A stretch of DNA of 64,000 nucleotides, taken from positions 447-64,446 of the forward strand of contig CAZKAD010000003.1 of NCBI GenBank assembly GCA_964550845.1, read 5' to 3'. The notes below the pieces were generated by a model that worked only from the letters and a program-made list of their open reading frames with translations, did not search any database and was not told the DNA's origin. This document shows positions 1 through 64,000 of the stretch, in pieces; position 1 is the first letter of the stretch, and the number at the start of each line of letters is the position of its first letter. The stretch is from an uncultured Gammaproteobacteria bacterium. GTDB lineage: Bacteria > Patescibacteriota > Patescibacteriia > Magasanikbacterales > UBA922. Position numbers and translations under genes: made by a program.

Positions 1-52
1 AGTATGTCCAGATGGCTAAAGGAAAGAATTGTCCATCCAAAGAAAAATTCGA

Positions 53-1699
53 ATGCGGAAGCAAGAAGAGTTGGAATTTGAGCTTGTTCGACTCCCACAC
101 AGGCGGAAAATAGAACCCCCCTTGTTCCCAAAAATGCCACAACTCTATCTTGATCTGCTTGGAAACACGAAGAAGATGAAGAAAGATTATGTACATTCTG
201 GTAAGGAATTTGTTCCAAACTATGATAAAGCTCCCTTCCCCAACTATTTTCAAAGTTCTAATTTTGATTATCAACCTGCCAAACGAGAAATTGACGACAG
301 TAATTTTAATATTGACGATAAGGATGAACAAGAAAAGAATGACCATAGCCAAACCGAAAAGTCTAATGACCGCGAAGATAAAAAGCAAAATAGTAATATT
401 CATGACATTTTTCAAAAAGCAAGAGATCGTCACCGAGACAAAGATCGGGAAGGAGATCTGGAAGGAGATAAAGACCGACATCGGGACTCGAGAGACAAAG
501 ATCGAGACTCGAGAGATCGGCATCGAGACAAAGATCGAGAAAGAGATAAAGACCGACATCGAGACTCGAGAGATCGGCATCGAGACAAAGATCGAGACTC
601 GAGAGATCGGCATCGAGAAAGAGATAAAGACCGACATCGAGACAAAGATCGAGACTCGAGAGATCGGCATCGAGACAAAGATCGAGACTCGAGAGAAAAA
701 GACAGACATCGAGATTCAAGAGACCGTCATCGAGATTCAAGAGATTCAAGAGACCGACATCGAGATTCAAGAGACGGAGATGATTCGGATAGAAACGAAC
801 ACGGCGACCCTCTTACGGATTTTCTTCAAGGAACAAGACACATTCGCCACACAAAGGACGCGAGAACACATGTTTCAACTGTCTCCTCAAAGCCGGCTAA
901 CAGAATGCCTCCTTCTCTCACAGAAATCGAAGAGGGTGGAGCTTTTAGTGGAGGTATTCGCAATTTGAATTATGTCTCGAAACAAACCCTTGAAGAGGAA
1001 GCGAAACTTCGAGAATATTTGTTCAAATGGGAATTGATTCGTAATGCGAACAAAGATAAAGCCGCCGAACTTCCTAAGTTTACCATACACAATAAATTGG
1101 ATCAAGTTGTATCTGCTTATGATGACTGGAATCGAAAGACGCAAATTCCTATCGTGATTAATCGCTATCGAAAGTGGCTAATTGGAAGTTTCCATGCTAT
1201 TCAATGGCTTGCCCCTACAATAGGTCTTGATATGTCAGGATTTGTTGAACAACAAAAAGAAGAAATGGACGAATATGAAAAATTGTTGATTGAACTTGGT
1301 GAAAAATCTTGGATGCCTAAATCGAGTTGGCCAGTAGAACTACGTATTGTTCTTGCTGTACTCGGTTCGGCTCTTTCGTTTGCTGCCCAGAAATTGGTAA
1401 TTGATACTATTATGGGTGGAGAATCCAAGTCCGGACAACCCGGACAGCCAATAACTCCTCCAAAACCTCAAAATATTTCAAAACCTATGCCCAAACCTTC
1501 AATTAAGCTTGCAGACTTGCCTGGAGCAAAGAAACAAGAAGAGAAAAAACCTTTAGCGATACCCGAAAAGGCGGCTCTAAATACTCAAAATACTCCGAGC
1601 ACTTCGACCACTCAAAATGGAAAGAATAATTCGCCTCCACTCGAAGAAAAGAAATCTGAGCCAGATAAAAAGCCGGTCATTCCAGTTAAACGTTCCTAA
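53..1699 (+). CDS. RD/RH dipeptide-repeat protein (approx. 120 aa of RDRHRDKDRDS-type repeats) with a C-terminal globular region and a Pro/Lys-rich tail
   Basis: Long ORF. The listed start at 29 is a TTG; the first ATG is at 53, preceded by an in-frame stop at 17-19. The periodic charged repeat and the non-repetitive C-terminal half look protein-like. Confidence 0.6.
   Translation: MRKQEELEFELVRLPHRRKIEPPLFPKMPQLYLDLLGNTKKMKKDYVHSGKEFVPNYDKAPFPNYFQSSNFDYQPAKREIDDSNFNIDDKDEQEKNDHSQTEKSNDREDKKQNSNIHDIFQKARDRHRDKDREGDLEGDKDRHRDSRDKDRDSRDRHRDKDRERDKDRHRDSRDRHRDKDRDSRDRHRERDKDRHRDKDRDSRDRHRDKDRDSREKDRHRDSRDRHRDSRDSRDRHRDSRDGDDSDRNEHGDPLTDFLQGTRHIRHTKDARTHVSTVSSKPANRMPPSLTEIEEGGAFSGGIRNLNYVSKQTLEEEAKLREYLFKWELIRNANKDKAAELPKFTIHNKLDQVVSAYDDWNRKTQIPIVINRYRKWLIGSFHAIQWLAPTIGLDMSGFVEQQKEEMDEYEKLLIELGEKSWMPKSSWPVELRIVLAVLGSALSFAAQKLVIDTIMGGESKSGQPGQPITPPKPQNISKPMPKPSIKLADLPGAKKQEEKKPLAIPEKAALNTQNTPSTSTTQNGKNNSPPLEEKKSEPDKKPVIPVKRS
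430..780. repeat. Coding tandem repeat array with an approx. 33-nt unit (cgagacaaagatcgagactcgagagatcggcat and variants) that encodes the RD/RH repeats
   Basis: Direct reading of near-identical units. The antisense and alternate-frame ORFs at 189..968, 363..770 and 430..678 are artefacts of this periodicity. Confidence 0.85.
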
Positions 1700-1740
1700 T
1701 GGGCTGGTCGAAATAAAATAAAATTTTCTTCTTTTTTGAA

Positions 1741-2277
1741 ATGGGATCATCGACAAAGAAACGACAGAGTAAAAACACGGAGAGGAAGTCGAGACGAAAA
1801 CGGACTTCAGGCCGAAAAAAGAAAAGTAAGCTTCGAAGTCCTTCACATCGAAAAAGGACAAAGAGCAAGCTTCGAAGTCCTTCACATCGAAAAAGGACAA
1901 AGAGCAAGCTTCGAAGTCCTTCACATCGAAAAAGGTCTTCGTATGGAAAAGCATTTGCAATAGTTAAGTTCGAACTATTCGACGAAAGTACTCAGCTCAA
2001 ATATCCTCCACAAGGAGATGAAATTCGAAAGTGGTACGATCAATTATTTGCTAAAATATCACCAATGTACAATGATTTGAACAAGGATGTTTATCTCCTC
2101 TCGAAAAGATGGCTAAGTGATGCTGAACTGAAGCTAACTTTTGTCACATCACTGAAAGATCAATCAGAAGTTGATACATTACTTGAACTTTTAACGGATC
2201 TTGATGATGACGGAAATTATCCAATTCGGGGAATGTTAGTCATACCAAAGGTCTTATCAATTGAATATTCATTTTGA
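1741..2277 (+). CDS. Basic repeat protein (KSKLRSPSHRKRT x3 at the N-terminus) with a C-terminal globular domain; possible DNA-binding or core protein
   Basis: ORF with a 39-nt triple repeat (1830..1935) that encodes Lys/Arg/Ser-Pro motifs. The C-terminal 100 aa are non-repetitive. Confidence 0.55.
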   Translation: MGSSTKKRQSKNTERKSRRKRTSGRKKKSKLRSPSHRKRTKSKLRSPSHRKRTKSKLRSPSHRKRSSYGKAFAIVKFELFDESTQLKYPPQGDEIRKWYDQLFAKISPMYNDLNKDVYLLSKRWLSDAELKLTFVTSLKDQSEVDTLLELLTDLDDDGNYPIRGMLVIPKVLSIEYSF

Positions 2278-2310
2278 AAAAATTTTTTCTTCTCTTCCAA
2301 AACAAAACGA

Positions 2311-2586
2311 ATGGCGAAATCAAAATCGAGATCGCGGCGATCAAAATCGCGACGATCGAAGAGTAAATCTCGATCAAAGCGATCAAAGAAGTATTCTTGC
2401 AAACGTGTCAAGCCAAAGAAGCGAAGCAAGTCGAAGAAATCGAAGCGAGCAAAGAAATCAAAGAAGGAGAAGGTTGAATCAACTCAGTCTCATTCTTTGT
2501 TGGCTAGATTGTCACGCACGAGTGCGAGCGCTGCACCTGCAGACGCGCCAATTGAATGGAAAGCAGGAGTAAATTGGGTAAAGTAA
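2311..2586 (+). CDS. Protamine-like, highly basic SR/KS/KR-rich small protein
   Basis: 91 aa, more than 60% K/R/S (SKSRSRRSKSRRSKSKSRSKRSKK...). The context among other basic proteins supports a real gene rather than a frame artefact. Confidence 0.5.
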   Translation: MAKSKSRSRRSKSRRSKSKSRSKRSKKYSCKRVKPKKRSKSKKSKRAKKSKKEKVESTQSHSLLARLSRTSASAAPADAPIEWKAGVNWVK

Positions 2587-2594
2587 AAAATTGA
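2587..2594 (+). promoter_or_regulatory. AAAATTGA octamer (Mimiviridae-type early promoter) upstream of the Skp1-like gene
   Basis: Exact octamer 66 nt upstream of the ATG at 2660. It is immediately followed by a perfect hairpin, ATCTGGGgtttCCCAGAT (2601..2618), after the stop of the preceding gene. Confidence 0.5.
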
Positions 2595-2659
2595 TTTTTT
2601 ATCTGGGGTTTCCCAGATAAAAATAACAAAATAACATAAATCTTAATCTCACAATCGAA

Positions 2660-3277
2660 ATGTCTACTGAAGAACAAAAGATCGAAACGTCTACTAACGA
2701 ACAAAAGATGGAAATTGAAGGACTTGATGCTGGAGTACAAGATGATTTCATCAAATTGAATTGTCGGGATAAAGTAATCGTTTCTGTGCATAGAAGAGCC
2801 TGTAGACTGTCTTCCTTGTTTCGAGGTTTACTCGAAACTCAGCCATGTGCGCCCGAGCATGAGGTTAAACAGATCGACTCTCATATCATGAAGCTAATTG
2901 TTGAATATCTTGAACATTATCGATACGAAGAACCGAAGATTCTGGAACCTCCATTGAAGACTCCTGATCTAAAGGATCACGCCTCGGAATGGGATTGCAA
3001 GTTTGTTGCATACGACACCCCCGAACAGATGGGAACTTTTCTGACGCTGCTCAATGCGGCAAATTTCTTGGAAATTATTTCGCTGAGAAATCTTTGCTGT
3101 GCAAAGTTCGCCACATTTCTCAAAACTAAAAATGTTGATGCATTGAAGGCATTGTTTAATGTGAAAGCCACGTTGACTCCCAAAGAAGAAAACGAAATTC
3201 GAAAGAAGTACCCCGAATACTTTGCTTGGTTGAAGTCTTCGCAAGAGACAAAAACCGAGAGTAAAGTTGACGAATAG
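2660..3277 (+). CDS. Skp1 homolog (adaptor subunit of SCF ubiquitin ligases)
   Basis: Aligns with Skp1 along its length. The N-terminal BTB/POZ-like part is ...KLNCRDKVIVSVHRRACRLSSLFRGLLE... The C-terminal F-box-binding part is EWDCKFVAYDTPEQMGTFLTLLNAANFLEIISLRNLCCAKFATFLKTKNVDALKALFNVKATLTPKEENEIRKKYPEYFAW, compared with Skp1 [54 protein letters not shown]...EEEAQVRKENQW. The true start may be Met17 (2708). Confidence 0.8.
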   Translation: MSTEEQKIETSTNEQKMEIEGLDAGVQDDFIKLNCRDKVIVSVHRRACRLSSLFRGLLETQPCAPEHEVKQIDSHIMKLIVEYLEHYRYEEPKILEPPLKTPDLKDHASEWDCKFVAYDTPEQMGTFLTLLNAANFLEIISLRNLCCAKFATFLKTKNVDALKALFNVKATLTPKEENEIRKKYPEYFAWLKSSQETKTESKVDE

Positions 3278-3392
3278 CCGAACTCATTGATGTGTGTAAA
3301 TTCGATAATAAAATGATTTTAATTCTTCTCGAAGAACTAAAAATAATACGTACTACTTACTTAAAATAATCTTCAGATGAGAAAGTAAAGTT

Positions 3393-3806
3393 ATGCTAAC
3401 TTTTATTTTTATTCGAAGGATCAATATGTACCATTTTCTTAAGAATTGTTTTCCTTCGTTGACACGCAAAACATACAATTACACTGTCCGATCTCCAAGC
3501 TTTCAAGGATGGGTGATTGGAAAACATCAAAATATTGATGTCTGTTGCTGTGCCATATTCCGTAAAGGACCAAAAATAAAAATGGGCTTATTTGCGGTGC
3601 TTCCACACTATCAAAACAAAGGTTTTGGGAGAGAAATGTACAAATATCTCTGTAATCAATATCATTCTTTCCAATGGACAACTAACACACAAAAAGCATA
3701 CAATTTTTGGATCAAATGCGGAGCCATATTAATTGATACTTACATTATGGATGGAGTTAAATACCATCTGTTCAAGAACGCGCCAGTCGAAGAAAAAAAG
3801 AAATAA
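3393..3806 (+). CDS. Small GNAT-family acetyltransferase-like protein
   Basis: LPHYQNKGFGREMYKYL resembles GNAT motif A (Q/R-x-x-G-x-G/A). Confidence 0.4.
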   Translation: MLTFIFIRRINMYHFLKNCFPSLTRKTYNYTVRSPSFQGWVIGKHQNIDVCCCAIFRKGPKIKMGLFAVLPHYQNKGFGREMYKYLCNQYHSFQWTTNTQKAYNFWIKCGAILIDTYIMDGVKYHLFKNAPVEEKKK

Positions 3807-3892
3807 TTTCCTTTGGGAAATTATTAATTAAACGTCCTTGAAGGACTTTTAAGCGTCCTCGAGAAGGACTTTTAAACGTTCTCGAAAAGAAC
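3805..3892. terminator. Array of 3'-end hairpins shared by the convergent genes 3393..3806 and 3896..4123
   Basis: AATTTCCtttGGGAAATT overlaps the TAA stop. It is followed by TTAAACGTCCttgaaGGAC, GCGTCCtcgagaaGGAC and ACGTTCtcgaaaaGAAC. Confidence 0.6.
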
Positions 3893-3895
3893 TCT

Positions 3896-4123
3896 TTAAA
3901 AATATTTTTCAACCTTATCCTGCATGCTGTCAGGCACAAAAAGATGGTATCCTCCATAGAGAACTCCTAGAGAACCTCCAATAATCATGACGGTATGAAG
4001 GAAAGTTAGAATATTCATTTGAGTACTGGCAACTTGTTGACCATTTCGGCATTTTCGTTCCGAGTCAAGAGCCAATGAGGCGTAGACAAGAATAAAAGCA
4101 GCGACAATAAAAACTGCAAGCAT
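3896..4123 (-). CDS. Small membrane protein with two predicted TM helices
   Basis: 75-aa ORF with two hydrophobic stretches (AVFIVAAFILVYASLAL; VMIIGGSLGVLYGGY). It is convergent with 3393..3806 and shares the terminator hairpins. Confidence 0.4.
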   Translation of the reverse strand: MLAVFIVAAFILVYASLALDSERKCRNGQQVASTQMNILTFLHTVMIIGGSLGVLYGGYHLFVPDSMQDKVEKYF

Positions 4124-4159
4124 TTTCCTTTGGAAGGAAGAAAAAAGAATTTTCTTTTT

Positions 4160-4687
4160 TCAGGGAATGATTGGCTCCGAGACACAATAGACATACCCGT
4201 TATTGAACAAATTTCCATTGGTGGTGAGAGAAAGGGTTTGCATACTGCCATTCAAAAAGAGAGAAATTTTACGCTGAACGAGTGTAAGCTTAATCTTCGG
4301 ATTTCGTGTTGGTAAAATAACTTGCTGGGAAAATAAGTCATCAGGTCCCCGAACCAAGTCGAAAATATGAGCCCCAATAAACTGTGTTGCTTCGGCTCGA
4401 TCAAGACTAAGCAACATTTTTTGAACATCTTTCGGAAGTGAATCGTCCGGTACAACCAGTAAAGTCACTTTTGCTTTCGGATCATTGAGAAGATCTGGAA
4501 AATGTGTTTTTTCAACAAGAGTTTTGTAGATGGAAAAATTTTTATCTTGAAGAGCACTGTAAATTGTCCCCGGTTGAGGAGTCCAAGCAAGATAAGGATT
4601 TTTTGCAAGTGCTCGATCAAAACGAAGTTCACCTACACTGGGAAACTCTTTCGACCATTCTACGTTATACCCGCTGGTGACTGACAT
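4160..4687 (-). CDS. Fasciclin (FAS1)-like domain protein
   Basis: KVTLLVVPDDSLPKDVQKMLLSLDRAEATQFIGAHIF...NGYVYCVSEPIIP matches the FAS1 pattern TVFAPTNEAF..LP......IL.YHVV...NGVIHVID.VL.P. Confidence 0.45.
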   Translation of the reverse strand: MSVTSGYNVEWSKEFPSVGELRFDRALAKNPYLAWTPQPGTIYSALQDKNFSIYKTLVEKTHFPDLLNDPKAKVTLLVVPDDSLPKDVQKMLLSLDRAEATQFIGAHIFDLVRGPDDLFSQQVILPTRNPKIKLTLVQRKISLFLNGSMQTLSLTTNGNLFNNGYVYCVSEPIIP

Positions 4688-4741
4688 CTTTTACAGAAAA
4701 AGATTTTATTTTTCTACGAATAAAAGTTTGACCCCTTCTAA

Positions 4742-5959
4742 ATGTCTTCTTTTTGGCTTGAGGATCCAACAGAATTGTTCCGAAATTTGGAGCTTCTTCC
4801 AAATCCAGGGAGCAATATCGCGTCAAAGTTGAATGCGCTTACGAGATTGGCAGTTGTAGTCGGACTTGGAATTTATCTTCTTAATAAGGACTCAAAAGAG
4901 TCGAGCTCTCTCTGTATAATCACATTTGGTATTCTTCTTTTGTTCATCGTAATCACTGCTTATTATTCAAAGAGTAAGGAAGGTTTCCGACCTCCTCCGA
5001 TGCCAGTAGTTGAAAAGCCTACGCCAACATATCCTCTATCTTCACCAACCGTCAACCTCTCTGGATTGCAAGCAACCCCATTGTGGTATGATCCAAAATA
5101 CGGAGCTGGACCAAAAGAATATCGAGACCCTCCAGTAATTCCACCAAATCCGGCTGATGCTAAATTTTGGGGAGGATTTCAATCGAGGATTAATGAACCT
5201 CGACCACAAATTATTCACTCGAATGTTGAAAGTGTTCTGTTCAAAAATGAACAACCTTATTCACAGCGAATTAGCCTTCCCTCTCGACAGAGAAAAGGAT
5301 TTAAAATTCTTGGTGGACCTCATCAAGACGAACCTGAAATTCCATTTGTTATTGATGACCAGGGACTAAACCCCCCGAATTACACTCGTATTCGAGGATA
5401 TTCGATGCATGATCCGAGTGTTCCTCCTTATTCGAATCTTGAGCTATTATCACCAAGTCAATCTTTTGTTCCGGGAGCTCAAGTCCCTTCGGGACGGTCT
5501 CAACTTCATGCTTATGATGACTTTGCAAATGTTTGGTCTGCCGGAAACACTGACTTTTTGACCTCTAAGATGGCTATTCATCGTACTCATCCCGCGGTTG
5601 ATACTGGAGAATTCCGTCAAGCTTCCACAATTGGTCTGGCAGATTCAATGTACAATCCAACATTTAAACCGTTTGACCCGGCAAGCACTTATTTTAAGAC
5701 CAGTAATAACCCTTATGACGGTTTGTTCATTGGACGAAGTCTAATTGAACACGTTGATATGCGAGCTCCAAATGGTGAAGTTCTTCCCGGTTATTTGAGA
5801 ATGGGATTTACCAGCGACGACTTTATGGATGAAGCGACAAGTCGTCAAGAAGCAGATGAATTGTACTTTCGAGAAGCAATGGTTGCCGATGTTCGTGCTC
5901 GGATGAATGAGCGAGAGCAAGAATTCCGAATGGCACCTGTAATGAATCATTTCATGTAA
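4742..5959 (+). CDS. Pro-rich membrane protein (hypothetical)
   Basis: 405-aa ORF with N-terminal TM segments (LAVVVGLGIYLL; IITFGILLLFIVITAYY) followed by a long Pro-rich region. Confidence 0.6.
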   Translation: MSSFWLEDPTELFRNLELLPNPGSNIASKLNALTRLAVVVGLGIYLLNKDSKESSSLCIITFGILLLFIVITAYYSKSKEGFRPPPMPVVEKPTPTYPLSSPTVNLSGLQATPLWYDPKYGAGPKEYRDPPVIPPNPADAKFWGGFQSRINEPRPQIIHSNVESVLFKNEQPYSQRISLPSRQRKGFKILGGPHQDEPEIPFVIDDQGLNPPNYTRIRGYSMHDPSVPPYSNLELLSPSQSFVPGAQVPSGRSQLHAYDDFANVWSAGNTDFLTSKMAIHRTHPAVDTGEFRQASTIGLADSMYNPTFKPFDPASTYFKTSNNPYDGLFIGRSLIEHVDMRAPNGEVLPGYLRMGFTSDDFMDEATSRQEADELYFREAMVADVRARMNEREQEFRMAPVMNHFM

Positions 5960-6047
5960 AGTGAGAAGTGTAAAGTCCTAAGTAAAAGAAGCATAAAAAT
6001 TGACTCTTTTCTTCTTTTGAAGGAAGAAAAGATTTAATTAATACCCG

Positions 6048-6782
6048 ATGTCACATTCGCCCCAAAAAGGAAATAATCACTGGTCACCAGAATTTGAACG
6101 ATCTCTCCGAGTCATACATGATTATTGTGCTGGATATAGTTGGATGTATTCGCGAGATATTCAAGTTTACACAAAATATTCTTATTATTTGTCAGGTGCA
6201 ATTTTCTTGGTAAGTACTTTATCAAGTTTACTCAATACAATTCAAACTTCTTTTTCAATTGACGATAAAATTTTTGATGCAATCATCGTGATCGTCTCGT
6301 GGTTAACTGTAACATTTTATACCGCATCATACATTAAAGATTATTCAGCCGTGATTAAAGAATTGAACAATCACAAAGCAGAATATGTCGATTTAGCCAA
6401 TACGATTGATCGGCAACTTCAACTTCCACCCGAAGAAAGAGAAAATGTTGAAGATTTTCATCGATGGATTTCGAGTTATTATCAATTACTTGGAAGATGG
6501 TCAGTCGAAATTCTACCTCGGACAGTAGAACAATATCGCGTTCATGCCCAAAAAGAAAATGTTCCCTTCCCGGACGAATTGATCGATTCCTCGAGTAAGA
6601 GATTGACTCAAAAGGAAAATGAAAAGAAGATTGATTTGTTGATTGACAAAGCACTTGCGAATCAAGAACAGAAAGAAGAAAAGAAAGAAGAAAAGAAAGG
6701 GACCCTTCGTGATAAAGATAAAAAAGTTAACCTTTATCAGATTCAATATGAACTCGAACGACTTCGAGGGCACGCCGATTGA
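6048..6782 (+). CDS. Hypothetical membrane protein with a K/E-rich C-terminus
   Basis: 244-aa ORF with TM segments (GAIFLVSTLSSLL; AIIVIVSWLTVTFY). Confidence 0.55.
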   Translation: MSHSPQKGNNHWSPEFERSLRVIHDYCAGYSWMYSRDIQVYTKYSYYLSGAIFLVSTLSSLLNTIQTSFSIDDKIFDAIIVIVSWLTVTFYTASYIKDYSAVIKELNNHKAEYVDLANTIDRQLQLPPEERENVEDFHRWISSYYQLLGRWSVEILPRTVEQYRVHAQKENVPFPDELIDSSSKRLTQKENEKKIDLLIDKALANQEQKEEKKEEKKGTLRDKDKKVNLYQIQYELERLRGHAD

Positions 6783-6886
6783 CAAAGATTGAAATTTTAA
6801 TCCATTATTTTGAAAGTATAGATAAAATTTGTTTAGTATATATACTAAATAAATTAACTGCCTCAAAGATTGAATATTGATTAAGG

Positions 6887-6894
6887 AAAATTGA
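6887..6894 (+). promoter_or_regulatory. AAAATTGA octamer upstream of the cap-modifying enzyme gene
   Basis: Exact octamer 34 nt upstream of the ATG at 6928. Confidence 0.5.
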
Positions 6895-6927
6895 TCCTTT
6901 TTTTCTTTCAATCGGAAAGGAAAGCGA

Positions 6928-9900
6928 ATGGCTGTCTTCTTCGCAAAAAGTCGGGACCCATTTTCAAACTTTTATCCGGTCTCATTTACTGTCGATGATT
7001 TGAAATACTCGAGTTCGGAACAGTATTTTATGGCCTCGAAAGCGAGATTCTTTAAAGATGTTGAAGCGGAGGACCAGATTATGGAAGCGGAATCTCCGAA
7101 AGAACAAAGAGAACTTGGACGTTCAGTCAAAAAGTTTGATCCAAGAGAATGGGATCGAGTTAAATTTAAAATCATGAAACAAGCCCTGTTGATTAAATTT
7201 CAACTTCCAAAGATGAAAAAGTTCCTTGTTGAGAGTCAACGAAAAGTTTTAATTGAAGCTGCACCTTGGGACGCGATTTGGGGAATTGGAATGGATGCTG
7301 ATAAAGCTGTGAATACACCCTTTCGTGAATGGGGAAAGAATGGACTTGGATTCTTATTGATGGAAGTTCGAGATTTTCTCCAAGGTAATTGGATTCAAGA
7401 AGACTTTGGTGTCTCAATGATTGGAAATTTCTATATCGGTGCACATCCAACTGAAGACCAAGCAAAGTTTCTTTTGGGAAAAGGAGTGAATCTATTTGTC
7501 TCCCTTGAGGAAAATCCAAGATATTTATCAGTTGTTGGTCAAGCATCGTCAAAAGTTTTTGCTCTTCCTACAGGAGGTATTCGAAATGATCAAGAGACAC
7601 TTGAATTTCTCGGTTGGTTACGAGATCAATATTTTCTCGGAAAAATCATTTATCTCCATAGTCGAAGAGGAATTGGAAGAACCGGATTGATTGCCAGTTT
7701 ATTTCTGAACTTGTTTCTCGGATATCAACCAAGTGATGCGTTGGATAAAGTTCGAAAATCTATTCATAGTCGAACTAATTTTAACCAGTCCTTCGGGACG
7801 TTTAAGCTTAAATTTATGCCTATTCCAGAAACTGCTTCACAAATAACTCAATTCACTCGTCTTGCCGACGGTGATAAAACCGATATTGATATGTCTGCTT
7901 ATACTCTTGAAGCAGAGAAAGCATGGATGACAAAACTTTCTGAAATTGAGCAAGACGACTTGATGACACGGGAAGATGTCGAATTGTATCAACAAATTGT
8001 ATCTCCTTCCTCTTCTTCAAAGGAAGTGAAAAAGGAAGATGAAATTAAACGTCTTGAAAAGTCTCTTAATCTTCCTGTTGGTGCAATTGAAGATGAGCAA
8101 GAAAATGACCCTCTTGCGGGTGCACTCGCAGAACTTGAACTTCGAAAGAGTGAAGAGAAGGAAGAACTTCGAAAGAGTGAAGAGAAGGAAGAACTTCGAA
8201 AGAGTGAAGAGAAGGACCCATTTGAAGCTGAACTTGAAGCGTTTGAAAATGAGGGTAAAAAAGATCCGCTCGAAGCTGAACTCGAGGCATTTGAGAATGA
8301 AGTAATCGAGCCTGACATCAAAACTTTCCTTGAAGAAGAGGCTAAAGTTGAAGTTAAACAACGAACTTCATTGACCGATCGAGATCTCGAAGAACAATTT
8401 CGACGTTTCGCTAATCAAGAACTTCATCTTCAAGCCGAGGAAGGTACATTTGTTCTTCAATCTGTCTTGAATGATATTTTCAATCGTTTTCTCGAACAAC
8501 AAAATATTCAAATTATCGATGTCGATAAGTTTGAACAAATCGCAATTCCCCTAATTGGAGAACCAGAGAAAATCGAATCAAAAATTCCCGAGTATGATGG
8601 AGATAAATATATTGAATCAAAAGTGTCAAAGTTGAATACTGGTTATCGAGTCAACTTTCGACTTCTTCCCGATGCAAATATTCGAATTACAAAAGTAAAA
8701 TCGCCAAAGCGATCACAAAAGAAGAAATCGAAAAGTGAAACTTTGTCTGAGAAAAAAGATGTTTCTCAATTGAGTCAAATTGAACCACCGAAAGAAGAGG
8801 TGAAAGAAGTGAAGATCGAGAAAAAACTTTCGTCATTTTTGTCCCATTTCTTCCCTGGCGATATTACCTTCATTCAACCGAATATCAATTTCACCGAAGA
8901 AACTTTGCATTATATGTCTCCAATGAGTAAAGCCGACAAACTCGCCGCATTACTTAAGACATATCCTCGTGCACAATTAGTTGTCGATGTTTTTGCTGGT
9001 ATTGGAGGCAATACACTTGGATTTGCTCGTGCAGGATTGCGTGTAGTCGCATATGAACGAGATCCGGAACGATTTAAAATGTTGAGAAATAACGTCCTTC
9101 ATTATCGGTTTGAGAAACAAGTGACGACGATTCGAGGAGAATTTAACCCCGGAAAAGATCTCGATATTATTCGAACTATTCAAAAGATTGAAGCAGACAA
9201 AGTAGTCTTCTTCTTTGATCCTCCATGGCTTCCATCTTTTGTCCAAAACTTTGACAAGTCACAATACATCTTAACTGGAATTACTCTTGCCGGTCAACTA
9301 CTTGAAGACATTGCTAAGAAAACTTTGCAGGAATATGGAGGATCGATATTTCATTTGCCTCCCGGTTACTCACTCAATTTGGCTGGAAGAATTGTTGATG
9401 ATAAATCTGATAACAAAGCGAGATTGATTTACTTTTTTGGCGATCAAATTCAAGCCAATATTGCCAAAGATTACAAACTGCAGATCAATTATGCAACTGA
9501 ATTTCCACGTGAACAATCCGAGGTCAAATATTCTCAAAATGAGTTAGTTGAACAACTGAAAGAAGTTGAACAACAAAAAGTGGAAGCTAAATTGTATCAA
9601 CCTCCGGTCAAAACAGTCTCGGTGGTCTTTCAAACTTTTCTGAATAAAAGCTTTCCTCGACGATCATATCAACATGAACCTTTCCATCCGAAAGCGGTTC
9701 ATAGTGGACAGCGAAAATTACTCTTGTCCGAGATTGAATTCTTGACTCGAGTTCTCTCAAAGGAAAAAACACTCGGTAAAGGCGGATCTTATACTATGCT
9801 TTACGTTGGAGCCGCGCCAGGAATTCATATTCCTTTGCTTGCAAATAAGTTTCCTGAAGTCAAGTTTATTTTGTATGATCCGGCCAAATTTGATATTGCT

Positions 9901-10542
9901 CCATCATCTCAGATCGAAATTCATCGAGAACTTTTCACTGATGAAAAAGTCGAAATGTACAAGAAGACTGAAAATTTATTGTTTGTGAGTGATATTCGAT
10001 CGACGCCGAAACAATTCGATCCAAATCAATCCGGCTTTGATTCGAGTTTTGAACAAGAGGTGATTTTTAACATGGAGCAACAAAAGAAATGGGTGACGGA
10101 ACTTCAACCACTCAGAAGTCTACTTAAATTTCGTCTTCCTTACAATGATCCTGAAAACCCTCGAGATGAACAGGAAACATTTAAATATCTTGATGGTATT
10201 CTTTTTTTCCAAGCTTATCCTCCAGAGCAATCAGGAGAAACTCGGCTTGAAGTTGGACTTCCGTTGAAAGAGACTGGTTATTTTCTTGCCCAGTATGAAC
10301 AGCAAATGTTTTATTTTAATACTCGATATCGGATTCAATCCTTCTCTCATTATTCACAATTTTACGGATGGTCTTATGATACTCTGAGAGAATACTTTAT
10401 TCTTCAAAACTATTACAAATTTCGTGGGATTATCGACAGTGATAAGAAGATCGAATATGATTTTCAAGATCACGACCGGATGGCTCACGGCCCGGAAAAG
10501 AAGATTTTTAACATTCTTCGTAACGCGGCAAAATACGGATAA
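6928..10542 (+). CDS. Multidomain RNA cap-modifying protein: NADAR (YbiA-like) domain, dual-specificity phosphatase / Mce1-like RNA triphosphatase-like domain with the catalytic Cys replaced by Ser, an acidic coiled-coil linker, a Tgs1-like cap guanine-N2 methyltransferase and a poxvirus VP39-like cap 2'-O-methyltransferase
   Basis: NADAR: FSNFYP...SSEQYFMASKARFF...LGR...W....IMKQALLIKFQ...LIEAAPWDAIWGIGMD...LGFLLMEVRDFL, which follows the YbiA consensus. PTP-like: IYLHSRRGIGRTGL, a Cx5R P-loop in which the Cys is Ser (agt at the catalytic position). Tgs1-like: VVDVFAGIGGNTLGFARAGLRVVAYERDP...FFFDPPW. VP39-like: HSGQRKLLLSEIEFLT...GGSYTMLYVGAAPGIHI...KFILYDP, compared with vaccinia VP39 FEGQKKLL..EF / VVYIGSAPGTHI. 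No guanylyltransferase KxDG motif was seen. Confidence 0.85.
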   Translation: MAVFFAKSRDPFSNFYPVSFTVDDLKYSSSEQYFMASKARFFKDVEAEDQIMEAESPKEQRELGRSVKKFDPREWDRVKFKIMKQALLIKFQLPKMKKFLVESQRKVLIEAAPWDAIWGIGMDADKAVNTPFREWGKNGLGFLLMEVRDFLQGNWIQEDFGVSMIGNFYIGAHPTEDQAKFLLGKGVNLFVSLEENPRYLSVVGQASSKVFALPTGGIRNDQETLEFLGWLRDQYFLGKIIYLHSRRGIGRTGLIASLFLNLFLGYQPSDALDKVRKSIHSRTNFNQSFGTFKLKFMPIPETASQITQFTRLADGDKTDIDMSAYTLEAEKAWMTKLSEIEQDDLMTREDVELYQQIVSPSSSSKEVKKEDEIKRLEKSLNLPVGAIEDEQENDPLAGALAELELRKSEEKEELRKSEEKEELRKSEEKDPFEAELEAFENEGKKDPLEAELEAFENEVIEPDIKTFLEEEAKVEVKQRTSLTDRDLEEQFRRFANQELHLQAEEGTFVLQSVLNDIFNRFLEQQNIQIIDVDKFEQIAIPLIGEPEKIESKIPEYDGDKYIESKVSKLNTGYRVNFRLLPDANIRITKVKSPKRSQKKKSKSETLSEKKDVSQLSQIEPPKEEVKEVKIEKKLSSFLSHFFPGDITFIQPNINFTEETLHYMSPMSKADKLAALLKTYPRAQLVVDVFAGIGGNTLGFARAGLRVVAYERDPERFKMLRNNVLHYRFEKQVTTIRGEFNPGKDLDIIRTIQKIEADKVVFFFDPPWLPSFVQNFDKSQYILTGITLAGQLLEDIAKKTLQEYGGSIFHLPPGYSLNLAGRIVDDKSDNKARLIYFFGDQIQANIAKDYKLQINYATEFPREQSEVKYSQNELVEQLKEVEQQKVEAKLYQPPVKTVSVVFQTFLNKSFPRRSYQHEPFHPKAVHSGQRKLLLSEIEFLTRVLSKEKTLGKGGSYTMLYVGAAPGIHIPLLANKFPEVKFILYDPAKFDIAPSSQIEIHRELFTDEKVEMYKKTENLLFVSDIRSTPKQFDPNQSGFDSSFEQEVIFNMEQQKKWVTELQPLRSLLKFRLPYNDPENPRDEQETFKYLDGILFFQAYPPEQSGETRLEVGLPLKETGYFLAQYEQQMFYFNTRYRIQSFSHYSQFYGWSYDTLREYFILQNYYKFRGIIDSDKKIEYDFQDHDRMAHGPEKKIFNILRNAAKYG

Positions 10543-10547
10543 CTTTC

Positions 10548-10566
10548 TGTTCCCCTCGGGGAAAAG
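10548..10566. terminator. 3'-end hairpin GTTCCCCtcGGGGAAAAG directly after the stop of 6928..10542
   Basis: Perfect inverted repeat starting 6 nt after the TAA. The same TTCCC(C)..GGGGAAAAG design recurs at 40875..40894 and 12977..13003. Confidence 0.55.
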
Positions 10567-10572
10567 AAAAGA

Positions 10573-11247
10573 TTAATATTCTGTTTTCATCCACTTAAAA
10601 TTTTGAATCAACAAAAGCAAACGTGGGTCATACAATTCTTGTGTCAAGAAAAAAGACCAAGGATTTTTGTGAATAACATCTTTTGGAACACATTCAACGT
10701 CAGATAATCCCGCTGCAACAATCTCACATAGAGGATCATAACCACAATCAACTTTCTCTCCAATTATCCTCACAATTAATTCAAGGAGATAGTTATGATC
10801 ACAGACGATATCATCTTCTAGGCCATAGTCATGAGAACAGACACTAATTAATCCTTGAGAGTTAACTATTGCAATTTTAGCACAACGTTTTGAATCCTTT
10901 TCGATACCTGTTATACCAGAAAAAGGAAAATTTTTTGGTTCGAAATAAGACTTCTTTAACGTGTCAAAAATCCGATCATTTGGATAATTTTGTTCAATAA
11001 ACTGTTCGAACAATGGTAATTGCTCTAAAGTAAAAACTTTTTGTTCAATTCCATTCCAGATCCAATCTTCCTTCCAAAATATGTTATGGGAGAAGTAAAA
11101 GTAAAGCATTCCTTTTTCGAAAAATTTCTTATCAGTACCGAGATGAAAGAATAAATCCGGGCTATCTTTACAAGGTTGACATTTTTGTACAAATATATTT
11201 GCCGGGACTCGAAAGATTTCAATTGGGTGGAATTGAGGAATTATCAA
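10573..11247 (-). CDS. Member of the 'FLTxDLYDPRLL' family (F-box-like motif at the C-terminus)
   Basis: C-terminus ...NPWSFFLTQELYDPRLLLLIQNFKWMKTEY carries the family motif that is shared with five other ORFs in the window. Confidence 0.7.
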   Translation of the reverse strand: MIIPQFHPIEIFRVPANIFVQKCQPCKDSPDLFFHLGTDKKFFEKGMLYFYFSHNIFWKEDWIWNGIEQKVFTLEQLPLFEQFIEQNYPNDRIFDTLKKSYFEPKNFPFSGITGIEKDSKRCAKIAIVNSQGLISVCSHDYGLEDDIVCDHNYLLELIVRIIGEKVDCGYDPLCEIVAAGLSDVECVPKDVIHKNPWSFFLTQELYDPRLLLLIQNFKWMKTEY

Positions 11248-11256
11248 TGAAGGTTT

Positions 11257-11264
11257 AAAAATTG
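11257..11264 (+). promoter_or_regulatory. AAAATTGA octamer upstream of 11314..11865
   Basis: Exact octamer 50 nt upstream of the ATG. Confidence 0.45.
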
Positions 11265-11313
11265 ACTGTTCAACAAATTTTATTTGATTTAATCAATTTT
11301 AGTATTGTAATAA

Positions 11314-11865
11314 ATGCCCGTCGATAATTACCACTGTATCTACGGCTTCGTGTTCACTTTTGAACAAATTTGGCGGTGGTTTTACCCGAATGTTAAATAC
11401 AACGATGAAGAAAATAGTGGTTGGATGATCGACTTTATTGAGTTGTTTGACAATTCATTTGTACCTCATCGACTAGAAAAGTTTTATTCATTGTTGATGA
11501 AACAATTTCCAAATCAAATGAAAAAATTGTCCCGATTGACGATGAGACGATTACCTCATAATCATTCCTTTCTTCTTCCAAATAAAAATAAATATTCACA
11601 AGTTGCGGTTGGTATCTTTGCCAATATCGAAATGGAAGGAAAGGATGTCTTCTTCGAAATCTTTTATGACAAATATTTTGACCGAATCGAAAAGATCGGT
11701 CAAATTTGCCCGGCTTTGTGCCAAACTGAATGGTTTGATCTAGTAAAACCATTCCTTGTCTCTCCTGACGAGAGAACCGATCTTTTGAATGTGCTTGATT
11801 TCTTCTCTCGAAATGACGATCCGAAATTTTTACTTGTAGGAGACGATTGTGGATGCTGTAATTAA
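11314..11865 (+). CDS. Hypothetical protein ending in GDDCGCCN
   Basis: 183-aa ORF with an octamer promoter and a convergent terminator hairpin downstream. Confidence 0.6.
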   Translation: MPVDNYHCIYGFVFTFEQIWRWFYPNVKYNDEENSGWMIDFIELFDNSFVPHRLEKFYSLLMKQFPNQMKKLSRLTMRRLPHNHSFLLPNKNKYSQVAVGIFANIEMEGKDVFFEIFYDKYFDRIEKIGQICPALCQTEWFDLVKPFLVSPDERTDLLNVLDFFSRNDDPKFLLVGDDCGCCN

Positions 11866-11897
11866 CATCTTTGAATTCATCTCTTGAAAAGGTGGGT

Positions 11898-11922
11898 CTT
11901 TTCATTCCTCGAAAGGAATGAA
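11898..11922. terminator. Perfect 9-bp hairpin TTTCATTCCtcgaaaGGAATGAAA between convergent genes
   Basis: Inverted repeat read directly. It lies between the stops of 11314..11865 (+) and 11942..12952 (-). Confidence 0.6.
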
Positions 11923-11941
11923 ATTTTTAGGATGTTGGTTT

Positions 11942-12952
11942 TTAATCGCTTGGAAGGAACTTTTTGACTCTTTCAAGAGATTTCTTCATTGCGACGAGTT
12001 GATCTACTTCGGGTTTCACAGTCTTATAAGCTTCATCAAACAGCTGAGATAAATCCCAACACCATCCGTAATCTTTTTGTTTCTTAATGAATGCAGCTTT
12101 CATCCAATCGAAAACAATTTCTTCTTCGTTTTCGATTACGATCTTTCTTTTTCGAGGATTTTCAGGCTCATATGGAGGAGAAGGCTCGTTGATTGGTTTT
12201 TCAGCCGTCTTAGCATCTTGAGAAGGCACAACTACTTGTTGAGCAGGCTTGACATCTTGAGCAGGCTCAATTGCAGATTGAGGAGGAGCAGCCATCTTGA
12301 CTTCTTGACGAGACAAATATTGTCGATTATTTCCAATAAAATAATCAGTTTTGCGTCTAAAAGGCATCATGCAGTCAAGGTGATCGATTGACATTCCGTG
12401 TTTATCTTTGAAAACTTGAATAGTTTCAAAGTTATCTTCTTTTGACGCAAACTTTGGATGAACAAATACTCTTTCAAGTACCCATTCATTAAAACTTATG
12501 GGACGATTAGGTCGACAAAAATTGAGATGAGCAACTTGGTCAAAATGATGACCAAATTTTTCATTCAACTTTTCTAGAGAATTGGCTGTAACAACACAAA
12601 ATTCACTTTTGTCTCCTCTACCATTTTCAAAGAAATGACTCAGGATACAAATATATTTTCGAGTTTTTTGGAATTTAATTTTCTTTTGCCCTCCGTTCAA
12701 AATCTTCTTCAAATTATAAACTGCACGGCCATTAGTTACACAAGAAGATTTCAGTTCAAAGACGTCGTTTCCTTGTTTGATCTTTTTTTCTTCTTTGTTG
12801 ATGGCTTTGCTGTAGCTTTTAGCTTCAGCATAAGTAAAGTTATTCTTATTATAAAGAATACAATTGGACAAGATCAATTCGGCACCTTCACGGCCGCGTA
12901 ATTGATCTTTGTAGGCGCGTCGATATGTTACCACAACATGATATTGCTCCAT
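11942..12952 (-). CDS. Hypothetical protein; paralog of 13120..14076
   Basis: Blocks shared with the neighbouring gene: KYICILSHFF/QYICVFSQL, CVVTANSLEKL/AAVMVHSLDRKSIEKI and W.LE.VFVHPKF/WEFEGVFLHPDF, followed by a charged low-complexity tail. Confidence 0.65.
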   Translation of the reverse strand: MEQYHVVVTYRRAYKDQLRGREGAELILSNCILYNKNNFTYAEAKSYSKAINKEEKKIKQGNDVFELKSSCVTNGRAVYNLKKILNGGQKKIKFQKTRKYICILSHFFENGRGDKSEFCVVTANSLEKLNEKFGHHFDQVAHLNFCRPNRPISFNEWVLERVFVHPKFASKEDNFETIQVFKDKHGMSIDHLDCMMPFRRKTDYFIGNNRQYLSRQEVKMAAPPQSAIEPAQDVKPAQQVVVPSQDAKTAEKPINEPSPPYEPENPRKRKIVIENEEEIVFDWMKAAFIKKQKDYGWCWDLSQLFDEAYKTVKPEVDQLVAMKKSLERVKKFLPSD

Positions 12953-13071
12953 TCCGACGTTCTTACTAATTCAAAATTCCCCATTTCTTTTCGATGGGAA
13001 AATCAGTTTTCTCCGAAGAGATCACCGAAGATAAAAATTTTTATTCTTTTTTTCGTTTTCTATAATAGAGG

Positions 13072-13118
13072 GTAAACGTCCTTGGGACTGGTTAAACGTC
13101 TTGAAAGACTGGTTAAAA
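13072..13118. promoter_or_regulatory. Two tandem copies of the conserved intergenic palindromic element (TAAACGTCCttGGGACTGGTTAAA; CGTCTtgaaAGACTGGTTAAAA)
   Basis: Direct reading. Located immediately 3' of the stop of 13120..14076 (-). Confidence 0.6.
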
Positions 13119-13119
13119 T

Positions 13120-14076
13120 TTAGTCAGCGTAATAAGAGTCACCATGACTCTCGACAGTCAAATCAATTGACTCAATCTCTTCTCGGAAAACTTTTCTTGC
13201 CGAAGATGAATCTTCGTCATGTTCCTTTCTCTTTCGAGGAAGTTCTTCCTTGAGATGCATTTTACTCAAGCGAGGTTCATCTTGAGATGAGGAAACCTTT
13301 CGCTTTCTCATCTCCTTGTGTTCGGAGTCAGAATCGGACACGTGATCTTCTTCGTGGAGATGTTTGTTCTCAATTGGGAAATCAACTTCGGTCAAAACTT
13401 CGTCTTCTTCGAGTTTTCGCTTCCCCTTTTTCTCAGGTTTTCTCTGATGGTCAGACCATTCTTCATCGTCACTTGCATCTTCGCCCTTTTCGGCTCTCTT
13501 TTTGTCTCGATTGAATTCACGTTGAAAGTGTGTCGGGACTTTAGTACAAAGATTTGGTGCATCAGGAATAGGGAAGTCCGGATGTAAGAAAACTCCTTCA
13601 AATTCCCAATCACTGAGCTGTTGTCCTTCTGGAATCGAACGAATTTCATCTTTCTCAACAGGGAGTTTTTCCCAGTTTTGACTGATTACTACCCCGACAT
13701 TTTGTCTGGCGTCCTTGAGGACTGATTCAATCTTTTCAATTGACTTTCGGTCAAGTGAATGAACCATCACAGCTGCGAAATTAGATTCTTGATTGGCTCT
13801 TATTTCGACATTCTTTTTGGCCTTTGACAATTGGGAGAACACACAAATGTATTGCCAGTCATCTTCTTGATATTCAGGAGAAATATGCTTAAATTGGACT
13901 CCTTCCGGTCGAGCCTCAATTGTGAAGCCCTTCTTAGCAATCCTCTTTCTAGCGCTCTCAGTTGCTAAATACTTTTCCGCCTGCTGTGCATGATCAGCTA
14001 AACTAACTTGCTTGACAGTGAAAATCCTTTTGGTTGATCGTTCGAAGAAGACGACGAGACTCATTAGCGAAATCAA
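13120..14076 (-). CDS. Hypothetical protein; paralog of 11942..12952, with an acidic/basic C-terminal tail
   Basis: See the paralog blocks above. 318-aa ORF. Confidence 0.65.
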   Translation of the reverse strand: MISLMSLVVFFERSTKRIFTVKQVSLADHAQQAEKYLATESARKRIAKKGFTIEARPEGVQFKHISPEYQEDDWQYICVFSQLSKAKKNVEIRANQESNFAAVMVHSLDRKSIEKIESVLKDARQNVGVVISQNWEKLPVEKDEIRSIPEGQQLSDWEFEGVFLHPDFPIPDAPNLCTKVPTHFQREFNRDKKRAEKGEDASDDEEWSDHQRKPEKKGKRKLEEDEVLTEVDFPIENKHLHEEDHVSDSDSEHKEMRKRKVSSSQDEPRLSKMHLKEELPRKRKEHDEDSSSARKVFREEIESIDLTVESHGDSYYAD

Positions 14077-14138
14077 TTCACTCTACAGATTCAAAATTTA
14101 CTTTATTTCCAATAAAATTATCATTTTTAATAAAAGTA

Positions 14139-14166
14139 ATTAAACGTCCTTTTAGGACTGGTTAAA
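14139..14166. promoter_or_regulatory. Conserved intergenic palindromic element TTAAACGTCCttttaGGACTGGTTAAA; its TTA supplies the stop codon of 14162..14899
   Basis: Direct reading. The stop TAA (minus strand) lies inside the GGTTAAA flank. Confidence 0.6.
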
Positions 14167-14899
14167 TTATTCCGTAGACATACACACTACTTCCAGTTGC
14201 AAATAGTCTTCCAGAAGACTTTGACGTTACTCCCAAACTGCGAATAGGAGCTTGTGTTATTTTTAATGCCATTGGATATGTCATTACCCCGTATGCATTG
14301 GTTTCAAGTGAAGCCCATCCAACACAATCTGGAATAAATATCATTTTTGTTGTTCCAGTTGTAGCTGGATCTGAAATATATAAATTAACGGTTGCAAATC
14401 CATCATTCGGACCCGAAGGCCCTTGTGCAGAAATATCAAATTCTACGTTAGCAGTTGTATTAATTGTCGGGCCAGATCCTTGAAGCGAATATTTATTCAT
14501 AACCGTCGTAATCCCAGGTTCGTCGGGAAAAAATACTCCATATCTAAATGTGCCAGTCGTCGATAATTTCAAGTTAAATAGCACACGAAGAAAGTTATAA
14601 CCAGTCGCGTTAAATGAAAATGTTCCACTCGATACAGTTCCATTATTAAACACAAAACTGGTCAACAAATATTCACCATTGGTTCCATTTGGAGGGCCAA
14701 CCGGCCCAGTCGGTCCTGTTATTCCATTTCCAGAAGGGCCAGTTGGTCCGATCAATCCGGTTGTGCCAACTGGTCCAGGAGATCCCGAAGGACCAGTTAC
14801 TCCAGTCGCACCTCTGATAACCGGAATTAGATTTGTGAACAACGGAGACGTATTATTGCCGAGCCCGGATGTAAATTGAGAAACACGGAAAGAAGACAT
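14162..14899 (-). CDS. Collagen-like protein with GxT/GPT triplet repeats and a C-terminal globular domain shared by a fibre-like family
   Basis: MSSFRVS... N-terminus. Approx. 50 aa of [41 protein letters not shown]. The C-terminal domain ends ...[18 protein letters not shown]. Confidence 0.8.
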
Positions 14900-14957
14900 T
14901 TAATTGGCAAATTAATTTTTATTATTTTCTCAATTCTCCTTTATTCCAAATGAGAAA

Positions 14958-15755
14958 TTAAATTTCCGCGTGAAACGAAATTCGAGATCCAGGTGCAATT
15001 AATCCTCCACTCGAAGGTAACAAAGTAATTTTTGTAATTGCTCCAGTACTATTCCAGAAATGAACACCAGAATATTTTTGCCAATAGAAATACAAAGAAT
15101 CAGCTGGAAACTTTGACGACATTAGTACATCTTCAGAAGAAAATGTTTTTGGTATTCCTGTCACTCCATAAAGAGGAAAATCTATTTTTGCAAAACTATA
15201 GGTTCCAGTTGGGAGTGAGTTCGAAGCCATATTACCAATAAAAGCTCCAGTTAAATTTGATATGTGTAAGGTTCTTGAAATAGTATTGGAATCGTCTGGT
15301 CCGGTTGAAACTAAATAACGACATGCTGTTATATATGGGCCAGTGAGATCATTGATTCGAACCGCTAACCCTGTTCCTGTTCCAACATCAGTCGATCGAA
15401 ATGAACACAAACAAAAGATTTTTGAATATGATAGAGGGAAAGATTGAATTGATATCGAAGCTGTTGCAGAGGTAACAACTGTGGAATAAATTTGAACCAA
15501 TGCTGATCCAGAACCACTTGTGAGTGGACCGGTTGGACCGGTTACCCCAGTGGATCCAGTAGCTCCCGCTGGGCCCGCAACTCCATTGGGTCCAGTTGGC
15601 CCCGTTATTCCTGGAGCTCCAATTGATCCGACAGGCCCGGTTGGCCCGGTTGTTTCGGCATAAATTACTTCGGCTGAAATGGAATATACGGTTGGAACGT
15701 ACGGTTCAAGCAAAGAAACAGTTTTTGCAGCTACTCGAAACGAAGGACGATCCAT
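14958..15755 (-). CDS. Collagen-like protein (GPTGP repeats) with the family C-terminal domain
   Basis: Start set at the internal Met ([11 protein letters not shown]...) to match the paralog N-termini (MSFRVS) and to avoid overlap with 15782..16471. Repeats are [43 protein letters not shown]. Confidence 0.75.
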
Positions 15756-15781
15756 TGATATTTTGCTTCCGAATAAAATTT

Positions 15782-16471
15782 TTAATCGAGAAAATATAGC
15801 GATATTTTTGAGCCTGTCGCAAAATTTCCTCCGCTCACACTGAAAAAGGTAATATTTGACACGCCTGTAGACAATGCAGTTGTAATTAGAACATTTTCGA
15901 TGGAACCTGTATTTGAATCGACCCAACTGCCATGTTCACCAAACATCGTTAATGCATTCGACACATTCCGAGAAAGATTTGAAATGGTCAAGGTTTGAAC
16001 ACCAAAAGCTGTGGTACCAAGACCAGGGGTTTTATACGCATATCCGTATGTTGACGCAAATGCAAATCGAGTTGCATATGTAGATCCAGACAAGGAATAA
16101 TGTACCACATTGACATAAGGTCCAGAACTATTGTTGACTGTAACCCCAACTGGAGAACTGATCACATCCGAGAAACGAGTACACAACAAGGCTCGAATCG
16201 ATTTTATCGGCGAAGGAAATGATGTAAACGAAATCGAACTTGTCGCTCCCGTTAGCGTAACAGAACCAATCACCGACGAAACGATTGCAGCCACCGGGCC
16301 GGTTGGACCAGTTATAGCCGAACCAACTGATCCGGTTGGGCCTGTAGCTCCGGTTGGACCTGTCGCAACTTCTACAAAAGCCGGTCCTGTAGGTCCGGTT
16401 GGGCCGGTTGGGCCTGTAATTGGTAAAACAAGTCCAGGAGGACTGATTGAACTTGACACACGGAATGACAT
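15782..16471 (-). CDS. Collagen-like protein ([11 protein letters not shown] repeats) with the family C-terminal domain
   Basis: [59 protein letters not shown]... The C-terminus [21 protein letters not shown] contains the GNFATGS family motif. Confidence 0.8.
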
Positions 16472-16574
16472 GTTAATTCGGATAATTCAAATAATTTAGA
16501 TAATGTAAAATTTATTTAATCGCAAAATTTGCACAAAGTTCAGTAATTCGATTAAACATTTTCTGCTTAACAAA

Positions 16575-18950
16575 ATGTCTTTCACTATTGTCACTGGACT
16601 GATAGACATTCGTCGAGGAGAATGGAACAGTTATTTTCGTCGGAGCATCCAAAATTACTTTGCCTCAATGACCAAAGGGGTTCTTCGATACGATCATCCA
16701 ATGATTGTATTCATTGAGCAAGAATATTACCCTCAAGTTGTCGAACTCCGCGAAGAGTTTCCAAATACTCGGATTATTCCGGTTACATTGTCGCAAACTT
16801 ATTTGTATCCACAAAGAGACCGTATCGGACAGATTCAATCTTCTTCGGAATACAAAAGTTTACTGCGAGAAGAAAGCAAAGTTAATCCAGAGCATTGGTG
16901 TCCGGACTATGATATCGTCACAATTCAAAAGGCATGTTGGATGCGAGATGCAATTCGAGAAAATCCTTTTTCAACTGAATACTTCGTCTGGATTGATGGT
17001 GGATATAGCAAAGGAACACTTGGTCTGACCATTCCAGCTACACTTGATTTATCTCCAATTCTTCAAATGATGGATTCGTCAAAAATCTTCTTTCAAGTTC
17101 TCGGAGAATCTCCTCGGAATCCATCCTTATTTCCTCTTGACATGACTCCGCTCGACTATTTCAAGAAGAATGATACTTTTATTTCCGGAGGACTTTATCT
17201 TGCAGGTAAAGCAAGTTTACCAATTTTTGATTATTACATTGAATTGGTTGATAAATGTTTACAACAAAATCTGATTGATGATGACCAGTTTTACTGGTTT
17301 CTCTGTATGAATTGTTCCAGATTTGCTCCATCATTTGTAGCTTATTCAATCGATGGTTGGGGTGAAGTATTTGAATTATTGAAAGCTCTTTCATTACCAG
17401 GTCAAAGAAAAATTTCCTCTTCAGCAGAAGAAAAATTTGTCCAAGTCAGTCAGCCAAGGATTGCAGTTCTTCTCACTGGCAATATTCGATCTTGGAAATA
17501 TATTGATAAGGCTTGGATGAAAAATTTTGATTGCTATGCAATCACCTATCCGAATAAATATATGTATCATCCTTTTATTCAATCTCAAATTGGAACATTT
17601 GATAAGAAGATTGATCCAACAGAAGAACTTCGAGACTTTCCTTTTAAGAAGATTTGTACAGTCTCTCAAGATCGAGATGACGAAATGGAAGCAAAAATGC
17701 ACCCTGAAATGAAAAAGATTTATCATGGTTATTATCAATATCATACTTCTCTCGAAGCTTTCCATCAAATATCAGAATTAAATCATTATGATTTTGTGAT
17801 TCGCACTCGATTTGATTTACAACCTCCTCCTGGATTGTTGGACAATTTATATCGAATCCTTTCAGTGTTTGAACCGACATTGTTACTCAACTCACTTGGG
17901 GATTTCTCCAATAAACCCAATCTTCCAATCCAAACCAATTTGAATGAACTTCAAGGAATTGCGGCGAAATCTATTTTGTATCCTCCTGAAACAGCTGCAT
18001 TCTATACTTACAATCCAAATACTATTCCGTCAGATACAGTTTTTATGGGGCCGCCCGAGATGATAAAGAAGTTGTTAAGTTTTGCAATTTCATCATATTT
18101 TCAACCAAGTTCTGAAAATTGTTGGAAAAATCCTCCTCATGGAATCATTCGTGAATTTATCTTGAAAAATCAAATCACTACACATGTTGCCAATTTTGGA
18201 ACGATTTTCAGACCACTTCCTCTTGAAGATCTTCCACCAAGAAAGGAGACTCTTTCAATTGGATTGCTGATTTCTGGGAATCTTCGGGGAAAATCACTTG
18301 CCTTGCCTCCACAATATCTTTTGACTAAACATCATATTACCGTTTATTTTGCTTCTTGGATTGATGAAGATTTTCTTTATGCTATTCAAGATCTCGAGCG
18401 TCTATCAAAACAAGGAATTGAATACCGTCTGATGTTGTTTCCACGTTCAAGTTCTTCGAGAATTGTTGAAAGTAGTTCCTCTACAAATTATCAGACTTAT
18501 CCCGGAATCTGTGGAGAGAAAACATTCGGCAATGCTTGTTCAATGTGGTATCTGTTTGAACAAGGATTGCAAGCAATTAAAACTTCGGAGCAAAAATGCG
18601 ATTTGATTATTCGCTGGCGTCCAGATTTGATTCTCGATTCGAATTGTATGCTTGATGATGAATTGATGTATCAAAGTGTTGAAAAGAATTGTCTGATGAT
18701 GCCGAAGTGGCATGGAAAATTTGGAGATGTCAATCGGCAAATGATGGATCAACTTTTCTGGGGTCCCGTCGAATTGATGCAAAAACTTTGTCTTTATTCG
18801 AGTCGAAAAGAACATTCCGAACAATCCGAATTTGCCCATACCGGAGAAGGGATGCTTGCGAGAATGATTGAAAAGGAAAAGATTTCCCTCGAACGTTTCC
18901 CAGCTCATTATGGGCTAAGGAGGAATGATCGTGTTGAAAAGATTGTTTGA
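16575..18950 (+). CDS. Large hypothetical protein with three internally repeated modules; possibly carbohydrate-modifying, by its position between the collagen-like genes and a glycosyltransferase
   Basis: 791-aa ORF. The repeated module starts are FTIVTGLIDIRRGEW, IAVLLTGNIRSWKY and IGLLISGNLRGKSL. Function is not established. Confidence 0.7.
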   Translation: MSFTIVTGLIDIRRGEWNSYFRRSIQNYFASMTKGVLRYDHPMIVFIEQEYYPQVVELREEFPNTRIIPVTLSQTYLYPQRDRIGQIQSSSEYKSLLREESKVNPEHWCPDYDIVTIQKACWMRDAIRENPFSTEYFVWIDGGYSKGTLGLTIPATLDLSPILQMMDSSKIFFQVLGESPRNPSLFPLDMTPLDYFKKNDTFISGGLYLAGKASLPIFDYYIELVDKCLQQNLIDDDQFYWFLCMNCSRFAPSFVAYSIDGWGEVFELLKALSLPGQRKISSSAEEKFVQVSQPRIAVLLTGNIRSWKYIDKAWMKNFDCYAITYPNKYMYHPFIQSQIGTFDKKIDPTEELRDFPFKKICTVSQDRDDEMEAKMHPEMKKIYHGYYQYHTSLEAFHQISELNHYDFVIRTRFDLQPPPGLLDNLYRILSVFEPTLLLNSLGDFSNKPNLPIQTNLNELQGIAAKSILYPPETAAFYTYNPNTIPSDTVFMGPPEMIKKLLSFAISSYFQPSSENCWKNPPHGIIREFILKNQITTHVANFGTIFRPLPLEDLPPRKETLSIGLLISGNLRGKSLALPPQYLLTKHHITVYFASWIDEDFLYAIQDLERLSKQGIEYRLMLFPRSSSSRIVESSSSTNYQTYPGICGEKTFGNACSMWYLFEQGLQAIKTSEQKCDLIIRWRPDLILDSNCMLDDELMYQSVEKNCLMMPKWHGKFGDVNRQMMDQLFWGPVELMQKLCLYSSRKEHSEQSEFAHTGEGMLARMIEKEKISLERFPAHYGLRRNDRVEKIV

Positions 18951-18987
18951 ACTTTTTGAACTTTTTGAACTTTTGAAATAAAAAGCA

Positions 18988-19236
18988 ATGAGCGCCCATC
19001 GACGGCGGGAGTGTCCCGAATGCGGAGGTTTATCTGCGACCGAATGCAATCATGAATGTGGGACATTTATTTGCCAAGCCCGCGGATGTTCAAGAATTGG
19101 CGACTCCTTTTACTATGATCCTATGGCGAGACATACTGTTCTTGGACATAATCCAAACTGTAATCAATTGAGTTATGATAGTGATACAGATGAGACTGAA
19201 TATGATCAAGAATCTTCTAACGAAGAAGAATATTAA
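18988..19236 (+). CDS. Small Cys-rich (zinc-binding-like) protein with an acidic tail
   Basis: RECPECGG...CNHECGTFICQARGC (8 Cys) followed by a D/E-rich C-terminus. Confidence 0.45.
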   Translation: MSAHRRRECPECGGLSATECNHECGTFICQARGCSRIGDSFYYDPMARHTVLGHNPNCNQLSYDSDTDETEYDQESSNEEEY

Positions 19237-19259
19237 ACGTTTCTTTTCTTTGTAAAACA

Positions 19260-19595
19260 ATGGAGAAATTTCGTTTGATTGAAAATGAAACTGAAAATGT
19301 GATTGCTCTTTTTGATGCAAGCGATGAAGATGATGCTTGGGCACAACTGTTAAATTCATCTGATTACAATGAGATGGTTCAGGAACTACTTGACGGAGTC
19401 AATCTGAAGTATCAGGCCAAATACGGGAAAAAACCTGATCTGGCTTGTTTTACGAGAAATGCGAATGGGAAAGTTGCCAATCTCGAAAAATGCATTATTC
19501 ATCTCAATGTTGCCTATCAAATGATTGAGGGAGAAGAAAGCGATCATGACGAAAGTGACGATGAAGAACTACAAGAAGAATTCGAAGATTTTTAA
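19260..19595 (+). CDS. Hypothetical acidic protein
   Basis: 111-aa ORF in the same orientation as its neighbours. A hairpin spans the next gene's start (TTCGCTTCCAaaaaTGGAAGCGAA at about 19628..19653). Confidence 0.45.
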   Translation: MEKFRLIENETENVIALFDASDEDDAWAQLLNSSDYNEMVQELLDGVNLKYQAKYGKKPDLACFTRNANGKVANLEKCIIHLNVAYQMIEGEESDHDESDDEELQEEFEDF

Positions 19596-19651
19596 TCGCT
19601 TCCGAAAGGAAAGTTAATCAAAGAGAAATAAAGAATTTTTCGCTTCCAAAA

Positions 19652-19918
19652 ATGGAAGCGAAATTTGTGCTTGTAACAGGAAAGACTGGTCCTCGCGCTG
19701 AGGAAGAGGAATTTAAGATTACTGAAGATGAACTGTCGGCTTATACAATTATTCCGCTCAAGCCAGGATATCGAGTTCAACTATGGTGTAGTCATCTTCA
19801 ATTGACCGCCGAATTCGAAGATGAAGAAGAGTTCGAAGAATTGAAAAATTTTTTGAGTAATTATCCGCACAAAGATCGATTGACTCAAATGAAAGAGAGG
19901 AGGAAGAAGAAAAAATAA
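19652..19918 (+). CDS. Hypothetical small protein
   Basis: 88-aa ORF. A convergent terminator element follows at 19972..19996. Confidence 0.4.
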   Translation: MEAKFVLVTGKTGPRAEEEEFKITEDELSAYTIIPLKPGYRVQLWCSHLQLTAEFEDEEEFEELKNFLSNYPHKDRLTQMKERRKKKK

Positions 19919-19971
19919 ATGCTTAGGCAATTCTCCTCGATTAAACTTCTTTGAGACTTTTCGAATTGATT

Positions 19972-19996
19972 ATACGTCTCTTTAAGACTAGTTAAA
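19972..19996. terminator. Conserved intergenic palindromic element ATACGTCTCtttaAGACTAGTTAAA between convergent genes
   Basis: Direct reading. Located between the stops of 19652..19918 (+) and 20006..22171 (-). Confidence 0.6.
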
Positions 19997-20005
19997 TATA
20001 TCTAT

Positions 20006-22171
20006 TTATGCGCTGAGATAAACCCACCTTGCTCGACTAAACATAAATCGAGCTGTACCAAGACTATCTAAAAGGCTTGCAGTTGGTATTGAAATTACAC
20101 TTCCTCCTGCACCTGCAAGATTGCTCCCGTTTTCAGTCGTCAATGTCAATAAATTACTTCCCCCAGTAATTATTACAATCATCATACCTTCATATGCTAA
20201 AGTTATAGGCAATATCAACGTGTAACCGTTAACTGTATCGACATTTTCAAAGTATGTTCCTATCATACTTCCAACTCCTAGATTGAATGTTCCTCCTCCT
20301 TCCGGAATTAAAACTAATCCGTGTGCCCATGTTTTTAATGCCGGTAAATGATCAACGATTAAAGAACTTCTGTAATAATTACTTCCGGTTCCAAATGATT
20401 TGTCATCTTGATGTAAAATAGTCCATCCAGAAGCACTTGTTACATTCACTCGATTACATCCTATTAAACATAAATTTCTTGAATCTGTGGAAGTGCACCC
20501 TGATGAATAAGCCATGAATACACCAGTAGAACGCAAACAGAAACCCGACGGACTTGACAGAAGCATACAACTATCCGATCCAGAAGCTCTTGATCCAGTT
20601 GCCAGCAAAATAGAAACAAATTTGGATGATAATATATTTGAATCGTGCGCGAATAAGATTGAACAATTAACTGGAGAAGGATTTGTTATTGGGTTTATTG
20701 TCGAAACAGCTTCTGGACGGGCATTTAAATTCATTCTGTTATTTGCACCTCCTACAATTAACGAATATAACCCAGCATGCATTGTCGATCCAGATGATAC
20801 TAAAATACCACAGTTTCTCGGGGGTATTATAGCATTCCAATCAAAATTATTGACTAGAATGCTATCTAGAGTTAGTCTATTACCGAATCCTCCCATGATA
20901 AAAGAATTTGAAGATCCTGACATTAAAGATGAAGGTGAAAATAAAATTGCAGAATTATTGCATCGAGCTGAAACAGTCGCATTATTCGAATGTGCAATTA
21001 AACAGTCAGTCGATCCTGACATAATAGAACTTATCGAGCCAATAGATGTGGCTCTTATTGCATTGGTTACTACAGAACTTTCTCCTCCGATTAAATTGCT
21101 TGTATCCGATCCGTTCATTGTTGTAGATTTTGAGCCGATGTTAGAACTATGAATTGAAGAACCGACTGAGCTAGCATATGCTAATAGATTAATATTTTCA
21201 GAAGAAGTAACTGTATTGAATTCTCCGGCAATCATCGAATATGAAGATTGATTAACAGTATTTTGTAGCCCTGATACCACACTTGAACCAGTTCCTCCGG
21301 TCGTAATTGTTCCGGAAATTCCTCCTAATATCGATCCTATTGAAGCTTGATTAACGGGAGTTCTACCAAAAGAGATTGATTCTGTATTTGATAATAGTCC
21401 TTGAGGTCCAGTGACTCCCGTCGGTCCTAAATTTCCTTGAACTCCTTGAACTCCTTGAACTCCTTGCGGTCCAGTTGGTCCAATTGGGCCTTGAACTCCT
21501 TGAACTCCTTGACTTCCATTCGCTCCCGCGGGTCCAGTTGGACCTGTCACACCCTGAATTCCTTGACTTCCGTTTGCACCTGCAGGACCAGTTGGTCCGG
21601 TTGCACCCGTAGGACCATTCGCTCCCGCGGGACCAGTTGGTCCGGTTGCACCCGTGTTAGTTGAGAATCCATCTGCTCCCTGAGGTCCAGTTGGACCTGT
21701 CGCTCCCGCAGGACCATTCGCTCCCGCAGGACCAGTTGGTCCGGTTGCACCCGTATTGGTAGCCGAGCCTGGAATTCCTTGCAATCCGGTTGGACCTGTA
21801 ACTCCGGCTACTCCTTGAGGTCCTGTTGGTCCTGTCGCTCCTGTGCTTGTAGCAGAGCCTGGAATTCCTTGAGGTCCAGAAGGTCCAGTTGGACCTGTTA
21901 TTCCAATTATTCCCTGAGGTCCAGTTGGTCCGGTTGCTCCTGTGCTTGTAGCCGAGCCTGGAATTCCTTGTGGTCCAGTCGGTCCTAAATTTCCCTGTAC
22001 TCCTTGAATTCCTTGTACTCCTTGTGGACCAGTTGGCCCAATTGGCCCTTCAGGACCCTGAGGACCTGTGGCTCCTGTACTTGTTGCAGAACCGGCAGGC
22101 CCTGTTGGCCCAATGCCAGCGCCGAGAAGAAGTAAAGGAGTATAAGAATTAAGGTTAATAATTCTTGACAT
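20006..22171 (-). CDS. Large collagen-like protein with approx. 250 aa of Gxx/GPT triplets at the N-terminus and a Ser/Thr/Asn-rich beta-rich C-terminal region; fibre-like
   Basis: [49 protein letters not shown]... and so on, followed by an approx. 450-aa S/T/N/G-rich region. Confidence 0.8.
21400..22130. repeat. Coding collagen triplet-repeat DNA (GGTCC/AGTTGG periodicity)
   Basis: Direct reading. The periodic 9-nt codon pattern generates the spurious antisense ORFs 21437..21664, 21547..21750 and 21779..21988. Confidence 0.85.
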
Positions 22172-22216
22172 TTTGTCAAAAAATCCTACTTTTTAATAAA
22201 AGTAAGAAAAAAATAA

Positions 22217-23158
22217 TCAATCGAACATAATCTGGTAAAACTTTTTCATTACATTTTCCTCTGAAAAAGCTAAATATGGATTAGCAGTATTAGGAACAGT
22301 ATGCTTTTGCCACAACAATTGTTGCAGTTCTTCAAGATTATGAAACACTTTGATTCGGTCTTGACCAAGTGAAATATGTTCATTATCTTTGGTAATTGTT
22401 GCTGGACAAGTTAGAATAGGTTTATCTTGAATTCCAAATTCGGCAACCGCCAAACCAAATGTTTCTCCTTCTTTTCTGGCGTGAATCATTGCGTCACAAC
22501 CAAGAATATAGTTACCTTTTTCTTCGAGATCAATAATGGTTGGGAGAAAAAGAACTCTTGGGTGAACAATAAATTTATCTGTATTGACAAAGACAAACCA
22601 AAAATCAGGATGGTCGTCAAGATGATCTTGAATTTCCCTCTTGACATAATCAATCGAAAAGGTGTCTTTTCCTCCATGCCGCCCGTAAACATAAGCATCT
22701 ACCGGAATATTCCATTTTTTTCGAAATGCGAGTCTTTTCTGATGATCATTTGGATATTGATGAACAATATGAGGTAACCATTCGGCTTTGTGATCATCTG
22801 CAATTTTCTTTGAGACGCAAGCATATCTTCCATGTGGTTGATAAGCAAAGACCGAGTGAATCAGACATGGAACTTTATCAGTAATCAAATGATCCTTGTT
22901 GCCATATTTAATAATGTAAAGACCATCAATTTCAAATGTTTGTATTTTCTTCTCAACGTCTCTCATGTCAGAAAATTTAACTACTGAATCCCCAAAACGC
23001 TGGGTGAATTTTTTCAATACATCTGGATGTGTCGCATAGTTATAAAAAATCAGCGAGATACCTCCACTCTTTTCATGAGCATCTGCATAATCAAACAAAG
23101 CGACAGTTGTACCTCGTTCACAAAGTTGAACTGAGAGGAAAGCAATGACTTTTTCCAT
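22217..23158 (-). CDS. Glycosyltransferase (GT1/GT4-like C-terminal domain)
   Basis: DAMIHARKEGETFGLAVAEFGIQDKPILTC matches the GT4 E-x7-E motif (EGFGL..LEAMA.G.PVI). Confidence 0.6.
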   Translation of the reverse strand: MEKVIAFLSVQLCERGTTVALFDYADAHEKSGGISLIFYNYATHPDVLKKFTQRFGDSVVKFSDMRDVEKKIQTFEIDGLYIIKYGNKDHLITDKVPCLIHSVFAYQPHGRYACVSKKIADDHKAEWLPHIVHQYPNDHQKRLAFRKKWNIPVDAYVYGRHGGKDTFSIDYVKREIQDHLDDHPDFWFVFVNTDKFIVHPRVLFLPTIIDLEEKGNYILGCDAMIHARKEGETFGLAVAEFGIQDKPILTCPATITKDNEHISLGQDRIKVFHNLEELQQLLWQKHTVPNTANPYLAFSEENVMKKFYQIMFD

Positions 23159-23261
23159 TCCTTTGAAGGAATAGAAACTCTTTTAACCAATTCAAAATGG
23201 CAGTCCTTTATCTTCAAGTAAAAATGATTTTTCTTCTCTTTTTCGAAAAGAAAAATATAAA

Positions 23262-24587
23262 ATGAGTTTTTACATCCTTGACAGAACCTTTCGTCATAAC
23301 TTAATTAAGGCCTCCGAAGAGAAAGATGTGATTCTTCTTTCTGAAGAGAAAGTCAGGAAAAATTGGTCGTCCAATGATCTGCATTTGGTTGACAGCACTG
23401 TCCGAAAAAACAATCAGGCAATAGTTGACAAATCATTTCGTGATTCAAAGACATCAACCGAAGAATATAAGTATACATCATCTCGAATCGAGAATGTGGC
23501 TGGTTCATTTAAAGTTGGTCTTGGAAAGAAACATGTTTACTTTCCAGGTAACTTTATGAAAGAACATTGTGATACCAGAATTTCAGAAAATCACGTTGGT
23601 ACCCTAATTTTGACTGATTCTATTACAGAACTTCGTCTTCATGGAAAGGTTGTGAATGATATTGATCAAAAATGTAAACTCAGCGAAGAAGAATTTAGTA
23701 GTAATCGAACTGGTTTACTCGGATTGGAAAAAGTTTATTCTTTATTCATTCCATTGAATATGCCTCATCAGGTTTTACCTGTTGAAAAGACTCGAGTTTC
23801 ATTTTCTTTTCCTCTCTTCGGCACATTGCATTTAGAAGGAAAAAAAGAAAACAACACATTTGATGAATGGATTCTTGCACAAATTCAGTCAAAAGAATTT
23901 AAGGAATCGTATGCACTCGACCAACAAAAAAGATTGTACGAATTGATTTGTCAAGTTGGTTCTCCGAAACAGATCGATTGGGTAGAGAAATATCTCAATC
24001 TTGATCGACAATGTGAAGTAAGCGAGGAAGCCGAAGGCCCGACCTTTTTGTTTGAAGTTACTTTTGCAGACGGAAAAAAGAAAGTGTTTAATCAAGAAAT
24101 TTCTTTTGGTATTAGCCCTTTAATTTCGAACATACAAGTTTTAGCCGGTACCGCTGCCTTAATTGCACAACTCAAATTGATTCTCGAGGAACGAAAATTG
24201 AACAATGCCAAAGCATTCCAGCTTCCGGAGGAAAAGATTGAACTTCCTTCGATTCCAGAAGGAATGAAGACAAGTGTAATTAAATTTATACTGACTGGAT
24301 ATTATCCATTTCGAGAACTATCTCTTTCGCTACTTACACCTCGAGATCATCAAATCAGAGAGATGTTTGAACATGAAGGCTATGCAGTCTTTTTTTCCTT
24401 GATTAATCAAGGAGATCGAGCTTGGACATTGGATCGAATGACAAATAATTTTGTGATTGCCGATTCAATCGAATATGATATTTTTCACTCGGGATCTGGG
24501 TTCGAATATGGAGATAACCCGGGTACTGATACATATTATTGTATTTCAAAGGGAACCTGGGGCTTTACTTGTCTAAAGACTGTGTAA
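23262..24587 (+). CDS. Hypothetical protein
   Basis: 441-aa ORF with ordinary (non-repetitive) composition. Confidence 0.65.
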   Translation: MSFYILDRTFRHNLIKASEEKDVILLSEEKVRKNWSSNDLHLVDSTVRKNNQAIVDKSFRDSKTSTEEYKYTSSRIENVAGSFKVGLGKKHVYFPGNFMKEHCDTRISENHVGTLILTDSITELRLHGKVVNDIDQKCKLSEEEFSSNRTGLLGLEKVYSLFIPLNMPHQVLPVEKTRVSFSFPLFGTLHLEGKKENNTFDEWILAQIQSKEFKESYALDQQKRLYELICQVGSPKQIDWVEKYLNLDRQCEVSEEAEGPTFLFEVTFADGKKKVFNQEISFGISPLISNIQVLAGTAALIAQLKLILEERKLNNAKAFQLPEEKIELPSIPEGMKTSVIKFILTGYYPFRELSLSLLTPRDHQIREMFEHEGYAVFFSLINQGDRAWTLDRMTNNFVIADSIEYDIFHSGSGFEYGDNPGTDTYYCISKGTWGFTCLKTV

Positions 24588-24625
24588 TTTTTCAAAGCTT
24601 TTCGAAGCTTTGAAAGTTTTTCTAA

Positions 24626-25012
24626 TTACATGGAAGATCCTTTTTCAAAATAATCTTCTCCATAAACTTTACACATTTGCTGATAACGCAAATATTCTTC
24701 ACTCGAAAGTTGAGCTTTTTTCATCTCGACAAAACGATCAAAAAACTTCGACGGACAATCAAGATCTTGAAGCTCTCGATGTTGAAAATCTTGAATTTTT
24801 CCATCTCGAGTACAATGATAACGCATCATATTTGCGTAAAAGAGGATATCAACGCATGATTCTTTTTTCTTTTCTTTTCCAGGCTCTTTTACTTCTGGAG
24901 TTGAGGGGTTGGACGATATCTTAGCCATTGGACGAGGTTGATCTGCTACTAGTTTGGGGATTTCAACAAAGTTTTTTGATGATGATGTTAGTAATGCCAA
25001 TAAATTGAACAT
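24626..25012 (-). CDS. Hypothetical small protein
   Basis: 128-aa ORF. It is preferred over the overlapping + strand ORF 24610..24924 because its composition is more protein-like. Confidence 0.45.
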   Translation of the reverse strand: MFNLLALLTSSSKNFVEIPKLVADQPRPMAKISSNPSTPEVKEPGKEKKKESCVDILFYANMMRYHCTRDGKIQDFQHRELQDLDCPSKFFDRFVEMKKAQLSSEEYLRYQQMCKVYGEDYFEKGSSM

Positions 25013-25100
25013 TTTAATTTTGGGTAAACGTCTTTCAAATTAGTTAAACAAGTAAGGTTCTTTTTAAACAAGCCGATAGGAACAAATCATTTTTTATTCA

Positions 25101-26270
25101 ATGAAGATCATTGGTATTTCAGGTGGTGCCGGAACGGGAAAGGATTTTCTCCTTTCACAATTGTTTATTCCAATGCTGACTCGTGGAAAACCTTACGCAA
25201 TGATGGCTTTTGCCGATCACTTTAAAATGGAATGTATCGTGACAAAAGGATTAGATCGAGCCAAGGTGTTCGGAAGAAAGGATATTGAGACGAGAAAAAT
25301 TCTCCAGATTAAAGGTACAGAAGAAGGGCGGGACATCTACGGAGGTGATTTCTGGGTTCGTATTCTTCGTGAACGAATGATTCAATATCAAGCGAGAGGA
25401 ATCGAATATTTCTTTATTACTGATGTTCGTTTTCCTGAAGAAATTGCATTTGTGCGAAGTCAAGGAGGAGTAGTAATTAAAATTAATGCTCCTGATCGAT
25501 ATCTCGAAGCGATGAGAATTGAAAACGGTAATGATCCGTCGGTAGTTCAACATCGATCTGAAACATCTGTCAAAGAAGAAAAATTCGACTTTACGATTAA
25601 TAATCGATTGACTGATACTGATGTAGCCGATCAAGCTCGAGAAATTGTTTTGATTCTTCGCGAGAGATGGAAATATCAATGCACCGTGTTTTGCGATCTT
25701 GATGACACTCTGGTTGAATGTAATCGTCATTACAAGGAGATTATTGATCAAGTACTTGACAAAATACTGATTGCATATCCTCAGCTTGATCGAAATTTTC
25801 TTCGCTCGAAGTTTCTTGCCGAAGAACATTTAATTGGAGAATTATTCTTCTCTCGAGAAGCTTTTGCAGTCTCTTTGAGTAAATTGGGTCCTCCTGATGC
25901 TCTTGCTTTCACAAGAGAAATTTTCTCTCTTGGAATGAGCGTTCATCAATCTGAGTTTAATCTATTGCCTAGCGCAAGAGAAAATTTATTTACTTTAAAT
26001 AGGAAATTTCATCTCGTGATCACTACAGTTGGAGATCCAGTTGATCAAGTTCGAAAATTGTTTAAAAATGGTCTCTATGGTTTCAAGCTAGAATGCACCA
26101 GCAAAAAAGATGTCGGTTTTTTCCGGAATATGATCGAAAAATATCCATCGAAGCACTATGCTGTAATTGGAGATTCAATTCATGCTGATATTTTACCGGC
26201 AGTCAAAGCTGGTGTTCTTGATATTCATCACATTGAGAATCACAATTTCGGACAACTTCGGTTTGAATAA
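25101..26270 (+). CDS. Fusion of a T4 gp1-like deoxynucleoside monophosphate kinase (N-terminus) and a HAD-superfamily phosphatase (C-terminus)
   Basis: N-terminus MKIIGISGGAGTGKDF (P-loop), compared with T4 dNMP kinase MKLIFLSGVKRSGKDT, plus ITDVRFPEE...GGVVIKINAP. The C-terminus carries HAD motifs I (CDLDDTLV), II (VITTVG), III (K) and IV (GDSIHAD). Confidence 0.65.
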   Translation: MKIIGISGGAGTGKDFLLSQLFIPMLTRGKPYAMMAFADHFKMECIVTKGLDRAKVFGRKDIETRKILQIKGTEEGRDIYGGDFWVRILRERMIQYQARGIEYFFITDVRFPEEIAFVRSQGGVVIKINAPDRYLEAMRIENGNDPSVVQHRSETSVKEEKFDFTINNRLTDTDVADQAREIVLILRERWKYQCTVFCDLDDTLVECNRHYKEIIDQVLDKILIAYPQLDRNFLRSKFLAEEHLIGELFFSREAFAVSLSKLGPPDALAFTREIFSLGMSVHQSEFNLLPSARENLFTLNRKFHLVITTVGDPVDQVRKLFKNGLYGFKLECTSKKDVGFFRNMIEKYPSKHYAVIGDSIHADILPAVKAGVLDIHHIENHNFGQLRFE

Positions 26271-26301
26271 TTGTATGGAAATTTGACTGCAGCGTAAAAA
26301 A

Positions 26302-26826
26302 TTATCTTCTATTCCTCGAAAATGCTCTCTTTTTCATCATCTCCTTGACGAATTTCCTCAAATGTGAGTTATTTTTTGGATCATCTCGAAAACAAGCAAA
26401 TGAAATCCAGCCATTTCCAGTCACGTCGTTTTCTGGATTTGGATCGATTGACAGACAATTCCACTGATCGGGAAAGTCAAAAAATGGATAATAAAAATAA
26501 GTGGTTCCTCCTCCATAGGAATATCGTTTCAATTGGTCAAGTTCTTTAGCGGGGATCTCGATTCCAGTTTCTTCTTTCAATTCGCGTGAGGCAGTTTCAG
26601 CAAGAGATTCTCCTTTCTCTTGTCCACCTTTTGGGAAACCAAGATGTTGATGATAAGTTTCAACTAATAGAAATTTGTCATCTTTAATTGAATGGAGAAT
26701 GACTCCAGCACGAATTCTTCGCTCTTTTTTTGCTCCAATTGGTCTTACATACAACTTTTCTTTCTTTTCAGTCACGAGAGAATACCACACGCATCCACAT
26801 TGTTGATGACGATTGATCGATGACAT
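26302..26826 (-). CDS. Nudix hydrolase
   Basis: Nudix box GFPKGGQEKGESLAETASRELKEETGIEI (G-x5-E-x7-REUxEExGU). Confidence 0.75.
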   Translation of the reverse strand: MSSINRHQQCGCVWYSLVTEKKEKLYVRPIGAKKERRIRAGVILHSIKDDKFLLVETYHQHLGFPKGGQEKGESLAETASRELKEETGIEIPAKELDQLKRYSYGGGTTYFYYPFFDFPDQWNCLSIDPNPENDVTGNGWISFACFRDDPKNNSHLRKFVKEMMKKRAFSRNRR

Positions 26827-26911
26827 TCCAAAAATCTTATCTCTTTACTCGAAAGTTGTTTAATTAAGCTAAAAAATTGAATTTCATTTTCGAAGAAAAA
26901 AGAATATCAAA

Positions 26912-27265
26912 ATGGAGACAAAGGAAGAATATACTCTTGTGATTGTGACGGATGCCGATTGTTATGAAGGTCCGAATGCATATGTACTGAATGAGAAGGA
27001 TTTGACTGATGATGAACGGAAGATGCTTGATTATTGGGTGGAGCAAAATAAGAAGGGAATTCAATTGATTGACTATTGCCGGAGAACTCCATATGAAGAG
27101 CTTGAAGGTGAAGATAAGATGTATGTAATGTCTGCCGAATTGATTACTGGTTGGGATCGACAAAAAAGTGGTGGTCCTCAAGAGCATCCAAAAAGTCAAC
27201 GCGTTAAAAATATGACTCCATATTTGGGTAAGTTGAAACGATTGATTCGATTCTTCAATTGGTAA
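26912..27265 (+). CDS. Hypothetical protein
   Basis: 117-aa ORF. Confidence 0.45.
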   Translation: METKEEYTLVIVTDADCYEGPNAYVLNEKDLTDDERKMLDYWVEQNKKGIQLIDYCRRTPYEELEGEDKMYVMSAELITGWDRQKSGGPQEHPKSQRVKNMTPYLGKLKRLIRFFNW

Positions 27266-27350
27266 ATTTGTGAGTTGGAAAAATGATTTTAATCTCCTTG
27301 GAGATTAAAAGATTCATCGAAATCGACTGATTAAAAGATTCGTCGAAAGG

Positions 27351-27857
27351 ATGTCAAAATTCTACACTGATGAACTCAGACATAAGCCGTTGGCTGAAAT
27401 CAGAGAAATTGTACGTCAGAGAAGTATGAATAATATTTTCAAGCAACTCGAAGATAAACTACTTAAATTTGAACACGATTTTCTCGATAGAAAACTTGAT
27501 GATCAAACTTATCGGTTTGATATTTCATTCGATTTTTCTGTCAATTCTCTTCAACTTGCCCGGGATGTATGTAAGCAAATACGTGCTTGGGCCAAGCAAA
27601 AAGATATTGCTATCGGGAAAATTCCAACGACCACAACTCCGCGTAAAATAAGTGTCGATTTTCAATGGAAGCTTGTTCAAAGACCAACGGGATTTTTCGT
27701 CTTGAAAAATCTCACTCTGCTTGGTCTTTCAAGTGAACAAGAGCAAAGTGTATGGACAAAATTTTTGACCCAAGAACTATATGATCCAAGACTGCTTGGA
27801 TTGATCTATTCATTTTTACATTCCACCAAAACTTCAACGTCTCAAAAAACCAATTAA
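27351..27857 (+). CDS. Member of the 'FLTxDLYDPRLL' family (F-box-like motif at the C-terminus)
   Basis: C-terminus ...LTLLGLSSEQEQSVWTKFLTQELYDPRLLGLIYSFLHS... Confidence 0.65.
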   Translation: MSKFYTDELRHKPLAEIREIVRQRSMNNIFKQLEDKLLKFEHDFLDRKLDDQTYRFDISFDFSVNSLQLARDVCKQIRAWAKQKDIAIGKIPTTTTPRKISVDFQWKLVQRPTGFFVLKNLTLLGLSSEQEQSVWTKFLTQELYDPRLLGLIYSFLHSTKTSTSQKTN

Positions 27858-27858
27858 A

Positions 27859-27880
27859 TTAACTCCTTTCGAGGAGTTAA
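27859..27880. terminator. Perfect hairpin TTAACTCCtttcgaGGAGTTAA 1 nt after the stop of 27351..27857, between convergent genes
   Basis: Direct reading. The same TCCTTTCGAGGA core follows the Pol X stop at 50779..50790. Confidence 0.65.
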
Positions 27881-28027
27881 TGTCCATTTTTTCAATCCGA
27901 AAAACAGAAAAAATCGAAAATAACAAGCTTATTTGCACCTTCGAGAAGATGTAAATATGTGTCGTTTTTTGTGATTTTTCTGTTTACTGGGTAGGAAGTC
28001 AACAGAAGTAAAATCGTTCATTTCCAA

Positions 28028-28615
28028 TTAATCTTCACACGAATTGCATTCGTCGTCCGAATGTTCTTCCTCGGAACGTTTAACCAGTTCTTCGTCAGAA
28101 CGTTTAACCGCAACTGGATAGCCTCGGTTCGCTTCTCGATTTGCATCACTTACCTTGTCTGGGTAACCTTGATCGGCAATTTGTTTGACAAAAGTAACCG
28201 AAATAACCCTTCCTTGACTTTTTTCGCGAAATTGTTCAAGTTGATCGAAAATTTCTTGAGTCAAAGTAAGTTTCGCAAAGCGAGGATAATAGTGAACTAC
28301 AGTATCATCACGAAATTCAGTTAAATATTCGTAAATTTGATCGGCGCCAACATCAACAATATCCGCACAAAATGGAACCAGAAGATCAATCGGGAAAGAA
28401 GGAATTTTGCCAACTTCCAAGTCCCCTTCATCCAAAATGTCGAATAGTTCGTTTAAAATCACCTTATACATTTCAATCATGAACTTTGGTTTATCCACAA
28501 ACGAAGGAAGGGAATCCTTCGAATGATACTCGACGAGAATTCGTCGGAGGTAATCACTCAACAGAGGAAATTCTTCGACGAGAATTGTTTCATTTTTCTT
28601 TTCTTGAGTAGACAT
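28028..28615 (-). CDS. Hypothetical acidic protein; the C-terminus is encoded by terminator-type hairpin repeats
   Basis: Start moved to the internal Met (MSTQEKK...) to remove overlap with the kinase gene. The final codons, (E)LVKRS[DE]EE x2, are encoded by GTTCttcctcgGAACGTTTAACC and GTTCttcgtcaGAACGTTTAACC at 28064..28109. Confidence 0.55.
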   Translation of the reverse strand: MSTQEKKNETILVEEFPLLSDYLRRILVEYHSKDSLPSFVDKPKFMIEMYKVILNELFDILDEGDLEVGKIPSFPIDLLVPFCADIVDVGADQIYEYLTEFRDDTVVHYYPRFAKLTLTQEIFDQLEQFREKSQGRVISVTFVKQIADQGYPDKVSDANREANRGYPVAVKRSDEELVKRSEEEHSDDECNSCED

Positions 28616-28670
28616 TTCTCGAGGATAAAGAATAATTATATTAATTTGTACATTAATATCTAAGAAAGAA

Positions 28671-29510
28671 TCAATTTTCGAAATTAAAATAAGCTGACGA
28701 ATATATTTGTTCAATTGATGGTCTTTTATCAGGGTCTTTATTCAACATCAAAGTAATCGATTCTTTTGCTTGGTCCGAAAAATGTTTCGGAAATGAAATT
28801 TCAGCATTAATAATTTGTCTGAGAGTGTCTGGTTGTTCCTCCATTTCAAATGGAGGAAAGCCGGCTAAGCATTCATAAAGCAAAATTCCAATTTGCCAAA
28901 CATCGACCTTTTTAGTGTCATACAAATTAAGCTGATATTCTTCTCCGTCTTTCAGGTCAGAATTCTGATAAAGAATACCTTTTGCCATTTCGGGACTCAG
29001 ATAATCGAGAGTTCCTCGAAGCTTTCCATACATTAATTTTTTCGTACTATGCCCCCAATCCGCAAGCTTGTAAGTAATCCTATTCTCAAAACTTACACTA
29101 ATGATATTTTCCGGTTTAATATCGAGATGGGCAATATTTTTTTGATGTGCAGATAAGAGACCCGCAAGTACATCTCGAATTATTTGTTTGGTCAACGTTT
29201 CATCAAATCGTTCTTGTTCTACGAGTAATTTGTATAAACTACTAAAACCAAGTTCAAAACCTATACACGGACGTTCTCCATTCAAATCAAAGCCAAAATA
29301 CGCTTGAATAATATTCGGATGTCTTGGTAAGGAAAGATTAATTTTAATTTCATTCTGAATTACGCTTCTTTCATATGCATTTTCTATTTTACAATTGAAG
29401 ACTTTCAAAGCGCAATATTTTCTATCTTCTTTTCTTCGAGCCAAATAAACAGATGCATATTTGCCTGATCCAAGAGGCTTTCCAATTTCAAAATCTCGAA
29501 GCGTATTCAT
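28671..29510 (-). CDS. Serine/threonine protein kinase
   Basis: Motifs LGSGKYASVYLARRK (Gly loop), ALKVF (VAIK Lys), HLDIKPENI (catalytic loop), DWG (DFG variant), SPE and DVWQIGILLYECLAGFPPF. TCAATTTT (the reverse complement of AAAATTGA) lies 32 nt upstream at 29542..29549. Confidence 0.85.
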   Translation of the reverse strand: MNTLRDFEIGKPLGSGKYASVYLARRKEDRKYCALKVFNCKIENAYERSVIQNEIKINLSLPRHPNIIQAYFGFDLNGERPCIGFELGFSSLYKLLVEQERFDETLTKQIIRDVLAGLLSAHQKNIAHLDIKPENIISVSFENRITYKLADWGHSTKKLMYGKLRGTLDYLSPEMAKGILYQNSDLKDGEEYQLNLYDTKKVDVWQIGILLYECLAGFPPFEMEEQPDTLRQIINAEISFPKHFSDQAKESITLMLNKDPDKRPSIEQIYSSAYFNFEN

Positions 29511-29598
29511 CTTGTTATATCAATCGCGCAGACAAAACAGATCAATTTTTAAAATAAATTTCTTTTTATTCAATTTAAACTGGTAAACTTTTAAACTT

Positions 29599-29979
29599 AT
29601 GCCCTTATTCGATTTTGACAGCGATTTGATCGAATTGATCGCAACTGGTCTCGCCTTGCTACTGACCATTGTCGCTTTGATTCGGGGGAACACGTCTGGT
29701 TCAAAGGGTCTAATTATTGCTGCAATTGTTCCTCTAATGATCGGAGCTGGAGTAATGGCCCAAGAAGTAAAGAATGAAGATGAGTTTATCCTTACCCATC
29801 GACGGTTTGTACGCGAGCTTCCCGAGTATGAAATTCCAACTCGATACGGTCCAGCTCGTCAACCAGAGTTTGAAAGCTTACCTGAATATACCCAACCGAT
29901 TGGAGTAGTTCGAAAGAAACGAGATTTCGGCGAGTTTGATATGTCAAAATATTTCGACGACGAAAATGGGAAAGAATAA
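29599..29979 (+). CDS. Small membrane protein (hypothetical)
   Basis: N-terminal TM stretches (LIELIATGLALLLTIVALI; LIIAAIVPLMIGAGVMA). Confidence 0.45.
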   Translation: MPLFDFDSDLIELIATGLALLLTIVALIRGNTSGSKGLIIAAIVPLMIGAGVMAQEVKNEDEFILTHRRFVRELPEYEIPTRYGPARQPEFESLPEYTQPIGVVRKKRDFGEFDMSKYFDDENGKE

Positions 29980-30047
29980 AAATGTTATCCACTCTCCGAA
30001 GAGAGTAGATAAGGAAATGAGCATGTCTTTTTGACTCTCTGAAGTGG

Positions 30048-30716
30048 TTAAATTTGCAACAAAATAATTCCGCCATTAATGAGAGATAAAATATGAGCCA
30101 CATTCACAAAATGGATCATTTCGATTTTGTGAATAGCCAAAGCGAAATTCCAAAGATAAAAAGCGAGCATAGCTAATCGTCTTGATTTTTGCATAGGTAA
30201 CTTGGGAACGATAAATGCTCGTCCTACTGCCAATCCAGCAAGCAAATAAGTTGTCATAAAGACTCGCTGAAGTCCTTCAACTTCAATTACATCAAATGAT
30301 GCCAAAATGACAAAAAAGATCATCATTCCAAAAATAATTACATCGAAAGTCATCTTGAGGAAAATTAAACCACCCACTAAATATGCCTGCCATCGATTTC
30401 CTTCAACATCAACGTCTGGTTGACGACAAAGTGGGCAGTTTTTTAAAGAAGGCTGACATTCTCTGCAAACTTTGGGATTGCATTCAGCAGTACATTTCTC
30501 ATCTCGAGAAAATTTAATTAATGCCGAGTCAAGTGGAACTCCGCAATTTCCTTTCAAACAGACAAGACACACATTTTCATCTTCGAGCTGAGAAGATTGA
30601 TTAACATCAATCTTCATTTCATTGTTTTTTTGATCGCTCAATATTTGAGGAGGTACTTCCTCGGAATTGGATGCAAAATTTTCGCTTCTTTCAACGGTGG
30701 CCAAAAGAGTTTCCAT
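30048..30716 (-). CDS. Membrane-anchored RING-like (C4C4-type) zinc-finger protein with MARCH/viral K3-like topology; candidate E3 ubiquitin ligase
   Basis: CLVCLKGNCG...CTAECNPKVCRECQPSLKNCPLC (9 Cys, no His) followed by 3-4 hydrophobic helices (LVGGLIFLKMTFDVIIFGMMIFFVILASF; LLAGLAVGRAFIV; LAMLAFYLWNFALAI; ILSLINGGIILL). Confidence 0.45.
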   Translation of the reverse strand: METLLATVERSENFASNSEEVPPQILSDQKNNEMKIDVNQSSQLEDENVCLVCLKGNCGVPLDSALIKFSRDEKCTAECNPKVCRECQPSLKNCPLCRQPDVDVEGNRWQAYLVGGLIFLKMTFDVIIFGMMIFFVILASFDVIEVEGLQRVFMTTYLLAGLAVGRAFIVPKLPMQKSRRLAMLAFYLWNFALAIHKIEMIHFVNVAHILSLINGGIILLQI

Positions 30717-30781
30717 TTTCTCTTTTTCGAAAATAGATGAAAAAGAAAATCATTTTTGTTCATAGTTACACAGTGAATATT

Positions 30782-31345
30782 TTAAGGTGCAGGCGAAACT
30801 GCAAAATAAGATCCAGTTGCAAAGTTTCCCTCAGAGAGGAAGAATTGAATTGATGATACCGCGTTTGTGCTCCGGAACAAGCCTTGCATTGTTCCGGATC
30901 TTGCTTCGCTACCAGTTGTCACATGGTTACCAGCCGCAGTAATATTTTTAAACCAAGTAGTATTTTTACAATTTGGAATAATTATACTGGCATTACCGGA
31001 AATTCCAGCCGCAGCTCCATTAGCCGGAAAAGCGTCAAGTGAAAAAGAATTTTGATTGTAAGCGGCAACAACCGCGGTTGTATCATTGACTCCATATGAG
31101 GAAACTTGGTCATAAATGGTTCCCGTATTATTATTTAATCTCATGAACACATTAGCTTTTCCATCACTAGCAGTAAGTCGAGTATTGATATTAACTTGAA
31201 ATGACCCTCCAGCTGGAAGATTATTTAGGTTGACAGATGAGGTTGCAGCCGTTAACACCACACTTGTAACTGGGAGTACCGAGGCAATCAAATTTGTGCT
31301 TGGAATTTGATTCCTCAAATCTGCGCTTTGCGAAATTCTTGACAT
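30782..31345 (-). CDS. Fibre-family protein (shared C-terminal domain, no collagen repeats)
   Basis: The C-terminus ...QFFLSEGNFATGSYFAVSPAP shares the GNFATGS motif and the preceding beta-rich domain with the collagen-like ORFs. Confidence 0.6.
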   Translation of the reverse strand: MSRISQSADLRNQIPSTNLIASVLPVTSVVLTAATSSVNLNNLPAGGSFQVNINTRLTASDGKANVFMRLNNNTGTIYDQVSSYGVNDTTAVVAAYNQNSFSLDAFPANGAAAGISGNASIIIPNCKNTTWFKNITAAGNHVTTGSEARSGTMQGLFRSTNAVSSIQFFLSEGNFATGSYFAVSPAP

Positions 31346-31359
31346 CGGGGAGAAAGCTC

Positions 31360-31382
31360 GATTACTCTTTTTTGGAGTAATC
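31360..31382. terminator. Hairpin GATTACTCttttttgGAGTAATC downstream of 31408..32010
   Basis: 8-bp perfect inverted repeat 26 nt after the stop (minus strand). Confidence 0.5.
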
Positions 31383-31407
31383 GAAATTATTTTTATTCTT
31401 TTTCTTT

Positions 31408-32010
31408 TTACATCGGCACTACAGTGAAAACCGAACCAGTGGCAAAGTCTCCGTCGGATGAGGACAAAGTTACTGAGCTAATTGCACCAGTGCTTCGGAA
31501 GGTCAATTGAGACACTGCTACACGTCCGTCAGTTCCAGATGAGGCATGCGAGCACATCACGTGAATTGGTTTGAACCAATTAGTATTCACTCCAGCAATC
31601 AAGATCTGGGCTTGTCCAGCATTTCCGGTAGCAGATGCATTAGCAGGGAAAACACCAATGGTACCACTGGTTTGGGCATAAGCAATTGAACCGGTTGTTG
31701 TTGATCCGGTGTTTGAAACTGCAATACCATCATAGTTGGCTCCGGTATTGCTATTGCATCGGATAAAAACAGTTCCAATTCCAGTTGCTCCCAACAAGCG
31801 AGACATAACTGAAATTCTCAAATTTGCTGCCAGAGGCAAGGGTGACAAAGTCACTGATGATGTGGAGGCAGCCAAAGCGATTTGTACCGGAGGAACAAAT
31901 CCAACCGTCTGAAGGCCAGGGACGGTATTCAATAGAGCGGGATTTTGAGTGAGTCGCGAAGCCATTGAAGATGAAGTTTCTTTCAGAATCAAATGAAAAA
32001 ATTTTTTCAA
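31408..32010 (-). CDS. Fibre-family protein (shared C-terminal domain, no collagen repeats)
   Basis: C-terminus ...VTLSSSDGDFATGSVFTVVPM. Paralog of 30782..31345. Confidence 0.6.
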   Translation of the reverse strand: MKKFFHLILKETSSSMASRLTQNPALLNTVPGLQTVGFVPPVQIALAASTSSVTLSPLPLAANLRISVMSRLLGATGIGTVFIRCNSNTGANYDGIAVSNTGSTTTGSIAYAQTSGTIGVFPANASATGNAGQAQILIAGVNTNWFKPIHVMCSHASSGTDGRVAVSQLTFRSTGAISSVTLSSSDGDFATGSVFTVVPM

Positions 32011-32014
32011 AAAT

Positions 32015-32602
32015 TTACTTCTTTTCTTTCTCAGGGATCGCGATCATTACATCATTTTCGCAATATCCCGGAAGGAAAGAAAATGAGTAAGTTGTATTCA
32101 GCTCGGTAAGAGATTTTCGAATTTCGGACAAAAAATCAATCTTTCCATAAGACTGTTCTCCCCATGGATACATATTCTTCAGAATTCGGACGTCATCAAT
32201 ACAAATAATATGATCTTTTCGAGGCAAACATTTGAGTGCTTTTAATTCATGAAGCAGAGGACAAAGATTTCGATGGCCCTGGATCTGACTGTTGTCAACG
32301 TGAGCATCGAAGAAAAATAAAGTTCTTTGATTGAAATCTGGATTACCTTCAAGGACTTCGGCAATATCATTACTATCCATTTGCAAGAGAGTTAATCGAT
32401 GAATTGAAAGATCTCGGGCGAAAGCTTGTTTTCCAAGGTCCACCCAATCTTTGCGAAGTTCGACTGAGTACAACTTGCGAAAATCACATTGAATCGCTTT
32501 GCGCAAACTTACGTTGCGACGAGGGTCATACAGCCCTGTTTCGAAATAATTTACAATTTGATGTTTGGCTCGGATTTGTTCAAGATCAAATTCAATCGGC
32601 AT
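32015..32602 (-). CDS. Hypothetical protein
   Basis: 195-aa ORF with only a 4-nt gap to the upstream gene. No recognisable motif. Confidence 0.6.
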   Translation of the reverse strand: MPIEFDLEQIRAKHQIVNYFETGLYDPRRNVSLRKAIQCDFRKLYSVELRKDWVDLGKQAFARDLSIHRLTLLQMDSNDIAEVLEGNPDFNQRTLFFFDAHVDNSQIQGHRNLCPLLHELKALKCLPRKDHIICIDDVRILKNMYPWGEQSYGKIDFLSEIRKSLTELNTTYSFSFLPGYCENDVMIAIPEKEKK

Positions 32603-32644
32603 CTTTTCTTTTCAAAGAAAAGGTTTAACTATCTCAAAAGACTT

Positions 32645-33511
32645 TTATTCATCTCTCACAACTGAAAGAAAATTTAGATGATCAACTACGCAGGCAGCAG
32701 CATTGAAATGTCCTCCGCCTCCAAATTGCTTAGCAATTGCCGAACAATCGACTTTGTCCTTTCCGCGAAAACTGACTGAATATCGCCCATTAAAAGTTTT
32801 CGAATAAAGTACGACAAAATCAATATTATATTGTCTATTCAGAAAGTCTCCAAGGTCACTTCGAAAAGCAGCTTCACATTCTCCAACCAAAACGTTATAT
32901 ATTTTTTGATCGAACGTCAAAGTTGCTCGAACAAACTTTTTAGCCAGTTCTTCCAGCACAAGTTGTTGTCGTCGAAGCAATTCTTTTCCATCTCGAATAA
33001 ATTTATCCAAATTCCAATATTGATGAAGAATTTGGATGTCGACTGGAGTTGGACTTGAAGCAAGAATAACCGCGTTGATCGCCTTTGATTCGTGAAGTTG
33101 AAATTTCCATAGATCTCGATCTCCGATATAATCAATAATTTCGGGTCTTTTCTTTCCAGGGAAGAAATAATCCCAAGTTAATTGAGCTCCACTTCGATCG
33201 AGATCGAAAATAAAATTAGTTTTTGTTTTAATCAATTCTGATTCGTTAGCTGTCTTATGATGATCAATTACAGTTACTTTTTTGGCTCGACAAATTAATT
33301 CTTCCATTACTTTTGGTTCAAAAGTGAGATCGAGAAATAAAATTCTCTGACCATCGACAAAAGAAGGACAATCTTTTGTATTGTAGGGAAAGCCGAGAAT
33401 TTCAACTTTGACTTTATTTTCGTCTGCCCACTTTTGAGCGATCCATCCGGATGCAGCTCCATCATAACAAGGCGAATGATAAAGAATATAATCAAACTCT
33501 TCAATAGTCAT
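32645..33511 (-). CDS. DHH-family phosphoesterase (NrnA/RecJ-like, with a DHHA1 domain)
   Basis: Motif I ILYHSPCYDGAAS, motif III VIDHHK and the DHHA1 motif FGGGGHFNAAA. Confidence 0.7.
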   Translation of the reverse strand: MTIEEFDYILYHSPCYDGAASGWIAQKWADENKVKVEILGFPYNTKDCPSFVDGQRILFLDLTFEPKVMEELICRAKKVTVIDHHKTANESELIKTKTNFIFDLDRSGAQLTWDYFFPGKKRPEIIDYIGDRDLWKFQLHESKAINAVILASSPTPVDIQILHQYWNLDKFIRDGKELLRRQQLVLEELAKKFVRATLTFDQKIYNVLVGECEAAFRSDLGDFLNRQYNIDFVVLYSKTFNGRYSVSFRGKDKVDCSAIAKQFGGGGHFNAAACVVDHLNFLSVVRDE

Positions 33512-33532
33512 TCTTTTTCTGTAAAGAAAAAG

Positions 33533-33595
33533 AAACGTTTAACCAATCCCTCAGGACATTTAGCCACTTCAAAGAGTCCTTCGGGACGTTTAACC
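33533..33595. promoter_or_regulatory. Two copies of the conserved intergenic palindromic element in reverse orientation (GTTTAACCAATCCctcAGGAC...; AGTCCttcgGGACGTTTAACC)
   Basis: Direct reading. Located between the stop of 33601..34827 and the start of 32645..33511 (tandem, minus strand). Confidence 0.6.
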
Positions 33596-33600
33596 AATTC

Positions 33601-34827
33601 TTATTGAGCCGGAGCCGAAAGATCTCCTTCTTCCTTCTTTTTCAGGATCGATTGATCAAGAATAACTTTATCCGGTTTGACATCATCGAGATCGGTACGC
33701 CCTTCCTTAGCCTTAATCACCAATTCTCTTGCAGTCGCTCGGGCATCAACATCATCTTCGTTGAAGAATTTCAAATCGGAACTAACTTGAATTTCTGGGA
33801 GACGATCTGGAACAATTGCAAGATCAAATGGATCTCTGCCGACCAAAAAGCGAAGAATGTTATTTTTCTCATCTGGCACTCCTGCTTCTCGACAGGCGTG
33901 ACGATATCGATCAGCTGCCTCTTTCTCAAGAGCAGGATTCTTTGCATCCATGGTTTGAATCAATCCAATAGTTGCCATCAAAGTATCCTTCAAACGTTTC
34001 ATATTCTTCAAACTCTCATAAATGGCGAAGAACAAATTGGCTCTCTTGACACGAAGAGTAATATATTGTTCGTTTTCATCTACTTCTCCACGAATAGCAG
34101 CATCTTCCTTCTTCTTCAAATTTTCAGCTCGAGCCCGAGCATCTTCAATCTCCTTCTTCTCATGCTCTCGACGCTTTTTCATATCATCACTCATCTCTTT
34201 CTGAAGCTCTTGTTTGAGACCAACCGAGTTTACCTCGAGAACAAAATCGTCGTTATCGTCATCAACCAGAGGAAGAGGATAACCAACTTGACCCATATGA
34301 ATATGATGATAGGAGTCACATTTGTTAATAATTTCAGTTGCGTGAGCTTCGAGATCGGTTTCGTTTGAGAAATTACCTCGATTTTTCAGAATACCATACA
34401 AACCTTTTGAATTCGGTTTCGCTCCTGGAGCGGGAATAAAAGAAAAAGCACAATAATTTTGTCCGTGAGGAATGACACTATCGGCAAATCGAGTTTCAAT
34501 TCGAGGATATTTTGTCACAACCTTTTTGTAAGCCTCTTGAAGTTCGAGGTCAGTCATGCGAATAAACTTTGAGTCAACAGCATTCTCTCTCGGCTTTCTC
34601 GTAGGTTGTTCGGTCAAAAATAGAGTTTCATCTGTATCAGTCAATCGATATCCCTGTTTCTCAAGATGATTGAGCAAACTTGGGACATTGATCCAATTGC
34701 GAGGATTCGATTCCACTGGTTTCGGAGGATCCTGAGTCTTGGTCTCTTGGACCGGAGCTCGCGTCTCCTTCGGATCCGTTTCTTGCTTCGAATCTTGCTT
34801 TGGTTGTTTGACTCTCTTCTTTGGCAT
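33601..34827 (-). CDS. Hypothetical protein with a basic N-terminus and a charged coiled-coil segment
   Basis: 408-aa ORF with a segment EMSDDMKKRREHEKKEIEDARARAENLKKKEDAAIRGE. Confidence 0.65.
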   Translation of the reverse strand: MPKKRVKQPKQDSKQETDPKETRAPVQETKTQDPPKPVESNPRNWINVPSLLNHLEKQGYRLTDTDETLFLTEQPTRKPRENAVDSKFIRMTDLELQEAYKKVVTKYPRIETRFADSVIPHGQNYCAFSFIPAPGAKPNSKGLYGILKNRGNFSNETDLEAHATEIINKCDSYHHIHMGQVGYPLPLVDDDNDDFVLEVNSVGLKQELQKEMSDDMKKRREHEKKEIEDARARAENLKKKEDAAIRGEVDENEQYITLRVKRANLFFAIYESLKNMKRLKDTLMATIGLIQTMDAKNPALEKEAADRYRHACREAGVPDEKNNILRFLVGRDPFDLAIVPDRLPEIQVSSDLKFFNEDDVDARATARELVIKAKEGRTDLDDVKPDKVILDQSILKKKEEGDLSAPAQ

Positions 34828-35018
34828 CTTTCTCGTTTAAAATCTTCTTTAAGTTTGCCATTTCGATTAAAATTCGATCAATTTTCTCTTCGGCTGTTGG
34901 TTCTCGTCCATAGTAAATGTAGCGTCCGAGATAATAAAGTCCGGTTATTGAACCTATTAAGATATCTTTTCCGAGTTGAAAAAGAAAGGAAGCCATCCTT
35001 TCTTTAAGGAAAAATATT

Positions 35019-35351
35019 TTATCTTTTTCCGAGAAGTTCGAAGATAAAACTAATCAATTCAAAGTTATCAACGTAATTTTTATGAATCGAATAGCAAATC
35101 TGATTTTGAGATGAAATAGTTAATTGCTCACCATCTTCAGAGGGAAATCGTTCAACAATCCAAAGACTGTAATTCTCATCATTCAGCAATTTTTTAATCA
35201 ACTGAATCTCCTTTTCATCTTCTGAACCGGGTATTGGACGCATTATTGTTTCAGCCATCAATAAGGAGTGCCAAAATTTTTTATCTTTGTTAGAGTATAA
35301 TGCTGATCTTTTGAATTCGTAGCGAAACTTTATAGGATCCATTTTATTCAT
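35019..35351 (-). CDS. Hypothetical small protein
   Basis: 110-aa ORF whose start overlaps the stop of the upstream gene (ATGA-type 4-nt overlap at 35348..35351). Confidence 0.5.
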   Translation of the reverse strand: MNKMDPIKFRYEFKRSALYSNKDKKFWHSLLMAETIMRPIPGSEDEKEIQLIKKLLNDENYSLWIVERFPSEDGEQLTISSQNQICYSIHKNYVDNFELISFIFELLGKR

Positions 35352-37354
35352 TTTTCTCCAAGTTGAAATCTTTTTCTTGACAATGATTCAGTCAAGTCTT
35401 CAATTTTTTCCGCTGGCTGATACATTTGAATTGAGCCAAATTTCTCCATCACTTCTTCGAGAGGGGCTGATGCTTGAGTTTTCCTTCCTCGTCGAACTCC
35501 GTTCAGATCAAGGGGATTGATAAACATTCGATGGAGAGGAATGTTTCTTTGAATTTGACATCCTTTGTATTCCTCTTGAGGGAAATACAGCTTACCTTCG
35601 GGGGTATAAGCTTCATTAGTAATTGCAGGAATAATTACGGGTCCTCGTTCAGTAATCGCTGGAGCAATAACGAAGTGCCGGAATTTTTCTCGCTCATACT
35701 TGAATGCCAACATCGATTGGACAAAATCTTCATAAAGCACCAAAATATCAACATCAAAATGCAATAAAATCAAAGGAGTATTTTTATCGACATTTAGGTC
35801 GTCATTGGAGAGGCATGGGAAATGAACCGTAAAAGTTTGGGTCGATTTTCTTCCGGGTGAAGAAGTTTCGATTAATCCAAAAATAAACCTCCTTAATCGA
35901 GAGAGTGTACTTCTCCGAATATAACCATTTTGAGCTTCATCGAGAACATTTTGACAATAACGAACAACCCCATAGAAATATCTACGAATCTTATCACTCG
36001 GTGCTAAAATCTTAAACCAATTGATTGGATCAACTTTCTCATATCGAGCTCTCAATTCTCGAGTTCCTCGATCTGCTTCTTCGATATAAGGCGCGACTAA
36101 TCCGCGAACATGTTCGTCAAGATTACCAGTTAATTGAACCGGAATTTGTTTATTTCTTTGAACTCGAAGAATCTTATTAATTTCTCCTGCAAGATCTTCA
36201 ACCATTGCAATTGCATTCTTTCCATCGGGAAAGACGTTCAAAAATCTGGTGTACAATCTTTCTCCAAATTCACTTAGATAACCCATCATTTGTTCAAATG
36301 AATAGCAATAAACCGAATTTCCAAATGAAATGATTAAGTTCGAATTCTTTTTCAAATGTTGATCTACATCAATCTCTGCATTTCCCATCTCAGTTATTTG
36401 TAGACACTTGTCAGGTAATGATTCTTCTTGATTCAGAAAATTAACTGGAGCTCGTTCGTTACTTGAACTGGTGTAATAAACCTTACCATCAGCAATCAAA
36501 TAAGTTACACCTGATTTGTAATCATGGAAAAATTGAGGCATCTCGTCTTCTCCTCGGGCAAGGAAATTCCAATGATTTCGAAATCCGATTGCAACTGTTG
36601 GTCCGTAGCTTGCCGTACCTCCATTTTTCTTTGATTTTTCAGGCCAAGGCAAATTGTTGTTTAAAATGTAAGAGAGTGGATAATCAGCGTTCTTCAAATG
36701 GATCAATGTTGTCCAATTAAATTTAAATCCGCGATCCTGATACTTATGAATTCGTTTGAGTGTTCGAAGCCATTCAAAAGGAGATTGAGTTTCAATTGCC
36801 TTCATTCCGATTGAAGTTTCTTTCTCTGGTAAATAAGTCAGATCAAACATAGTGAAAAATTTTTGTCCATCAAAAAATACTTTACAAACATCGATGTCAA
36901 AATTATTGATTGCGCTCAAAATTGGGTAGGTACTTTCTTTCTCATCTTCATCGGTGTAAAGAACAATAATTTGCACACGAGGAAATTTAGCCTTTTGAAT
37001 ATGATGAAGAAAATGAATATGTTTAACCGTACTTCCAAATCGTAGATAATCTTCGCTTAAACTCTCGGTTCCAAGTTGGCTTGGTAGTTCATAGTCAAGT
37101 TGAAGAAAGTAACTGATTAAATTTTTAACTCCTCTTTGATTTGAGGTCCAAATGTCAACATCTGAATCTGACCATACAACATTCATGATCATTTGAAGAG
37201 GGAAACTTCCGGCGACAACTGCTTGGGACGATCGAAGCACATTTCCAAAGTCTGGGAAGATATTGAATAAATCTTGAACGTTTTTATGGAGCACAACTTT
37301 GTCAATTCGGAGTTGTCCACTTGAAAGTGGTTTGACCTTTTCTTTCAGATCCAT
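35348..37354 (-). CDS. Large protein with a pol-beta-type nucleotidyltransferase-fold motif; tandem paralog of 37391..39592
   Basis: AGSFPLQMIMNVVWSDSDVDIW fits hG[GS]-x(9-13)-DhDh. A third acidic site is FDIDVCKVF. The two copies share FEWLRTLKRIHKYQDRGFKF / YEWFRTLRRVEKYMSRGFSF. Confidence 0.7.
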   Translation of the reverse strand: MDLKEKVKPLSSGQLRIDKVVLHKNVQDLFNIFPDFGNVLRSSQAVVAGSFPLQMIMNVVWSDSDVDIWTSNQRGVKNLISYFLQLDYELPSQLGTESLSEDYLRFGSTVKHIHFLHHIQKAKFPRVQIIVLYTDEDEKESTYPILSAINNFDIDVCKVFFDGQKFFTMFDLTYLPEKETSIGMKAIETQSPFEWLRTLKRIHKYQDRGFKFNWTTLIHLKNADYPLSYILNNNLPWPEKSKKNGGTASYGPTVAIGFRNHWNFLARGEDEMPQFFHDYKSGVTYLIADGKVYYTSSSNERAPVNFLNQEESLPDKCLQITEMGNAEIDVDQHLKKNSNLIISFGNSVYCYSFEQMMGYLSEFGERLYTRFLNVFPDGKNAIAMVEDLAGEINKILRVQRNKQIPVQLTGNLDEHVRGLVAPYIEEADRGTRELRARYEKVDPINWFKILAPSDKIRRYFYGVVRYCQNVLDEAQNGYIRRSTLSRLRRFIFGLIETSSPGRKSTQTFTVHFPCLSNDDLNVDKNTPLILLHFDVDILVLYEDFVQSMLAFKYEREKFRHFVIAPAITERGPVIIPAITNEAYTPEGKLYFPQEEYKGCQIQRNIPLHRMFINPLDLNGVRRGRKTQASAPLEEVMEKFGSIQMYQPAEKIEDLTESLSRKRFQLGEK

Positions 37355-37390
37355 TTTTGGATCGGAAATTTTTATTCTTTTTCTTTCGAA

Positions 37391-39592
37391 TTATTCTTTT
37401 CTTCCATTCCCAGATGAATACCGAAGAATTTCTTCTTCATTGATTGGCTCTTCTTCCGGTTCAAGTCCCGAAGGGACGGATTCAAGTCCCGAAGGGACGG
37501 ATTCAACCGTTTGTTGAATTGGTGGAGGAGGTGATAATTGTTCAATCACTAGAGGAGATCTCCGAATTCCTTTGAGTCGTTCGGCATCTTCGGGTTGAAT
37601 ATTCTTTTTGTCAACAACAGTGTAACTCTTTCCATCAGGTCGATAAATGTGCTGTTCCTTTCGATAGAGTTGATAAACAAGTTTCTCCGATCCAGCTTGA
37701 CAGTGATCGGCCGAAATGTACAATTCGCTTTGTTTTTGTTCATCGTTGACTAAACCATAATTAATTGTGTAATCGAGACGTTTGTGATATCCTCGTTCAT
37801 CTTTCATTGGCTTGAGGACAAAATGTCTCGCTCCAAAAAAGAAGGAGTCAATTGCCATCGTAACCTGTTTAAGTGGAATCAGGAAGTTTCCAGTGAGTCG
37901 AAGAAGAAAATATCCATCTTCAAGAGGGGGATTTTTTGGACTTTTATCTTTACCTGAACAACCAAAGAAAATATTCGAATTTCTTTCACTCGTTTTCCCT
38001 GTGATGTAATATTGATTCTTAATCAGATTAAAAATGCCGTAAACATTGCCTATCATCACTTCGGAATTGTTTGACGCGTCGTCGTTCAAATCCGACAAAC
38101 TATTTGCAATATAGTTCAAGTCTGGATAGTGCCTCAATACACGATTAAAGTTGACATGTTTACTCACTTCTTCTTCAAACTTTTCAAACTGCTCGACCCA
38201 ATTCTTAATGAGTTTATTGAGAAAAGGGAGGATTGAACGATTGCACTGAAATTCTTCCAGATTCCAATTGCAAGAATTTTTGTAAAGAAATCTCAAAGCA
38301 TCGCGATAAGACATCACAGTTGAGCAAAATGGAGTCATAAATTCTTGAGCTTTTGCCAAAAGAGCAATTTTAGGGGAAGATTCAATTCCTTCTGAAGAAT
38401 TTACTTGGAATTGTCTAAGCTCGGGAAATTCAAATCCAAACTCGTTCGGGTCAAACGAAAAAAGTTTGAGAAAATGTTCAATTGAGAAGCAATAAATTTG
38501 ATCTCCAACTTGAATAGTCGCTTTGAAAGTATCTTCAATTTGATCGAATTTTGTCTCATCAAACATAATATAATCGAAGCATTTTGTCGGAAGATCTTCT
38601 TCAATCAATTCGATCGCCTTTCCGAAATCTTTCTTTATTAATTCGATTGAATAGATTACTTCACCATGAATATAGAAATGAAGATGATTGAGTGTCAAGA
38701 CAAGATGGGGAATTTCACCAATTTTTGAAATTTGATCGGCAAGTGAATTCCATTTATTGACATAAGCGTCGACAAAATTTGTACCATATTCATGTGGATA
38801 ATAAGGATATGGCTCTTCTGGTTTTGGATAAACTTTGGCGTACTTTCGAATAAAATTGTACATCGGAGATTCATGAAGAGCATAGTCGAGTCCGGACCAG
38901 TCGAATGAAAATCCTCTTGACATATACTTTTCAACACGACGAAGCGTTCGGAACCATTCATATGGAGACTGTTCAAAAATGGCATTTGAATTGAGTGATG
39001 TTTTACGTTGTTTCAAGTTGGTATTTTCAAATGAAGTGATCAGTTTCTCTCCATCTGTAAACACACAACAAGCGTCAATGTCAAACGATTCGACGAGATC
39101 TTTTAAAGCAACGTTTGCATGAGTTAAAATTGCTTGAACATCAGGTTTCCTTCTATTTGTATCTTGGTAAACGTAGATTGTTCTCACCCATCTCTTCAAT
39201 CTTGAATATGTGTCAGATTCAGTCAAGACAGTTCCATGCTTTACAGGAAGATTATATCCCTGTGCAAGGAGATAAGAAGAGAGTTTTCGAAGTTTATCTT
39301 TATCAGCAATCCAAATATCTACATCCGAATCGCCCCATTTTTCTCCAATTAAATGTTGAAGGGGGAAACTACCTGCAATAATCATTTCATTTTGAGAGAG
39401 AAGATCTTGGAGTCCTGGAAATTGATTGTCAAACCAATTCTGTAGTGAATCTGGCAATCGATGAATCGAAACTTTTCTCTGAACATCAGAAGCTTCACTG
39501 ACTGATTTCAATAAGAAGGGGAATTTATTTTCTGCGATCCCTTCGTTATCGAGCTGCGATGAAGTCGCGCCCATGTTGTCTTTTCCATTCAT
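37391..39592 (-). CDS. Large protein with a pol-beta-type nucleotidyltransferase-fold motif; tandem paralog of 35348..37354
   Basis: AGSFPLQHLIGEKWGDSDVDIW and FDIDACCVF. The C-terminus has a duplicated SVPSGLE repeat (the DNA repeat ccgaagggacggattcaagtc x2 at about 37460..37505). Confidence 0.7.
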   Translation of the reverse strand: MNGKDNMGATSSQLDNEGIAENKFPFLLKSVSEASDVQRKVSIHRLPDSLQNWFDNQFPGLQDLLSQNEMIIAGSFPLQHLIGEKWGDSDVDIWIADKDKLRKLSSYLLAQGYNLPVKHGTVLTESDTYSRLKRWVRTIYVYQDTNRRKPDVQAILTHANVALKDLVESFDIDACCVFTDGEKLITSFENTNLKQRKTSLNSNAIFEQSPYEWFRTLRRVEKYMSRGFSFDWSGLDYALHESPMYNFIRKYAKVYPKPEEPYPYYPHEYGTNFVDAYVNKWNSLADQISKIGEIPHLVLTLNHLHFYIHGEVIYSIELIKKDFGKAIELIEEDLPTKCFDYIMFDETKFDQIEDTFKATIQVGDQIYCFSIEHFLKLFSFDPNEFGFEFPELRQFQVNSSEGIESSPKIALLAKAQEFMTPFCSTVMSYRDALRFLYKNSCNWNLEEFQCNRSILPFLNKLIKNWVEQFEKFEEEVSKHVNFNRVLRHYPDLNYIANSLSDLNDDASNNSEVMIGNVYGIFNLIKNQYYITGKTSERNSNIFFGCSGKDKSPKNPPLEDGYFLLRLTGNFLIPLKQVTMAIDSFFFGARHFVLKPMKDERGYHKRLDYTINYGLVNDEQKQSELYISADHCQAGSEKLVYQLYRKEQHIYRPDGKSYTVVDKKNIQPEDAERLKGIRRSPLVIEQLSPPPPIQQTVESVPSGLESVPSGLEPEEEPINEEEILRYSSGNGRKE

Positions 39593-39626
39593 TTAAAAAA
39601 AGTTTTTTCAAATTAAATACATTCCA

Positions 39627-39875
39627 ATGTCACTTCGGCTAAATTCAAGGATGATGACTCCAAATCGAATCCAACTTGGGGAAGTTTTTGGTGTTCCAAT
39701 CTCAACAGGTAGCGTCGGAAGTTCCGGAAGCAATGAAAATGGAGAAGACATTCGATCAATTGATGAACCTGAGCCAACGCCTCCAAGTGCATGTTCTGGT
39801 GCTCAACAAGGTCTTCGAGAAGACTTGATTCAAGCTCGAATCAATGCGATGACAATGAAAAATCGATATGAATAA
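39627..39875 (+). CDS. Hypothetical small protein
   Basis: 82-aa ORF in a gap between larger genes. Confidence 0.35.
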   Translation: MSLRLNSRMMTPNRIQLGEVFGVPISTGSVGSSGSNENGEDIRSIDEPEPTPPSACSGAQQGLREDLIQARINAMTMKNRYE

Positions 39876-39971
39876 AGATGTGAAATTGAAAAATGATTTT
39901 TTTTGACAGAAAAGAAGGGAAAAATTGTAAAACAGACTCACTTTGATATTTGTTGAAGTATCAAATTGAAA

Positions 39972-40847
39972 ATGTCAATCCGTCTTCATACAATTTCTCG
40001 CGATGTGAATGGTGAACGAAAGGAGTTCATCCAAGCTCTGCCTGCCAAGTTTGACAGTAAGAGATGTGGCTATGGTGATCAGTGTAAACGATTCATCGAG
40101 TACTGGTCGGCGTTCGAACAAAACGTCTTGCCTCATCGAGGAAGAAAGCTTTATCAACAAGCTTTAAAAGCCCATCAAGAAATCTTTAGTGATCCGACCA
40201 AAAAATGTGGGCGAGTTCATCCTACTGAGTTCCCTCATGAGTACGAGTTTCGTACCCAACTGGTGTGGCCAAGTATTCCACATGGTCAAGAGCAATACCT
40301 AAGAAATACTGCTTACTGTGTCGATTACTTTGGTGCATTTCCACTTGGTAAGTGTAAGCGCAAAGATTGTGCTCAAGCTCATGATGTGAAACAACTGGTT
40401 CCACGATTGTGCTTTGATCGTTTGACTTGTCCGTCATATTGCAATCAAACTGGAGAATGCCCTCGTCTTCACCAAGATATCTTGGGGAAGAAATGTGAAA
40501 CAATTGAGGAATGGATGAATCGAACTGGTGATTGTCTCTATCAACCTTTGAACGATATTATTCTACTCGCCAAGATGAAAATCAAGGCGAGAATGAGAAA
40601 ATATGATGACATTCACTTTCAACTCAATGGACGCAAGATTCCAAAGAATAAGAAAAACAAGCCTGCAGTCGAAATCACTTTTGAGAGTGATGAAAGTGAT
40701 GAGAGTGATGAAAGCGAAAAAGAAGAAAGCTCTTGCAATAATAACAATAACAAGAGTGAAAAAGAAAGTCTGTCAAAAACCGAACCAATGGTTTTGTCTG
40801 TTGAAGTGCTTGAACGAACTGTCTCGGCAATTTCATCGAATGAATAA
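39972..40847 (+). CDS. Cys/His-rich protein with an acidic ESDESDESDE tail
   Basis: ATG at 39972 (the listed start at 39966 is a TTG). It contains many Cys, e.g. CGYGDQC, CGRVHP, CKRKDCAQAH and CPSYCNQTGEC. Confidence 0.6.
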   Translation: MSIRLHTISRDVNGERKEFIQALPAKFDSKRCGYGDQCKRFIEYWSAFEQNVLPHRGRKLYQQALKAHQEIFSDPTKKCGRVHPTEFPHEYEFRTQLVWPSIPHGQEQYLRNTAYCVDYFGAFPLGKCKRKDCAQAHDVKQLVPRLCFDRLTCPSYCNQTGECPRLHQDILGKKCETIEEWMNRTGDCLYQPLNDIILLAKMKIKARMRKYDDIHFQLNGRKIPKNKKNKPAVEITFESDESDESDESEKEESSCNNNNNKSEKESLSKTEPMVLSVEVLERTVSAISSNE

Positions 40848-40874
40848 CTGACCGATAACCATCATTACAAAAAT

Positions 40875-40966
40875 CTTTTCCCTTTGGGGAAAAGATAGAC
40901 CCACTTTTGACCAGTCCTCGGGACGTTTAATTAGTTCAAAAAAAATCTTGAAGGGACGTTCAATTT
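40875..40966. terminator. Hairpin CTTTTCCCtttGGGGAAAAG plus two copies of the conserved palindromic element (CCAGTCCtcGGGACGTTTAA; GAAGGGACGTTCAA) between convergent genes
   Basis: Direct reading. Located between the stops of 39972..40847 (+) and 40965..42179 (-). Confidence 0.6.
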
Positions 40967-42179
40967 ATTCTGCTTCAAAAAAGCTTTCAATATCATTGTA
41001 AATACGATTAATCAAGGATTCATCGGCAACTTTCTCTTGAATAGCTTTATTAAGATTTTGTTTGAATTCTGGCAAACGCGATTTGTCAACTTTGCTAACC
41101 GCACTAATCATTTCGGGTATTTCCTCTTGCTTTATCTTAGGATCTAGAATAGACACAATTGTTAAAGCCAATGCAAAATGATCTGCTTTCACAGAAGGTG
41201 GAATGTGATAATTCAATGCATCTAACAATCCAGATGTTTTATCGACATTTCGACATTGAAGCAACGAAGAACTCTCTTTTGTAAAACAACTCTTTCCGAG
41301 ATCTGACAGCGTGGCAACCGGTTTTCCATTTTTCTCGAAGACGAGAATGTTCTTTGGTGCAATTCTTCCATGAACAATACCGTACATATGGAGTACTTCA
41401 AGTTGGTTGTATATTTGGTCGTAAATATCTTCCACCCATTTTGATTTCAATTCTGAAGGCAGTTCAAACAACGGAATTCCAGGATTCCATTTGTAGACCA
41501 GATAGATTATGTTCGGACTAACCTTAAAATCAAGTAACGGAATAAATTCGTTTTCAAATTGAGAGCCGAGTTGGTTCGAAATTTCCCTTAACATTTCAAG
41601 TTCGTGAAGAGGGATAAACTTTCCCATTCCTCCCACAGTGTTTTTCATTGATTTAATGAAAACCTTTTCTTTAGTTGTATCGTCCTGGCCTTCGTATGCA
41701 ATTGATTCTCCATTTGATGAGATTTGCCTTCCAATTGAAAAAGATTTGTTAGAATCGGTAACAAATCCGATTCGACTTCGAGAAATTTCTCCAATACTTT
41801 TTGGAAGTTGAGGTGAAAATTCGGCGATTAATCTTTTCGAGTTACGAAGAGAAGGGAACTTTTCTCGTGATTTTGAACGGAGCTTTTCAGCGAGTAAGTA
41901 ATCTGCATTTTCGGGTAAGATCCGAATTGGCGACGTTCTTTTTGGATGATCATTCAATTTTCTCTTTCCACTATAAGTTTTGATTGATGCTTTTCTCTTC
42001 GAGGAACTCTTCCTTTTCTTCGGACTTGGACTCTTCCTTTTCTTTGGACTCTTCCTTTTCTTTGGGCTTCGAGAAGATTTACGACTTTGTCGCTTTGATC
42101 GGGAAGATTTACGATTTCGTCTCTTTGATCGGGAAGATTTACGACTTTGTCGCTTTGATCGAGATTTTGATTTGGGCAT
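40965..42179 (-). CDS. Protein-kinase-like domain (probable pseudokinase) fused to an N-terminal SPKK/RS-rich basic tail
   Basis: N-terminus MPKSKSRSKRQSRKSSRSKRRNRKSSRSKRQSRKSSRSPKKRKSPKKRKSPSPKKRKSS. Kinase-like core: VFIKSMK, IVHGRIAPKNILVF (where canonical HRDLKPENIL has its catalytic Asp replaced) and LSDLGKS (DLG). Confidence 0.65.
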   Translation of the reverse strand: MPKSKSRSKRQSRKSSRSKRRNRKSSRSKRQSRKSSRSPKKRKSPKKRKSPSPKKRKSSSKRKASIKTYSGKRKLNDHPKRTSPIRILPENADYLLAEKLRSKSREKFPSLRNSKRLIAEFSPQLPKSIGEISRSRIGFVTDSNKSFSIGRQISSNGESIAYEGQDDTTKEKVFIKSMKNTVGGMGKFIPLHELEMLREISNQLGSQFENEFIPLLDFKVSPNIIYLVYKWNPGIPLFELPSELKSKWVEDIYDQIYNQLEVLHMYGIVHGRIAPKNILVFEKNGKPVATLSDLGKSCFTKESSSLLQCRNVDKTSGLLDALNYHIPPSVKADHFALALTIVSILDPKIKQEEIPEMISAVSKVDKSRLPEFKQNLNKAIQEKVADESLINRIYNDIESFFEAE

Positions 42180-42205
42180 ACCGAACTTCTTTCATTCAGG
42201 AAAAA

Positions 42206-43198
42206 TTAATCAAATATTTTTCGAGAAATTTCAACCAATTCGGCATCATGTTGAATCATTTTGCTCAATTCTTCTCGAAAAGATACTTTTTGCGCAGCCT
42301 TGACCGGAAGATATTGAACAAACTTTTGCTTATAAGCAATTCGAATCCCTTGTTCAAGAAGTTGATGGTATAAAATACCTTGTTTAAAGGTCTTAAACTC
42401 TTCTTCATGTCCGGAAAGAATCAATTTGAATTTTAAATTTTGTTCTGGTTTGAGTAATTGAATTACATTATGATCAAGAGGTAAACTGGCATGAATAGTT
42501 TTCTTCCTTGGAGGATAAATGTTAACTGGAATTATTTCTTTAGTCTCAAGTCGATATTCAGTGAGTAGACAATCTTGAGTCTCTCCAAATGAAACTTGCA
42601 TTGAAGAACCAGTATAATGCAAATTGGGAAAAGGTGTTTGACGGTCGTGAATATGACCAGAGATCATCAAAGGATACTTTTCATCCCAATCTTCAACATT
42701 TTCTGCGACAATAGCACCCATTTTCACTTTATTAAATAATTGATGTCCAAAGAAAAGATCAAAATTTTCAATCTTTTCACCAGAGACTTCAACTGCTTCT
42801 CGAAATCTCCCATCTGGCAGATATGGCATCATGCATATGTTATATTTTTTGTCTTGATGGAAAAGTTCAACTTTAGTTAGACGATCTACAATTTGATGAT
42901 CTTTCTTCCATGTTAAATAAGGATGGAGATCTGAGAGAAATTGCGCATTGTTTACATACTCATGATTGCCAACTAGAACATAAGTCGAAGAGTATTTTTC
43001 GCAAAGTTGTACATATTCGAGCATCTTATTCAGACAGAGAGTATGTAAAGTTTCATGTGTATGAAGAGTGTCACCGAGGATAATAATCAATTGATATTTT
43101 GATTGACTCAAATGTTTCTCAAGTTGTGTAAGAAAGACATTAATTTCTGCAAGATTACTCGGTTGAATATGAAGATCTCCAAGAGCCAAAATACTCAT
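42206..43198 (-). CDS. Calcineurin-like metallophosphoesterase
   Basis: Motifs ALGDLH, ILGDTLH, GNHEY and SGHIHD. Start set at the internal Met (MSILALGDLH), which removes the overlap with 43227..43496. Confidence 0.7.
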   Translation of the reverse strand: MSILALGDLHIQPSNLAEINVFLTQLEKHLSQSKYQLIIILGDTLHTHETLHTLCLNKMLEYVQLCEKYSSTYVLVGNHEYVNNAQFLSDLHPYLTWKKDHQIVDRLTKVELFHQDKKYNICMMPYLPDGRFREAVEVSGEKIENFDLFFGHQLFNKVKMGAIVAENVEDWDEKYPLMISGHIHDRQTPFPNLHYTGSSMQVSFGETQDCLLTEYRLETKEIIPVNIYPPRKKTIHASLPLDHNVIQLLKPEQNLKFKLILSGHEEEFKTFKQGILYHQLLEQGIRIAYKQKFVQYLPVKAAQKVSFREELSKMIQHDAELVEISRKIFD

Positions 43199-43226
43199 TT
43201 TATTTCTCAATTGAGAAACAAAACGT

Positions 43227-43496
43227 TCAATTTTTACGAAACGAATTGTACCATTCGCGAAAGACATCTCGGACTTCGGTGTCACTAAGTTTTGCTAACT
43301 CCTCTTTTGAGATGTATTTGAGAAATACCTTCCGGAGATCTTCTTCGGATAAATATTCAAATCCGACAGTTCGATCACGCTTTTTTAATCTTTGATATCT
43401 TTGTTCAATCGCAAACAAGGCTTCTGTTTTTGTATTGAATGGAAGCGTGATTTCAGACAAAATTTCTGGACTTCCTTCATCCTCAAATGATGCCAT
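43227..43496 (-). CDS. Hypothetical small protein
   Basis: 89-aa ORF with ordinary composition. Confidence 0.45.
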   Translation of the reverse strand: MASFEDEGSPEILSEITLPFNTKTEALFAIEQRYQRLKKRDRTVGFEYLSEEDLRKVFLKYISKEELAKLSDTEVRDVFREWYNSFRKN

Positions 43497-43517
43497 TTTT
43501 CGAAATTTTCGAAGTAA

Positions 43518-43880
43518 TTACAATGGATGAATATAAACTTTTGAATCTGGGGAAAGTTTCGGAATTGCTTGAATCAATTGAACAGTTCCCTTTGAATTGG
43601 CGAGAGGAAAACAGAAAATAAATTCAGGTTTCTCAGATAACATTTGGTTGTTCCTTCGTGGACCAGCTGATGCTCCATATTTACTCCATTCAGGAAAATA
43701 GCGTTTAATCTCCCATTTATGTTCGACTGCAAATTCCTCTGCAAATGTATCAGCTCCTCGACATCCTCCTGAGAGGAGAGTTTTCGAGACATTCGGATGT
43801 TGTCGATCAAATTCGAGAAGAACATCCCAAATTACTTTCTTGTCTGCCCATTCACGAGAGCCGGAAACACAAATTTTCAT
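43518..43880 (-). CDS. DUF2493 / SLOG (YspA-related) domain protein
   Basis: ICVSGSREWAD...LLSGGCRGADTFAEEFA...PEWSKYGASAGPRRNNQM fits the DUF2493 pattern (GSR.W...GGa.GAD..Ae.wA...W..Gk.AGp.RN..M). Confidence 0.55.
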   Translation of the reverse strand: MKICVSGSREWADKKVIWDVLLEFDRQHPNVSKTLLSGGCRGADTFAEEFAVEHKWEIKRYFPEWSKYGASAGPRRNNQMLSEKPEFIFCFPLANSKGTVQLIQAIPKLSPDSKVYIHPL

Positions 43881-43910
43881 GATTAATCGGTTCTTTATGA
43901 CGTTTAATTT

Positions 43911-43934
43911 TTTGATATCAAGAATGATATCAAA
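43911..43934. terminator. Perfect 10-bp hairpin TTTGATATCAagaaTGATATCAAA downstream of the SWIB gene
   Basis: Direct reading. Preceded by GACGTTTAATTTTTT. Confidence 0.55.
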
Positions 43935-44032
43935 AATTCAGTTTTTATTTGCAAGGATTAAAATGTACATTCAAGTTATTTTAAGACTAATATCAAGACT
44001 AAGACTAAGAAATTTATTCAATTATAAGATAT

Positions 44033-44881
44033 TTAGTTTGAAGCACTCGCAACAGTCTCGACAACAGCGGGAGCTGCAACCGAAGCACTTGCCGCTGGAT
44101 CGGCAGGGGCACTCGAAGCAGGGGCACTCGAAGCACTCGCGGCGGCAGCAACACTGGCAGGAGTAGCCTCAAACACGTTCGCCAAAGCCTGTTGGAGATT
44201 GCAATAGGTCAGACGATCACCAGCGGATCGTCGCAACAAAACGGCCAAGGTTTGATCAAGAGTGAAAAACTTCTTTTCCTTTTGGTCCTTGAGACCATTC
44301 TCCTTGATGTACTTACAGAGGAGTTGAGAAATCTCAATACGAGACATCTTATCTCCATGAGGACGCTTGGCGAAGTCAGCCATTGCGTCAGTGACCAATT
44401 GCAACTTTCGGAAACCTCCATTGGGGTTAGAAGTAGGTCGTCGAGTCTTCTTTCGAGAGCTGGTCAACAATCGAGTGGTATCACTTTGAATCTTCTTGAC
44501 ACGAGAACCAATTTGACGCAATAGACGAGATCCAGTAGGAACCGTCGACTTCGGTTGTTGCTCCTTTCGCTCGGCAATTGCCTTCAATTCATCATCAACC
44601 AACTTGAGCACCTCAGCAAAAGCAGCACCCAAAGTGGCCTCAGTAATTTCACGTCTCTGACGAGTCTTCTTCTCCGGAACAGCAGGAGTGGCGGGGACGG
44701 GAACATAAGTAGGGACACCATTAACAATTTGAACTACATAGGTTTGTTGAGGGGGGACGGGAGCAGGAGCCGCAGCTACAGGAGCAGCCATCACAGGGAC
44801 CGCAGCAACGGGAGCGGCCACGGCAACGGGAGCAGGAGTCATAGCAACTTGAGCAGACATTTGAAGTTTTGAGTTTTGCAA
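44033..44881 (-). CDS. SWIB/MDM2-domain protein with an Ala/Pro/Val-rich N-terminus and an Ala/Ser-rich C-terminus
   Basis: MSRIEISQLLCKYIKENGLKDQKEKKFFTLDQTLAVLL, compared with the SWIB consensus SRTEVVKKLWEYIKENNLQDPKNKRKIICDEKL. TCAATTTT lies 47 nt upstream, at 44928..44935. Confidence 0.7.
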   Translation of the reverse strand: MQNSKLQMSAQVAMTPAPVAVAAPVAAVPVMAAPVAAAPAPVPPQQTYVVQIVNGVPTYVPVPATPAVPEKKTRQRREITEATLGAAFAEVLKLVDDELKAIAERKEQQPKSTVPTGSRLLRQIGSRVKKIQSDTTRLLTSSRKKTRRPTSNPNGGFRKLQLVTDAMADFAKRPHGDKMSRIEISQLLCKYIKENGLKDQKEKKFFTLDQTLAVLLRRSAGDRLTYCNLQQALANVFEATPASVAAAASASSAPASSAPADPAASASVAAPAVVETVASASN

Positions 44882-45083
44882 TTCGAGTGAAGAGCGAGGG
44901 TTTTATTTCTAATCCGTTACCTTTAGATCAATTTTTTTGTAGTTTTGTTATTAAAGTGATAACTGAGACTCTTTTTAATTTAACCGGTTCGAAAAGTTTA
45001 AAAAAGAGAAAAATAAACAACCCCGATTAAATCGCGGATAAATTAATGATTCAAAATCGCCTCAAGTGAGCAAATAAAAAATA

Positions 45084-45091
45084 AAAATTGA
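45084..45091 (+). promoter_or_regulatory. AAAATTGA octamer upstream of 45194..46504
   Basis: Exact octamer about 100 nt upstream of the ATG, in a divergent intergenic region. Confidence 0.4.
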
Positions 45092-45193
45092 TTATCTATT
45101 TTTTAATTTGAAGAGAAACCCTCCTTCTTAAAGATCCCAAGTATTTCAAACGCTAAAAACTTTCTCTAAATCGAAAACTTCATTACTTTCAAC

Positions 45194-46504
45194 ATGGCTA
45201 CTCAACAACCTACATTTCAACCTCAACAACTTACATTCCAACCTCAACAATCCGATAACTTTTCAATCGTTCCTTCAAATGCAACACCTTGGAACAAATA
45301 CCCTCTCAACACCGCGTCCCAAGATCAAGTCTATCAATGTGGTCAAGAAAACGGAACATTTCTTGGTTATGATTTGAATCGTTTGACATTTACTGAACCA
45401 AAGCTCGAACCCGTGAAATCTGATGACGGAAAGGCAATGCCCGCTTATCGAATCCAAATTAAGGATCGACGTCCGGATGGAAAACTTCAGAATCTCGTCT
45501 TCCGTTTGAAAGAGGCTTATTGCTTCGGAGTCAATCCCTCGACTGATATGAAAGATAAAAATCTGTTGACTGGTTATCAAATTGGCTATGCAATGTGGAG
45601 TCGTGATGGGGCGACTGAAGATGAAAAATATATTACTGATTTGATTGAATATTGGATTGTTGATCGTGTTCTTGATCATTTGATGAAAATCAAAGATACT
45701 GTTTTGCTTGGTGACAAAGATAAGAGAGATCTTCGTAATACAAAGGTTTTTTCTCGTGGTAAGGATAAGGCATCGGGAAAGATTAAGAAAGACGATCCTC
45801 CAATCTGGAATCCAAAGTTGTTTGTTACAAAGACCGGTAAACCCCCAGTACAAACAATTTCAATTCGAACTAAATTTTATTGGAAAGATGTCATTGATGC
45901 CGATGGAGCTCCTGCGGAAGTTGATCCGATGGTCTTTCTGAAGAAAGGTTTTAAGGCAACTCCTTCAATTATTTTGGAAAGTATCTACATTTCAGCTAAA
46001 GGTGAAGTCTTTATTATGTCAAAGGTCCATGAAGTTGATTGCCAACCTGCTGGAGATTTCCTTCCTCGTTTGGGTAAGGTGAGCGAAAATGCAGTACCAG
46101 TTGATCAAGTTTTGTCTGATCCAAAGTATGCTGCTTATCTTACGGCAAAAAAGAGTCTATTGGCTATTATGCTTCCGCCAATCGGAGTGTCTACTTCAAC
46201 AGAAAATCCTTTGCTCTCGACAACTCCTTTGACTACTGGAAATGTCGGTCCGGTTGGAAATGTTGCTCCAATTGGAAACACTGAGCCTCCAAAGACAGAA
46301 TTTTCTGCTCCTCCACTGATGATGAATCTTCCACAAAATGTTCCTGGGATGCCTTCAGGCCCCCAAGTTCCAAGTATTCCGCAAGTTCCCGGTATGCCTT
46401 CAGTTCCTCAACTTCCTTCAGTTCCTTCTATGCCTCAACTCCCAGTTATGCCTCCAAAAGTAACTGCGCTCAATCCCTCAATGGTACCACCTCCTAATCG
46501 ATAA
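45194..46504 (+). CDS. Hypothetical protein with a Gln/Pro-rich N-terminus and a PxxP/VP-repeat C-terminus (possible structural protein)
   Basis: 436-aa ORF. The C-terminus is PGMPSGPQVPSIPQVPGMPSVPQLPSVPSMPQLPVMPPK. Confidence 0.65.
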   Translation: MATQQPTFQPQQLTFQPQQSDNFSIVPSNATPWNKYPLNTASQDQVYQCGQENGTFLGYDLNRLTFTEPKLEPVKSDDGKAMPAYRIQIKDRRPDGKLQNLVFRLKEAYCFGVNPSTDMKDKNLLTGYQIGYAMWSRDGATEDEKYITDLIEYWIVDRVLDHLMKIKDTVLLGDKDKRDLRNTKVFSRGKDKASGKIKKDDPPIWNPKLFVTKTGKPPVQTISIRTKFYWKDVIDADGAPAEVDPMVFLKKGFKATPSIILESIYISAKGEVFIMSKVHEVDCQPAGDFLPRLGKVSENAVPVDQVLSDPKYAAYLTAKKSLLAIMLPPIGVSTSTENPLLSTTPLTTGNVGPVGNVAPIGNTEPPKTEFSAPPLMMNLPQNVPGMPSGPQVPSIPQVPGMPSVPQLPSVPSMPQLPVMPPKVTALNPSMVPPPNR

Positions 46505-46551
46505 AATGATAAAACGATAAAATGAAAGTAGATAAACGAAATAATTAAAAA

Positions 46552-46575
46552 TTCTTCACCTCTCAAGGTGAAGAA
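46552..46575. terminator. Perfect 9-bp hairpin TTCTTCACCtctcaaGGTGAAGAA between convergent genes
   Basis: Direct reading. Located between the stops of 45194..46504 (+) and 46585..47886 (-). Confidence 0.6.
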
Positions 46576-46584
46576 AAATTATTC

Positions 46585-47886
46585 TTATTCTTTTGGTAGA
46601 GAAAGATCGAAGTTTGGAAAAGATGCTCGAAAATCAAGCACTTTTGCACCAACACTCATTGCATATTTTCTTCGTGAAAGATAATGCTTTTCAAGATTGG
46701 GTAAATTGTCTACCAAGTCGACAATAATAGGAGAAACATCTTCTCTACGGACACATCTTCCAAAATATTGTGCAAACATTTCTTCGACATCAGAAGCAAG
46801 GATTAACATATCCAATTTTGGATGATCAAAACCAACTCCACTCTTCGAGAAAGTAGTGACCAGAATTCTTGCATCACGATTGAAATCTGATTTCGATCCA
46901 GTCGTATAATCAACGCTCTCTTTACAGTGCAATAAATTGTAATACAAAGTTTCTGTTTGTTTAACTCTTTTACAAAGAACTAAGATATTTCTGTCTTTAA
47001 ACAGGCGACATAACTGAATGATCCAAATATTTCTCTGATTATGATCGGCTTGAAAAGCTAGCACTGAATTCCAATCAGTTCTTCCTTGCATATTCATTTT
47101 CTTTGGAGGAATCAGTCTTGTTTCGAGTTTGTAGTAGATACATTCAACTTGAAGAGGTACAATAATTCGATCTTCACTAAAATGAAGATCAAGAATTTTA
47201 TCCATTTCGTCACTTCGATCTGGTGTTGCAGTCAAACCAATACAAATTTTAGGGCAAAAATAAAAGAGAGCTCGACTCATCTTTTCGGAACAAATCGCAT
47301 GTGCTTCATCAACAATCAGACAACCAATATTAGCAAATTCTGCTCTGTTTCTTTTCATTACATTAATTGGATTCATTAAGACAAAGTCCGCTGATGGATC
47401 AATTAGCGACTTACTATCAAGCAGCTGAACTTTTGCTTTCGGAAGAACCTTTTCAATAGTTTCCTTCCATTGATCAAATAAACTAATACGATGCATTAAT
47501 ACCATGGTTTGATATCCAAACAAAGAAGCGAGATAAATTGAAGTCAATGTTTTTCCTTTTCCTGTAGCCATAGATAAGAAAGCTGTTCTCACTTTCAACA
47601 ATCGTTCAATTGCTTGTTTAGCAACTTTTTCCTGATATTCTCGAAGTTTTCCTTCAAACGGTAAAGATTTTTGTGTAAACGGAAAAGCTTCATTTGGATA
47701 TTGTTTCAAATATTGACAGCCGAAATAAAAAGGAAGATAGACATTTTCACCATCAATTTCATATGCGTTCACTACAACGCCTTCAGTTTGAATAAATGGA
47801 TTATCTTTACTTCTTACTTCAAGTTGTTGAGTTAAAGTTTCACGCTGTTGCTGTGTAAGTTTTTGAAGAGGAACAGCAATTGACAT
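46585..47886 (-). CDS. SF2 helicase (DEAH box; NCLDV D6/A18-like, XPB-type)
   Basis: Motif I ATGKGKT, motif II LIVDEAH, motif III GLTATPDR and motif VI QYFGRCVRR. Confidence 0.8.
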   Translation of the reverse strand: MSIAVPLQKLTQQQRETLTQQLEVRSKDNPFIQTEGVVVNAYEIDGENVYLPFYFGCQYLKQYPNEAFPFTQKSLPFEGKLREYQEKVAKQAIERLLKVRTAFLSMATGKGKTLTSIYLASLFGYQTMVLMHRISLFDQWKETIEKVLPKAKVQLLDSKSLIDPSADFVLMNPINVMKRNRAEFANIGCLIVDEAHAICSEKMSRALFYFCPKICIGLTATPDRSDEMDKILDLHFSEDRIIVPLQVECIYYKLETRLIPPKKMNMQGRTDWNSVLAFQADHNQRNIWIIQLCRLFKDRNILVLCKRVKQTETLYYNLLHCKESVDYTTGSKSDFNRDARILVTTFSKSGVGFDHPKLDMLILASDVEEMFAQYFGRCVRREDVSPIIVDLVDNLPNLEKHYLSRRKYAMSVGAKVLDFRASFPNFDLSLPKE

Positions 47887-47924
47887 TCAAAGGACTTTTG
47901 AGATTGGTTTTGAGATTGAGATTG

Positions 47925-47968
47925 ATTAAACGCCAGAGGGCTGGTTAAACGCCAGAGGGCTGGTTAAA
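47925..47968. promoter_or_regulatory. Two tandem copies of the conserved palindromic element with a variant stem (TTAAACGCCAGagggCTGGTTAAA x2), in a divergent intergenic region
   Basis: Direct reading. The flanks are conserved and the stem differs (GCCAG/CTGGC) but still pairs, which is a compensatory change. It lies between the starts of 46585..47886 (-) and 48040..49707 (+). Confidence 0.55.
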
Positions 47969-48039
47969 GATTTCTTTCTTCTTCTAAAGACAAAGAGTCA
48001 ATTTTTTGGTACTTACTTTTACTTCCTTAACATCAACAA

Positions 48040-49707
48040 ATGCCTCGTCGATCGACTCGACTTCATTTTCGAAAACTTGAAAATGGCGAAGTCATTCTTC
48101 TGAATGATAATCCAAATAGCGTCGAAGATGACGCAATCGAAGTTGTGACACGTGGAGGAAAGAGAAAACTAATTTTTGATGACGAAGATCAACCAGTTGA
48201 AGTTGATGTTCCTCCATTAGCCCAATTGAATCCTCCAGTTTCAAATATTCAAAAGAATGAGTTTGATCCACTTGAACAAACTTATATCGACTTTTACACT
48301 CTTGTAATTGGGGACGAGAAACTTTCTCGCAAACAAAGAAAATTACTCCGGGGTTATTGTAAAGAAGTGATTCAAGAGCAACCATCAGCTTTAAAGTTAC
48401 TTACGAGTAACATCTTTCATTCAGATAAATTAAAGTTACTTGAAATGCTTCGAGTGTTGAAGGATAAAGATCCGGACTCAGAAGATTATCTTGATTACAA
48501 AAAAGTTTATCAAACTAAATTTGAATCTGCACAGCGAAATTTCGATGAATTGTTAAGTCTACCACCTGATCTACAACGATCTCATACCGAAGAAAAAGAT
48601 CGAATCGACAAACTTGCCCAAAAGAAATCTTTTTCATTTCAAATCATCAATCTTCCTGTTGATGATGAGACTAAACGTTTCATCTATCAACGATATATTC
48701 ACTATGAACGAATGGGTAATAGTGATGATGAAAAGCCAAAACTTGAACAATGGTTGAACACAGTCTTGCAGATTCCGTATAAAGTGTTTATTGATCTTCC
48801 TTCAGAACGAGAATTTTGTTTGCGTAATTTTCGAGATATTCTTGATCGGGAAATTTATGGCATGCAAGTAGTCAAAGAGCAACTGTTGGTCTTTTTGAAT
48901 ACCAAATTGACCAATCCGCATGTTCAGGGATCCAATCTTGCTCTCCTTGGTCCTCCGGGAGTAGGTAAAACAAAAATTGCTCGCTTAATGGCGAAGGCAC
49001 TCAATCTTCCTTTTGCTCAAGTTCCTTGCGGCGGCCTTGAATCAATCGATCGTATCCGAGGTCATTCATATACTTATATTGGTTCTCAACCAGGTGAAAT
49101 AACTTCAGCCGTCCTTTCAATGAAAGCAAACAATGGGGTTATGTTCTTTGATGAATTTGAAAAGATTGGAAGTGAAAAAGCTCATCTGACTAATAGTTTG
49201 TACAATATTTTTCTCCATATTCTTGATCCTGAGCAAAATGGGAACTTTCATGATGATTACCTCGGGCTTGAAATTCCGATTGATCTTTCTCGAATGTGGT
49301 TCATTCTTGCAATGAATAGTTTACCAAATTTTCAACCTTTGATTGACAGATTGTATGTTGTTCAAGTTCCAGCATATACAATTCGAGAAAAGATTATTAT
49401 CGCCCAACGACATTTAATTCCGGAGATTTTCGCTGCATTGAAACTTGATCAAAATAGTATCATATTTACCGATGAAATTATCTCTCGTATTATTCATCAC
49501 TTTAATCTATCCAGTATTCCGGGTTTGAGACAATTAAAGAATATTCTTCGAGAGATTGTGCTAAAGATTCATTTCCTTCAAACGTCAAATCTTCAAATCT
49601 CTTTTCAATTGAAGAATATGAAACTTCCTTACAAACTTCAAGAAGAAGATCTTGATAAACTTCAATTAAATGTGAGTAAAGAAGATCGCCCTTCAATGTG
49701 GACTTGA
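48040..49707 (+). CDS. Lon-type AAA+ ATPase module with no protease domain
   Basis: [54 protein letters not shown]...[12 protein letters not shown]...LHILDPEQN...LAMN..., compared with E. coli Lon [55 protein letters not shown]...LFLLDEIDKMSSD...LEVLDPEQN...FVATSN. The ORF stops about 30 aa after the AAA+ alpha-subdomain and no Ser-Lys protease domain follows. Confidence 0.8.
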   Translation: [555 protein letters not shown]

Positions 49708-49769
49708 AACTCGTCCTTCACCGTGGACTTGAAACTCGTCCTTCACCGTGGACTTGAAACTCGTCCTCG
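49699..49769. repeat. Three tandem copies of a 25-nt hairpin repeat (TGGACTTGAAACTCGTCCTTCACCG); the first copy overlaps the last codons and stop of the Lon-like gene
   Basis: Direct reading. Each unit carries the inverted repeat GGAC..GTCC. The array is followed at 49770..49777 by AAAATTGA for the Pol X gene. Confidence 0.8.
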
Positions 49770-49822
49770 AAAATTGATTAAATTTCTGATTTTTGTTAAT
49801 CAACAAAAATCAATTAATAGTA

Positions 49823-50770
49823 ATGTCCTCAAAGAAAATCGAATTTGAGAGAGGAGTTCCTCGAACTGAGTTTCTCTTTCAACTTGAAGCTCTGACAAGA
49901 GCTGCGAAAGGATTTCGAAAAAGAGCATTCACCAACGCAATTGAATCACTGAAGGGAATCTCAAACGAACTCCTCTATTACAACGATCTTCATGAATTGA
50001 AGGGATTTGGAGAAGGAATGTTAAATCGGTTTCTTGAATATCAGTCAACTGGCCAACTCAAAGAGCTAATTTTTTCTGCCGAAGAACAAGAACGCAAGCG
50101 AGTACTCGATCTTTTTCAAGGTATCTATGGAGTTGGAGAAGTTACTGCAACTGTTTGGTATGAGAAAGGTTTGCGTTCACTTGAAGATTTGATTAAATTC
50201 AATATTCCCTTGACCGATCATCAACGAGTTGGATTGTATTATTACAATCAAATTAATTCGCGAATTGAGCGAAAAGAGATTGATGAATTTAACCAACAAC
50301 TTCAAAAGAAAGTTGTTGAGTTTAATCAAGAAAATAAGGTACAAATTGAAATGAAAATATGTGGTAGCTATCTTCGAGGTAAAACGACTTCTGGTGATAT
50401 TGATGTAATCGTTCGAGAAAAGAATGATCAGTTACCTTGTTTAATTGATAGTCTATTGAAATATTTATATCCACTTGTTCGACATATTCTTGGTCAAGGT
50501 AATGTTAAAATTTTGACTCTTGGAGGATCAACAGATATCCATCGAAGAATCGACTTTGAACTCGTTGAGAATGCAAGATGGCCATTTGCCTTATTGTATT
50601 TCACTGGTTCAAAAGATTTTAATCGACAAATGAGAGAGATTGCAAAAAAGAAAGGTCTTCTTCTCAATCAACGAGGCTTATTTTACGGCAATCAAGAATT
50701 TCTTTACAAAGAAGAAAAAGATATTTTTGATGCCCTCGGAATGACTTACTTATCTCCTGAACAACGATAA
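49823..50770 (+). CDS. DNA polymerase family X (Pol beta-like)
   Basis: GIYGVGEVTATVWYEKGLRSLEDL (HhH), CGSYLRGKTTSGDIDVIV (nucleotidyltransferase motif; compare Pol beta GSFRRGAESSGDMDVLL) and FALLYFTGSKDFNRQMR. Start taken at MSSKK (49823), 46 nt downstream of AAAATTGA. Confidence 0.85.
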   Translation: MSSKKIEFERGVPRTEFLFQLEALTRAAKGFRKRAFTNAIESLKGISNELLYYNDLHELKGFGEGMLNRFLEYQSTGQLKELIFSAEEQERKRVLDLFQGIYGVGEVTATVWYEKGLRSLEDLIKFNIPLTDHQRVGLYYYNQINSRIERKEIDEFNQQLQKKVVEFNQENKVQIEMKICGSYLRGKTTSGDIDVIVREKNDQLPCLIDSLLKYLYPLVRHILGQGNVKILTLGGSTDIHRRIDFELVENARWPFALLYFTGSKDFNRQMREIAKKKGLLLNQRGLFYGNQEFLYKEEKDIFDALGMTYLSPEQR

Positions 50771-50795
50771 CCTCCTTCTCCTTTCGAGGAAAAGG

Positions 50796-50803
50796 AAAAT
50801 TGA
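50796..50803 (+). promoter_or_regulatory. AAAATTGA octamer upstream of 50838..51749, preceded by the hairpin TCCTTTCGAGGA at 50779..50790
   Basis: Exact octamer 35 nt upstream of the ATG. Confidence 0.5.
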
Positions 50804-50837
50804 TTTATTTTGGAAACAAACGGGGAAAAATAAATCA

Positions 50838-51749
50838 ATGACGTCAACTCTTCAGTTTCCGAAGCGACTCGAAGAACATGGAATTAAGATTGTTTTTGCG
50901 ATCGAGAAACCAATCGTCACAATAAGTCATGACAATGTAAACGATTTTACAGTTGACTTTACCGATGAAAAAGCAAGTTTAACCAATCCTAAAGGACGTT
51001 TAACTCGAGGTTGTCGTAAAGAGACAATGAATAAGGGCGAAGAAGGCGATTGGTATTTTCTTCGTTCAAACAATGGTATCTATACAATTCGCAGCAGATG
51101 TGATTGGCAAGTAATTGATCCAAATGGTAAGCCAATATTCAAGCTGGATCATTTTCCTCAACGATGTCCCACAATCTCTCCTTCTGGAAGATATATTTCT
51201 TACGTGATATGCTCTCGTGTCATCGAAAAGACTAAAAGTATACTCATTGATCTTCAAGATCAAAAGATTTTTGAATATATAGGATTACCGGCTAACTTTT
51301 CACCAGATGAAAAGTATTTTGCTTATCCTCTTGTGAATGAGGTGTTTGTTTGCACTACTAAAGATAAGAAGCTTGTTATCCAACATTCTTTTTCAAAATA
51401 CAATCCTCACATTAACACTGTTCTTTTGTCTAACACTCATATCGTCATTATTTGGAGAGGCTTGCATGGAACTATAAAAGTAATGAAAATTGGTGAAAAA
51501 AATGTCACACATACTGATCAATCAGCATATTACCATATTCACTCTCATCTTTATTCTGATGGAACTCTATTATCTGTTGGAACAGATGAAATTAAAAAGA
51601 TCAAGTTTAATTTTGAAGAACCGAAGATTGAATCAGTTCCTCCAAATATCGAGATGAATCAAAAAGACGATTCGGTTCCTTCAAATATCGAGATGAATCA
51701 AAAAGACGATTCGGTTCCTCCAAATATCGAGATGAATCAAAACGTTTGA
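50838..51749 (+). CDS. Hypothetical protein (possibly a beta-propeller) with three C-terminal PPNIEMNQKDDSV repeats
   Basis: 303-aa ORF. 3x 39-nt repeat at 51640..51745. Confidence 0.6.
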   Translation: MTSTLQFPKRLEEHGIKIVFAIEKPIVTISHDNVNDFTVDFTDEKASLTNPKGRLTRGCRKETMNKGEEGDWYFLRSNNGIYTIRSRCDWQVIDPNGKPIFKLDHFPQRCPTISPSGRYISYVICSRVIEKTKSILIDLQDQKIFEYIGLPANFSPDEKYFAYPLVNEVFVCTTKDKKLVIQHSFSKYNPHINTVLLSNTHIVIIWRGLHGTIKVMKIGEKNVTHTDQSAYYHIHSHLYSDGTLLSVGTDEIKKIKFNFEEPKIESVPPNIEMNQKDDSVPSNIEMNQKDDSVPPNIEMNQNV

Positions 51750-51758
51750 ACATTTTAA

Positions 51759-51800
51759 TCATCCTTTGGGATGATTAAACGTCCTTTGGGACTGGTTAAG
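51759..51800. terminator. Hairpin ATCATCCtttGGGATGAT followed by the conserved element TAAACGTCCtttGGGACTGGTTAAG between convergent genes; its TTA is the stop of 51796..52785
   Basis: Direct reading. Confidence 0.65.
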
Positions 51801-52785
51801 TATAAAACTCTTTACGAATTTTCTTCGGAAAAAGATCTTGTAAAGTATCAACTAATTCGGAGTCGTGTTCAATCAAACATTGTAAACATTCTCGTTTATC
51901 TATTTTATTTGCACGAAGTAATATTTCGAGTTCATCTGGATGTTCGATTAAGTGTTCAGAAAATGGACATTCAAGAAAGATAAATAAATCAAGGGAGAAA
52001 TGATATCTCAATATCTTTTCCCAAAGAGGATGACTCTTCGAAAAATATTCAAAGAAAATTTCAATCTGAAAACCACCAAAAGAATTGAAGGAAGTAAACC
52101 TGGTTAAAGACAAATTCCATCTTTGATTAATGTCATCAAGAATTTGATCTCCTGGGAAATATTTCTTTATCATTTGATACCATCGGTGATAATCAATAAA
52201 AGTAAAGTTTAGCGATTGCAAAAAAAGTAGGAAAATTTTCGCCTCGATACTAACTCCATATTCCAAATAAACTGTTCCAGCTTGATGAATATCTTCGGCT
52301 AGATTCATAAAAATAAATTTAATATCATCAAACGAAAGTACATCCTGTTTTCGTTTATACTTCAAGAGTAAATTAAGCAAGTGATATTTTTCTGATACAA
52401 TTACATATACTGAGTATTCGTGCAAAAGTTTAAATCCAGAAATGCAATAATTATTTACCAATGAAAAAATATAATCTATCATTTCCGGTGAAGATAAATC
52501 GATGCAATGATAACTTGTATGCAAAGGTGACCAATAAAATGCGGTTATGTCTCCGCGGATATATTTTTGTGCCGTTTTAATAAAAAGATCATCTGGGAAA
52601 TAACATATCAAACCTCTTGGATAAATGGCTTGTAATTTATCTGCTTGGGAGAGATCAACAAAATTGGTAATTAACAAAAATAATCTTGGATCATACAAAT
52701 CTTTTGTTAAAAAAGAATTCCAATTTGTCTCTCGATTAGATAAACCTGACGCAATTAATTGAATCAAACGGTCAGAAATTGACAT
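51796..52785 (-). CDS. Member of the 'FLTxDLYDPRLL' family, with the motif at the N-terminus
   Basis: N-terminus MSISDRLIQLIASGLSNRETNWNSFLTKDLYDPRLFLLITNFVDLS... Confidence 0.65.
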   Translation of the reverse strand: MSISDRLIQLIASGLSNRETNWNSFLTKDLYDPRLFLLITNFVDLSQADKLQAIYPRGLICYFPDDLFIKTAQKYIRGDITAFYWSPLHTSYHCIDLSSPEMIDYIFSLVNNYCISGFKLLHEYSVYVIVSEKYHLLNLLLKYKRKQDVLSFDDIKFIFMNLAEDIHQAGTVYLEYGVSIEAKIFLLFLQSLNFTFIDYHRWYQMIKKYFPGDQILDDINQRWNLSLTRFTSFNSFGGFQIEIFFEYFSKSHPLWEKILRYHFSLDLFIFLECPFSEHLIEHPDELEILLRANKIDKRECLQCLIEHDSELVDTLQDLFPKKIRKEFYT

Positions 52786-52814
52786 TTCTTAAAGGATTCA
52801 TCCTTTAAGAGAAA

Positions 52815-53429
52815 TTATTTATCTTTGGTCAAGAACTTTGTTTTACCTTTCGTCGTAAGGGCAATAAATTCGATGCCAAATGCGACAAATTTTTGCATTG
52901 CTTGAAGAGAGTCATATGCTTCGATGTGAATCGATAAATTTTGATTCGGAATAGGAGTATCAAAAGAAAACTTCATCGGTGGATTTTCAATATAGGCGAG
53001 TAAATAATCAGTTTCTTCCAATGTTGATGATTTTGTGGTCAATCCCATTTTGACATCTCGAATTGACCATGGAATAGAATGTGTTATTTCTCGAATCAAT
53101 TGGAAAGATTGTGCTTTCGGAATTGTAATTTTTTGTCCAGGTTCAAGTAAAAAATTTACTCTGACTGTGACACCATCAAGATTTTTCTTTTCCGCATCTC
53201 CAAGATAGATATCAAGTAGTGAAATGTAAAAATCTCTACCCATTAAAAGAGGAAGTTCGAAGAAATTCCATTGTTGATTCGCACATGATCGGATTTGACT
53301 AAGAAGATTCTTAACGGAAAGAGGGAAACTAATCGGATTGCATGAAAATTTTCTACCGTATAAAGATAAGTCTTTTTCTTCATTCGGTAAATCCCAGAGT
53401 CGAATAATCTTTTGAGATGAATTATTCAT
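52815..53429 (-). CDS. Hypothetical protein
   Basis: 204-aa ORF. Confidence 0.55.
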   Translation of the reverse strand: MNNSSQKIIRLWDLPNEEKDLSLYGRKFSCNPISFPLSVKNLLSQIRSCANQQWNFFELPLLMGRDFYISLLDIYLGDAEKKNLDGVTVRVNFLLEPGQKITIPKAQSFQLIREITHSIPWSIRDVKMGLTTKSSTLEETDYLLAYIENPPMKFSFDTPIPNQNLSIHIEAYDSLQAMQKFVAFGIEFIALTTKGKTKFLTKDK

Positions 53430-53449
53430 TTGAATGATTCGATAAAGTG

Positions 53450-53507
53450 TTTAACTAGTCCCGAAGGACGTTTAACCAATTCAAAAAGTCCCGAAGGACG
53501 TTTAACC
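53450..53507. promoter_or_regulatory. Two tandem reverse-orientation copies of the conserved element (TTAACTAGTCCcgaaGGACGTTTAACC; AGTCCcgaaGGACGTTTAACC)
   Basis: Direct reading. Located between the stop of 53527..54255 and the start of 52815..53429 (both minus strand). Confidence 0.6.
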
Positions 53508-53526
53508 GTTTCTCTTCAAAGACTTC

Positions 53527-54255
53527 TTAAACCTCACTCAACTTAACATTCTCATTGCCTTCAAATCCAGTAGCTCCAATTGCGACACAAGAAAATCGGC
53601 TTGTCTTACCAGGACCGACTTTAATATTCCGATTACCAATCAAAGTACAACGAATCAAGTGAATCTCTGAATTTTGGTCAACCGAGAGCAAATCTTGATC
53701 GTCACTTGACAATTTGCAATTGTCAAAGAAGACAAATGCCGATGAATTTTTCACGCAGTCGATAAACGAACACTTCTCAGCAATCCATTTTCCAGAGATT
53801 TCCGATTGCCCTTCAAATTCATTATTATCAAGGAAGCCGTCTCCTTTGCCTTGAAAAGAGGTGATGGACGAGTTTTCAAGCGATAACATACTTTTTTCTT
53901 CTGTGTCGAGATGATCGACACACAGATAACTTGCTTGCCGAGAACTCGCTTGATTAAAGATACATTTATTAACTGCCACATTTTGAATGATACCAGTTCC
54001 ATTGACTGAAAGTTGATCAATTCGAATCATTGATGCTACACCTTTCCCCTCAATGTGAATTTGATCTGGAATGGTAACTTTTTCTTCATATTTACCCGGA
54101 TAAATTTGGATGATATCTCCAGGTTTCGCCGCCGAACAAGCAGCTTCAATTGATTGATATTGATCTGGTACAATTAAATTTTTGCTCTGGGAGCTTGGAG
54201 CTTTTGCAAAGAATTGCGTCCTTTGGTGCAAATCAACGAGACGAAACGCCATCAC
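53527..54255 (-). CDS. Hypothetical protein, possibly beta-helix-like
   Basis: 242-aa ORF whose periodic N/C/S-rich segments suggest a parallel beta-helix. No catalytic motif was identified. Confidence 0.5.
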   Translation of the reverse strand: MMAFRLVDLHQRTQFFAKAPSSQSKNLIVPDQYQSIEAACSAAKPGDIIQIYPGKYEEKVTIPDQIHIEGKGVASMIRIDQLSVNGTGIIQNVAVNKCIFNQASSRQASYLCVDHLDTEEKSMLSLENSSITSFQGKGDGFLDNNEFEGQSEISGKWIAEKCSFIDCVKNSSAFVFFDNCKLSSDDQDLLSVDQNSEIHLIRCTLIGNRNIKVGPGKTSRFSCVAIGATGFEGNENVKLSEV

Positions 54256-54350
54256 ACTTTTAGAGAATAAGAATTTTAAGAGAAGATTTTTAATGAAAAG
54301 ATTTTTGAACTACCGAAAGGAAGTGGCTAGTTTTATCTCAAATACACAAG

Positions 54351-54376
54351 TTAAACGTCTCTTCAAGACTGGTTAG
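54351..54376. promoter_or_regulatory. Conserved element TTAAACGTCTCttcaAGACTGGTTAG immediately 5' of the histidine-kinase ATG
   Basis: Direct reading. The element ends 0 nt before the ATG at 54377, in a divergent intergenic region. Confidence 0.5.
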
Positions 54377-56182
54377 ATGCCTCTTCGCAAACTGGCTTTC
54401 TATGTGAATCAACTTGTTTCGACCTCTCTAAATGATTTCTTCTTGAATTGTCTCAAGGAAATTCAAGAACAGACAAAATCTAATTCGGCGAATCTTCGGG
54501 TCTTTAACGGTCCGACAATTCAAACCTCAACAGATTCAATTGAAACAAATATTCATTCGGAGAAAGCAATCATTACGCGATCTATTTATTTTGACGAAAA
54601 AGAATCATGGATACCCTTATTATCTGGAGATAAAGTCTGTGGTCTAATTGGCTTACTCAGTCCAAAAGAGCGTCCAAATCAGTTTGTTGAACAACTAATC
54701 AACTTAATTGTTGCTCGAATTCTATCGATCAAGAAAGAATTACCAAATGATTCTTTTATCTCGAACATGAGTCATGAATTGAGAAATCCTTTGAACGGGT
54801 TACTGGGATATCTTCAAATTCTTGAATCATCGGGGTTAAATTCTGCTCAACAAGGATATCTCTACTCGGCACAAAAATGCGGTTTGAGTTTAATTCGAGT
54901 CGTCAACGATATCTTAGATTACTCAAAACTAATGTCAGGTAAAATGAAGTTAAACGTACAAATTACCAATTTGTATGATTTACTTGGTTTTGTCGAAGAA
55001 ACTCTCCATATTTCAATCCAAGAAAAAGGACACACTTTTACCCTCTTTTTTCATCCAGATGTCCCAAAGATGATTTTAACCGATTCTCAAAAATTAGCTC
55101 AGATTTGTATTAATCTGCTAAGTAATGCAATTAAATTCACACCGGCGAAAGGAAAAATTAACTTTGAAGTAAATCTGATGATCAAAGAAAAAGAATATCT
55201 TATCTTTAAGATTGCCGATACTGGTTGTGGCATTTCAAAAATTCAATCGGATGAATTGTTTCGAACTTTTACTCGACTTCATCATTCAAGAGAAGAGGGA
55301 ACAGGGCTTGGATTAGTTATTTCGAAAAAACTAACCGAATTGCTCTCAGGAACTATTCGTCTTGAAAAATCTTCATCTGAAGGTTCGGAATTTGTTTTTG
55401 AAATTCCACTTCAGAGAGCTCAAGAAGTTCGAAGTTCTCAACTTGGATTTAAGAAAGAAGTTTGTTTATTTGTTTCAGAGAAAGTTCAAACAGAATTAAA
55501 TCCACTGCTATTACGATGGGGAATGAAAGTATTTAATGTTCAATCTTTTTCAGAACTTTTAACAATCTTGAGCAGTTATGTATATGATTTTGAACTTGTC
55601 ATTCTTGAAGATGGAGAAAAAGAATTTGAACAAAATTCGAATAAGATTTGGGAAATTTGTCCAAAAATTCCAATTATACATGCCTGTAAAATCTTACCTC
55701 AAAAGAAGAGTGACTCATATTTTCATCTGCTTAATTTTACTCCAACAGAATTGTACAATTGTATTGCAAGGGCCTTGGAAAATTCTCTCTATTTGAAAAA
55801 GAAAAATTCGATTCGACTTGATCTGAAGAAAAAGATTTTGATTGCTGAAGATGATCCAAGTGGAAGGGAAATTTTGTCTAGATTACTCCAATCAATTGGT
55901 TTCTCGGAAATTGATTGTGCCGAAGATGGTCTTCAAGCCTTGAATATGATTCAAAAGAAAAGTTATTCTTACTTATTCATTGATTTGAAAATGCCGGTTA
56001 TTGACGGGTATGAAGTAATTACCACAATAAATAAGAAACCAAATAAGACAATGAAATTAATTTGTGTTTCAGCATCTGTTACAGATGAAGATAAACAATT
56101 TTGTCAAAAAGCATCTGTTCCATTTCTTGCAAAACCGGTTCAATTTCGAAATCTACAAGACTTGATGGTTTCATTGAGTTAG
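54377..56182 (+). CDS. Hybrid sensor histidine kinase: N-terminal sensor region, HisKA, HATPase_c, a degenerate middle domain and a C-terminal receiver (REC) domain; soluble
   Basis: H-box MSHELRNPLNGLLGYLQIL. N box LLSNAIKFT. G1 DTGCGI. G2 GTGLGLVISKKL. Receiver: ILIAEDDPSGREIL...LFIDLKMPVIDGYEV...LAKP. No TM helices were seen. Confidence 0.85.
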   Translation: MPLRKLAFYVNQLVSTSLNDFFLNCLKEIQEQTKSNSANLRVFNGPTIQTSTDSIETNIHSEKAIITRSIYFDEKESWIPLLSGDKVCGLIGLLSPKERPNQFVEQLINLIVARILSIKKELPNDSFISNMSHELRNPLNGLLGYLQILESSGLNSAQQGYLYSAQKCGLSLIRVVNDILDYSKLMSGKMKLNVQITNLYDLLGFVEETLHISIQEKGHTFTLFFHPDVPKMILTDSQKLAQICINLLSNAIKFTPAKGKINFEVNLMIKEKEYLIFKIADTGCGISKIQSDELFRTFTRLHHSREEGTGLGLVISKKLTELLSGTIRLEKSSSEGSEFVFEIPLQRAQEVRSSQLGFKKEVCLFVSEKVQTELNPLLLRWGMKVFNVQSFSELLTILSSYVYDFELVILEDGEKEFEQNSNKIWEICPKIPIIHACKILPQKKSDSYFHLLNFTPTELYNCIARALENSLYLKKKNSIRLDLKKKILIAEDDPSGREILSRLLQSIGFSEIDCAEDGLQALNMIQKKSYSYLFIDLKMPVIDGYEVITTINKKPNKTMKLICVSASVTDEDKQFCQKASVPFLAKPVQFRNLQDLMVSLS

Positions 56183-56242
56183 AAATTGATGTTTGCGAAG
56201 AAAAAAGTTGATGGGTAGTCAATCAGAAATTTGATTTTTGAC

Positions 56243-56297
56243 AAAAAACCAAGCTTAACGACGTCTAGTTATAGACCGAATTAAGCTTGGTTTTTTT
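56243..56297. terminator. Strong hairpin with a 15-16 bp perfect stem (AAAAAACCAAGCTTAA...TTAAGCTTGGTTTTTTT) flanked by an A-run and a T-run; bidirectional terminator-like
   Basis: Direct reading. Located between the stops of 54377..56182 (+) and 56406..57203 (-). The loop contains a nested GTCTAgttaTAGAC. Confidence 0.65.
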
Positions 56298-56405
56298 CGA
56301 TTTTTCAATATTTTTGACCGTTTTTCCCGACATTTCCGTTCAGGTTGATCTATTGTTAATTTCTCTTTCTTTCAAGAAAGAAAAGTTATTTGACTCTCAC
56401 TTTCG

Positions 56406-57203
56406 TTACTTTTCCGAAGATTGTTCTCCTTTCTCATCAATTGATCCATTTGCATCATCGGCGCCCTCTTGAATAACGGAGAGAGGAGTTGAAGAAATTT
56501 CTCCTGGGGTTTGGAACATTTTCATTGCAGTTCCCACCAGTGCATGAATATCCAGTTGTCCGGCTGAAGCTTGTTGCTCCATATTTTTCACCATCCTCGC
56601 AAATGCGCCATTTTTCATTAATTTAGTTGCAATTGCGATCGGATTACCAGCATTTTCGTCCATCATTGGAGAAATCTCCGCAATCATGTCATGAACTATT
56701 TTTTCTTCGTTAGTCGGCACTGGAGATGATTCGAGAGTTGTCAATAGTTCTCTTGCTTGACTGTCAGGGAAGAGAAGAGTTGTAATTGTCAAAAGATGAG
56801 TCCAAACTGCATCTGCAGTTTTTGGATCGGACTTCTCGAGAATCAAGTTAATTGGAAGATAGATTCGATCGCTATATTTGAGAGTTTGATCAACTGGCTT
56901 TCTTTTTGCAAGGATATCTTTCATATTTCTTACAATGTATTCAGAAAAACAGTTAATATGTTTGAGTACAATTTCAGGCTTAACCACTCCAGGATTAACA
57001 TAAACAAGTAATCTTGCGTAAAGATCGAGAGGACGTTGATGGGTTCCAATTCGGTTTGAACCTGAACCGGAGCCAAAACTCTCACTCAAAGCATTTACAA
57101 ATTCGGAAATAGCCGTAAAGGCAAGCTTTTGGGTATTTGTCAGCATTCTCTGTTTGTAAGAAACAGAGAATACTTTAACCAATTCTTCAGAATGTTTAAC
57201 CAT
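56406..57203 (-). CDS. Hypothetical protein
   Basis: 265-aa ORF. The conserved element GTTTAACCATCCttttGGACGTTTAAC (57194..57220) overlaps its start codon. Confidence 0.6.
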   Translation of the reverse strand: MVKHSEELVKVFSVSYKQRMLTNTQKLAFTAISEFVNALSESFGSGSGSNRIGTHQRPLDLYARLLVYVNPGVVKPEIVLKHINCFSEYIVRNMKDILAKRKPVDQTLKYSDRIYLPINLILEKSDPKTADAVWTHLLTITTLLFPDSQARELLTTLESSPVPTNEEKIVHDMIAEISPMMDENAGNPIAIATKLMKNGAFARMVKNMEQQASAGQLDIHALVGTAMKMFQTPGEISSTPLSVIQEGADDANGSIDEKGEQSSEK

Positions 57204-57265
57204 CCTTTTGGACGTTTAACAAATTGTTCATTTATTTTTACTCCGAAGAGCAAAAATTATCTAAA

Positions 57266-57745
57266 TCACTTAAATAATCGTTGAAGATCGTTATCATTTG
57301 TCACCCATGGAAGCAACCCGTAAGATTGCTGATGATCATAGATAGTCGCATTGTCTCCAATTAGATAACTGCCTTGATAAGACCAGTTCTTTGTTGAGAC
57401 TGAGAATTCAATTGGTTGATCAAATCTCTCAAAGTTGACTTTTTTGTCAAGGATCGTATTGAATTCTTGAACCGCCGATGATGAAAGTTGATTAAATGAG
57501 AGAGATCGAACGGCTAGTTTGTTTCCTTCAATGCGAGCAAACAGACAAACATATCGCTTAAGCACATCATACTCTCTTCCAATCACTTTTGAGAAGATGA
57601 ACTTTTGAGTTCCGTTCGAATTTAAGTTTAAGTTTAACAAATTGCAACTTTTCTCTGCATATTCGGCATTGGTAACATAGCAGCCATGCATAAGATAGTT
57701 ACCTTTGCTTTCAAGAAAAATTGCATAGAGCTCCATCTCGATCAA
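57266..57745 (-). CDS. Hypothetical protein
   Basis: 159-aa ORF. TCAATTTT lies 38 nt upstream (57783..57790). Confidence 0.55.
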   Translation of the reverse strand: MIEMELYAIFLESKGNYLMHGCYVTNAEYAEKSCNLLNLNLNSNGTQKFIFSKVIGREYDVLKRYVCLFARIEGNKLAVRSLSFNQLSSSAVQEFNTILDKKVNFERFDQPIEFSVSTKNWSYQGSYLIGDNATIYDHQQSYGLLPWVTNDNDLQRLFK

Positions 57746-57811
57746 GAAAATTCAATATTTTTGAAATAGTCAAAATTTTAATTCAATTTTCCAAAGTTAC
57801 TTTTCACTCTT

Positions 57812-58810
57812 TTAAGTCTTCGCCAATTCTTCAAGATGACGAAAGTTGTTTGATATTTCTGCCAACATGGTCATATTATCGAATAGTAATGTATCAACTG
57901 ATAAAGCAAGTTCATCCAAATTTTTTGTAGTTTCAAGAATACTTCGCACCAAATCCTTCAAAACATTTTCTTGTTTTTGAATTTCTTGAGCAAGTTTACT
58001 TTTATCTTCAACCACTTCGATCTTTTGTTTTAGTGATGAAAGCAAAGCCGATGTTTTTTCATGAGCTATTGTTAATTTTGCGTGTTGTTGAAGATAAAAT
58101 CTCTTCTTTTCTAAAATCTTTTTACTTGAAGTTAGAATGTTTCTTTTCTGTTCCAACATATTTTGAATCTTAGTTGTTTCGACTTGTTGATTATGGTTCA
58201 AGATTTCATAGAATTGAGAAAGAATTGTTTTAACTCCTTGTGCAACACGAGGTTCTTTGTAAAAGCTTTCCATTGAAAGCGTCAAAAGAATTCTTCGTTT
58301 CTTTGAATTACAATTTGTAATGAAATAACATTGTTCTTTGTTTTCTCGATCAATGACCATACAATCTCCATCAAAAAGTACAGGCTTATATTCAAGAGTT
58401 CGAAAACAAAGTTTGAATCTTTTCATCTGCCGAAGTAAAGCAGCAAATTTATTAACGCTTTTATTCTCTTCGCCCTTGATTGAAATTTGCCTATCATAAA
58501 GATCTACAAATCCAGATTCATTTTGAAGAAATGTGTCAAGATGATCTATTGATTTGTATTTTTGTCTCAATTCAGGCTCGTCGACTCCTTGTATAAATTT
58601 TTCACTCATTTCATCCTTTGGAAGTAACTCAAATTCATATTGGAGTTTCTTTGATGGAATTTTATGCTTACTGGGTACAGAAATTAGAATTGAAAAAGCC
58701 GAATCTAAACTGACAATTTCAAAGTAACGATAGTATCCATCAATAGTGTAATATTTATCAACCAAAAATCCATTTGATTCAAACAATTCAACGCACTTAT
58801 CTACGCTCAT
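57812..58810 (-). CDS. Hypothetical protein with a C-terminal coiled coil
   Basis: 332-aa ORF. The C-terminal half is rich in heptad-like K/E/L (...LAQEIQKQENVLKDLVRSILETTKNLDELALSVDTLL). Confidence 0.6.
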   Translation of the reverse strand: MSVDKCVELFESNGFLVDKYYTIDGYYRYFEIVSLDSAFSILISVPSKHKIPSKKLQYEFELLPKDEMSEKFIQGVDEPELRQKYKSIDHLDTFLQNESGFVDLYDRQISIKGEENKSVNKFAALLRQMKRFKLCFRTLEYKPVLFDGDCMVIDRENKEQCYFITNCNSKKRRILLTLSMESFYKEPRVAQGVKTILSQFYEILNHNQQVETTKIQNMLEQKRNILTSSKKILEKKRFYLQQHAKLTIAHEKTSALLSSLKQKIEVVEDKSKLAQEIQKQENVLKDLVRSILETTKNLDELALSVDTLLFDNMTMLAEISNNFRHLEELAKT

Positions 58811-58844
58811 TGTTTCTGGAATGAATCTTTTTGATCAATTTCTG

Positions 58845-58886
58845 GCGTTTAACTTGTCTGAAAGATGTTTAACTCGTCTAGATGAG
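58845..58886. promoter_or_regulatory. Degenerate pair of the conserved element (GCGTTTAACttgtctgaaagatGTTTAACtcgtctagatgag) in a divergent intergenic region
   Basis: Direct reading. The flanks are conserved and the stems are weaker. Confidence 0.4.
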
Positions 58887-58961
58887 ATTAAATTTTTAAT
58901 TTGTTTTATTAAAAACAAACAAAACATTCGAAAAGACCCAAACAATTGAAATAACCAAAAC

Positions 58962-59249
58962 ATGTCTGACGATTTGATTGCAAATCTTCCAGATGCAAAG
59001 GCAAATCCTCAAGATCGAGCTGCACTGGCTTCTCTCCTCATCGACGATAAGCCATCTTCACAAGATGACTCTTTTCGAAAAGCAATCATTGTAGCAGTAC
59101 TTGTCATGTTGTTTAACAACAGTGAAGTCACAAGTTTACTTGAAAAGAATATTCCCCCAATTCAAGGTTCTCCTCTCGGAATGCTCGTGGTCAAAGGCGG
59201 ACTGGCTGGATTGATTTTCTTTTTGATTTCTTTATTCAATCGATCATAA
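58962..59249 (+). CDS. Small membrane protein (hypothetical)
   Basis: 95 aa with hydrophobic segments (AIIVAVLVMLF; GLAGLIFFLISLF). Confidence 0.4.
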   Translation: MSDDLIANLPDAKANPQDRAALASLLIDDKPSSQDDSFRKAIIVAVLVMLFNNSEVTSLLEKNIPPIQGSPLGMLVVKGGLAGLIFFLISLFNRS

Positions 59250-59281
59250 AGAAAAGGTTAAACATCTTTCCCCGATTTAAA

Positions 59282-59782
59282 ATGGAACCATTGTTGTGCC
59301 ATAATTTTGAAAGTTCTTCAAAAAGCTTAAGTATTCATTATTCAATTTCAAAAGAAAAGATGAAGACATTTTTTCCTCCTCTCTTTCCAACCATTGAAAA
59401 GGAGATGAAAGCCAATTTTCTCTTTCGATTAAACTTTGACGTTCATTTTGATCGTCTTTTGACTCGGCTTCGGGCAGATGTTCGAAATGGATTTGAACAG
59501 TTAACAATTCGATTTCCTTCTCAAAATGGAAATTTCTTTTTGTTGAGAGAATTTGCAGATCAAATTCATACAGGCTTGCGGAGTTTAGGAAATAAAATAT
59601 TTCTAGTCCAAATCACTCCAATCGCCTGGTATATTACCGTCGAAGAATCTGAGCATCGGGCAATTTCTTTGCAGCCTCTTTCATCTGAATTCGAGCATCT
59701 TGATGAATATCCATCTTCGTTTGTAGATTTATTGAAGAAGACAAATCAATACCGGGCTTATCAATCGATATATAATGAATAA
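59282..59782 (+). CDS. Hypothetical protein
   Basis: 166-aa ORF, convergent with the family trio. Confidence 0.5.
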   Translation: MEPLLCHNFESSSKSLSIHYSISKEKMKTFFPPLFPTIEKEMKANFLFRLNFDVHFDRLLTRLRADVRNGFEQLTIRFPSQNGNFFLLREFADQIHTGLRSLGNKIFLVQITPIAWYITVEESEHRAISLQPLSSEFEHLDEYPSSFVDLLKKTNQYRAYQSIYNE

Positions 59783-59809
59783 TTTCCTTACCTCGAGAGG
59801 TAAAGAACA

Positions 59810-60862
59810 TTAAAAAGAGCAAATCGTTATGAGTAATCGAGGATCGTACAAATCTCGAAGCAAAAAGTCCATTAAAATGTCTTCTTGTGACAATCCAGCA
59901 CAGACTAACATGTTTAACATCTTTTGTTCCACATAGATGATTAGGTAGATATTTTTGCGGAAATTTAAAATGTCAATGTACATTCCTTCTTTTTGTTGAT
60001 CTGTCAAAAAGGTCCACTGAGGCATATTTTTTCGAATATCATTATTGATATTGAACGATGTCTTTTCATATCTATACATTGCACAATCATCAAGTACAAA
60101 AAGAGGCAAATCGATATTCGGATATTCTCGAATTGAAGTCAGTGTTTCTGGTTCTTTGTATCCGGGACATCCAATGACTGGAAGTTCGTCGAGAAATTGA
60201 ATTGACGGGAGAAAAAGGATAAATTGGAGTGCTTCAATATCATGGATAAATAATAAATAAACTTTTGTTTTAACGGCGCTCCAAAACTTTAAGGTCGTAA
60301 ATAAATTTCCATTGATTTTTTCATCTGAATCGCCTTGTATGGCTTGTTGAGAAAAAAGAGTTCGAGTGGAAGGTGTATATATTCCTCTTGTTATTTTCAT
60401 CGAAAGAGACGCGACCATTTTTTCTGATAAAATTTTTTCTGTGATCGGTCGATATTCTGTTGCACACACCCTCATCCTGACGCAAATTGGTATATTCAGT
60501 TGATCAAATAACTTCAAGATATTTGCTGGAGCCACGAGGAAAGTTTCTTTTTGATTGTTTGCATCAATCGAGATGATCCATTCTGGCGAATATTCTATCG
60601 ATTTGACTGAAATTAATTTTCTTTGAAAAATACTCTCAATTAATTTCTGAAATTCATCAATGTAAGATTCATGTGAAATCTGACTAAAAATCGAAAGAAT
60701 TAAATCGACTTCTTGATCTGAAAGTCGATTAATGATTGGATTTTCTTTCCCGAGGACGTCAAAGTTGTGGCGAACAGTACTATGATCTTCATCTATATTA
60801 ACTTTCGTTAACGCTGAACAAAAGAATTGATGAAACAAAGATAACTTTTGTCTAGAATTCAT
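59810..60862 (-). CDS. Member of the 'FLTxDLYDPRLL' family (tandem trio member A; F-box-like motif at the C-terminus)
   Basis: N-terminus MNSRQKLSLFHQFF...LSDQEVDLILSIFSQISHE. C-terminus ...LNMLVCAGLSQEDILMDFLLRDLYDPRLLITICSF. Confidence 0.7.
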   Translation of the reverse strand: MNSRQKLSLFHQFFCSALTKVNIDEDHSTVRHNFDVLGKENPIINRLSDQEVDLILSIFSQISHESYIDEFQKLIESIFQRKLISVKSIEYSPEWIISIDANNQKETFLVAPANILKLFDQLNIPICVRMRVCATEYRPITEKILSEKMVASLSMKITRGIYTPSTRTLFSQQAIQGDSDEKINGNLFTTLKFWSAVKTKVYLLFIHDIEALQFILFLPSIQFLDELPVIGCPGYKEPETLTSIREYPNIDLPLFVLDDCAMYRYEKTSFNINNDIRKNMPQWTFLTDQQKEGMYIDILNFRKNIYLIIYVEQKMLNMLVCAGLSQEDILMDFLLRDLYDPRLLITICSF

Positions 60863-60946
60863 TTATTTGTTTATTTAATTGGCACTTCTGGAGACAATTA
60901 AAATCAATTTCCTTACCTCGAGAGGTAACGAAAAATCACTGAGCAT

Positions 60947-61963
60947 TCAACAAAAAGGAAATTCTTCAAAGAAACTGTCATCTGAAAGAGCAAAACAATT
61001 AATTAAATTCAAGATGCGAGGGTCGAATAAATCCCGTGTAAGAAAGTTGTGCCAAGTTCCACCCTGAAATAAACCCGTGCAGATAATCATATTCAACATT
61101 GCTTGTTCATCACAGGTAATTAAATAGATACTGTGGTAATAGTTCTCAATATCATTCTCGGCTTCCCGTAAAGCTTCAAGATCTATCCAACTTGGAATCA
61201 AATTTCCTGCCCAAAATGAAAAGGGTTCTTCGTCATAATCAGGATTAAGATATACAAGCGGGCGGTTAACAAGAGTTTGCCGCTCGACTGATTTAATCAA
61301 ATATGATTGATCAAATGTTATTCCTCGTTTAGCAAAGATTCTCTTCAGTAATGTTGGCGAAGGTAGTTTTAGAATAGCTTCAAATGCCTCTTTACTCTGA
61401 GGCGCCAAAATATAAGTTTTGCTTTTTACAATACTCCAAAACAGTAAAGTTTCAGCGTTAGTTTCATTTAGTTTACTTTCCGAAAATACATCTTCAATTG
61501 TATTTGACCAGTTAATTTGGATAACAGGAGGCAAATCAATTTCTTCGAACAATCCATCGAGCTCTCGTAAATTGTCTTTTACTTCTTGGAAATCAAAAAA
61601 GACAGAGGTTTGAATGTTTAATTCTCGAATGATCGAATCTGCATTCAATTTGACTGGAACGTGTTTATACATATGACGTGTTTCAACACAAACATATTTT
61701 GATGATCCAAAATATCTTTGAAATCCTATAGGCTGCTTGTTGATTAATGCGTCAAGCAATAAACCGACATCATTAGAAATCGATTCTTCTCTTGAAATCA
61801 TCTTAAAGATCGAGATGATTGAAGCGACTTCTTGATCAGTCAATTGTTCAACAATTGGATGAGGTTGGAGCATATCATCGAGTTGGAAATGAGCAATCTC
61901 TTCTTCCGTTTCATACGGAAGAAAAAGATGGCAAATTGTGCTTAATTTTTGTCTGAGATTCAT
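60947..61963 (-). CDS. Member of the 'FLTxDLYDPRLL' family (tandem trio member B)
   Basis: Start set at the internal MNLRQKLSTICHLF, which is homologous to the paralog N-termini and removes the overlap. C-terminus ...LNMIICTGLFQGGTWHNFLTRDLFDPRILNLINCF... Confidence 0.7.
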   Translation of the reverse strand: MNLRQKLSTICHLFLPYETEEEIAHFQLDDMLQPHPIVEQLTDQEVASIISIFKMISREESISNDVGLLLDALINKQPIGFQRYFGSSKYVCVETRHMYKHVPVKLNADSIIRELNIQTSVFFDFQEVKDNLRELDGLFEEIDLPPVIQINWSNTIEDVFSESKLNETNAETLLFWSIVKSKTYILAPQSKEAFEAILKLPSPTLLKRIFAKRGITFDQSYLIKSVERQTLVNRPLVYLNPDYDEEPFSFWAGNLIPSWIDLEALREAENDIENYYHSIYLITCDEQAMLNMIICTGLFQGGTWHNFLTRDLFDPRILNLINCFALSDDSFFEEFPFC

Positions 61964-62012
61964 TGCAGTCCTCCAATAAAGATAAAGAGTAAAATCAATT
62001 TTGCTCTTCTTC

Positions 62013-63074
62013 TTAAATCTCACCAAAATTGCACACATTTGAAATACTAAATTGACTAATTAAAATCAAAACCCGAGGATCGTACAAATCTCGAAGAAGA
62101 AAATTACTCAACTTCCCTTCTTCAAATAAACCGAAACATACGAGATTGTGTAACAATGCGTGTTCAGTGCAAGTAATATAATAACTATTCAAGTAAAAAT
62201 GAACAACATCGGCGTAAATTTCATTATTTATCTCCTCATTTTCGGATGAAACGGGAATTTTCTTTCTCAGATTAAGATGAATGGATGAAAAATCCTTTTT
62301 GTTCTTTGTATAACAGAGATAACAGAGATAAAAGAGAAGATGATTATTATCCGGATATTGTTCGATTGCTTCGAGTGTGTCAGACTGCTCACGAATAAAC
62401 TTTTTGAGTATCTTTGGTGAAGGCAACGAGATTATCGATTCAAAAGCAATACTTGAGAGAGGCATCATTAAATAGACTTTTGATCGAAGAATGCTCCAAA
62501 AGAGTAAAATTTTTTTGTAATTCTCGAGATCAAGATCAACATTGGATGACGGAGAATGATAAACTTGAATCATTGTTGGTAGGCATATTTTATTCGATAA
62601 AATTTTTCCTCGATTAAATGTAGTTTCAAACGGATTTAAATATTTAAGACGCATGAATGTTCGAACATTTAACTGTTCTAACAGTGGACATACTTGTTGT
62701 TTTACATCAACTTCATCCTGCGCGTCAGATGTTTTGATGCTCATGTTCGTGTATTGAATACGAAAGTGATGATAGTCGGTTATTTGACATTCTTTTTTAC
62801 GAATAAGAGCTTCAATAAACAATCCGATATCTGACACATTTCCATTCTCAAAATCAATCATTTCAATCGCTTGAATAATGAGAGAAACTTCATGATCACT
62901 TAGACGTTCCAGACAATTCTCGAAAGTGGTTAAACTTCCCGGAGTACGTTTCGATTCCAGAAATTCGTCGAAACGAAAGTAATGGCCATTGTGTTTGATA
63001 CGTTGTTGAATATTCCGAGTCACATAAACTTGACAAAAAATAGCTAATTTTTGTCGCAAAGTGAAATCAGCCAT
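62013..63074 (-). CDS. Member of the 'FLTxDLYDPRLL' family (tandem trio member C)
   Basis: N-terminus MADFTLRQKLAIFCQVYV...LSDHEVSLIIQAIEMIDFE. C-terminus ...LHNLVCFGLFEEGKLSNFLLRDLYDPRVLILISQF... Confidence 0.7.
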   Translation of the reverse strand: MADFTLRQKLAIFCQVYVTRNIQQRIKHNGHYFRFDEFLESKRTPGSLTTFENCLERLSDHEVSLIIQAIEMIDFENGNVSDIGLFIEALIRKKECQITDYHHFRIQYTNMSIKTSDAQDEVDVKQQVCPLLEQLNVRTFMRLKYLNPFETTFNRGKILSNKICLPTMIQVYHSPSSNVDLDLENYKKILLFWSILRSKVYLMMPLSSIAFESIISLPSPKILKKFIREQSDTLEAIEQYPDNNHLLFYLCYLCYTKNKKDFSSIHLNLRKKIPVSSENEEINNEIYADVVHFYLNSYYITCTEHALLHNLVCFGLFEEGKLSNFLLRDLYDPRVLILISQFSISNVCNFGEI

Positions 63075-63111
63075 TCTTTATTTCATTCGGATAAAGAATA
63101 TTAATTCAATT

Positions 63112-63405
63112 TTACCATAAGAAATAGTAAGAAAACCATGCTCTCGAATAGAGCTTAGTAATGCATTTGGTTCCATCTTTACATCTCATTCCTCCATGAC
63201 GAGCTCGATAACTTCTCCTTCTAACAGGGTCGTTATGGTCTTTGTGTTTCCAGATTCCACCGCCAAGTGAAACTGGAACTGAATCTCGATAATGTTGGTA
63301 ATTTTTGTTTCCGAATGATACTCTCTTTCCATTCGGCAAAATAGCAGTGTATTTGGCGTCGCCTGATCCGCGAACAAAACGAATACCTTTCGGAAGACGG
63401 GGCAT
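63112..63405 (-). CDS. Small basic protein (hypothetical)
   Basis: 97 aa, rich in Gly/Arg/Lys (KYTAILPNGKRVSFGNKNYQHYRD...GGGIWKHKDHNDPVRRRSYRARHGG). Confidence 0.45.
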   Translation of the reverse strand: MPRLPKGIRFVRGSGDAKYTAILPNGKRVSFGNKNYQHYRDSVPVSLGGGIWKHKDHNDPVRRRSYRARHGGMRCKDGTKCITKLYSRAWFSYYFLW

Positions 63406-63437
63406 TTCAAAAAGAGATAATAAATTTCCGAAGAAAT

Positions 63438-63935
63438 TTATTTCAAGAAGTTTAATGCTTGCTGAGCACGTCGGTTAATGTATCCACATTGTCGATCTAA
63501 CTCTTCGGCTGTTATTTTAATCTGTTCAACCGATGGAAGTTGATAATATCCAATGTGTTGCTTTCGAATGTCTTTCAAATCCGAAATTTTATGAACCAAA
63601 GGTCCATCAGCAAGGATCTCAATCGAATGTTGATTAGTTAATGGTCCTTCAAACTTGACTATTCGGAGAAAAGTTGGCTTTTCTGCCGAGCAAAAAACTT
63701 GAGGTTCAAAAAGGACAGAAAGAAACTTGCCCGTCATATCCTCAAACAGAAATAGACTGTAGCGAAAATGATCATTGAAAATGAAGATTATTTTCGAGAC
63801 TAAAAAAGATGTTTTTCTCTTTTCTTCCTTACTCTTCTCTTCTTGATTGAATTGATCTAGCCAAGATTGAGCGTAAAGCTTTGAAGCAGTTTTGTCGAGT
63901 TCAATTGCATCCAAACGATTTTGAAATGGAATCAA
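63438..63935 (-). CDS. Hypothetical protein
   Basis: 165-aa ORF near the window end. Confidence 0.5.
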   Translation of the reverse strand: MIPFQNRLDAIELDKTASKLYAQSWLDQFNQEEKSKEEKRKTSFLVSKIIFIFNDHFRYSLFLFEDMTGKFLSVLFEPQVFCSAEKPTFLRIVKFEGPLTNQHSIEILADGPLVHKISDLKDIRKQHIGYYQLPSVEQIKITAEELDRQCGYINRRAQQALNFLK

Positions 63936-64000
63936 AAACCACTTTAAACTTGCTTCAAGTAACTTTTCAAAGTGAAATGGATCTTTTTGATTAATAAGAT

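Follow-up and report, generated by a model that had tools for sequence, protein, structure and literature searches.

A giant-virus gene trio with tandem-repeat-encoded charged segments: a DUF5767 protein with a mixed-charge linker and two polycationic proteins

The stretch of DNA analysed here (the window, 64,000 nucleotides) opens with three same-strand genes, P1, P2 and P3, whose charged segments are encoded by tandem repeats (53-2586). The best overall explanation, which we consider about evenly balanced against all others, takes the trio as three unrelated genes whose proximity is specific to one clade; P1 would be a membrane protein with a spacer, and P2 and P3 would act in phospho-regulated DNA neutralisation. 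Common to the three is that their charged disordered segments evolve rapidly through tandem repeats. The window was assigned to a giant virus (Nucleocytoviricota, Imitervirales-like) because it also encodes a P9_TM minor capsid protein, a poly(A) polymerase regulatory subunit fusion, collagen repeats, pol X and Skp1. The initial annotation had described three consecutive, highly charged proteins on one strand, and all three ORFs were found there (Table 1). Its treatment of the trio as a single class did not hold, as P1 is a DUF5767 member with a net-neutral block and P2 and P3 are polycationic. When the 53 main ORFs of the window are compared by their 50-aa stretches, P1 reaches the top charged fraction (0.94), and P3 ranks first and P2 third in net positive charge. 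All three are genuine proteins: public data already contain P1 and P2 as predictions, P3 evolves under purifying selection, and no in-frame stops were seen in relatives of any of the three. Repeat copy number varied among environmental relatives, as had been anticipated, with two versus three repeats in P2, in-frame blocks in P1 and in-frame indels in P3, the differences being drawn from short-read metagenome assemblies, which are able to collapse repeats. When the contigs of relatives were compared, the P1-P2-P3 adjacency was not conserved beyond the clade, and functional coupling of the three genes is therefore without support.

Table 1. Coordinates of the gene trio, its internal features and the other elements of the window discussed in the text.
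Feature	Position	Strand	Description and basis
P1	53-1699	+	ORF, 548 aa from first ATG; mechanical ORF from TTG 29
P1 conserved N-terminal motif, aa 12-55	86-217	+	VRLP...FPKMPQLYLDLLGN...EFVP; near-invariant L31, Y32, E34, L35, E37, N38, P55 (28 homologues)
P1 Arg-Asp/Arg-His mixed-charge block, aa 123-252	419-808	+	Compound tandem array; TRF periods 33, 57, 78, 90 nt
P1 segment matched by DUF5767, aa 369-445	1157-1387	+	Pfam; AlphaFold helices 310-454, pLDDT up to ~90
P1 hydrophobic helix, aa 426-454	1328-1414	+	WPVELRIVLAVLGSALSFAAQKLVIDTIM; likely membrane anchor; hydropathy, predicted helix 428-454 (AlphaFold)
P1 conserved C-terminal motif	1481-1522	+	KPMPKPSIKLADLP; consensus KRKMxGPxIDLxDIP; M479, P482 invariant
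P2	1741-2277	+	ORF, 178 aa; basic disordered tail and alpha/beta domain
P2 basic tail, aa 1-68	1741-1944	+	Net charge ~+30, 31% Ser+Thr, three RSPS sites
P2 perfect 39-nt tandem repeat	1828-1935	+	2.8 copies, encodes KSKLRSPSHRKRT; TRF, 100% matches, score 216
P2 C-terminal ferredoxin-like domain, aa 69-178	1945-2274	+	AlphaFold; homologues P0093, P0094
P2 DLDDDGNYPI motif (DxDxDG pattern)	2197-2226	+	D153, D155-D157, G158, N159, Y160, P161, I162 invariant in 7/7 sequences
P3	2311-2586	+	ORF, 91 aa, unannotated; Lys/Ser/Arg-rich basic protein with short non-repetitive C-terminal part (SLLARL motif)
Octamer just past P3 stop	2587-2594	+	AAAATTGA; 66 nt upstream of Skp1 ATG
Stable hairpin downstream of P3	2596-2623	+	UUUUUAUCUGGG / CCCAGAUAAAAA; -15.4 kcal/mol, z = -4.5
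Canonical Ser/Thr protein kinase, 279 aa	28671-29510	-	Candidate modifying enzyme; Pkinase full length, E = 8.8e-45
Kinase-like protein, 404 aa	40965-42179	-	66-aa N-terminal basic tail MPKSKSRSKRQSRKSS..., SPKKRK three times; translation, partial Pkinase match
Calcineurin-like phosphoesterase	42206-43285	-	Candidate phosphatase; Pfam Metallophos, E = 1.1e-9

Judged from its sequence, P1 is the virus's copy of a conserved DUF5767 protein, a family that is kept across giant viruses. DUF5767 is an uncharacterised giant-virus family whose members include BQ1_120 of Chrysochromulina parva virus BQ1 (PMC12085832). Pfam DUF5767 (PF19071) matched P1 at 30.1 bits against a gathering cutoff of 26.9, and the C-terminal half of P1 alone at 31.4 bits. 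The exact 548-aa sequence is present in the public protein collection, and DUF5767 was found in 81/81 homologues (phmmer E-values down to 1e-56), a set skewed to repeat-sharing sequences because the search works by shared words. In an alignment of 28 sequences, 24 columns were invariant and 35 nearly so, distributed over both ends; the N-terminal motif, the helical domain, the hydrophobic helix and the C-terminal motif were conserved across the family and the linker was unalignable. P1 thus shares with the 81 homologues an N-terminal motif, a variable linker, a hydrophobic-helix domain and a C-terminal KxKMxGPxIxLxDxP motif, but differs from them in having the 130-aa Arg-Asp/Arg-His block as its linker and a C-terminal Pro/Lys-rich tail that is longer by ~60 Pro/Lys/Thr-rich residues. 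Fold matches in BFVD (E 1e-8 to 1e-4) were to uncharacterised proteins of marseille-, pitho-, irido-, asco- and chloro-type viruses. AlphaFold predicted a disordered linker and a helical C-terminal domain. The Kyte-Doolittle 19-aa maximum of P1 (1.97) lies at aa 432, and W426, P427 and E429 of the hydrophobic helix are kept family-wide; hydropathy and family conservation suggest that P1 is probably membrane-anchored. The disordered hydrophilic linker would then join the conserved N-terminal peptide to a helical, membrane-associated C-terminal domain. Both the length and the sequence of this linker can vary freely, and in this clade it is filled by Arg-Asp/Arg-His repeats, probably produced by slippage. 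Across the family the linker is 84 to 290 aa long with a net charge near zero or negative, and among relatives of P1 an in-frame 30-aa block difference was observed in one contig and a shorter in-frame block in another.

The Arg-Asp/Arg-His repeats reported for P1 were confirmed over 130 aa, a segment composed of 42 R, 42 D, 12 H, 10 K and 11 S among its main residues, with 44 RD/DR and 22 RH/HR dipeptides. The 33-nt array said to encode them was recovered (TRF period 33 at 558-696, 4.5 copies, 79% matches), but as part of a compound rather than a simple repeat, the top-scoring periods being 90 nt (422-696, score 281) and 78 nt (454-745, score 264). Every period from 21 nt upwards is a multiple of 3; one short, overlapping, low-scoring row has a period of 14. 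The block is predicted to be disordered (pLDDT <50), with a fraction of charged residues of 0.77, a net charge per residue of +0.03 and a kappa of 0.023, below 300/300 shuffles. Since the block is net-neutral, it is unable to neutralise DNA. A protamine-like P1 was rejected because the block is a net-neutral, perfectly mixed polyampholyte, and kinship to Protein Red, DHX8 and FIP1 was rejected because the matches were weak, repeat-confined and compositional. We suggest that the block may serve as a flexible spacer, perhaps one that self-associates or responds to pH; it is not a nucleic-acid condenser.

P2 combines a basic repeat tail with a small folded domain, and its exact sequence is in the protein collection (P0084). 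The three repeats previously noted are 13-aa units, present as KSKLRSPSHRKRT twice and KSKLRSPSHRKRS once; P0085 and P0087 are alleles with two copies that match P2 elsewhere at 99-100% identity. In the AlphaFold model, pLDDT is <50 over residues 1-48 of the tail and rises through 50-60 to about residue 68. The domain that follows is modelled as two N-terminal strands, a helix, two strands, a helix and a final strand, with 10-residue block means of pLDDT of 61-91 and values of ~90 over residues 71-100. A search of the PDB with this domain returned generic ferredoxin-fold matches only, every one with E >0.01. The DLDDDGNYPI motif also occurs in the L011 and L013 proteins, to which the domain aligned with a probability of 96.7% (hhalign). 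The dN/dS of P2 was 0.07-0.10 against close relatives and 0.07-0.23 overall. The homologue P0093 (59% identity) retains a basic RSPSQ tail, and in the distant relative L013 the homologous domain is preceded by TPAPKK x5; the domain is thus preceded by a basic repeat tail in both cases, although the repeat itself differs.

P3, which begins MAKSKSRSRRSKSRRSKSKSRSKRSKK, has a pI of 11.9 and a net charge of ~+30 over residues 1-55, contains 23 K and 12 R (38% R+K, 23% S), and has a lower sequence entropy than any other ATG-initiated ORF of 70 aa or more in the window. Its absence from annotation raised the question of whether the ORF could be spurious, lying in a GA-rich spacer between genes. P3 was not found in a 15-billion-protein collection, a profile search with it gave no matches, it is not called as a gene in L001, L002, L004 or L005, and in L012 an antisense 174-aa ORF is called in its place. 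Against this, the P3 ORF is intact in all five of these relatives, across in-frame indels and three levels of divergence, and every indel in its basic part is a multiple of 3. The dN/dS of P3 was 0.13-0.14 (dS ~0.9-1.4); that of Skp1 next to it was 0.185. Codon positions 1/2/3 carried 11/9/29 differences, with similar patterns in other pairs, and 1/0/10 between L004 and L002. The P3 frame alone was stop-free in every relative, one other frame being stop-free in 3/5 sequences. The L012 orthologue, in a relative with 59% P2 identity, lies at the same position and has the same MAK start, Cys and SLLxRL motif. Because of the low dN/dS, the third-position excess, the in-frame indels and this orthologue, P3 is, on sequence evidence, a real gene despite its absence from annotation, and the spurious-ORF explanation is close to refuted.

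The most likely role of P2 and P3, from their anatomy and the precedents of P6.9, P64 and A278L, would be phospho-regulated DNA neutralisation, with the two proteins coating viral DNA. P2 consists of a small ferredoxin-like domain bearing a tail of +30; in P3, a tail of +30 is accompanied by a short motif at the C-terminus and by a conserved Cys. We infer that, in packaging or in the core, the tails attach to the phosphates of the viral genome and cancel their charge, which would place the proteins in the virion. A viral kinase would phosphorylate their Ser residues (RSPS, KS and RS sites) and a phosphatase would reverse this, switching binding off and on as for P6.9. The DNA binding of baculovirus P6.9 is switched off and on by a phosphorylation cycle (PMC6163548). 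P3 resembles the P6.9 type in being small (<15 kDa), dominated by Arg/Lys and Ser, polycationic and equipped with a conserved Cys, and kinase and phosphatase genes are found in the same window. It differs in its 36-aa non-basic C-terminal part. The description of P3 as protamine-like or RS-like accordingly stood for a small, Ser-rich polycation of pI ~12 and failed for the RS-domain definition and for the balance of basic residues, which favours Lys. No Pfam, PDB or database homologue linked P3 to protamine-like families, and no sequence or fold relationship was detected between P2 or P3 and characterised DNA-binding proteins. For P2, the closest parallel is ascovirus P64 (SfAV-1a ORF048), a DNA-condensing virion protein with 14 tandem 13-aa SPSQRRSTS(V/K)(A/S)RR repeats (PMC6163548). 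Both have tandem 13-aa basic repeats attached to a folded domain; those of P2 have an SPS(H/Q)R(K/R) core, and SPSQRR occurs literally in P0093. In contrast to P64, P2 has 3 copies rather than 14, its tail is N-terminal, and its domain is ferredoxin-like with DLDDDGNYPI and not the virus-specific 2-Cys adaptor (pfam08793), for which there was no Pfam match, the P2 domain being without Cys pairs. So short a shared motif is no argument for common ancestry. Neither P2 nor P3 was found outside one narrow clade; DNA condensation, if essential, thus falls to other proteins in related viruses. P3 is Lys-rich, unlike the Arg-rich P6.9 and protamines, which counts against a condensing role.

A fourth basic tail, of the P2/P3 type, is present on the 404-aa kinase-like protein, with a net charge of +28 per 50 aa. 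It is encoded by tandem repeats at 42026-42161 (TRF; a 30-nt unit x3.1 and an 18-nt unit x2.2). The Pkinase match of this protein covers profile positions 12-161 of 263 (E = 1.1e-9). Its catalytic loop, read by eye, is HGRIAPKN, with HGR for HRD; the protein thus appears to be without the catalytic Asp and is perhaps inactive. The phosphoesterase gene lies directly upstream on the same strand, an adjacency also observed in L016 and L017. The translation of the canonical 279-aa kinase shows HLDIKPEN and DWG motifs. PBCV-1 A278L and A282L consist of a kinase domain and a basic domain and are DNA-associated in virions (PMC3281028). The 404-aa protein resembles them in that a putative kinase-like domain is joined to a polycationic, Ser-rich tail, and differs in that its tail is a short tandem-repeat SPKK/SKSR sequence and its catalytic-loop Asp is seemingly missing. 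A tail of the same type on a kinase-like protein beside a phosphatase gene would parallel the DNA-bound, basic-domain kinases of chlorovirus virions.

The spacer function proposed for the P1 block has to be weighed against a more active one, in which the block is a functional arginine-rich mixed-charge domain that drives self-association or partitioning into condensates, such as a viral-factory phase or host nuclear speckles. Mixed-charge domains have been defined by 60-aa windows with a charged fraction of at least 0.7 and a positive/negative ratio of 1 +/- 0.3 (bioRxiv 10.1101/771592), and P1 has 84 such windows over aa 106-256, with a maximum charged fraction of 0.85. The block is R-rich and near neutral, properties linked to length-dependent condensation (Greig et al., bioRxiv 10.1101/771592), RD/RH repeats with a different unit are retained in the more distant relative L012, and mixed-charge windows occur at the same position in 12/81 P1 homologues, a count from a set biased to repeat-sharing sequences by the shared-word search. 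However, in most homologues the linker is Ser/Asp-rich or of another composition, so that mixed charge is no family requirement, and P1 is probably tethered to a membrane. The scaffolds of giant-virus factories (mimivirus OLS1/ILS1, noumeavirus NMV_095 and NMV_238, vaccinia H5) likewise have long charged disordered regions, but these are reported to be charge-segregated and rich in Glu and Lys (Rigou et al. 2025; PMC12415211), whereas the P1 block, from its kappa and its composition (D:E = 42:6, R:K = 42:10), is the opposite. We therefore regard a condensate-forming block as unlikely. It is equally doubtful that the block is a true functional analogue of U1-70K-type RD domains, as this reading would make it. 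The likeness to the U1-70K/NELF-E RD domains proposed in the initial annotation survives as one of composition, not homology: like the nuclear-speckle domains (Greig et al., bioRxiv 10.1101/771592), the block consists mainly of R and D, perfectly mixed and with a net charge close to zero, but P1 is viral, is probably membrane-anchored, has no RRM and has DUF5767 as its sole Pfam match, and its block is ~9% His.

P2 and P3 may instead be host- or RNA-directed factors, with tails for nuclear/nucleolar localisation or RNA binding and not for genome packaging. Basic Ser-rich tails also serve as nuclear/nucleolar targeting signals and as RNA-binding tails. The KKRK and KRSK runs of P2 and P3 are typical of localisation signals, the P2 domain has a generic ferredoxin-like fold as in many RNA-binding and regulatory proteins, and GFP-tagged PN-12, which has a charged disordered region in another giant virus, was nuclear (PMC12415211). 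On the other hand, Pfam detected no RNA-binding domain in P2 or P3, their charge density (+30 in 55-68 aa) is far beyond what a localisation signal needs, and the fusion of the same type of tail to a kinase-like protein, parallel to the DNA-bound chlorovirus virion kinases, points towards DNA. This alternative appears improbable to us. Mimicry of host SR proteins or splicing factors is far less credible still and found no confirmation. Although Ser and basic residues occur with RS/SR dipeptides (10 in P3 and 5 in the P2 tail), neither protein has an RRM or other splicing-factor domain, with no Pfam match even at E up to 10, and Lys exceeds Arg in P3. Under the published operational definition of an RS domain (a 60-aa window with an S+R fraction of at least 0.6 and an S/R ratio of 1 +/- 1), the maximum S+R fractions were 0.48 for P2 and 0.47 for P3.

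The sequences flanking the cluster may also speak against splicing-factor mimicry. The AAAATTGA octamer, a putative mimivirid early promoter, is kept after P3 in L001, L002, L004, L005 and L012. It is not enriched in the window overall, and it occurs within 70 nt upstream of about a dozen window genes. The octamer and the downstream hairpin suggest a mimivirid-like, largely cytoplasmic transcription system. In L012, a hairpin of different sequence is present at the same position (-10.6 kcal/mol, z = -4.2).

The three ORFs that the initial annotation had described as a cluster of charged low-complexity proteins were found as described (P1, 548 aa; P2, 178 aa; P3, 91 aa), but they do not belong to one class: P2 and P3 are polycations, in contrast to the net-neutral repeat block of P1. 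No 50-aa stretch in the window is more charged than that of P1 (0.94), and by net positive charge P3 ranks first and P2 third within the window. The expectation that the repeats vary between strains was borne out, for example by two P2 alleles (P0085 and P0087) that have two repeats instead of three and are otherwise 99-100% identical to P2, and no in-frame stops were present in relatives. The positions of all features are listed in the table.

ORFs are crowded on both strands of the 64-kb window (G+C ~37%), and the Pfam domains encoded in it are those typical of giant viruses (Nucleocytoviricota). They include a P9 minor capsid protein with transmembrane helices, a NADAR/phosphatase/methyltransferase/poly(A)-polymerase-regulatory fusion, collagen repeats, DNA polymerase X, Skp1, two protein kinase genes, a D6/D11-like helicase and several giant-virus DUFs. 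Megablast of positions 1-6000 against a phage collection gave no match, and a tRNA scan of the window found no tRNAs. The exact protein sequences of P1, P2 and Skp1 are already present on an NCBI contig. The gene order DUF5767 (P1), P2, P3, Skp1, GNAT, fasciclin, P9 is kept in close relatives and in the related locus L012. This order is lost around the DUF5767 genes of more distant viruses, where no synteny with basic genes was found either, and around the P2-like genes of two further loci, L011 and L013. Since the order is kept in the clade only, the adjacency of P1, P2 and P3 is no evidence for functional coupling. The window also encodes a hybrid histidine kinase with a receiver domain, a signalling gene unusual for a virus, and the NADAR fusion contains an acidic internal repeat (ELRKSEEKE three times, DPLEAELEAFENE twice).

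Positions of the features discussed, in window coordinates or, for L011-L014, those of the related locus
Feature	Sequence	Position	Strand	Remark
P1	window	53-1699	+	DUF5767 protein
Shadow ORF, 259 aa	window	189-968	+	through P1 array
Shadow ORF, 135 aa	window	363-770	-	through P1 array
Shadow ORF, 82 aa	window	430-678	-	through P1 array
33-nt period	window	558-696		in P1
P2	window	1741-2277	+	
DLDDDGNYPI motif	window	2197-2226		in P2
P3	window	2311-2586	+	
AAAATTGA, then hairpin	window	2587-2623		between P3 stop and Skp1 start
NADAR fusion, 1204 aa	window	6928-10542	+	NADAR, dual-specificity phosphatase-like, cap guanine-N2 methyltransferase-like, poly(A) polymerase regulatory subunit
Acidic repeat	window	~8000-8300		in NADAR fusion
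Canonical Ser/Thr kinase, 279 aa	window	28671-29510	-	Pfam, motifs
Kinase-like protein, 404 aa	window	40965-42179	-	begins MPKSKSRSKRQSRKSSRSKRRNRKSSRSKRQSRKSSRSPKKRKSPKKRKSPSPKKRK
N-terminal tail, 66 aa	window	41982-42179		of kinase-like protein; polycationic, Ser-rich
30-nt and 18-nt tandem repeats	window	42026-42161		encode this tail
Calcineurin-like phosphoesterase	window	42206-43285	-	Metallophos; directly upstream of kinase-like gene
Hybrid histidine kinase	window	54377-56182	+	HisKA, HATPase_c, Response_reg
GTTAAAC sites (examples)	window	1685-1691; 28078/28102; 50977/50998; 53449/53470/53500; 57194/57214; 58847/58867		
GTTAAAC array	window	3828-3900		
P3 orthologue	L012	1625-1972	+	
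Shadow ORF, 174 aa	L012	1506-2030	-	called antisense to P3 orthologue
AAAATTGA, then hairpin	L012	~1983-2025		
P2-like gene	L011	5614-6201		
P2-like gene	L013	2970-3632		
Uncalled ORF, 360 aa	L014	~6076-7158		beside distant DUF5767 gene

P3 is the overlooked member of the trio. Its exact sequence was absent among 15 billion predicted proteins, a profile search of 5.8 billion proteins returned no homologue at E up to 0.01, and no gene is called at its position in the related loci L001, L002, L004 and L005. In L012, an antisense shadow ORF was called over the P3 orthologue. The P3 ORF is intact in five of five relatives (78-115 aa), and the indels in its basic part (3, 6 and 51 nt) are all multiples of three. 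The P3 frame alone is stop-free in every relative, and one further frame lacks stops in three of the five. dN/dS is 0.13-0.14 at a dS of 0.9-1.4, with a higher value for the neighbouring Skp1 (0.185), and the differences at codon positions 1, 2 and 3 number 11, 9 and 29 between the window and L004, and 1, 0 and 10 between L004 and L002. The L012 orthologue retains the MAK start, the SR/KS runs, a Cys and the SLLxRL motif. Collectively, judged from its conservation at the codon level, P3 is a real, unannotated gene, whose first 55 residues carry a net charge of ~+30. Low-complexity basic genes are mis-annotated in giant-virus assemblies, as the antisense call in L012 illustrates, and short ones such as P3 are systematically missing from giant-virus annotations. 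A 360-aa ORF in L014, with charged GGDEKEDEKEE repeats and interrupted by a run of N, is a further low-complexity gene overlooked in annotation.

P2 carries a basic tail on a small domain. A 39-nt unit, present in 2.8 perfect copies, encodes its KSKLRSPSHRKRT repeats. AlphaFold predicted the tail to be disordered (pLDDT <50 for residues 1-48 and 50-60 to about residue 68) and residues 69-177 to form, in order, two strands, a helix, two strands, a helix and a final strand, with block-mean pLDDT of 61-91 (~90 over residues 71-100). Foldseek of this model against the PDB returned generic ferredoxin-like structures only, all at E >0.01, and sequence searches of PDB chains with P2 and P3 gave nothing meaningful. 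An exhaustive phmmer search with the P2 domain alone against 1.84 billion representative proteins found two clusters. The homologue P0093 (59% identity) has a different yet basic, RSPSQ-containing tail; the homologue P0094 (34% identity) consists solely of the domain. Scans for distant relatives added one locus each in viral and metagenome contigs, and the C-terminal part of the L011 and L013 proteins is homologous to the P2 domain (hhalign probability 96.7%, E = 3e-10), preceded in L013 by five TPAPKK repeats. The recurrence of a basic repeat tail, built from unrelated repeats, before the P2 domain argues for a functional tail, as opposed to junk. The dN/dS of P2 against relatives is 0.07-0.23. 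DLDDDGNYPI is invariant in P2 and its homologues and fits the DxDxDG pattern of calcium-binding loops; on sequence grounds, this motif marks out a small giant-virus domain family, as yet undescribed. N-myristoylation of P2 (MGSST...) was considered and rejected by eye, as residue 6 is Lys and not Ser/Thr and P0093 lacks the Gly. In both L011 and L013, the P2-like gene is flanked by a glycosyltransferase-like gene and an RNase III gene.

Like P2 and P3, the 404-aa kinase-like protein has a tandem-repeat-encoded polycationic Ser-rich tail, here with SKSRSKR runs and three copies of SPKKRK. Its catalytic loop reads HGRIAPKN compared to HRDxKPxN, suggesting that this protein may be a pseudokinase. 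In a DNA alignment, the first 23 nt of the basic part of P3 were similar to the kinase tail; overall identity is inseparable from shared low complexity, and no common origin is claimed.

P1 scores above the gathering threshold of the Pfam family DUF5767 (PF19071), and a database search returned 81 homologues, all with DUF5767 and with E-values as low as 1e-56. By these matches, P1 is a member of DUF5767. Alignment of 28 of the 81 homologues revealed a common plan: an N-terminal motif (VPL...FPxMPRLYLELLENKxKIK...EYVP), a hydrophilic, unalignable linker, the short motifs LxxLL and PPxLxELE, a conserved helical domain of ~170 aa with WPVELRLL at its end, a hydrophobic helix, and a C-terminal motif (KRKMxGPxIDLxDIP). 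The linker ranges from 84 to 290 aa, with Ser/Asp-rich sequence in most members, mixed-charge sequence in some, and a net charge of about zero or negative. The Kyte-Doolittle mean of the hydrophobic helix of P1 reaches 1.97. AlphaFold with the family alignment predicted P1 residues 47-302 to be disordered except for short helices, and residues 305-455 to form a helical bundle (pLDDT up to ~90). No solved structure matched P1, either by Foldseek of the model against the PDB or by sequence search of PDB chains. Among predicted viral structures (BFVD), Foldseek matched the model to uncharacterised proteins of marseille-, pitho-, cedrat-, orpheo-, irido-, asco- and chloro-type viruses (E 1e-8 to 1e-4), with TM-scores kept low by the disorder of most of the model; the matches therefore serve as a lead only. 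They suggest that the C-terminal domain of P1 may be ancient within the phylum, and a phylum-wide family, not unified so far, may include DUF5767.

The charged block of P1 (residues 123-252, 130 aa) contains 42 Arg, 42 Asp, 12 His, 10 Lys and 11 Ser, and its net charge per residue is +0.03. Its kappa of 0.023 is below that of all 300 composition-preserving shuffles, indicating that opposite charges alternate almost perfectly, and residues 106-256 are a mixed-charge domain by the definition of Greig et al. The 33-nt period proposed to encode the block is real (4.5 copies) but is nested in 78- and 90-nt periods, making the array compound and imperfect. The block is kept in kind, not in unit, in close relatives and in the more distant L012, which has DSRDRHRSER units. 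Mixed-charge windows occur in the linker of 12 of the 81 homologues, a set biased toward shared repeat words because the word-based search favours sequences that share them. In terms of sequence, the likeness of the block to U1-70K-type RD domains is compositional. What appeared to be a eukaryote-like RD domain is a linker, variable within the family, in a conserved viral protein that is probably membrane-bound, a case that warns against over-reading compositional similarity. Matches of P1 to Protein Red (a PDB chain, E = 0.007), DHX8 and FIP1 were weak, confined to the repeats and compositional, and were set aside. The three shadow ORFs through the P1 array arise from the GA-rich repeat and are not genes.

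The charge balance of P1 excludes a polycation-like DNA-condensing role for this protein. We propose that P1 would be membrane-anchored, with a flexible polyampholyte spacer holding the conserved N-terminal peptide at a variable distance. Alternatively, the Arg-rich mixed-charge block could actively drive condensation, a property of Arg-rich mixed-charge domains described by Greig et al.; the charge-segregated, Glu/Lys-rich grammar reported for giant-virus factory scaffolds (PMC12415211) is not seen in the block. For P2 and P3, the anatomy of the tails is plain, and viral precedents bear on their role. Baculovirus P6.9 is a small Arg/Ser protein in which phosphorylation switches DNA binding, and in ascovirus P64, it is the 14 tandem 13-aa SPSQRRSTS(V/K)(A/S)RR repeats that condense DNA (PMC6163548). 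The PBCV-1 proteins A278L and A282L, in which a kinase domain is joined to a basic one, were recovered with virion DNA (PMC3281028). On these precedents, we propose that the P2 and P3 tails would neutralise genome charge, with Ser phosphorylation of the tails as the release switch; DNA binding, virion location and the phospho-switch are all drawn by analogy. The initial interpretation as basic DNA-associated proteins is, by the same analogy, plausible for P2 and P3, and its extension to P1 found no support. Neither did mimicry of SR proteins or splicing factors: P3 has an S+R fraction of 0.47, compared to the 0.6 required of an RS domain, and no Pfam match.

A joint reading, which we consider improbable as a whole, would have this lineage package its genome histone-free via phospho-switchable polycationic Ser-rich tails encoded by tandem repeats, on the unannotated protamine-like P3, the DxDxDG-domain P2 and the kinase-like protein. 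Charge dosage would be set by repeat copy number, the co-encoded kinase and phosphatase would control DNA condensation and release, and at the inner membrane of the virion the mixed-charge block of P1 would form condensates or sense pH. DNA neutralisation and organisation are little known in Imitervirales-like giant viruses, and it took until 2024 for a condensing protein, the MC1-like gp275, to be proposed for mimivirus (bioRxiv 10.1101/2024.02.22.580433). The locus supplies testable candidates for this function in the polycationic P3, missed by every gene caller, the basic-tailed P2 and the basic-tailed kinase-like protein. It leaves current concepts unchanged, adding a DUF5767 variant, virus-encoded polycationic repeat proteins and one overlooked gene.

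The octamer AAAATTGA, which we take to be the mimivirid early promoter, lies <=70 nt upstream of about a dozen window genes and is not enriched over shuffles across the whole window. Between P3 and Skp1 it is followed by a stable hairpin (-15.4 kcal/mol, z = -4.5), an arrangement kept in relatives. The L012 hairpin at the same place (z = -4.2) differs in sequence, which points to structural conservation. The gap between P2 and P3 has no comparable hairpin. Mimivirus transcripts end at such hairpins, so P1, P2 and P3 might, speculatively, share one 3' end. An A6T6 palindrome between P2 and P3 was rejected as a hairpin terminator, being unstable (-1.2 kcal/mol, z = +0.8). The heptamer GTTAAAC occurs 29 times in the window compared to 7.6 expected, a count that no shuffle reaches. 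Its copies are mostly intergenic, often doubled ~20 nt apart and located 25-60 nt upstream of start codons, and the heptamer, different from AAAATTGA, may serve as a second promoter or terminator motif. The P1 orthologues in L004, L006 and L007 have TAGTTAAACATG ~55 nt upstream of the ATG.

Follow-up and report, generated by a model that had tools for sequence, protein, structure and literature searches.

A virus-encoded Skp1 with a remodelled C-terminal helix and a widespread terminal box domain that may take the place of the F-box

Skp1 is the adaptor of the SCF ubiquitin ligase and bridges F-box substrate receptors to Cullin-1; its BTB/POZ half docks the cullin, and its C-terminal half binds the F-box protein. 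The stretch of DNA analyzed here (64,000 nucleotides, hereafter the window) belongs to a nucleocytoplasmic large DNA virus from a marseillevirus-like lineage, and contigs of its relatives carry histone doublet and TBP genes. The window encodes a protein that aligns with Skp1, six proteins that share a short module, and a RING-like membrane protein (Table 1), which raises the question of whether these proteins form a ubiquitin ligase module and, in particular, whether the shared module is the partner of the viral Skp1.

Table 1. Features of the window, with coordinates, strand, and the evidence for each.
Feature	Position	Strand	Basis
Skp1 homolog, virus-encoded	2660..3277	+	205 aa; Pfam, PDB sequence match, Foldseek
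Skp1 BTB/POZ half, residues 30-88	2747..2923	+	Skp1_POZ PF03931; pLDDT >90
Skp1 C-terminal domain, residues 142-185	3083..3214	+	Skp1 PF01466; helices predicted
Clade-specific tail RKKYPEYFAWL, Skp1 residues 181-191	3200..3232	+	viral-clade alignment
Box protein m1, 178 aa	10573..11109	-	box 10591..10740, C-terminal; local HMM E = 3e-16
Box protein m2, 168 aa	27351..27857	+	box 27672..27821, C-terminal; local HMM E = 8e-18
Cys-rich (C4C4) RING-like, membrane-anchored protein	30048..30716	-	sequence; sub-threshold RING matches
Box protein m3, 329 aa	51796..52785	-	box 52654..52785, N-terminal, residues 1-44; local HMM E = 3e-20
Box protein m4, 350 aa	59810..60862	-	box 59813..59956, up to the last residue; local HMM E = 8e-16
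Box protein m5	60947..62038	-	box 60986..61135, C-terminal; local HMM E = 1e-17
Box protein m6, 353 aa	62013..63074	-	box 62043..62192, C-terminal; local HMM E = 1.5e-17

The initial annotation had described ORF 2660..3277 as matching Skp1 over both of its halves and had proposed a Pfam search as a check. Both Pfam models scored above their curated cut-offs, with 24.7 bits against 21.9 for Skp1_POZ and 38.6 bits against 22.3 for the Skp1 domain PF01466, the model that tells Skp1 apart from other BTB proteins such as Elongin C. A phmmer search of the PDB returned human SKP1 at E = 4.9e-11 with an alignment that spans residues 31-183; the match to Elongin C (E = 0.0016) was confined to residues 28-88. 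The AlphaFold2 model of the protein had a pLDDT of 78 overall and of about 90 or more in the core (residues 30-150), while the helices of the C-terminal domain, at residues 140-156, 159-165, and 174-183, were modelled at about 70. When this model was compared with the PDB by Foldseek, SKP1 chains made up all 50 of the 50 best matches listed, with E values of about 2e-9, target TM scores of 0.70-0.85, and 144-167 aligned columns. ORF 2660..3277 is a true and complete, but divergent, Skp1.

The count of six proteins bearing the module, first noticed as FLTxDLYDPRLLxLIxxF and hereafter called the box, was borne out when the six-frame translation of the window was searched with a local HMM derived from 142 copies in the database: exactly six boxes were found (E = 1e-15 to 3e-20), the next match having an E value of 0.04, and a degenerate DNA pattern for DLYDP occurred three times against 0.02 expected by chance. 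As had been noted, the box stands at the C terminus in five of the six proteins, 0-15 residues from the end, and at the N terminus in the remaining one (m3, residues 4-43). The density of box genes in the window is about one per 10 kb, and at least three further box genes lie elsewhere in the same genome, giving at least nine copies. Proteins m4, m5, and m6 are paralogs; the start of m5 is probably the ATG at 61963, giving a protein of about 338 aa, because the ORF overlaps that of m6 by 26 nt and the alignment with the paralogs begins at MNLRQKL. The variable parts are also unrelated, as the initial annotation had it: BLAST sorts the six window proteins into four groups without relation to one another, and the non-box parts of 126 database members form 76 mutually unrelated groups.

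Beyond the window, the box family comprises at least 211 clusters (50% identity) at E <= 1e-3 among 1.84 billion proteins. Its consensus of about 45 residues reads L..LI..GL(loop)W..FLTkGLYDPRLLlLI..F; over 150 or more divergent copies, D, P, and R never vary, and G, F, L, and Y hardly ever do, a pattern that would fit a specific binding surface. The box is C-terminal in 121 of 146 parsed copies, N-terminal in 17, and internal in 8, so that 138 (95%) are terminal. Most of the non-box parts are orphans without known function, while the recognizable ones include a WD40 propeller (residues 4-356 of P0028, followed by the box at 363-401), LRR (P0067), and DUF4116 repeats (P0135 and others). Since the box has 76 unrelated domains as partners and may stand at either end of a protein, it appears to be an autonomous module that has been shuffled rather than the remnant of one protein family. 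Box genes also form tandem arrays, both in the window (59810..63074) and at L011, L015, and L029, and at L029 an RBR-type E3 gene of the same virus lies immediately upstream of a tandem of three box genes. A search of 8 million full-text papers found no mention of the box signature, and the family is without a Pfam model. Judged from these sequences, the box is a real, widespread, and previously undescribed domain family. Two similarities were judged to be due to chance, one to the ribosomal protein uS3 (FVADGIF..LNEFLTREL, E = 0.03) and one to designed repeat proteins in the PDB profile search.

The initial annotation had likened the module to an F-box, placed at the C terminus as in PRANC domains, and this likeness did not hold. 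The Pfam models for the F-box (PF00646), F-box-like (PF12937), and PRANC (PF09372) domains gave no match at E <= 10 in the six window proteins; F-box families were absent among the 25 listed Pfam families that each match at least 4 of 150 database box members; and the box profile returned no F-box protein from the PDB. An hhalign comparison with an F-box profile, made from 12 sequences, gave a probability of 0.9% over 12 columns, in which the last box helix was aligned with F-box helix 1, and the LPxE signature of the F-box is missing from the box. AlphaFold2 predicted three helices for the m2 box (residues 7-20, 27-33, and 39-53; pLDDT 78.4, pTM 0.52), but a make-up of three helices in 40-50 residues is a generic feature and not diagnostic of an F-box, and comparison of this model with known structures gave no detectable similarity to the F-box, PRANC, or SOCS box. 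Homology to the SOCS box or BC box was likewise rejected, as hhalign gave a probability of 0.1% (with a SOCS profile of six boxes), LPxP is missing, and the small-residue position of the BC box is occupied by I, V, or L. Homology of the box to the F-box is thus not supported by these sequence comparisons.

The viral Skp1 itself has diverged from its cellular counterparts in its C-terminal tail. In eight aligned Skp1 sequences of the viral clade, 33 columns are invariant, and 8 of the 33 lie inside the 11-residue tail RKKYPEYFAWL (R181, K183, P185, Y187, F188, A189, W190, and L191). This tail replaces the cellular RKENQWCEEK and, relative to human and cell-like Skp1, carries a 4-residue insertion. 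A tail of the KYPEYFAWL type is also seen in the Skp1 proteins of L015, L016, L031, and L032, while cell-like Skp1 proteins from the same metagenome scan are without it. Elsewhere, the viral clade retains the H5 helix, with AANF where human SKP1 has AANY; in the window protein this helix (LLNAANFLEI) closely resembles its human equivalent, an indirect sign that the BTB half may bind Cullin-1. The PLPNV loop of cellular Skp1 has become EVKQI. The C-terminal helix of cellular SKP1 packs against the F-box protein (PMC13237083), and the viral KYPEYFAWL maps to this helix. By this alignment, the viral Skp1 is remodelled at its predicted partner-contact helix, and because its tail differs from the cellular one in that very helix, the change argues for a non-canonical partner. 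The conserved Skp1 core is kept, so canonical partners could still bind.

Box genes are found at eight of the eight places with a viral-clade Skp1 and about 10 kb of flanking DNA (the window, L001/L002, L008, L015, L016, L031, and L032). We did not count this proximity as evidence, since any 12-kb piece of the window has a chance of about 60% of including a box gene, and with box genes so dense, a box near Skp1 shows only that both are present in the same genome. The two also vary together between lineages: 11 of 11 boxes of the histone-doublet lineage read [QR]WLTKGLYDPR, 10 of 10 from the lineages of the window and of L001 have FL, and the H6 helix of Skp1 differs between the same groups; this co-variation may stem from a single inherited event. 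In 2.9 million IMG/VR contigs, searches for the Skp1 clade and with narrow and broad box patterns found no real viral-clade Skp1 and no real box, the single match (L010), FLLRDLYDPE in a phage-like protein, being fortuitous. Apart from genomic context, nothing links the box to Skp1. The view of the module as a candidate adaptor-docking box has gained indirect support from the domain fusions, the co-occurrence, and the Skp1 tail.

We hypothesize that the viral Skp1 would engage the host Cul1-Rbx1 core through its BTB/POZ half, while its C-terminal half, including the aromatic tail KYPEYFAWL, would bind the box. In each box protein, the variable part, which consists of WD40, LRR, or DUF4116 repeats in relatives and of orphan domains in the window, would then bring in a target, from host or virus, to be ubiquitinated, and the virus would in this way mark host proteins for destruction. 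Because the box would pair with a private viral Skp1, it would be a replacement of the F-box in function and not a recognizable F-box. That viral Skp1 and box receptors assemble on host Cul1-Rbx1, with the box replacing the F-box, is in our estimate an evenly balanced proposition; the binding of Skp1 to the box, the binding to Cul1, and the ubiquitination of targets are steps that we infer. More tentatively, and at somewhat short of even confidence, we suggest that the Skp1 with its rebuilt tail and the 'LYDPRL box', carried by dozens of receptors per genome, may constitute a private orthogonal pair. The 58 window ORFs scanned yielded no gene for a cullin, Rbx1, E2, or ubiquitin, and ligase activity would therefore depend on the predicted binding of host Cul1.

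The strongest alternative, which we consider unlikely, is that Skp1 and the box are unconnected. Skp1 would then act on the host machinery, standing in as adaptor for host F-box proteins or serving as a decoy that ties up host Cul1 or F-box proteins, and the box would dock elsewhere, for example on a different cullin adaptor, on a chaperone, or on some part of the viral factory or virion. The missing similarity of the box to the F-box would fit this explanation, two lineage-specific genes are expected to share a genome given the density of the box, and the retained Skp1 core leaves canonical partners possible. However, conservation in the viral Skp1 is highest in a non-cellular tail in the partner-contacting helix, the window ORFs yielded no canonical F-box protein, and WD40 or LRR domains combined with a terminal box are the standard layout of cullin-ligase receptors.

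Less probable still is the possibility that the box does not dock at all but is a structural, oligomerization, or localization element, or the conserved end of a fast-duplicating family, kept by recombination or because folding, or delivery to the virion or viral factory, requires it. The tandem arrays, the hydrophobic and helical character of the box, and the preponderance of orphans among the attached parts would all be compatible with such a role, but a conserved end of one family would hardly be found on either side of 76 unrelated domains, as a shuffled autonomous module would, and the strict conservation of D, P, and R, together with the almost strict conservation of G, F, L, and Y, in the divergent copies also speaks against it.

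The initial annotation had further counted the RING-like multi-TM protein encoded by ORF 30048..30716 as part of the module. Its eight cysteines (C-x2-C-x22-C-x3-C-x4-C-x2-C-x6-C-x2-C) and the hydrophobic helices that follow them were confirmed, but its RING matches were sub-threshold, with E = 0.056 and 13.7 bits versus a cut-off of 27 for Pfam zf-C3HC4_3 and E = 0.058 for the best PDB RING match, that of BIRC7; all eight candidate ligands are Cys, with no His, and the C3-x3-C4-x4-C5 spacing is atypical for a RING. The RING subunit of SCF is Rbx1, which is small, soluble, and of the RING-H2 type, and the cullin joins this subunit to Skp1. It is very improbable that this ORF provides the RING component of a virus-encoded SCF-type ligase, since the RING-like spacing of its eight cysteines and its location in the same window are outweighed by the sub-threshold matches, the C-terminal membrane helices without an Rbx1-type RING-H2 pattern, the lack of a cullin gene in the window to connect RING and Skp1, and a layout, RING followed by transmembrane helices, that is that of stand-alone membrane E3s such as the poxvirus MARCH class (PMC8695901). 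We judged the protein not to be an SCF component.

To return to the proposed pairing of viral Skp1 and box, the closest precedent is the chlorovirus Skp1 with its ankyrin proteins. The Skp1 of chlorovirus PBCV-1, A039L, binds ankyrin proteins via a C-terminal motif (2014 study, as summarized in PMC7019647), and Skp1 partners are reported there to be lineage-matched. As in the chloroviruses, the virus studied here has its own Skp1 and proteins that combine a short terminal docking motif, in our case a candidate, with a variable binding domain. Unlike the chloroviruses, it belongs to a marseillevirus-like lineage, its Skp1 falls in a clade with the KYPEYFAWL tail, and its docking candidate is a 45-residue three-helix box without similarity to the F-box or PRANC. 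The variable domains are WD40, LRR, DUF4116, or orphans instead of ankyrin repeats, and the family is much larger, with at least nine copies in the genome. Binding has been demonstrated for the chlorovirus Skp1, whereas here it is predicted from the genes.

The ANK/PRANC proteins of poxviruses, which have a truncated C-terminal F-box and use host Skp1, and the ANK/BC proteins share with our family a short helical C-terminal box, and these repeat proteins hijack cullin-RING ligases (PMC8695901). In contrast, poxviruses rely on host Skp1 and encode none, while the virus here has its own, and PRANC is detectable as F-box-like by Pfam whereas the box is not. Cellular F-box proteins (FBXW and FBXL) and SOCS-box proteins likewise join a three-helix box of about 40-50 residues to WD40 or LRR domains, and in them the box docks the adaptor of a cullin-RING ligase; a C-terminal box with WD40 corresponds to the SOCS-box layout, and an N-terminal box with repeats to the F-box layout. 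The conserved residues (G-L, W, F-L, Y-D-P-R, I, and F) nevertheless differ from those of both cellular boxes. Isolated marseilleviruses have expanded families of putative SCF receptors that are annotated as ordinary F-box proteins, with no viral Skp1 reported (PMC8208085), whereas a viral Skp1 and a non-canonical box occur here; our literature search found no paper that mentions both Skp1 and Marseilleviridae.

Viral Skp1 has been documented for chloroviruses and their close phycodnavirus relatives and was called unique to them in 2015 (PMC4602308). Its range now extends to a giant-virus lineage that is unrelated to the chloroviruses. Should the box prove not to be a Skp1 partner, it would still be an unannotated and highly conserved module, the hallmark of an entire multigene family. 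If it does partner Skp1, the box would be a new cullin-RING docking domain, a class on a par with the F-box, the SOCS box, and PRANC. The family would then comprise dozens of substrate receptors of viral origin, and their targets would show which host pathways these viruses dismantle. If, in addition, Skp1 and the box form an orthogonal pair, viral receptors would enter the host cullin core without competition from, or regulation through, host F-box proteins, and engineered protein degradation would gain a useful tool.

The initial annotation had proposed a virus-encoded Skp1 in the window, and profile, sequence, and structure comparisons bore this out. Both Pfam halves matched above their curated cut-offs, Skp1_POZ (PF03931) at residues 30-88 with 24.7 bits against 21.9 and Skp1 (PF01466) at residues 142-185 with 38.6 bits against 22.3. 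A phmmer search of all PDB sequences matched 31 Skp1 sequences, the best being human SKP1 (E = 4.9e-11 over residues 31-183); Elongin C aligned to the BTB half only (E = 0.0016). The AlphaFold2 model, computed with eight clade members as input, had a pLDDT of 78, which was about 90 or more in the core (residues 30-150) and about 70 in the C-terminal helices (150-190), and both ends were disordered. When this model was compared with the PDB by Foldseek, all 50 of the top matches listed were SKP1 chains (E about 2e-9, target TM 0.70-0.85). The ORF encodes a genuine Skp1, complete in both halves.

In database searches, the close relatives of the viral Skp1 came to only about 12 clusters, all environmental. 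Further copies of this clade were found at metagenome loci L015 and L016, and an identical protein is present on a 259,314-bp NCBI contig. In this clade, the core of Skp1 is retained (VEYLEHY, WD..F, and the H5 helix LLxxxAANF, where human SKP1 has AANY), and the C-terminal segment RKKYPEYFAWL(K/L/Q)P is invariant. Compared with the cellular RKENQWCEEK, the viral RKKYPEYFAWL contains a four-residue insertion, and eight of the 33 invariant columns of the clade fall within these 11 residues, while in cell-like Skp1s from this metagenome scan the viral tail is absent and the sequence ends with EENKWCMENL or RKENDFIKA. Structures of SKP1 complexes show its C-terminal helix (residues 147-163) inserted against the F-box protein (PMC13237083); thus, the contact part of the viral Skp1 is both its most conserved and its most altered part. 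An N-terminal motif, E..GLDAGV (residues 17-26, window 2708-2737), is also invariant in every viral-clade Skp1; it stands ahead of the BTB fold, is absent from cellular Skp1, and is predicted, with low confidence, to be helical.

We infer that the window derives from a marseillevirus-like lineage of nucleocytoplasmic large DNA viruses. Pfam-matched ORFs include a P9-type minor capsid protein, NUDIX, dNMP kinase-HAD, a superfamily-2 helicase, an AAA ATPase, two protein kinases, collagen-like proteins, and the DUF5767, DUF5832, and DUF5891 families, and the contigs with more distant viral-clade Skp1s carry TBP and a 258-residue histone-domain protein (a candidate doublet). Four collagen-like repeat proteins, one of 721 aa (E = 4e-32 to Collagen), cluster around a 791-aa protein whose HtrL_YibB domain is bacterial (E = 8e-34) at 14162-22171 (-) and 16575-18950 (+); this block is missing from the otherwise syntenic related contig L001, where separate genes encode the NADAR (342 aa) and methyltransferase (945 aa) portions of the 1204-aa fusion. 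The window also encodes a 275-aa SWIB/MDM2 protein (44033-44860, -; domain E = 5e-9) and a complete family X DNA polymerase with HHH_8, fingers, palm, and thumb (49823-50770, +). Just upstream of Skp1 lie three consecutive plus-strand ORFs with extreme low-complexity charged regions.

Positions and strands of selected window ORFs
Feature	Position	Strand	Description
Low-complexity ORF 1	53-1699	+	548 aa, long RDKDRDSRDRHRDKDRE-type Arg/Asp/Ser repeat and DUF5767
Low-complexity ORF 2	1741-2277	+	178 aa, KSKLRSPSHRKRT three times over
Low-complexity ORF 3	2311-2586	+	91 aa, almost all Lys, Arg, Ser
Skp1	2660..3277	+	205 residues
Fusion protein	6928-10542	+	1204 aa; NADAR, dual-specificity-phosphatase-like region, cap methyltransferase (Methyltransf_15), VP39-like 2'-O-methyltransferase
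m1	10573..11109	-	box protein
m2	27351..27857	+	box protein
Membrane RING-like protein	30048..30716	-	eight cysteines, loose RING-like spacing, no histidine, hydrophobic C-terminal half
m3	51796..52785	-	box protein, box N-terminal
Hybrid histidine kinase	54377-56182	+	HisKA, HATPase_c, receiver domain
m4	59810..60862	-	box protein
m5	60947..62038	-	box protein
m6	62013..63074	-	box protein

Six window proteins had been singled out for a shared motif, five of them with the motif at the C-terminus. A local HMM from 142 database copies of this 45-residue module (hereafter the box), run on the six-frame translation of the window, confirmed exactly these six (m1-m6, E 3e-20 to 8e-16; next match E = 0.04), with the box C-terminal in five. 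After box masking, BLAST placed them in four groups (m4-m6, m1, m2, and m3). The m5 ORF as listed overlaps its upstream paralog m6 by 26 nt, and nothing in the paralogs corresponds to the first 25 residues of m5; the true start is probably the ATG at 61963 (MNLRQKL...).

The family with this common terminal box is also much larger than could be known at the outset. An exhaustive HMMER search of 1.84 billion representative proteins with a profile of the six window copies found at least 211 box clusters (211 at E <= 1e-3, 12 at E <= 1e-10) with the consensus L..LI..GL(s..e..)W..FLTkGLYDPRLLlLI..F, in which D, P, and R never vary and G, F, L, Y, and I hardly do. Among 146 parsed copies, the box is within 45 residues of the C-terminus in 121, N-terminal in 17, and internal in eight. 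AlphaFold2 on a 79-sequence alignment predicted helices at 7-20, 27-33, and 39-53 of the isolated box (pLDDT 78.4, pTM 0.52). With the box masked, 126 members fell into 76 groups without mutual BLAST similarity at E < 1e-5. Most members lack any Pfam domain; five carry WD40 propellers (in P0028, propeller 4-356 and box 363-401), five carry LRRs (e.g., P0067), and four (P0135, P0090, P0145, and P0155) have DUF4116 repeats behind an N-terminal box. Dense box arrays occur in a further virus: L011/L012 (contigs of GCA_013572825.1 and GCA_013573075.1) have six box genes in 21 kb (2134-13959), three N-terminal and three C-terminal, interspersed with a MORN-repeat protein and a zf-C3HC4_3 RING protein (12222-13181), with no Skp1 on the piece read. 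We found no Pfam family for the box and, in a search of 8 million full texts, no mention of its signature strings; as a candidate docking domain, it is apparently undescribed.

The proposed resemblance of the box to an F-box did not hold as homology. None of m1-m6 had a Pfam match to F-box, F-box-like, or PRANC at E <= 10, and a box profile search of PDB sequences did not find an F-box protein. With hhalign, the box matched an F-box alignment of 12 sequences with a probability of 0.9%, only its last helix (DPR-LLxLIxxF) overlapping F-box helix 1 (LPxE-LLxxIxxL), with a shift of one residue; the probability was 0.1% for SOCS boxes. Both reference alignments were assembled for this comparison, and the test is limited accordingly. 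Structural comparison with the F-box is a weak test with so small and isolated a helical model. On sequence comparison, the box is not an F-box by homology. In the PDB profile search, the first two box helices showed a weak resemblance (E = 0.03) to the N-terminal part of ribosomal protein uS3 of eukaryotes (FVADGIFKAELNEFLTREL), which we judged to be chance.

The membrane RING-like protein, which the initial annotation had joined to the Skp1 module, showed only RING matches below threshold. With membrane helices behind a RING-like domain, it is laid out like the stand-alone membrane E3s, whose MARCH class is listed for poxviruses (PMC8695901), and not like Rbx1. We saw no reason to tie it to Skp1 and dropped it from the model. 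Overall, the observation is confirmed and the interpretation in the initial annotation is supported in part: the Skp1 and the shared-box family stand; F-box homology does not. Among the 58 window ORFs scanned, we found neither a canonical F-box domain nor a cullin, Rbx1, E2, or ubiquitin. Outside the window, on locus L029 of the same virus, an RBR-type E3 (6933-8021; RING1, IBR at 29 bits against a Pfam cut-off of 24.3, and RING2-like CPKCQRLINKGDGCDHVRCVCGFEFWW) lies directly upstream of three tandem box genes (8154-10804). Ariadne-type RBR ligases of cells cooperate with cullin-RING ligases, and this adjacency may be relevant.

Box genes were present at every viral-clade Skp1 place with about 10 kb of readable neighboring DNA: the window (six), the near-identical stretches L001 and L002 (one each, at 6128-7036 in L001), L008 (three), L015 (three in tandem), L016 (one), L031 (four), and L032 (one). 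These places span at least three sub-lineages; IMG/VR scans found neither the viral-clade Skp1 nor the box. The genome of the window's virus has at least nine box genes, the window about one per 10 kb, and the ratio of about 12 Skp1 clusters to at least 211 box clusters fits about 10-20 box genes per genome. At this density, nearness to Skp1 says only that the two features share a genome. The box also carries a lineage signature: in the histone-doublet lineage (L008, L015, L016, L031, and L032), all 11 copies read [QR]WLTKGLYDPR, whereas all 10 from the window, L029, and L001 read FL at the same nearly invariant position, with a parallel difference in Skp1 helix H6 (AAKFS or AAAFA versus CAKFATFLK). 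This parallel is only suggestive and may reflect co-evolution or shared descent of one inherited change.

A short autonomous terminal box combined with WD40, LRR, or other repeats and many unrelated domains is a hallmark of cullin-ligase substrate receptors, and the viral box resembles the F-box, SOCS box, and PRANC in this architecture. In chloroviruses, the Skp1 A039L binds ankyrin proteins via a C-terminal motif with lineage-matched specificity (PMC7019647). The architecture, the co-occurrence with a viral Skp1, the remodeled Skp1 tail, the lineage signature, and this precedent make fairly good indirect evidence, and we consider F-box-like the best functional reading of the box, one to which we give an even chance, with Skp1 docking as its candidate role. 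The window system would represent viral SCF mimicry of the kind known from chloroviruses; the virus-encoded Skp1 is common to both, but the candidate docking domain of the window is apparently undescribed.

Follow-up and report, generated by a model that had tools for sequence, protein, structure and literature searches.

The TTAAACG palindromes of a Mimiviridae-like giant virus are best read as a very small, non-coding, transposon-like repeat family

Is the palindromic TTAAACG element that recurs throughout the DNA analyzed here (a stretch of 64 kb, hereafter the window) a transcript-end hairpin with an unusually conserved primary sequence, a promoter component, or a small mobile repeat, all of which had been put forward in a preliminary description of this DNA? 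The window carries AAAATTGA promoter motifs and hairpins 3' of stop codons, which support its assignment to an uncultured Mimiviridae-like giant virus (PMC6163669), and the dependence of polyadenylation on hairpins is established for Mimiviridae (PMC4402537, PMC6163669). A full-text literature search found no paper on an element of such kind in this family. The data covered the window together with further genome fragments.

Architecture, abundance and placement of the element

A single unit spans about 21 nt and consists of a body of about 15–16 nt, C-GTCC-(3–8-nt loop)-GGAC-TG(G), with (G)TTAAA on its 3' side; as this word stands also 5' of the body, the element, or an array of its units, is bounded by a 5–6-nt direct (not inverted) repeat resembling a target-site duplication in its behavior. 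The stem-loop pairs in 89.9% of the alignment cells, as opposed to 24–59% when the partner columns are slid, and double-sided stem changes number 14 versus 3.7 in shuffles (0/500 shuffles), so that the stem is preserved by compensatory changes, with column entropies of 0–0.4 in the flanks, 0.4–0.9 in the stems and 1.2–1.8 in the drifting loops. The stem-swap copy described earlier at 47926 does exist and reads TTAAACGCCAGAGGGCTGGTTAAA; its stem, however, is GCC/GGC or CCAG/CTGG, not GCCAG...CTGGC. Units inside ORFs measure 21, 21, 21, 21 and 24 nt, and intergenic ones 19–30 nt. A second subfamily, flanked by CTCAA/TTCAA and devoid of GGTTAAAC, is found inside ORFs (5478–5503 and 37460–37506), and the array at 49686–49767 may be related to the family, though diverged.

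The strict pattern TTAAACG-N8-22-GGTTAAA has nine matches in the window versus 0.03 expected, a count reached in none of 100 shuffles. A covariance model trained on 28 copies returned 17 non-overlapping window hits (E<0.02), which, together with overlapped tandem partners, amount to about 25 units at 16 sites (Table 1), as well as 23 hits in six further loci totaling 53.5 kb (four lie in the JACCDN01 assembly and have no overlap with the window; the other two belong to divergent strains of the window virus). More distant relatives, 38 in number with 33–44% helicase identity and 685 kb in all, gave no credible hit. All 14 sites listed originally hold the element, so its reality is confirmed, although that list had omitted perfect ORF copies (7780–7805, 50978–51003), a degenerate one (1686–1712) and the ORF-internal second subfamily.

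Table 1. Copies of the element family and related arrays in the window
Site	Position	Strand	Units and setting	Further observations
	1686..1712	+	Degenerate copy TTAAACGTTCCTAATGGGCTGGTCGAAA; stop codon of ORF 53-1699 in loop; 14.1 bits, marginal	
S1	3828..3900	+	Three tandem units, convergent region, 3' of generic hairpin TTTCCTTTGGGAAA	Right end overlaps stop of gene 3896-4123(-); identical in strains L174-L176; virus B has only the generic hairpin here
Subfamily 2	5478..5503	+	One unit in P9_TM gene, CTCAA-GTCCCTTCGGGAC-GGT-CTCAA	Encodes extra residues AQVPSGR
S2	7780..7805	-	One unit in 1204-aa NADAR-PTP-MTase-VP39 ORF, antisense to gene	Adds about 7 residues within ...FNQSFGTFKL...
S3	13072..13117	+	Two tandem units, 3 nt from stop of gene 13120-14064(-), antisense to it	
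S4	14140..14166	+	One unit; right TTAAA holds stop of gene 14162-14899(-)	Right edge of 2.3-kb, two-gene indel between strains; unit absent in strain L170 (single TTAAA)
S5	19949..19996	+	Long-form and short-form unit, convergent region	10 nt from stop of collagen-like gene 20006-22171(-); identical in L170
S6	25024..25048	+	Degenerate copy, divergent region, 12 nt from ATG of gene 24626-25012(-); 17.2 bits	
S7	28055..28107	-	Two 24-nt in-frame units, C-terminal tail of gene 28028-28615(-)	Encode VKRSDEEL VKRSEEE
S8	33538..33593	-	Two units, one of them long-form; 8 nt 3' of stop of gene 33601-34827(-), sense to it	
Subfamily 2	37460..37506	+	Array TTCAA-GTCCCGAAGGGAC-GGA, 2.2 x 21 nt, 100% identity, in ORF 37391-39592(-)	Encodes ESVPSGL ESVPSGL
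S9	40906..40964	-	One good and one degenerate unit adjoining stop of gene 40965-42179(-)	Convergent region; generic hairpin also present
S10	47926..47968	+	Two identical 19-nt units, GCC/GGC stem; divergent region, helicase/AAA genes	Kept in strain L040, whose contig ends within the array
	49686..49767	.	25-nt x 3.3 array, GTCC-TTCACCGT-GGAC-TTGAAAC-TC, overlaps AAA gene stop	At the 3' end of its AAA ortholog, virus B carries a canonical array of its own
S11	50978..51003	-	One unit in ORF 50838-51749(+), antisense to gene	Adds 7 residues within ...SLTNPKGRLT...
S12	51775..51800	+	One unit, convergent region, preceded by hairpin ATCATCCTTTGGGATGAT	Right flank contains stop of gene 51796-52785(-); identical in L041
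S13	53450..53505	-	Gap between genes 52815-53429(-) and 53527-54252(-); two units, one of them long-form	
S14	54351..54377	+	One unit, divergent region, adjoins ATG of hybrid histidine kinase gene	Identical in L041
S15	57174..57219	-	Two units (GTCC/GGAT stem, ATTC/GAAT stem), 5' of true ATG 57146 of gene 56406-57146(-)	
S16	58848..58886	-	Two degenerate units, divergent region; 17.6 bits	Copies better preserved in L041

Thirteen of the 16 sites are intergenic, though intergenic DNA makes up only 9% of the window (p about 1e-11). The claim that copies lie mostly just after stop codons holds insofar as nine of these 13 share a region with a gene 3' end; the other four are in divergent regions, however, and the rate per region is not higher for 3' ends. 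Canonical sites occupied by the element number 3 coding and 13 intergenic, as against 204 coding and 71 intergenic unoccupied TTAAA/TTTAA sites, and a stop codon is found within 10 nt at 7/13 intergenic element sites versus 9/71 (13%) of the unoccupied intergenic ones; this proximity, counted against a mobile reading, could reflect a selected 3'-end role. That the flank itself supplies the TAA stop was borne out for genes 14162–14899, 51796–52785 and 3896–4123, and for several copies in the related loci. A further correction concerns the copy at 57174–57219: it is 5'-intergenic, and the real ATG of the gene is 57146, as strain L041 shows. Orientation relative to the neighboring gene is roughly 50:50, the spacing to starts and stops is not fixed, and at least five sites are inside ORFs of apparently intact genes.

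Precise insertions and turnover among strains

Three of the ORF-internal copies (S2, S11 and 5478–5503) are precise 21-nt insertions without counterpart in homologs, bounded by the duplicated 5–6-nt words TTTAAC/TTTAAG, TTTAAC/TTTAAC and CTCAA/CTCAA, respectively. At S2, 7 aa are missing in the homologs P0135 (54% identity) and P0138 (37%), the empty site reading TTC AAT CGT AAG and the filled one TTT AAC [CAG TCC TTC GGG ACG TTT AAG]; at S11, the empty GCA GTT TTA AC|T of two L215 homologs corresponds to AGT TTA AC[C AAT CCT AAA GGA CGT TTA AC]T in the window; and at 5478–5503, the ortholog in a related virus (virus B: L030 and L167, 54–74% protein identity) is without the 7 aa, with GGT CAA CAG CTT standing for the G[CT CAA GTC CCT TCG GGA CGG T]CT CAA CTT of the window. 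Clean empty-site comparisons are confined to these three, as other seemingly empty sites (e.g., S4 in L170 and 57800 in L041) have diverged or rearranged flanks. Existing TTTAA(C)-type or CTCAA words have thus acted as targets for the de novo insertion of units, both between genes and, in frame, within them.

Among strains 88–97% identical, both unit number and presence or absence vary. Two window units at S13 stand against three, with different loops, in L041; two at S15 against one, with a GCC/GGC stem, in L041; and one at S2, inside the ORF, against two in L170 and L174. A unit 3' of the ortholog of gene 6048–6782 in L174, and another 3' of the ortholog of gene 57812–58810 in L041, are absent in the window. 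Units therefore amplify and contract in tandem and differ between close strains. In pairwise comparisons of this kind, slippage loss between the flanking repeats would mimic gain, which was also counted against the mobile reading. In virus B, copies occupy non-orthologous sites, one of them in an ORF, and the stem has been replaced family-wide (ATCC/GGGT or ATCTC/GAGAT) with the GGTTAAAC flank kept. The kept flank and the compensatory stems reveal a constraint beyond what a purely neutral repeat requires, which was likewise counted against that reading.

Transcript-end signal, binding site or mobile repeat

Generic hairpins of the window follow the Mimiviridae hairpin rule, being present in 28/51 of the intergenic regions holding a 3' end versus 1/12 divergent regions (p=0.004), whereas the TTAAACG element, with 9/51 versus 4/12, does not; divergent regions make up 1/29 of the hairpin-bearing regions for the former and 4/13 for the latter (p=0.026). 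It thus seems unlikely that the element is a dedicated, sequence-specific mRNA 3'-end/polyadenylation signal, its hairpin cut by the viral RNase III and its UUAAAC/GGUUAAA flanks adding specificity, even if the frequent sharing of regions with 3' ends, the seven sites close to stops, the compensatory maintenance of the stems and the general reliance of the window, as of Mimiviridae, on 3' hairpins would all suit such a role. At S4, S5 and S13, no perfect hairpin other than the element was detected, so it may be co-opted as the 3'-end hairpin there; S1, S9 and S12, on the other hand, already have a stronger generic hairpin nearby. With copies facing either way relative to the transcript and flanked by direct repeats, the RNA would differ between orientations, and the mean fold of −4.65 kcal/mol is weak next to the best 26-nt folds of convergent regions with elements masked (median −9.7). 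Efficient cleavage would, moreover, truncate the mRNAs of the five ORF-internal sites, which include the P9_TM and capping-related genes, and element positions differ in virus B. A sequence-conserved version of the hairpin rule, the first reading put forward, consequently finds no support as the principal explanation. Nor does a promoter component, given that copies lie anywhere from 0 to about 120 nt from the ATG, in either orientation, and that the AAAATTGA motifs exist apart from them.

Recognition of GGTTAAAC by a viral DNA-binding protein (a transcription, architecture/packaging or recombination/replication factor), with a cruciform or hairpin as an accessory, would account for the flank word being the most conserved part, retained in virus B despite changed stems, and orientation independence, intergenic preference and tandem arrays are shared with many protein-binding sites. 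Some sites border differences in gene content, S4 at the 2.3-kb strain indel and S13 at a place with two additional genes in virus B, and GGTTAAAC-based tandem arrays exist in other giant-virus contigs (an uncontrolled comparison). We nevertheless consider this very improbable: the precise 21-nt gene insertions with duplicated flanks and the second subfamily without GGTTAAAC are left unexplained, GGTTAAA outside the elements occurs about 12 times versus about 13 expected from composition (our own estimate from counts), the distance to starts or stops is variable, boundaries between stretches of high and low strain identity do not follow the elements, and the family is absent from the 685 kb of relatives.

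What probably fits best is a duplicative, MITE/REP-like "nano" palindromic repeat, about 15 nt long without its (G)TTAAA target duplication, amplified in tandem and in some places co-opted as a 3' hairpin; the mobile palindrome suggested in the preliminary description gains from the precise insertions with duplicated flanks, the strain polymorphism and the non-orthologous positions in the relative. Copying might proceed through a trans-acting enzyme that recognizes the small hairpin and makes a 5–6-nt staggered cut, or it might need no dedicated enzyme and use the flanking microhomology to prime template switching or gene conversion. Against the mobile reading, a Pfam scan of 30 window ORFs recognized neither a transposase nor an integrase, HUH enzyme or nuclease, and no longer "autonomous" element sharing the same ends was seen. 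The 15–16-nt body is, to our knowledge, far smaller than any known MITE, which makes enzymatic transposition only a candidate mechanism.

A rival on mechanism, though not on the repeat nature, is that copies arise without a dedicated enzyme, entirely through local replication slippage combined with template switching or gene conversion among similar hairpins already present, which appears possible but rather doubtful. Tandem number shifts by exactly one unit, as is typical of direct-repeat slippage, the homogenized stem is particular to each genome, as gene conversion would give, and the missing enzyme candidate is in keeping with it; the yeast mitochondrial GC42 repeats, a comparable organelle hairpin family, are likewise without an identified transposase (PMC4478555). 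Slippage, however, cannot seed a locus that had no copy before (S2, S11, 5478–5503 and the L174- and L041-specific sites), and microhomology-primed copying predicts the donor's TTCAA/TTAAA on one side, whereas 5478–5503 has CTCAA on both. Under the favored reading of a duplicative repeat, selection would purge most coding insertions, so that only 21- or 24-nt units survive inside ORFs, and copies would persist best beside stop codons, where they may be harmless or supply the stop.

Anatomy of the repeat and the genome carrying it

The strict pattern TTAAACG-N8-22-GGTTAAA has 9 matches in the window where 0.03 would be expected, and a covariance model made from an alignment of 28 element copies, searched with filters off, gives 17 non-overlapping window matches at E<0.02, or ~25 units at 16 sites (S1 to S16 in window order) once the tandem partners suppressed by cmsearch are counted. 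All 14 sites listed in the preliminary description are among the 16 recovered by the model, and 13 of the 16 fall within intergenic DNA, which constitutes 9% of the window. Covariation supports the stem, in which 89.9% of cells pair: changes on both sides number 14 versus 3.7 in shuffles (0/500), and sliding the partner columns lowers the pairing to 24-59%. Wobble-pair asymmetry, as a guide to RNA- versus DNA-level pairing, offered few informative cases. Column entropy is 0-0.4 in the flanks, 0.4-0.9 in the stem and 1.2-1.8 in the loop. Within arrays, the unit is usually 21 nt long (range 19-30) and consists of (G)TTAAA followed by C-GTCC-loop-GGAC-TG(G), with an extra (G)TTAAA terminating each array. 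The TGG is usually missing before the left-most TTAAAC and internal array junctions read CTGGTTAAAC, which makes the left boundary sharp and the flanks direct rather than inverted repeats; the sole inverted repeat of the element is its 4-5-bp stem (GTCC/GGAC), which is nearly the whole body. A long form, seen also in L041 and L174 (contigs of strains close to the window virus), carries TYTTYGAADTRG 3' of the hairpin, and in a second subfamily the stem is GTCCC/GGGAC, followed by GGW, with other 5-nt direct repeats serving as flanks. Copies within ORFs translate as NFNQSFGTFK, SLTNPKGRLT and VKRSDEEL, the reading frame and the strand changing from copy to copy, hence the element is conserved at the DNA level; a peptide repeat (LVKRPEG, with a KR processing site) was rejected as a candidate for the same difference in frame and strand.

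The genome harboring these units was covered by the 64-kb window plus fragments. The window (37% G+C, 91% coding, 67 ORFs in the gene map) has, judging from the 30 ORFs scanned with Pfam, the genes of a nucleocytoplasmic large DNA virus: a VP39-like poly(A)-polymerase regulatory subunit fused with a cap methyltransferase, collagen-like proteins (the genes of which are clustered), DUF2738, DUF5767 and DUF5832 proteins, a P9_TM protein (the Pfam record sits on the orthologs in L174 and in L167, a contig of the related virus B), a hybrid histidine kinase, an SFII helicase and an AAA ATPase. Many starts are preceded by AAAATTGA motifs and many stops are followed by palindromes, and AAAATTGA-type promoter motifs together with 3' palindromes are hallmarks of the Mimiviridae (PMC6163669; PMC4402537). 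A phage collection searched with the window DNA gave no match, and Rfam and tRNA scans of the window found nothing. The same uncultured virus, present in at least five separate sequencing-run sets, is found at 100% identity in public assemblies (SRR10036080-82, SRR36526117, GCA_013565595.1), so that the sequence is no assembly artefact.

Several other peculiarities of the window deserve a record. One 1204-aa ORF joins NADAR, a PTP-like domain, a cap methyltransferase and a VP39-like domain, and is split in virus B into genes of 342 and 945 aa; the PTP active-site motif is HSRRGIGRTG in the window (Ser) versus HCKGGIGRT in virus B (Cys), and the PTP-like domain of the window may, judging from this residue, be catalytically inactive. 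Several tandem paralog families are present (three 350-363-aa ORFans with 28-31% identity; ORF pairs of 668/733 aa and 185/187 aa; the collagen-like gene cluster), and a ~47-aa motif (42-50% identity) is common to three otherwise unrelated ORFs. Coding sequence also contains tandem repeats, perfect or nearly so, with periods of 27-90 nt (e.g., 39 nt x 2.8 and 27 nt x 3, both at 100% identity, and a VPPNIEMNQKDDS repeat closing the ORF at 50838-51749); they have no relation to the hairpin element.

Coordinates of the element sites and other features (window positions unless a contig is named)
Feature	Position	Remark
Element site S1	3828-3900	three units
Element site S4	14140-14166	
Element site S5	19949-19996	
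Element site S10	47926-47968	
Element site S13	53450-53505	
Element site S15	57174-57219	
Long-form copies	start 53505, 33593	minus strand
Long-form copy	start 19949	
Element in ORF, second subfamily	5478-5503	CTCAA flanks; P9_TM gene
Element in ORF, second subfamily	37460-37506	TTCAA flanks
Element in ORF	7780-7805	
Element in ORF	28055-28107	
Element in ORF	50978-51003	
Variant array, 25-nt	49686-49767	AAA 3' end
Generic palindromes (examples)	10543-10572, 11866-11941, 27858-28027, 46505-46584	locus-specific
TTTCCTTACCTCGAGAGGTAA hairpin	59783-59809, 60863-60946	after two different genes
CTTCGCGAAG core	L030 6443-6510, 7105-7168, 8102-8294	virus B 3' hairpins
1204-aa fusion ORF	6928-10542	
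Split counterparts of the fusion	L167 7108-8136, 8170-11007	virus B
Tandem paralog families	59810-63074; 35348-39592; 30782-31965; 14162-16471 with 20006-22171	
Coding tandem repeats	422-774, 1828-1935, 8137-8216, 42069-42161, 51636-51742	
ORFs sharing the ~47-aa motif	10573-11109, 27351-27857, 51796-52785	
Indel relative to L170	11876-14161	2.3 kb
ORFan genes of the indel	11942-12952, 13120-14064	
Mosaic identity	51704-59811 (L041), 1993-8162 (L174), 6826-22566 (L170)	
Rearranged segment	10573-26826 vs L167 11043-18136	genes 22217-26826 inverted

Insertions within genes and differences between strains

Three pairs of filled and empty sites make it possible to see what an insertion adds. At S2 (7780-7805), the window protein reads ...SRTNFNQSFGTFKLKFMPIPET, where the homolog P0135 (54% identity), a stand-alone NADAR-PTP protein, has ...SRIMFNR-------KFMPIPET, and the more distant P0138 (37% identity) is likewise without the 7 residues; at the DNA level, TTC AAT CGT AAG of virus B faces TTT AAC [CAG TCC TTC GGG ACG TTT AAG] CTT AAA of the window. 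The empty S11 site (50978-51003 in the window), represented by two homologs on the L215 contig, is GCA GTT TTA AC|T versus GCA AGT TTA AC[C AAT CCT AAA GGA CGT TTA AC]T in the window, i.e., an insert of exactly 21 nt with TTTAAC duplicated and flanks alignable on both sides. In the P9_TM gene, virus B has CCT GGT CAA CAG CTT, whereas the window and L174 have GGA G[CT CAA GTC CCT TCG GGA CGG T]CT CAA CTT, adding AQVPSGR. Insertion has thus duplicated a 5-6-nt target word in all three pairs (TTTAAC/TTTAAG, TTTAAC/TTTAAC and CTCAA/CTCAA). All ORF copies have units of 21 or 24 nt, in contrast to 19-30 nt for the intergenic ones, as would be expected of frame-preserving selection acting on untargeted insertions, and the target words, occupied versus unoccupied, number 3 vs 204 in coding and 13 vs 71 in intergenic DNA, which points to purifying selection against coding insertions. 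L215 itself (SRR24742820, a 1590-nt contig from a related strain or virus) holds at least three tandem paralogs of the window gene 50838-51749, each having the same hairpin-plus-AAAATTGA module upstream.

Among the contigs of four close strains (L040, L041, L170 and L174; 88-97% identical to the window), L041, L170 and L174 differ from it in both the presence of the element and the number of its tandem units. L041 has three units versus two at S13, with the same stems and different loops, and one versus two at S15, a comparison from which the true gene start there is seen to be ATG 57146; S2 carries two tandem in-ORF units in L170 and L174 versus one in the window. A 31-nt long-form unit directly follows the stop of the 6048-6782 ortholog in L174, corresponding to a 30-nt gap in the window, L041 has a unit whose TTAAAC contains the stop of the 57812-58810 ortholog where the window has a single TTAAA, and at the S4 position L170 shows a single TTAAA at the edge of a 2.3-kb indel of two ORFans. 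Outgroups polarise gain versus loss only at S2, S11 and the P9_TM gene site, the other strain pairs being unpolarised, and the flanks have diverged at several of the empty sites. The polymorphic element can serve as a marker by which the strains of this uncultured virus are followed. It also breaks short-read assemblies (the L040 contig terminates within the S10 array) and can extend ORF calls (a false N-terminus at 57203).

The S4 indel is replaced in L170 by 263 nt of unrelated sequence, its right breakpoint being exactly the TTAAA of S4; its two ORFans have no Pfam domain and no paralog in the window by BLASTP. Stretches of ~100% and 75-90% identity to L041, L174 and L170 alternate over hundreds of bases, a mosaic that speaks for frequent recombination within the natural population. 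The element as a recombination hot spot was rejected, since the identity boundaries are not consistently at elements (L041, L170, L174, L040), and the idea survives for S4 and S13 only, as a side remark.

Hairpin-rule and promoter readings

The element had been proposed to follow the Mimiviridae hairpin rule for mRNA 3'-end formation, the hairpins of which are reportedly locus-specific in sequence and longer. Generic hairpins (perfect, stem >=5 bp, >=2 G:C pairs, loop 3-10 nt, elements masked) occur in 10 of 13 convergent (shuffle mean 2.2), 18 of 38 tandem (4.7) and 1 of 12 divergent (2.5) intergenic regions, i.e., in 28/51 3'-end regions vs 1/12 divergent ones (Fisher p=0.004), so the virus per se does obey the rule; locus-specific palindromes of this sort follow most stops. 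The element, present in 4/13, 5/38 and 4/12 of the same region classes, respectively, shows no such 3'-end preference (9/51 vs 4/12, p=0.25), and its divergent share of occupied regions exceeds that of the generic hairpins (4/13 vs 1/29, p=0.026). Its orientation relative to the abutting gene is roughly 50:50 (antisense at S3, S4, S5 and S12; sense at S8, S9 and S13), its folding energy averages -4.65 kcal/mol, against a median of -9.7 for the best 26-nt fold of convergent regions with elements masked, and a stronger generic hairpin accompanies it at S1, S9 and S12. A 3'-end signal in coding sequence would truncate mRNAs, and five element sites are in ORFs. Although the element and the hairpin-rule palindromes (Byrne et al. 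2009; Priet et al. 2015, PMC4402537) both form hairpins in a Mimiviridae-like genome, often just 3' of stops, the element differs by its conserved primary sequence, direct-repeat flanks, 4-5-bp stem, variability among strains and occurrence in tandem arrays, divergent regions and ORFs, and the hairpin rule is unlikely to be its main explanation. The suggestion of a promoter component was rejected, as the distance to the ATG varies, the orientation is mixed and the AAAATTGA motifs are separate from the element.

Some copies may nevertheless act at 3' ends: a stop codon lies <=10 nt from 7/13 intergenic sites versus 9/71 unoccupied intergenic TTAAA/TTTAA words, and the element is the sole perfect hairpin at S4, S5 and S13. 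We infer that the element survives preferentially beside stops, where the TAA within TTAAA can terminate an ORF, and that it has occasionally been co-opted as a 3' hairpin.

Comparison with mobile repeats, relatives and the possible spread of hairpins

What the element fits is a duplicative, transposon-like palindromic repeat: the comparisons show insertion with duplicated words, gain and loss of tandem units, differences among strains, turnover of positions between species and a stem kept by compensatory change. The duplicated words could be the product of a trans-acting enzyme making a 5-6-nt staggered cut. Microhomology-primed template switching plus slippage would be a rival route, which accounts for the arrays and their homogenisation but explains the CTCAA/CTCAA flanks less well. 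As to an enzyme, Pfam shows no transposase-like domain in 30 window ORFs, and the window has no larger element sharing these ends.

The suggestion that the element is mobile and MITE- or REP-like was supported as the probable reading. REP/BIME are ~20-40-nt elements mobilised by RAYT, a Y1 HUH transposase, and the resemblance is considerable: imperfect palindromes of conserved sequence, strongly intergenic (13/16 sites for the short, imperfect, ~25-unit element), often between gene ends, in both orientations, clustered and expanded in a lineage-specific manner. The element, however, lacks the GTAG head in its consensus, has units arranged head-to-tail rather than alternating and resides in a eukaryotic virus, the 30 ORFs yielding no Y1 transposase/RAYT in Pfam; REPs, moreover, are not known to have the target-site duplications that the element's flanks resemble. 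Target-site duplication and insertion polymorphism (L041, L170, L174, virus B) are as in MITEs, whereas a 15-16-nt body falls far short of the MITE size of roughly 50-800 bp, and no autonomous parent is seen in the window or its 30 scanned ORFs. Integron attC sites have a core GTTRRRY, an inverse core RYYYAAC and a ~57-141-bp palindrome; GTTAAAC fits GTTRRRY, but this candidate was rejected, the GGTTAAAC words being direct, not inverted, and the unit 21 nt. Rickettsia palindromic elements (RPE; Ogata et al. 2000) are said to be selfish, inserted in frame into genes and tolerated as extra peptide; they are bacterial and ~100-150 bp long, whereas the element inserts 21-24 nt (7-8 aa) and most of its copies are intergenic. 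The repeats of Pandoravirus and Pithovirus, which belong to other virus families, are much larger than the element's 15-16-nt body: they measure ~140 bp or more, have long terminal inverted repeats and count as classical MITEs or repeat units. The Pandoravirus 'submariner' MITEs (PMC4495683) and Pithovirus repeats (PMC10664404) are like the element in being non-autonomous and colonising intergenic and some genic sites of a giant-virus genome.

Closest in function are the GC clusters of yeast mitochondria (Weiller et al. 1989, as cited in PMC4478555). One of them, GC42, forms a 42-nt hairpin whose target word is AG and whose loops vary more than its stems; it is present or absent among strains and has no known transposase (PMC4478555). 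The element and the GC clusters are both short hairpin repeats of an AT-rich compact genome with a short duplicated target word, occurring as single copies and tandem arrays with loops more variable than stems and with presence/absence among strains; the element is unrelated to GC42 in sequence, half its size, has a 5-6-nt (G)TTAAA target and resides in a virus. Allomyces double-hairpin elements and sponge repetitive hairpin-forming elements are other organelle hairpin repeats. A full-text literature search gave no description of a REP-, MITE- or GC-cluster-like repeat, or of a sequence-conserved family of repeated hairpins, in the Mimiviridae lineage; reports of mobile DNA in viruses are rare in general (PMC4495683). 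The element is probably a short palindromic mobile repeat with an unusually small unit, such repeats being already known. That it is the smallest transposable unit described, a ~15-nt one-hairpin body (4-5 bp) with a (G)TTAAA 5-6-bp duplication, moved by an enzyme acting in trans and encoded by the giant virus or by a virophage/transposon associated with it, and reshaping the genome via 3' hairpins, stops and 7-8-aa segments, is a tentative proposal that we consider somewhat improbable; an enzyme moving it would recognise an unusually small substrate. The family shows that sequences resembling 3' hairpins need not arise singly in such genomes but can multiply by copying, thereby offering a simple route to new terminators, stop codons and short peptide insertions, the latter seen in the P9 membrane protein gene, the PTP-capping fusion gene and one ORFan.

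Virus B (L030, L167; 54-74% protein identity), largely syntenic with the window, has ~8 units in the 33.8 kb covered, distributed over 6 sites, of which one is in an ORF. Its GGTTAAAC flanks are as in the window, and its stems are ATCC/GGGT or ATCTC/GAGAT. No virus B site has an ortholog among the canonical sites of the window, except possibly the one at the AAA 3' end, where the window has the 25-nt variant array, and after the acetyltransferase gene a generic hairpin is common to both viruses and three elements are in the window only. The family is thus old enough to have existed before these two viruses diverged; within each genome it is homogenised, and its positions turn over. Relative to virus B, one group of window genes is inverted and those from ~10573 to 19600 have no ortholog in the virus B loci, and where the window has S13, virus B carries an additional RNase_T gene and an additional 221-aa ORF. 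Farther away, the element is absent from L034 (61% helicase identity, 14 kb), and the covariance model gave no credible match in 38 giant-virus loci (33-44% helicase identity, 685 kb). A full-element metagenome scan matched contigs of a single NCBI assembly only (JACCDN01), which resemble the window in G+C, carry 2-5 units per array and do not overlap it.

Scanning IMG/VR for GGTTAAACGTCC-N3-8-GGAC gave 29 scattered single matches, consistent with chance, and the flank-only pattern gave, among the matches listed, mostly single matches in phage-like contigs. A few giant-virus contigs with GGTTAAAC-based tandem arrays, which the search design favours, are also among the matches listed; these AT-rich contigs (L084/L103/L104, L077/L123, L093, L098, L120, L121 and L131) have unrelated partner sequences, e.g., TTGGTTAAACAAGGCAAACGCC x3 with an AGGC/GCCT hairpin. 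Other hairpin "families" may also have spread by copying, as hinted by the sequence of the TTTCCTTACCTCGAGAGGTAA hairpin found twice in the window and by the CTTCGCGAAG core common to three 3' hairpins of virus B.
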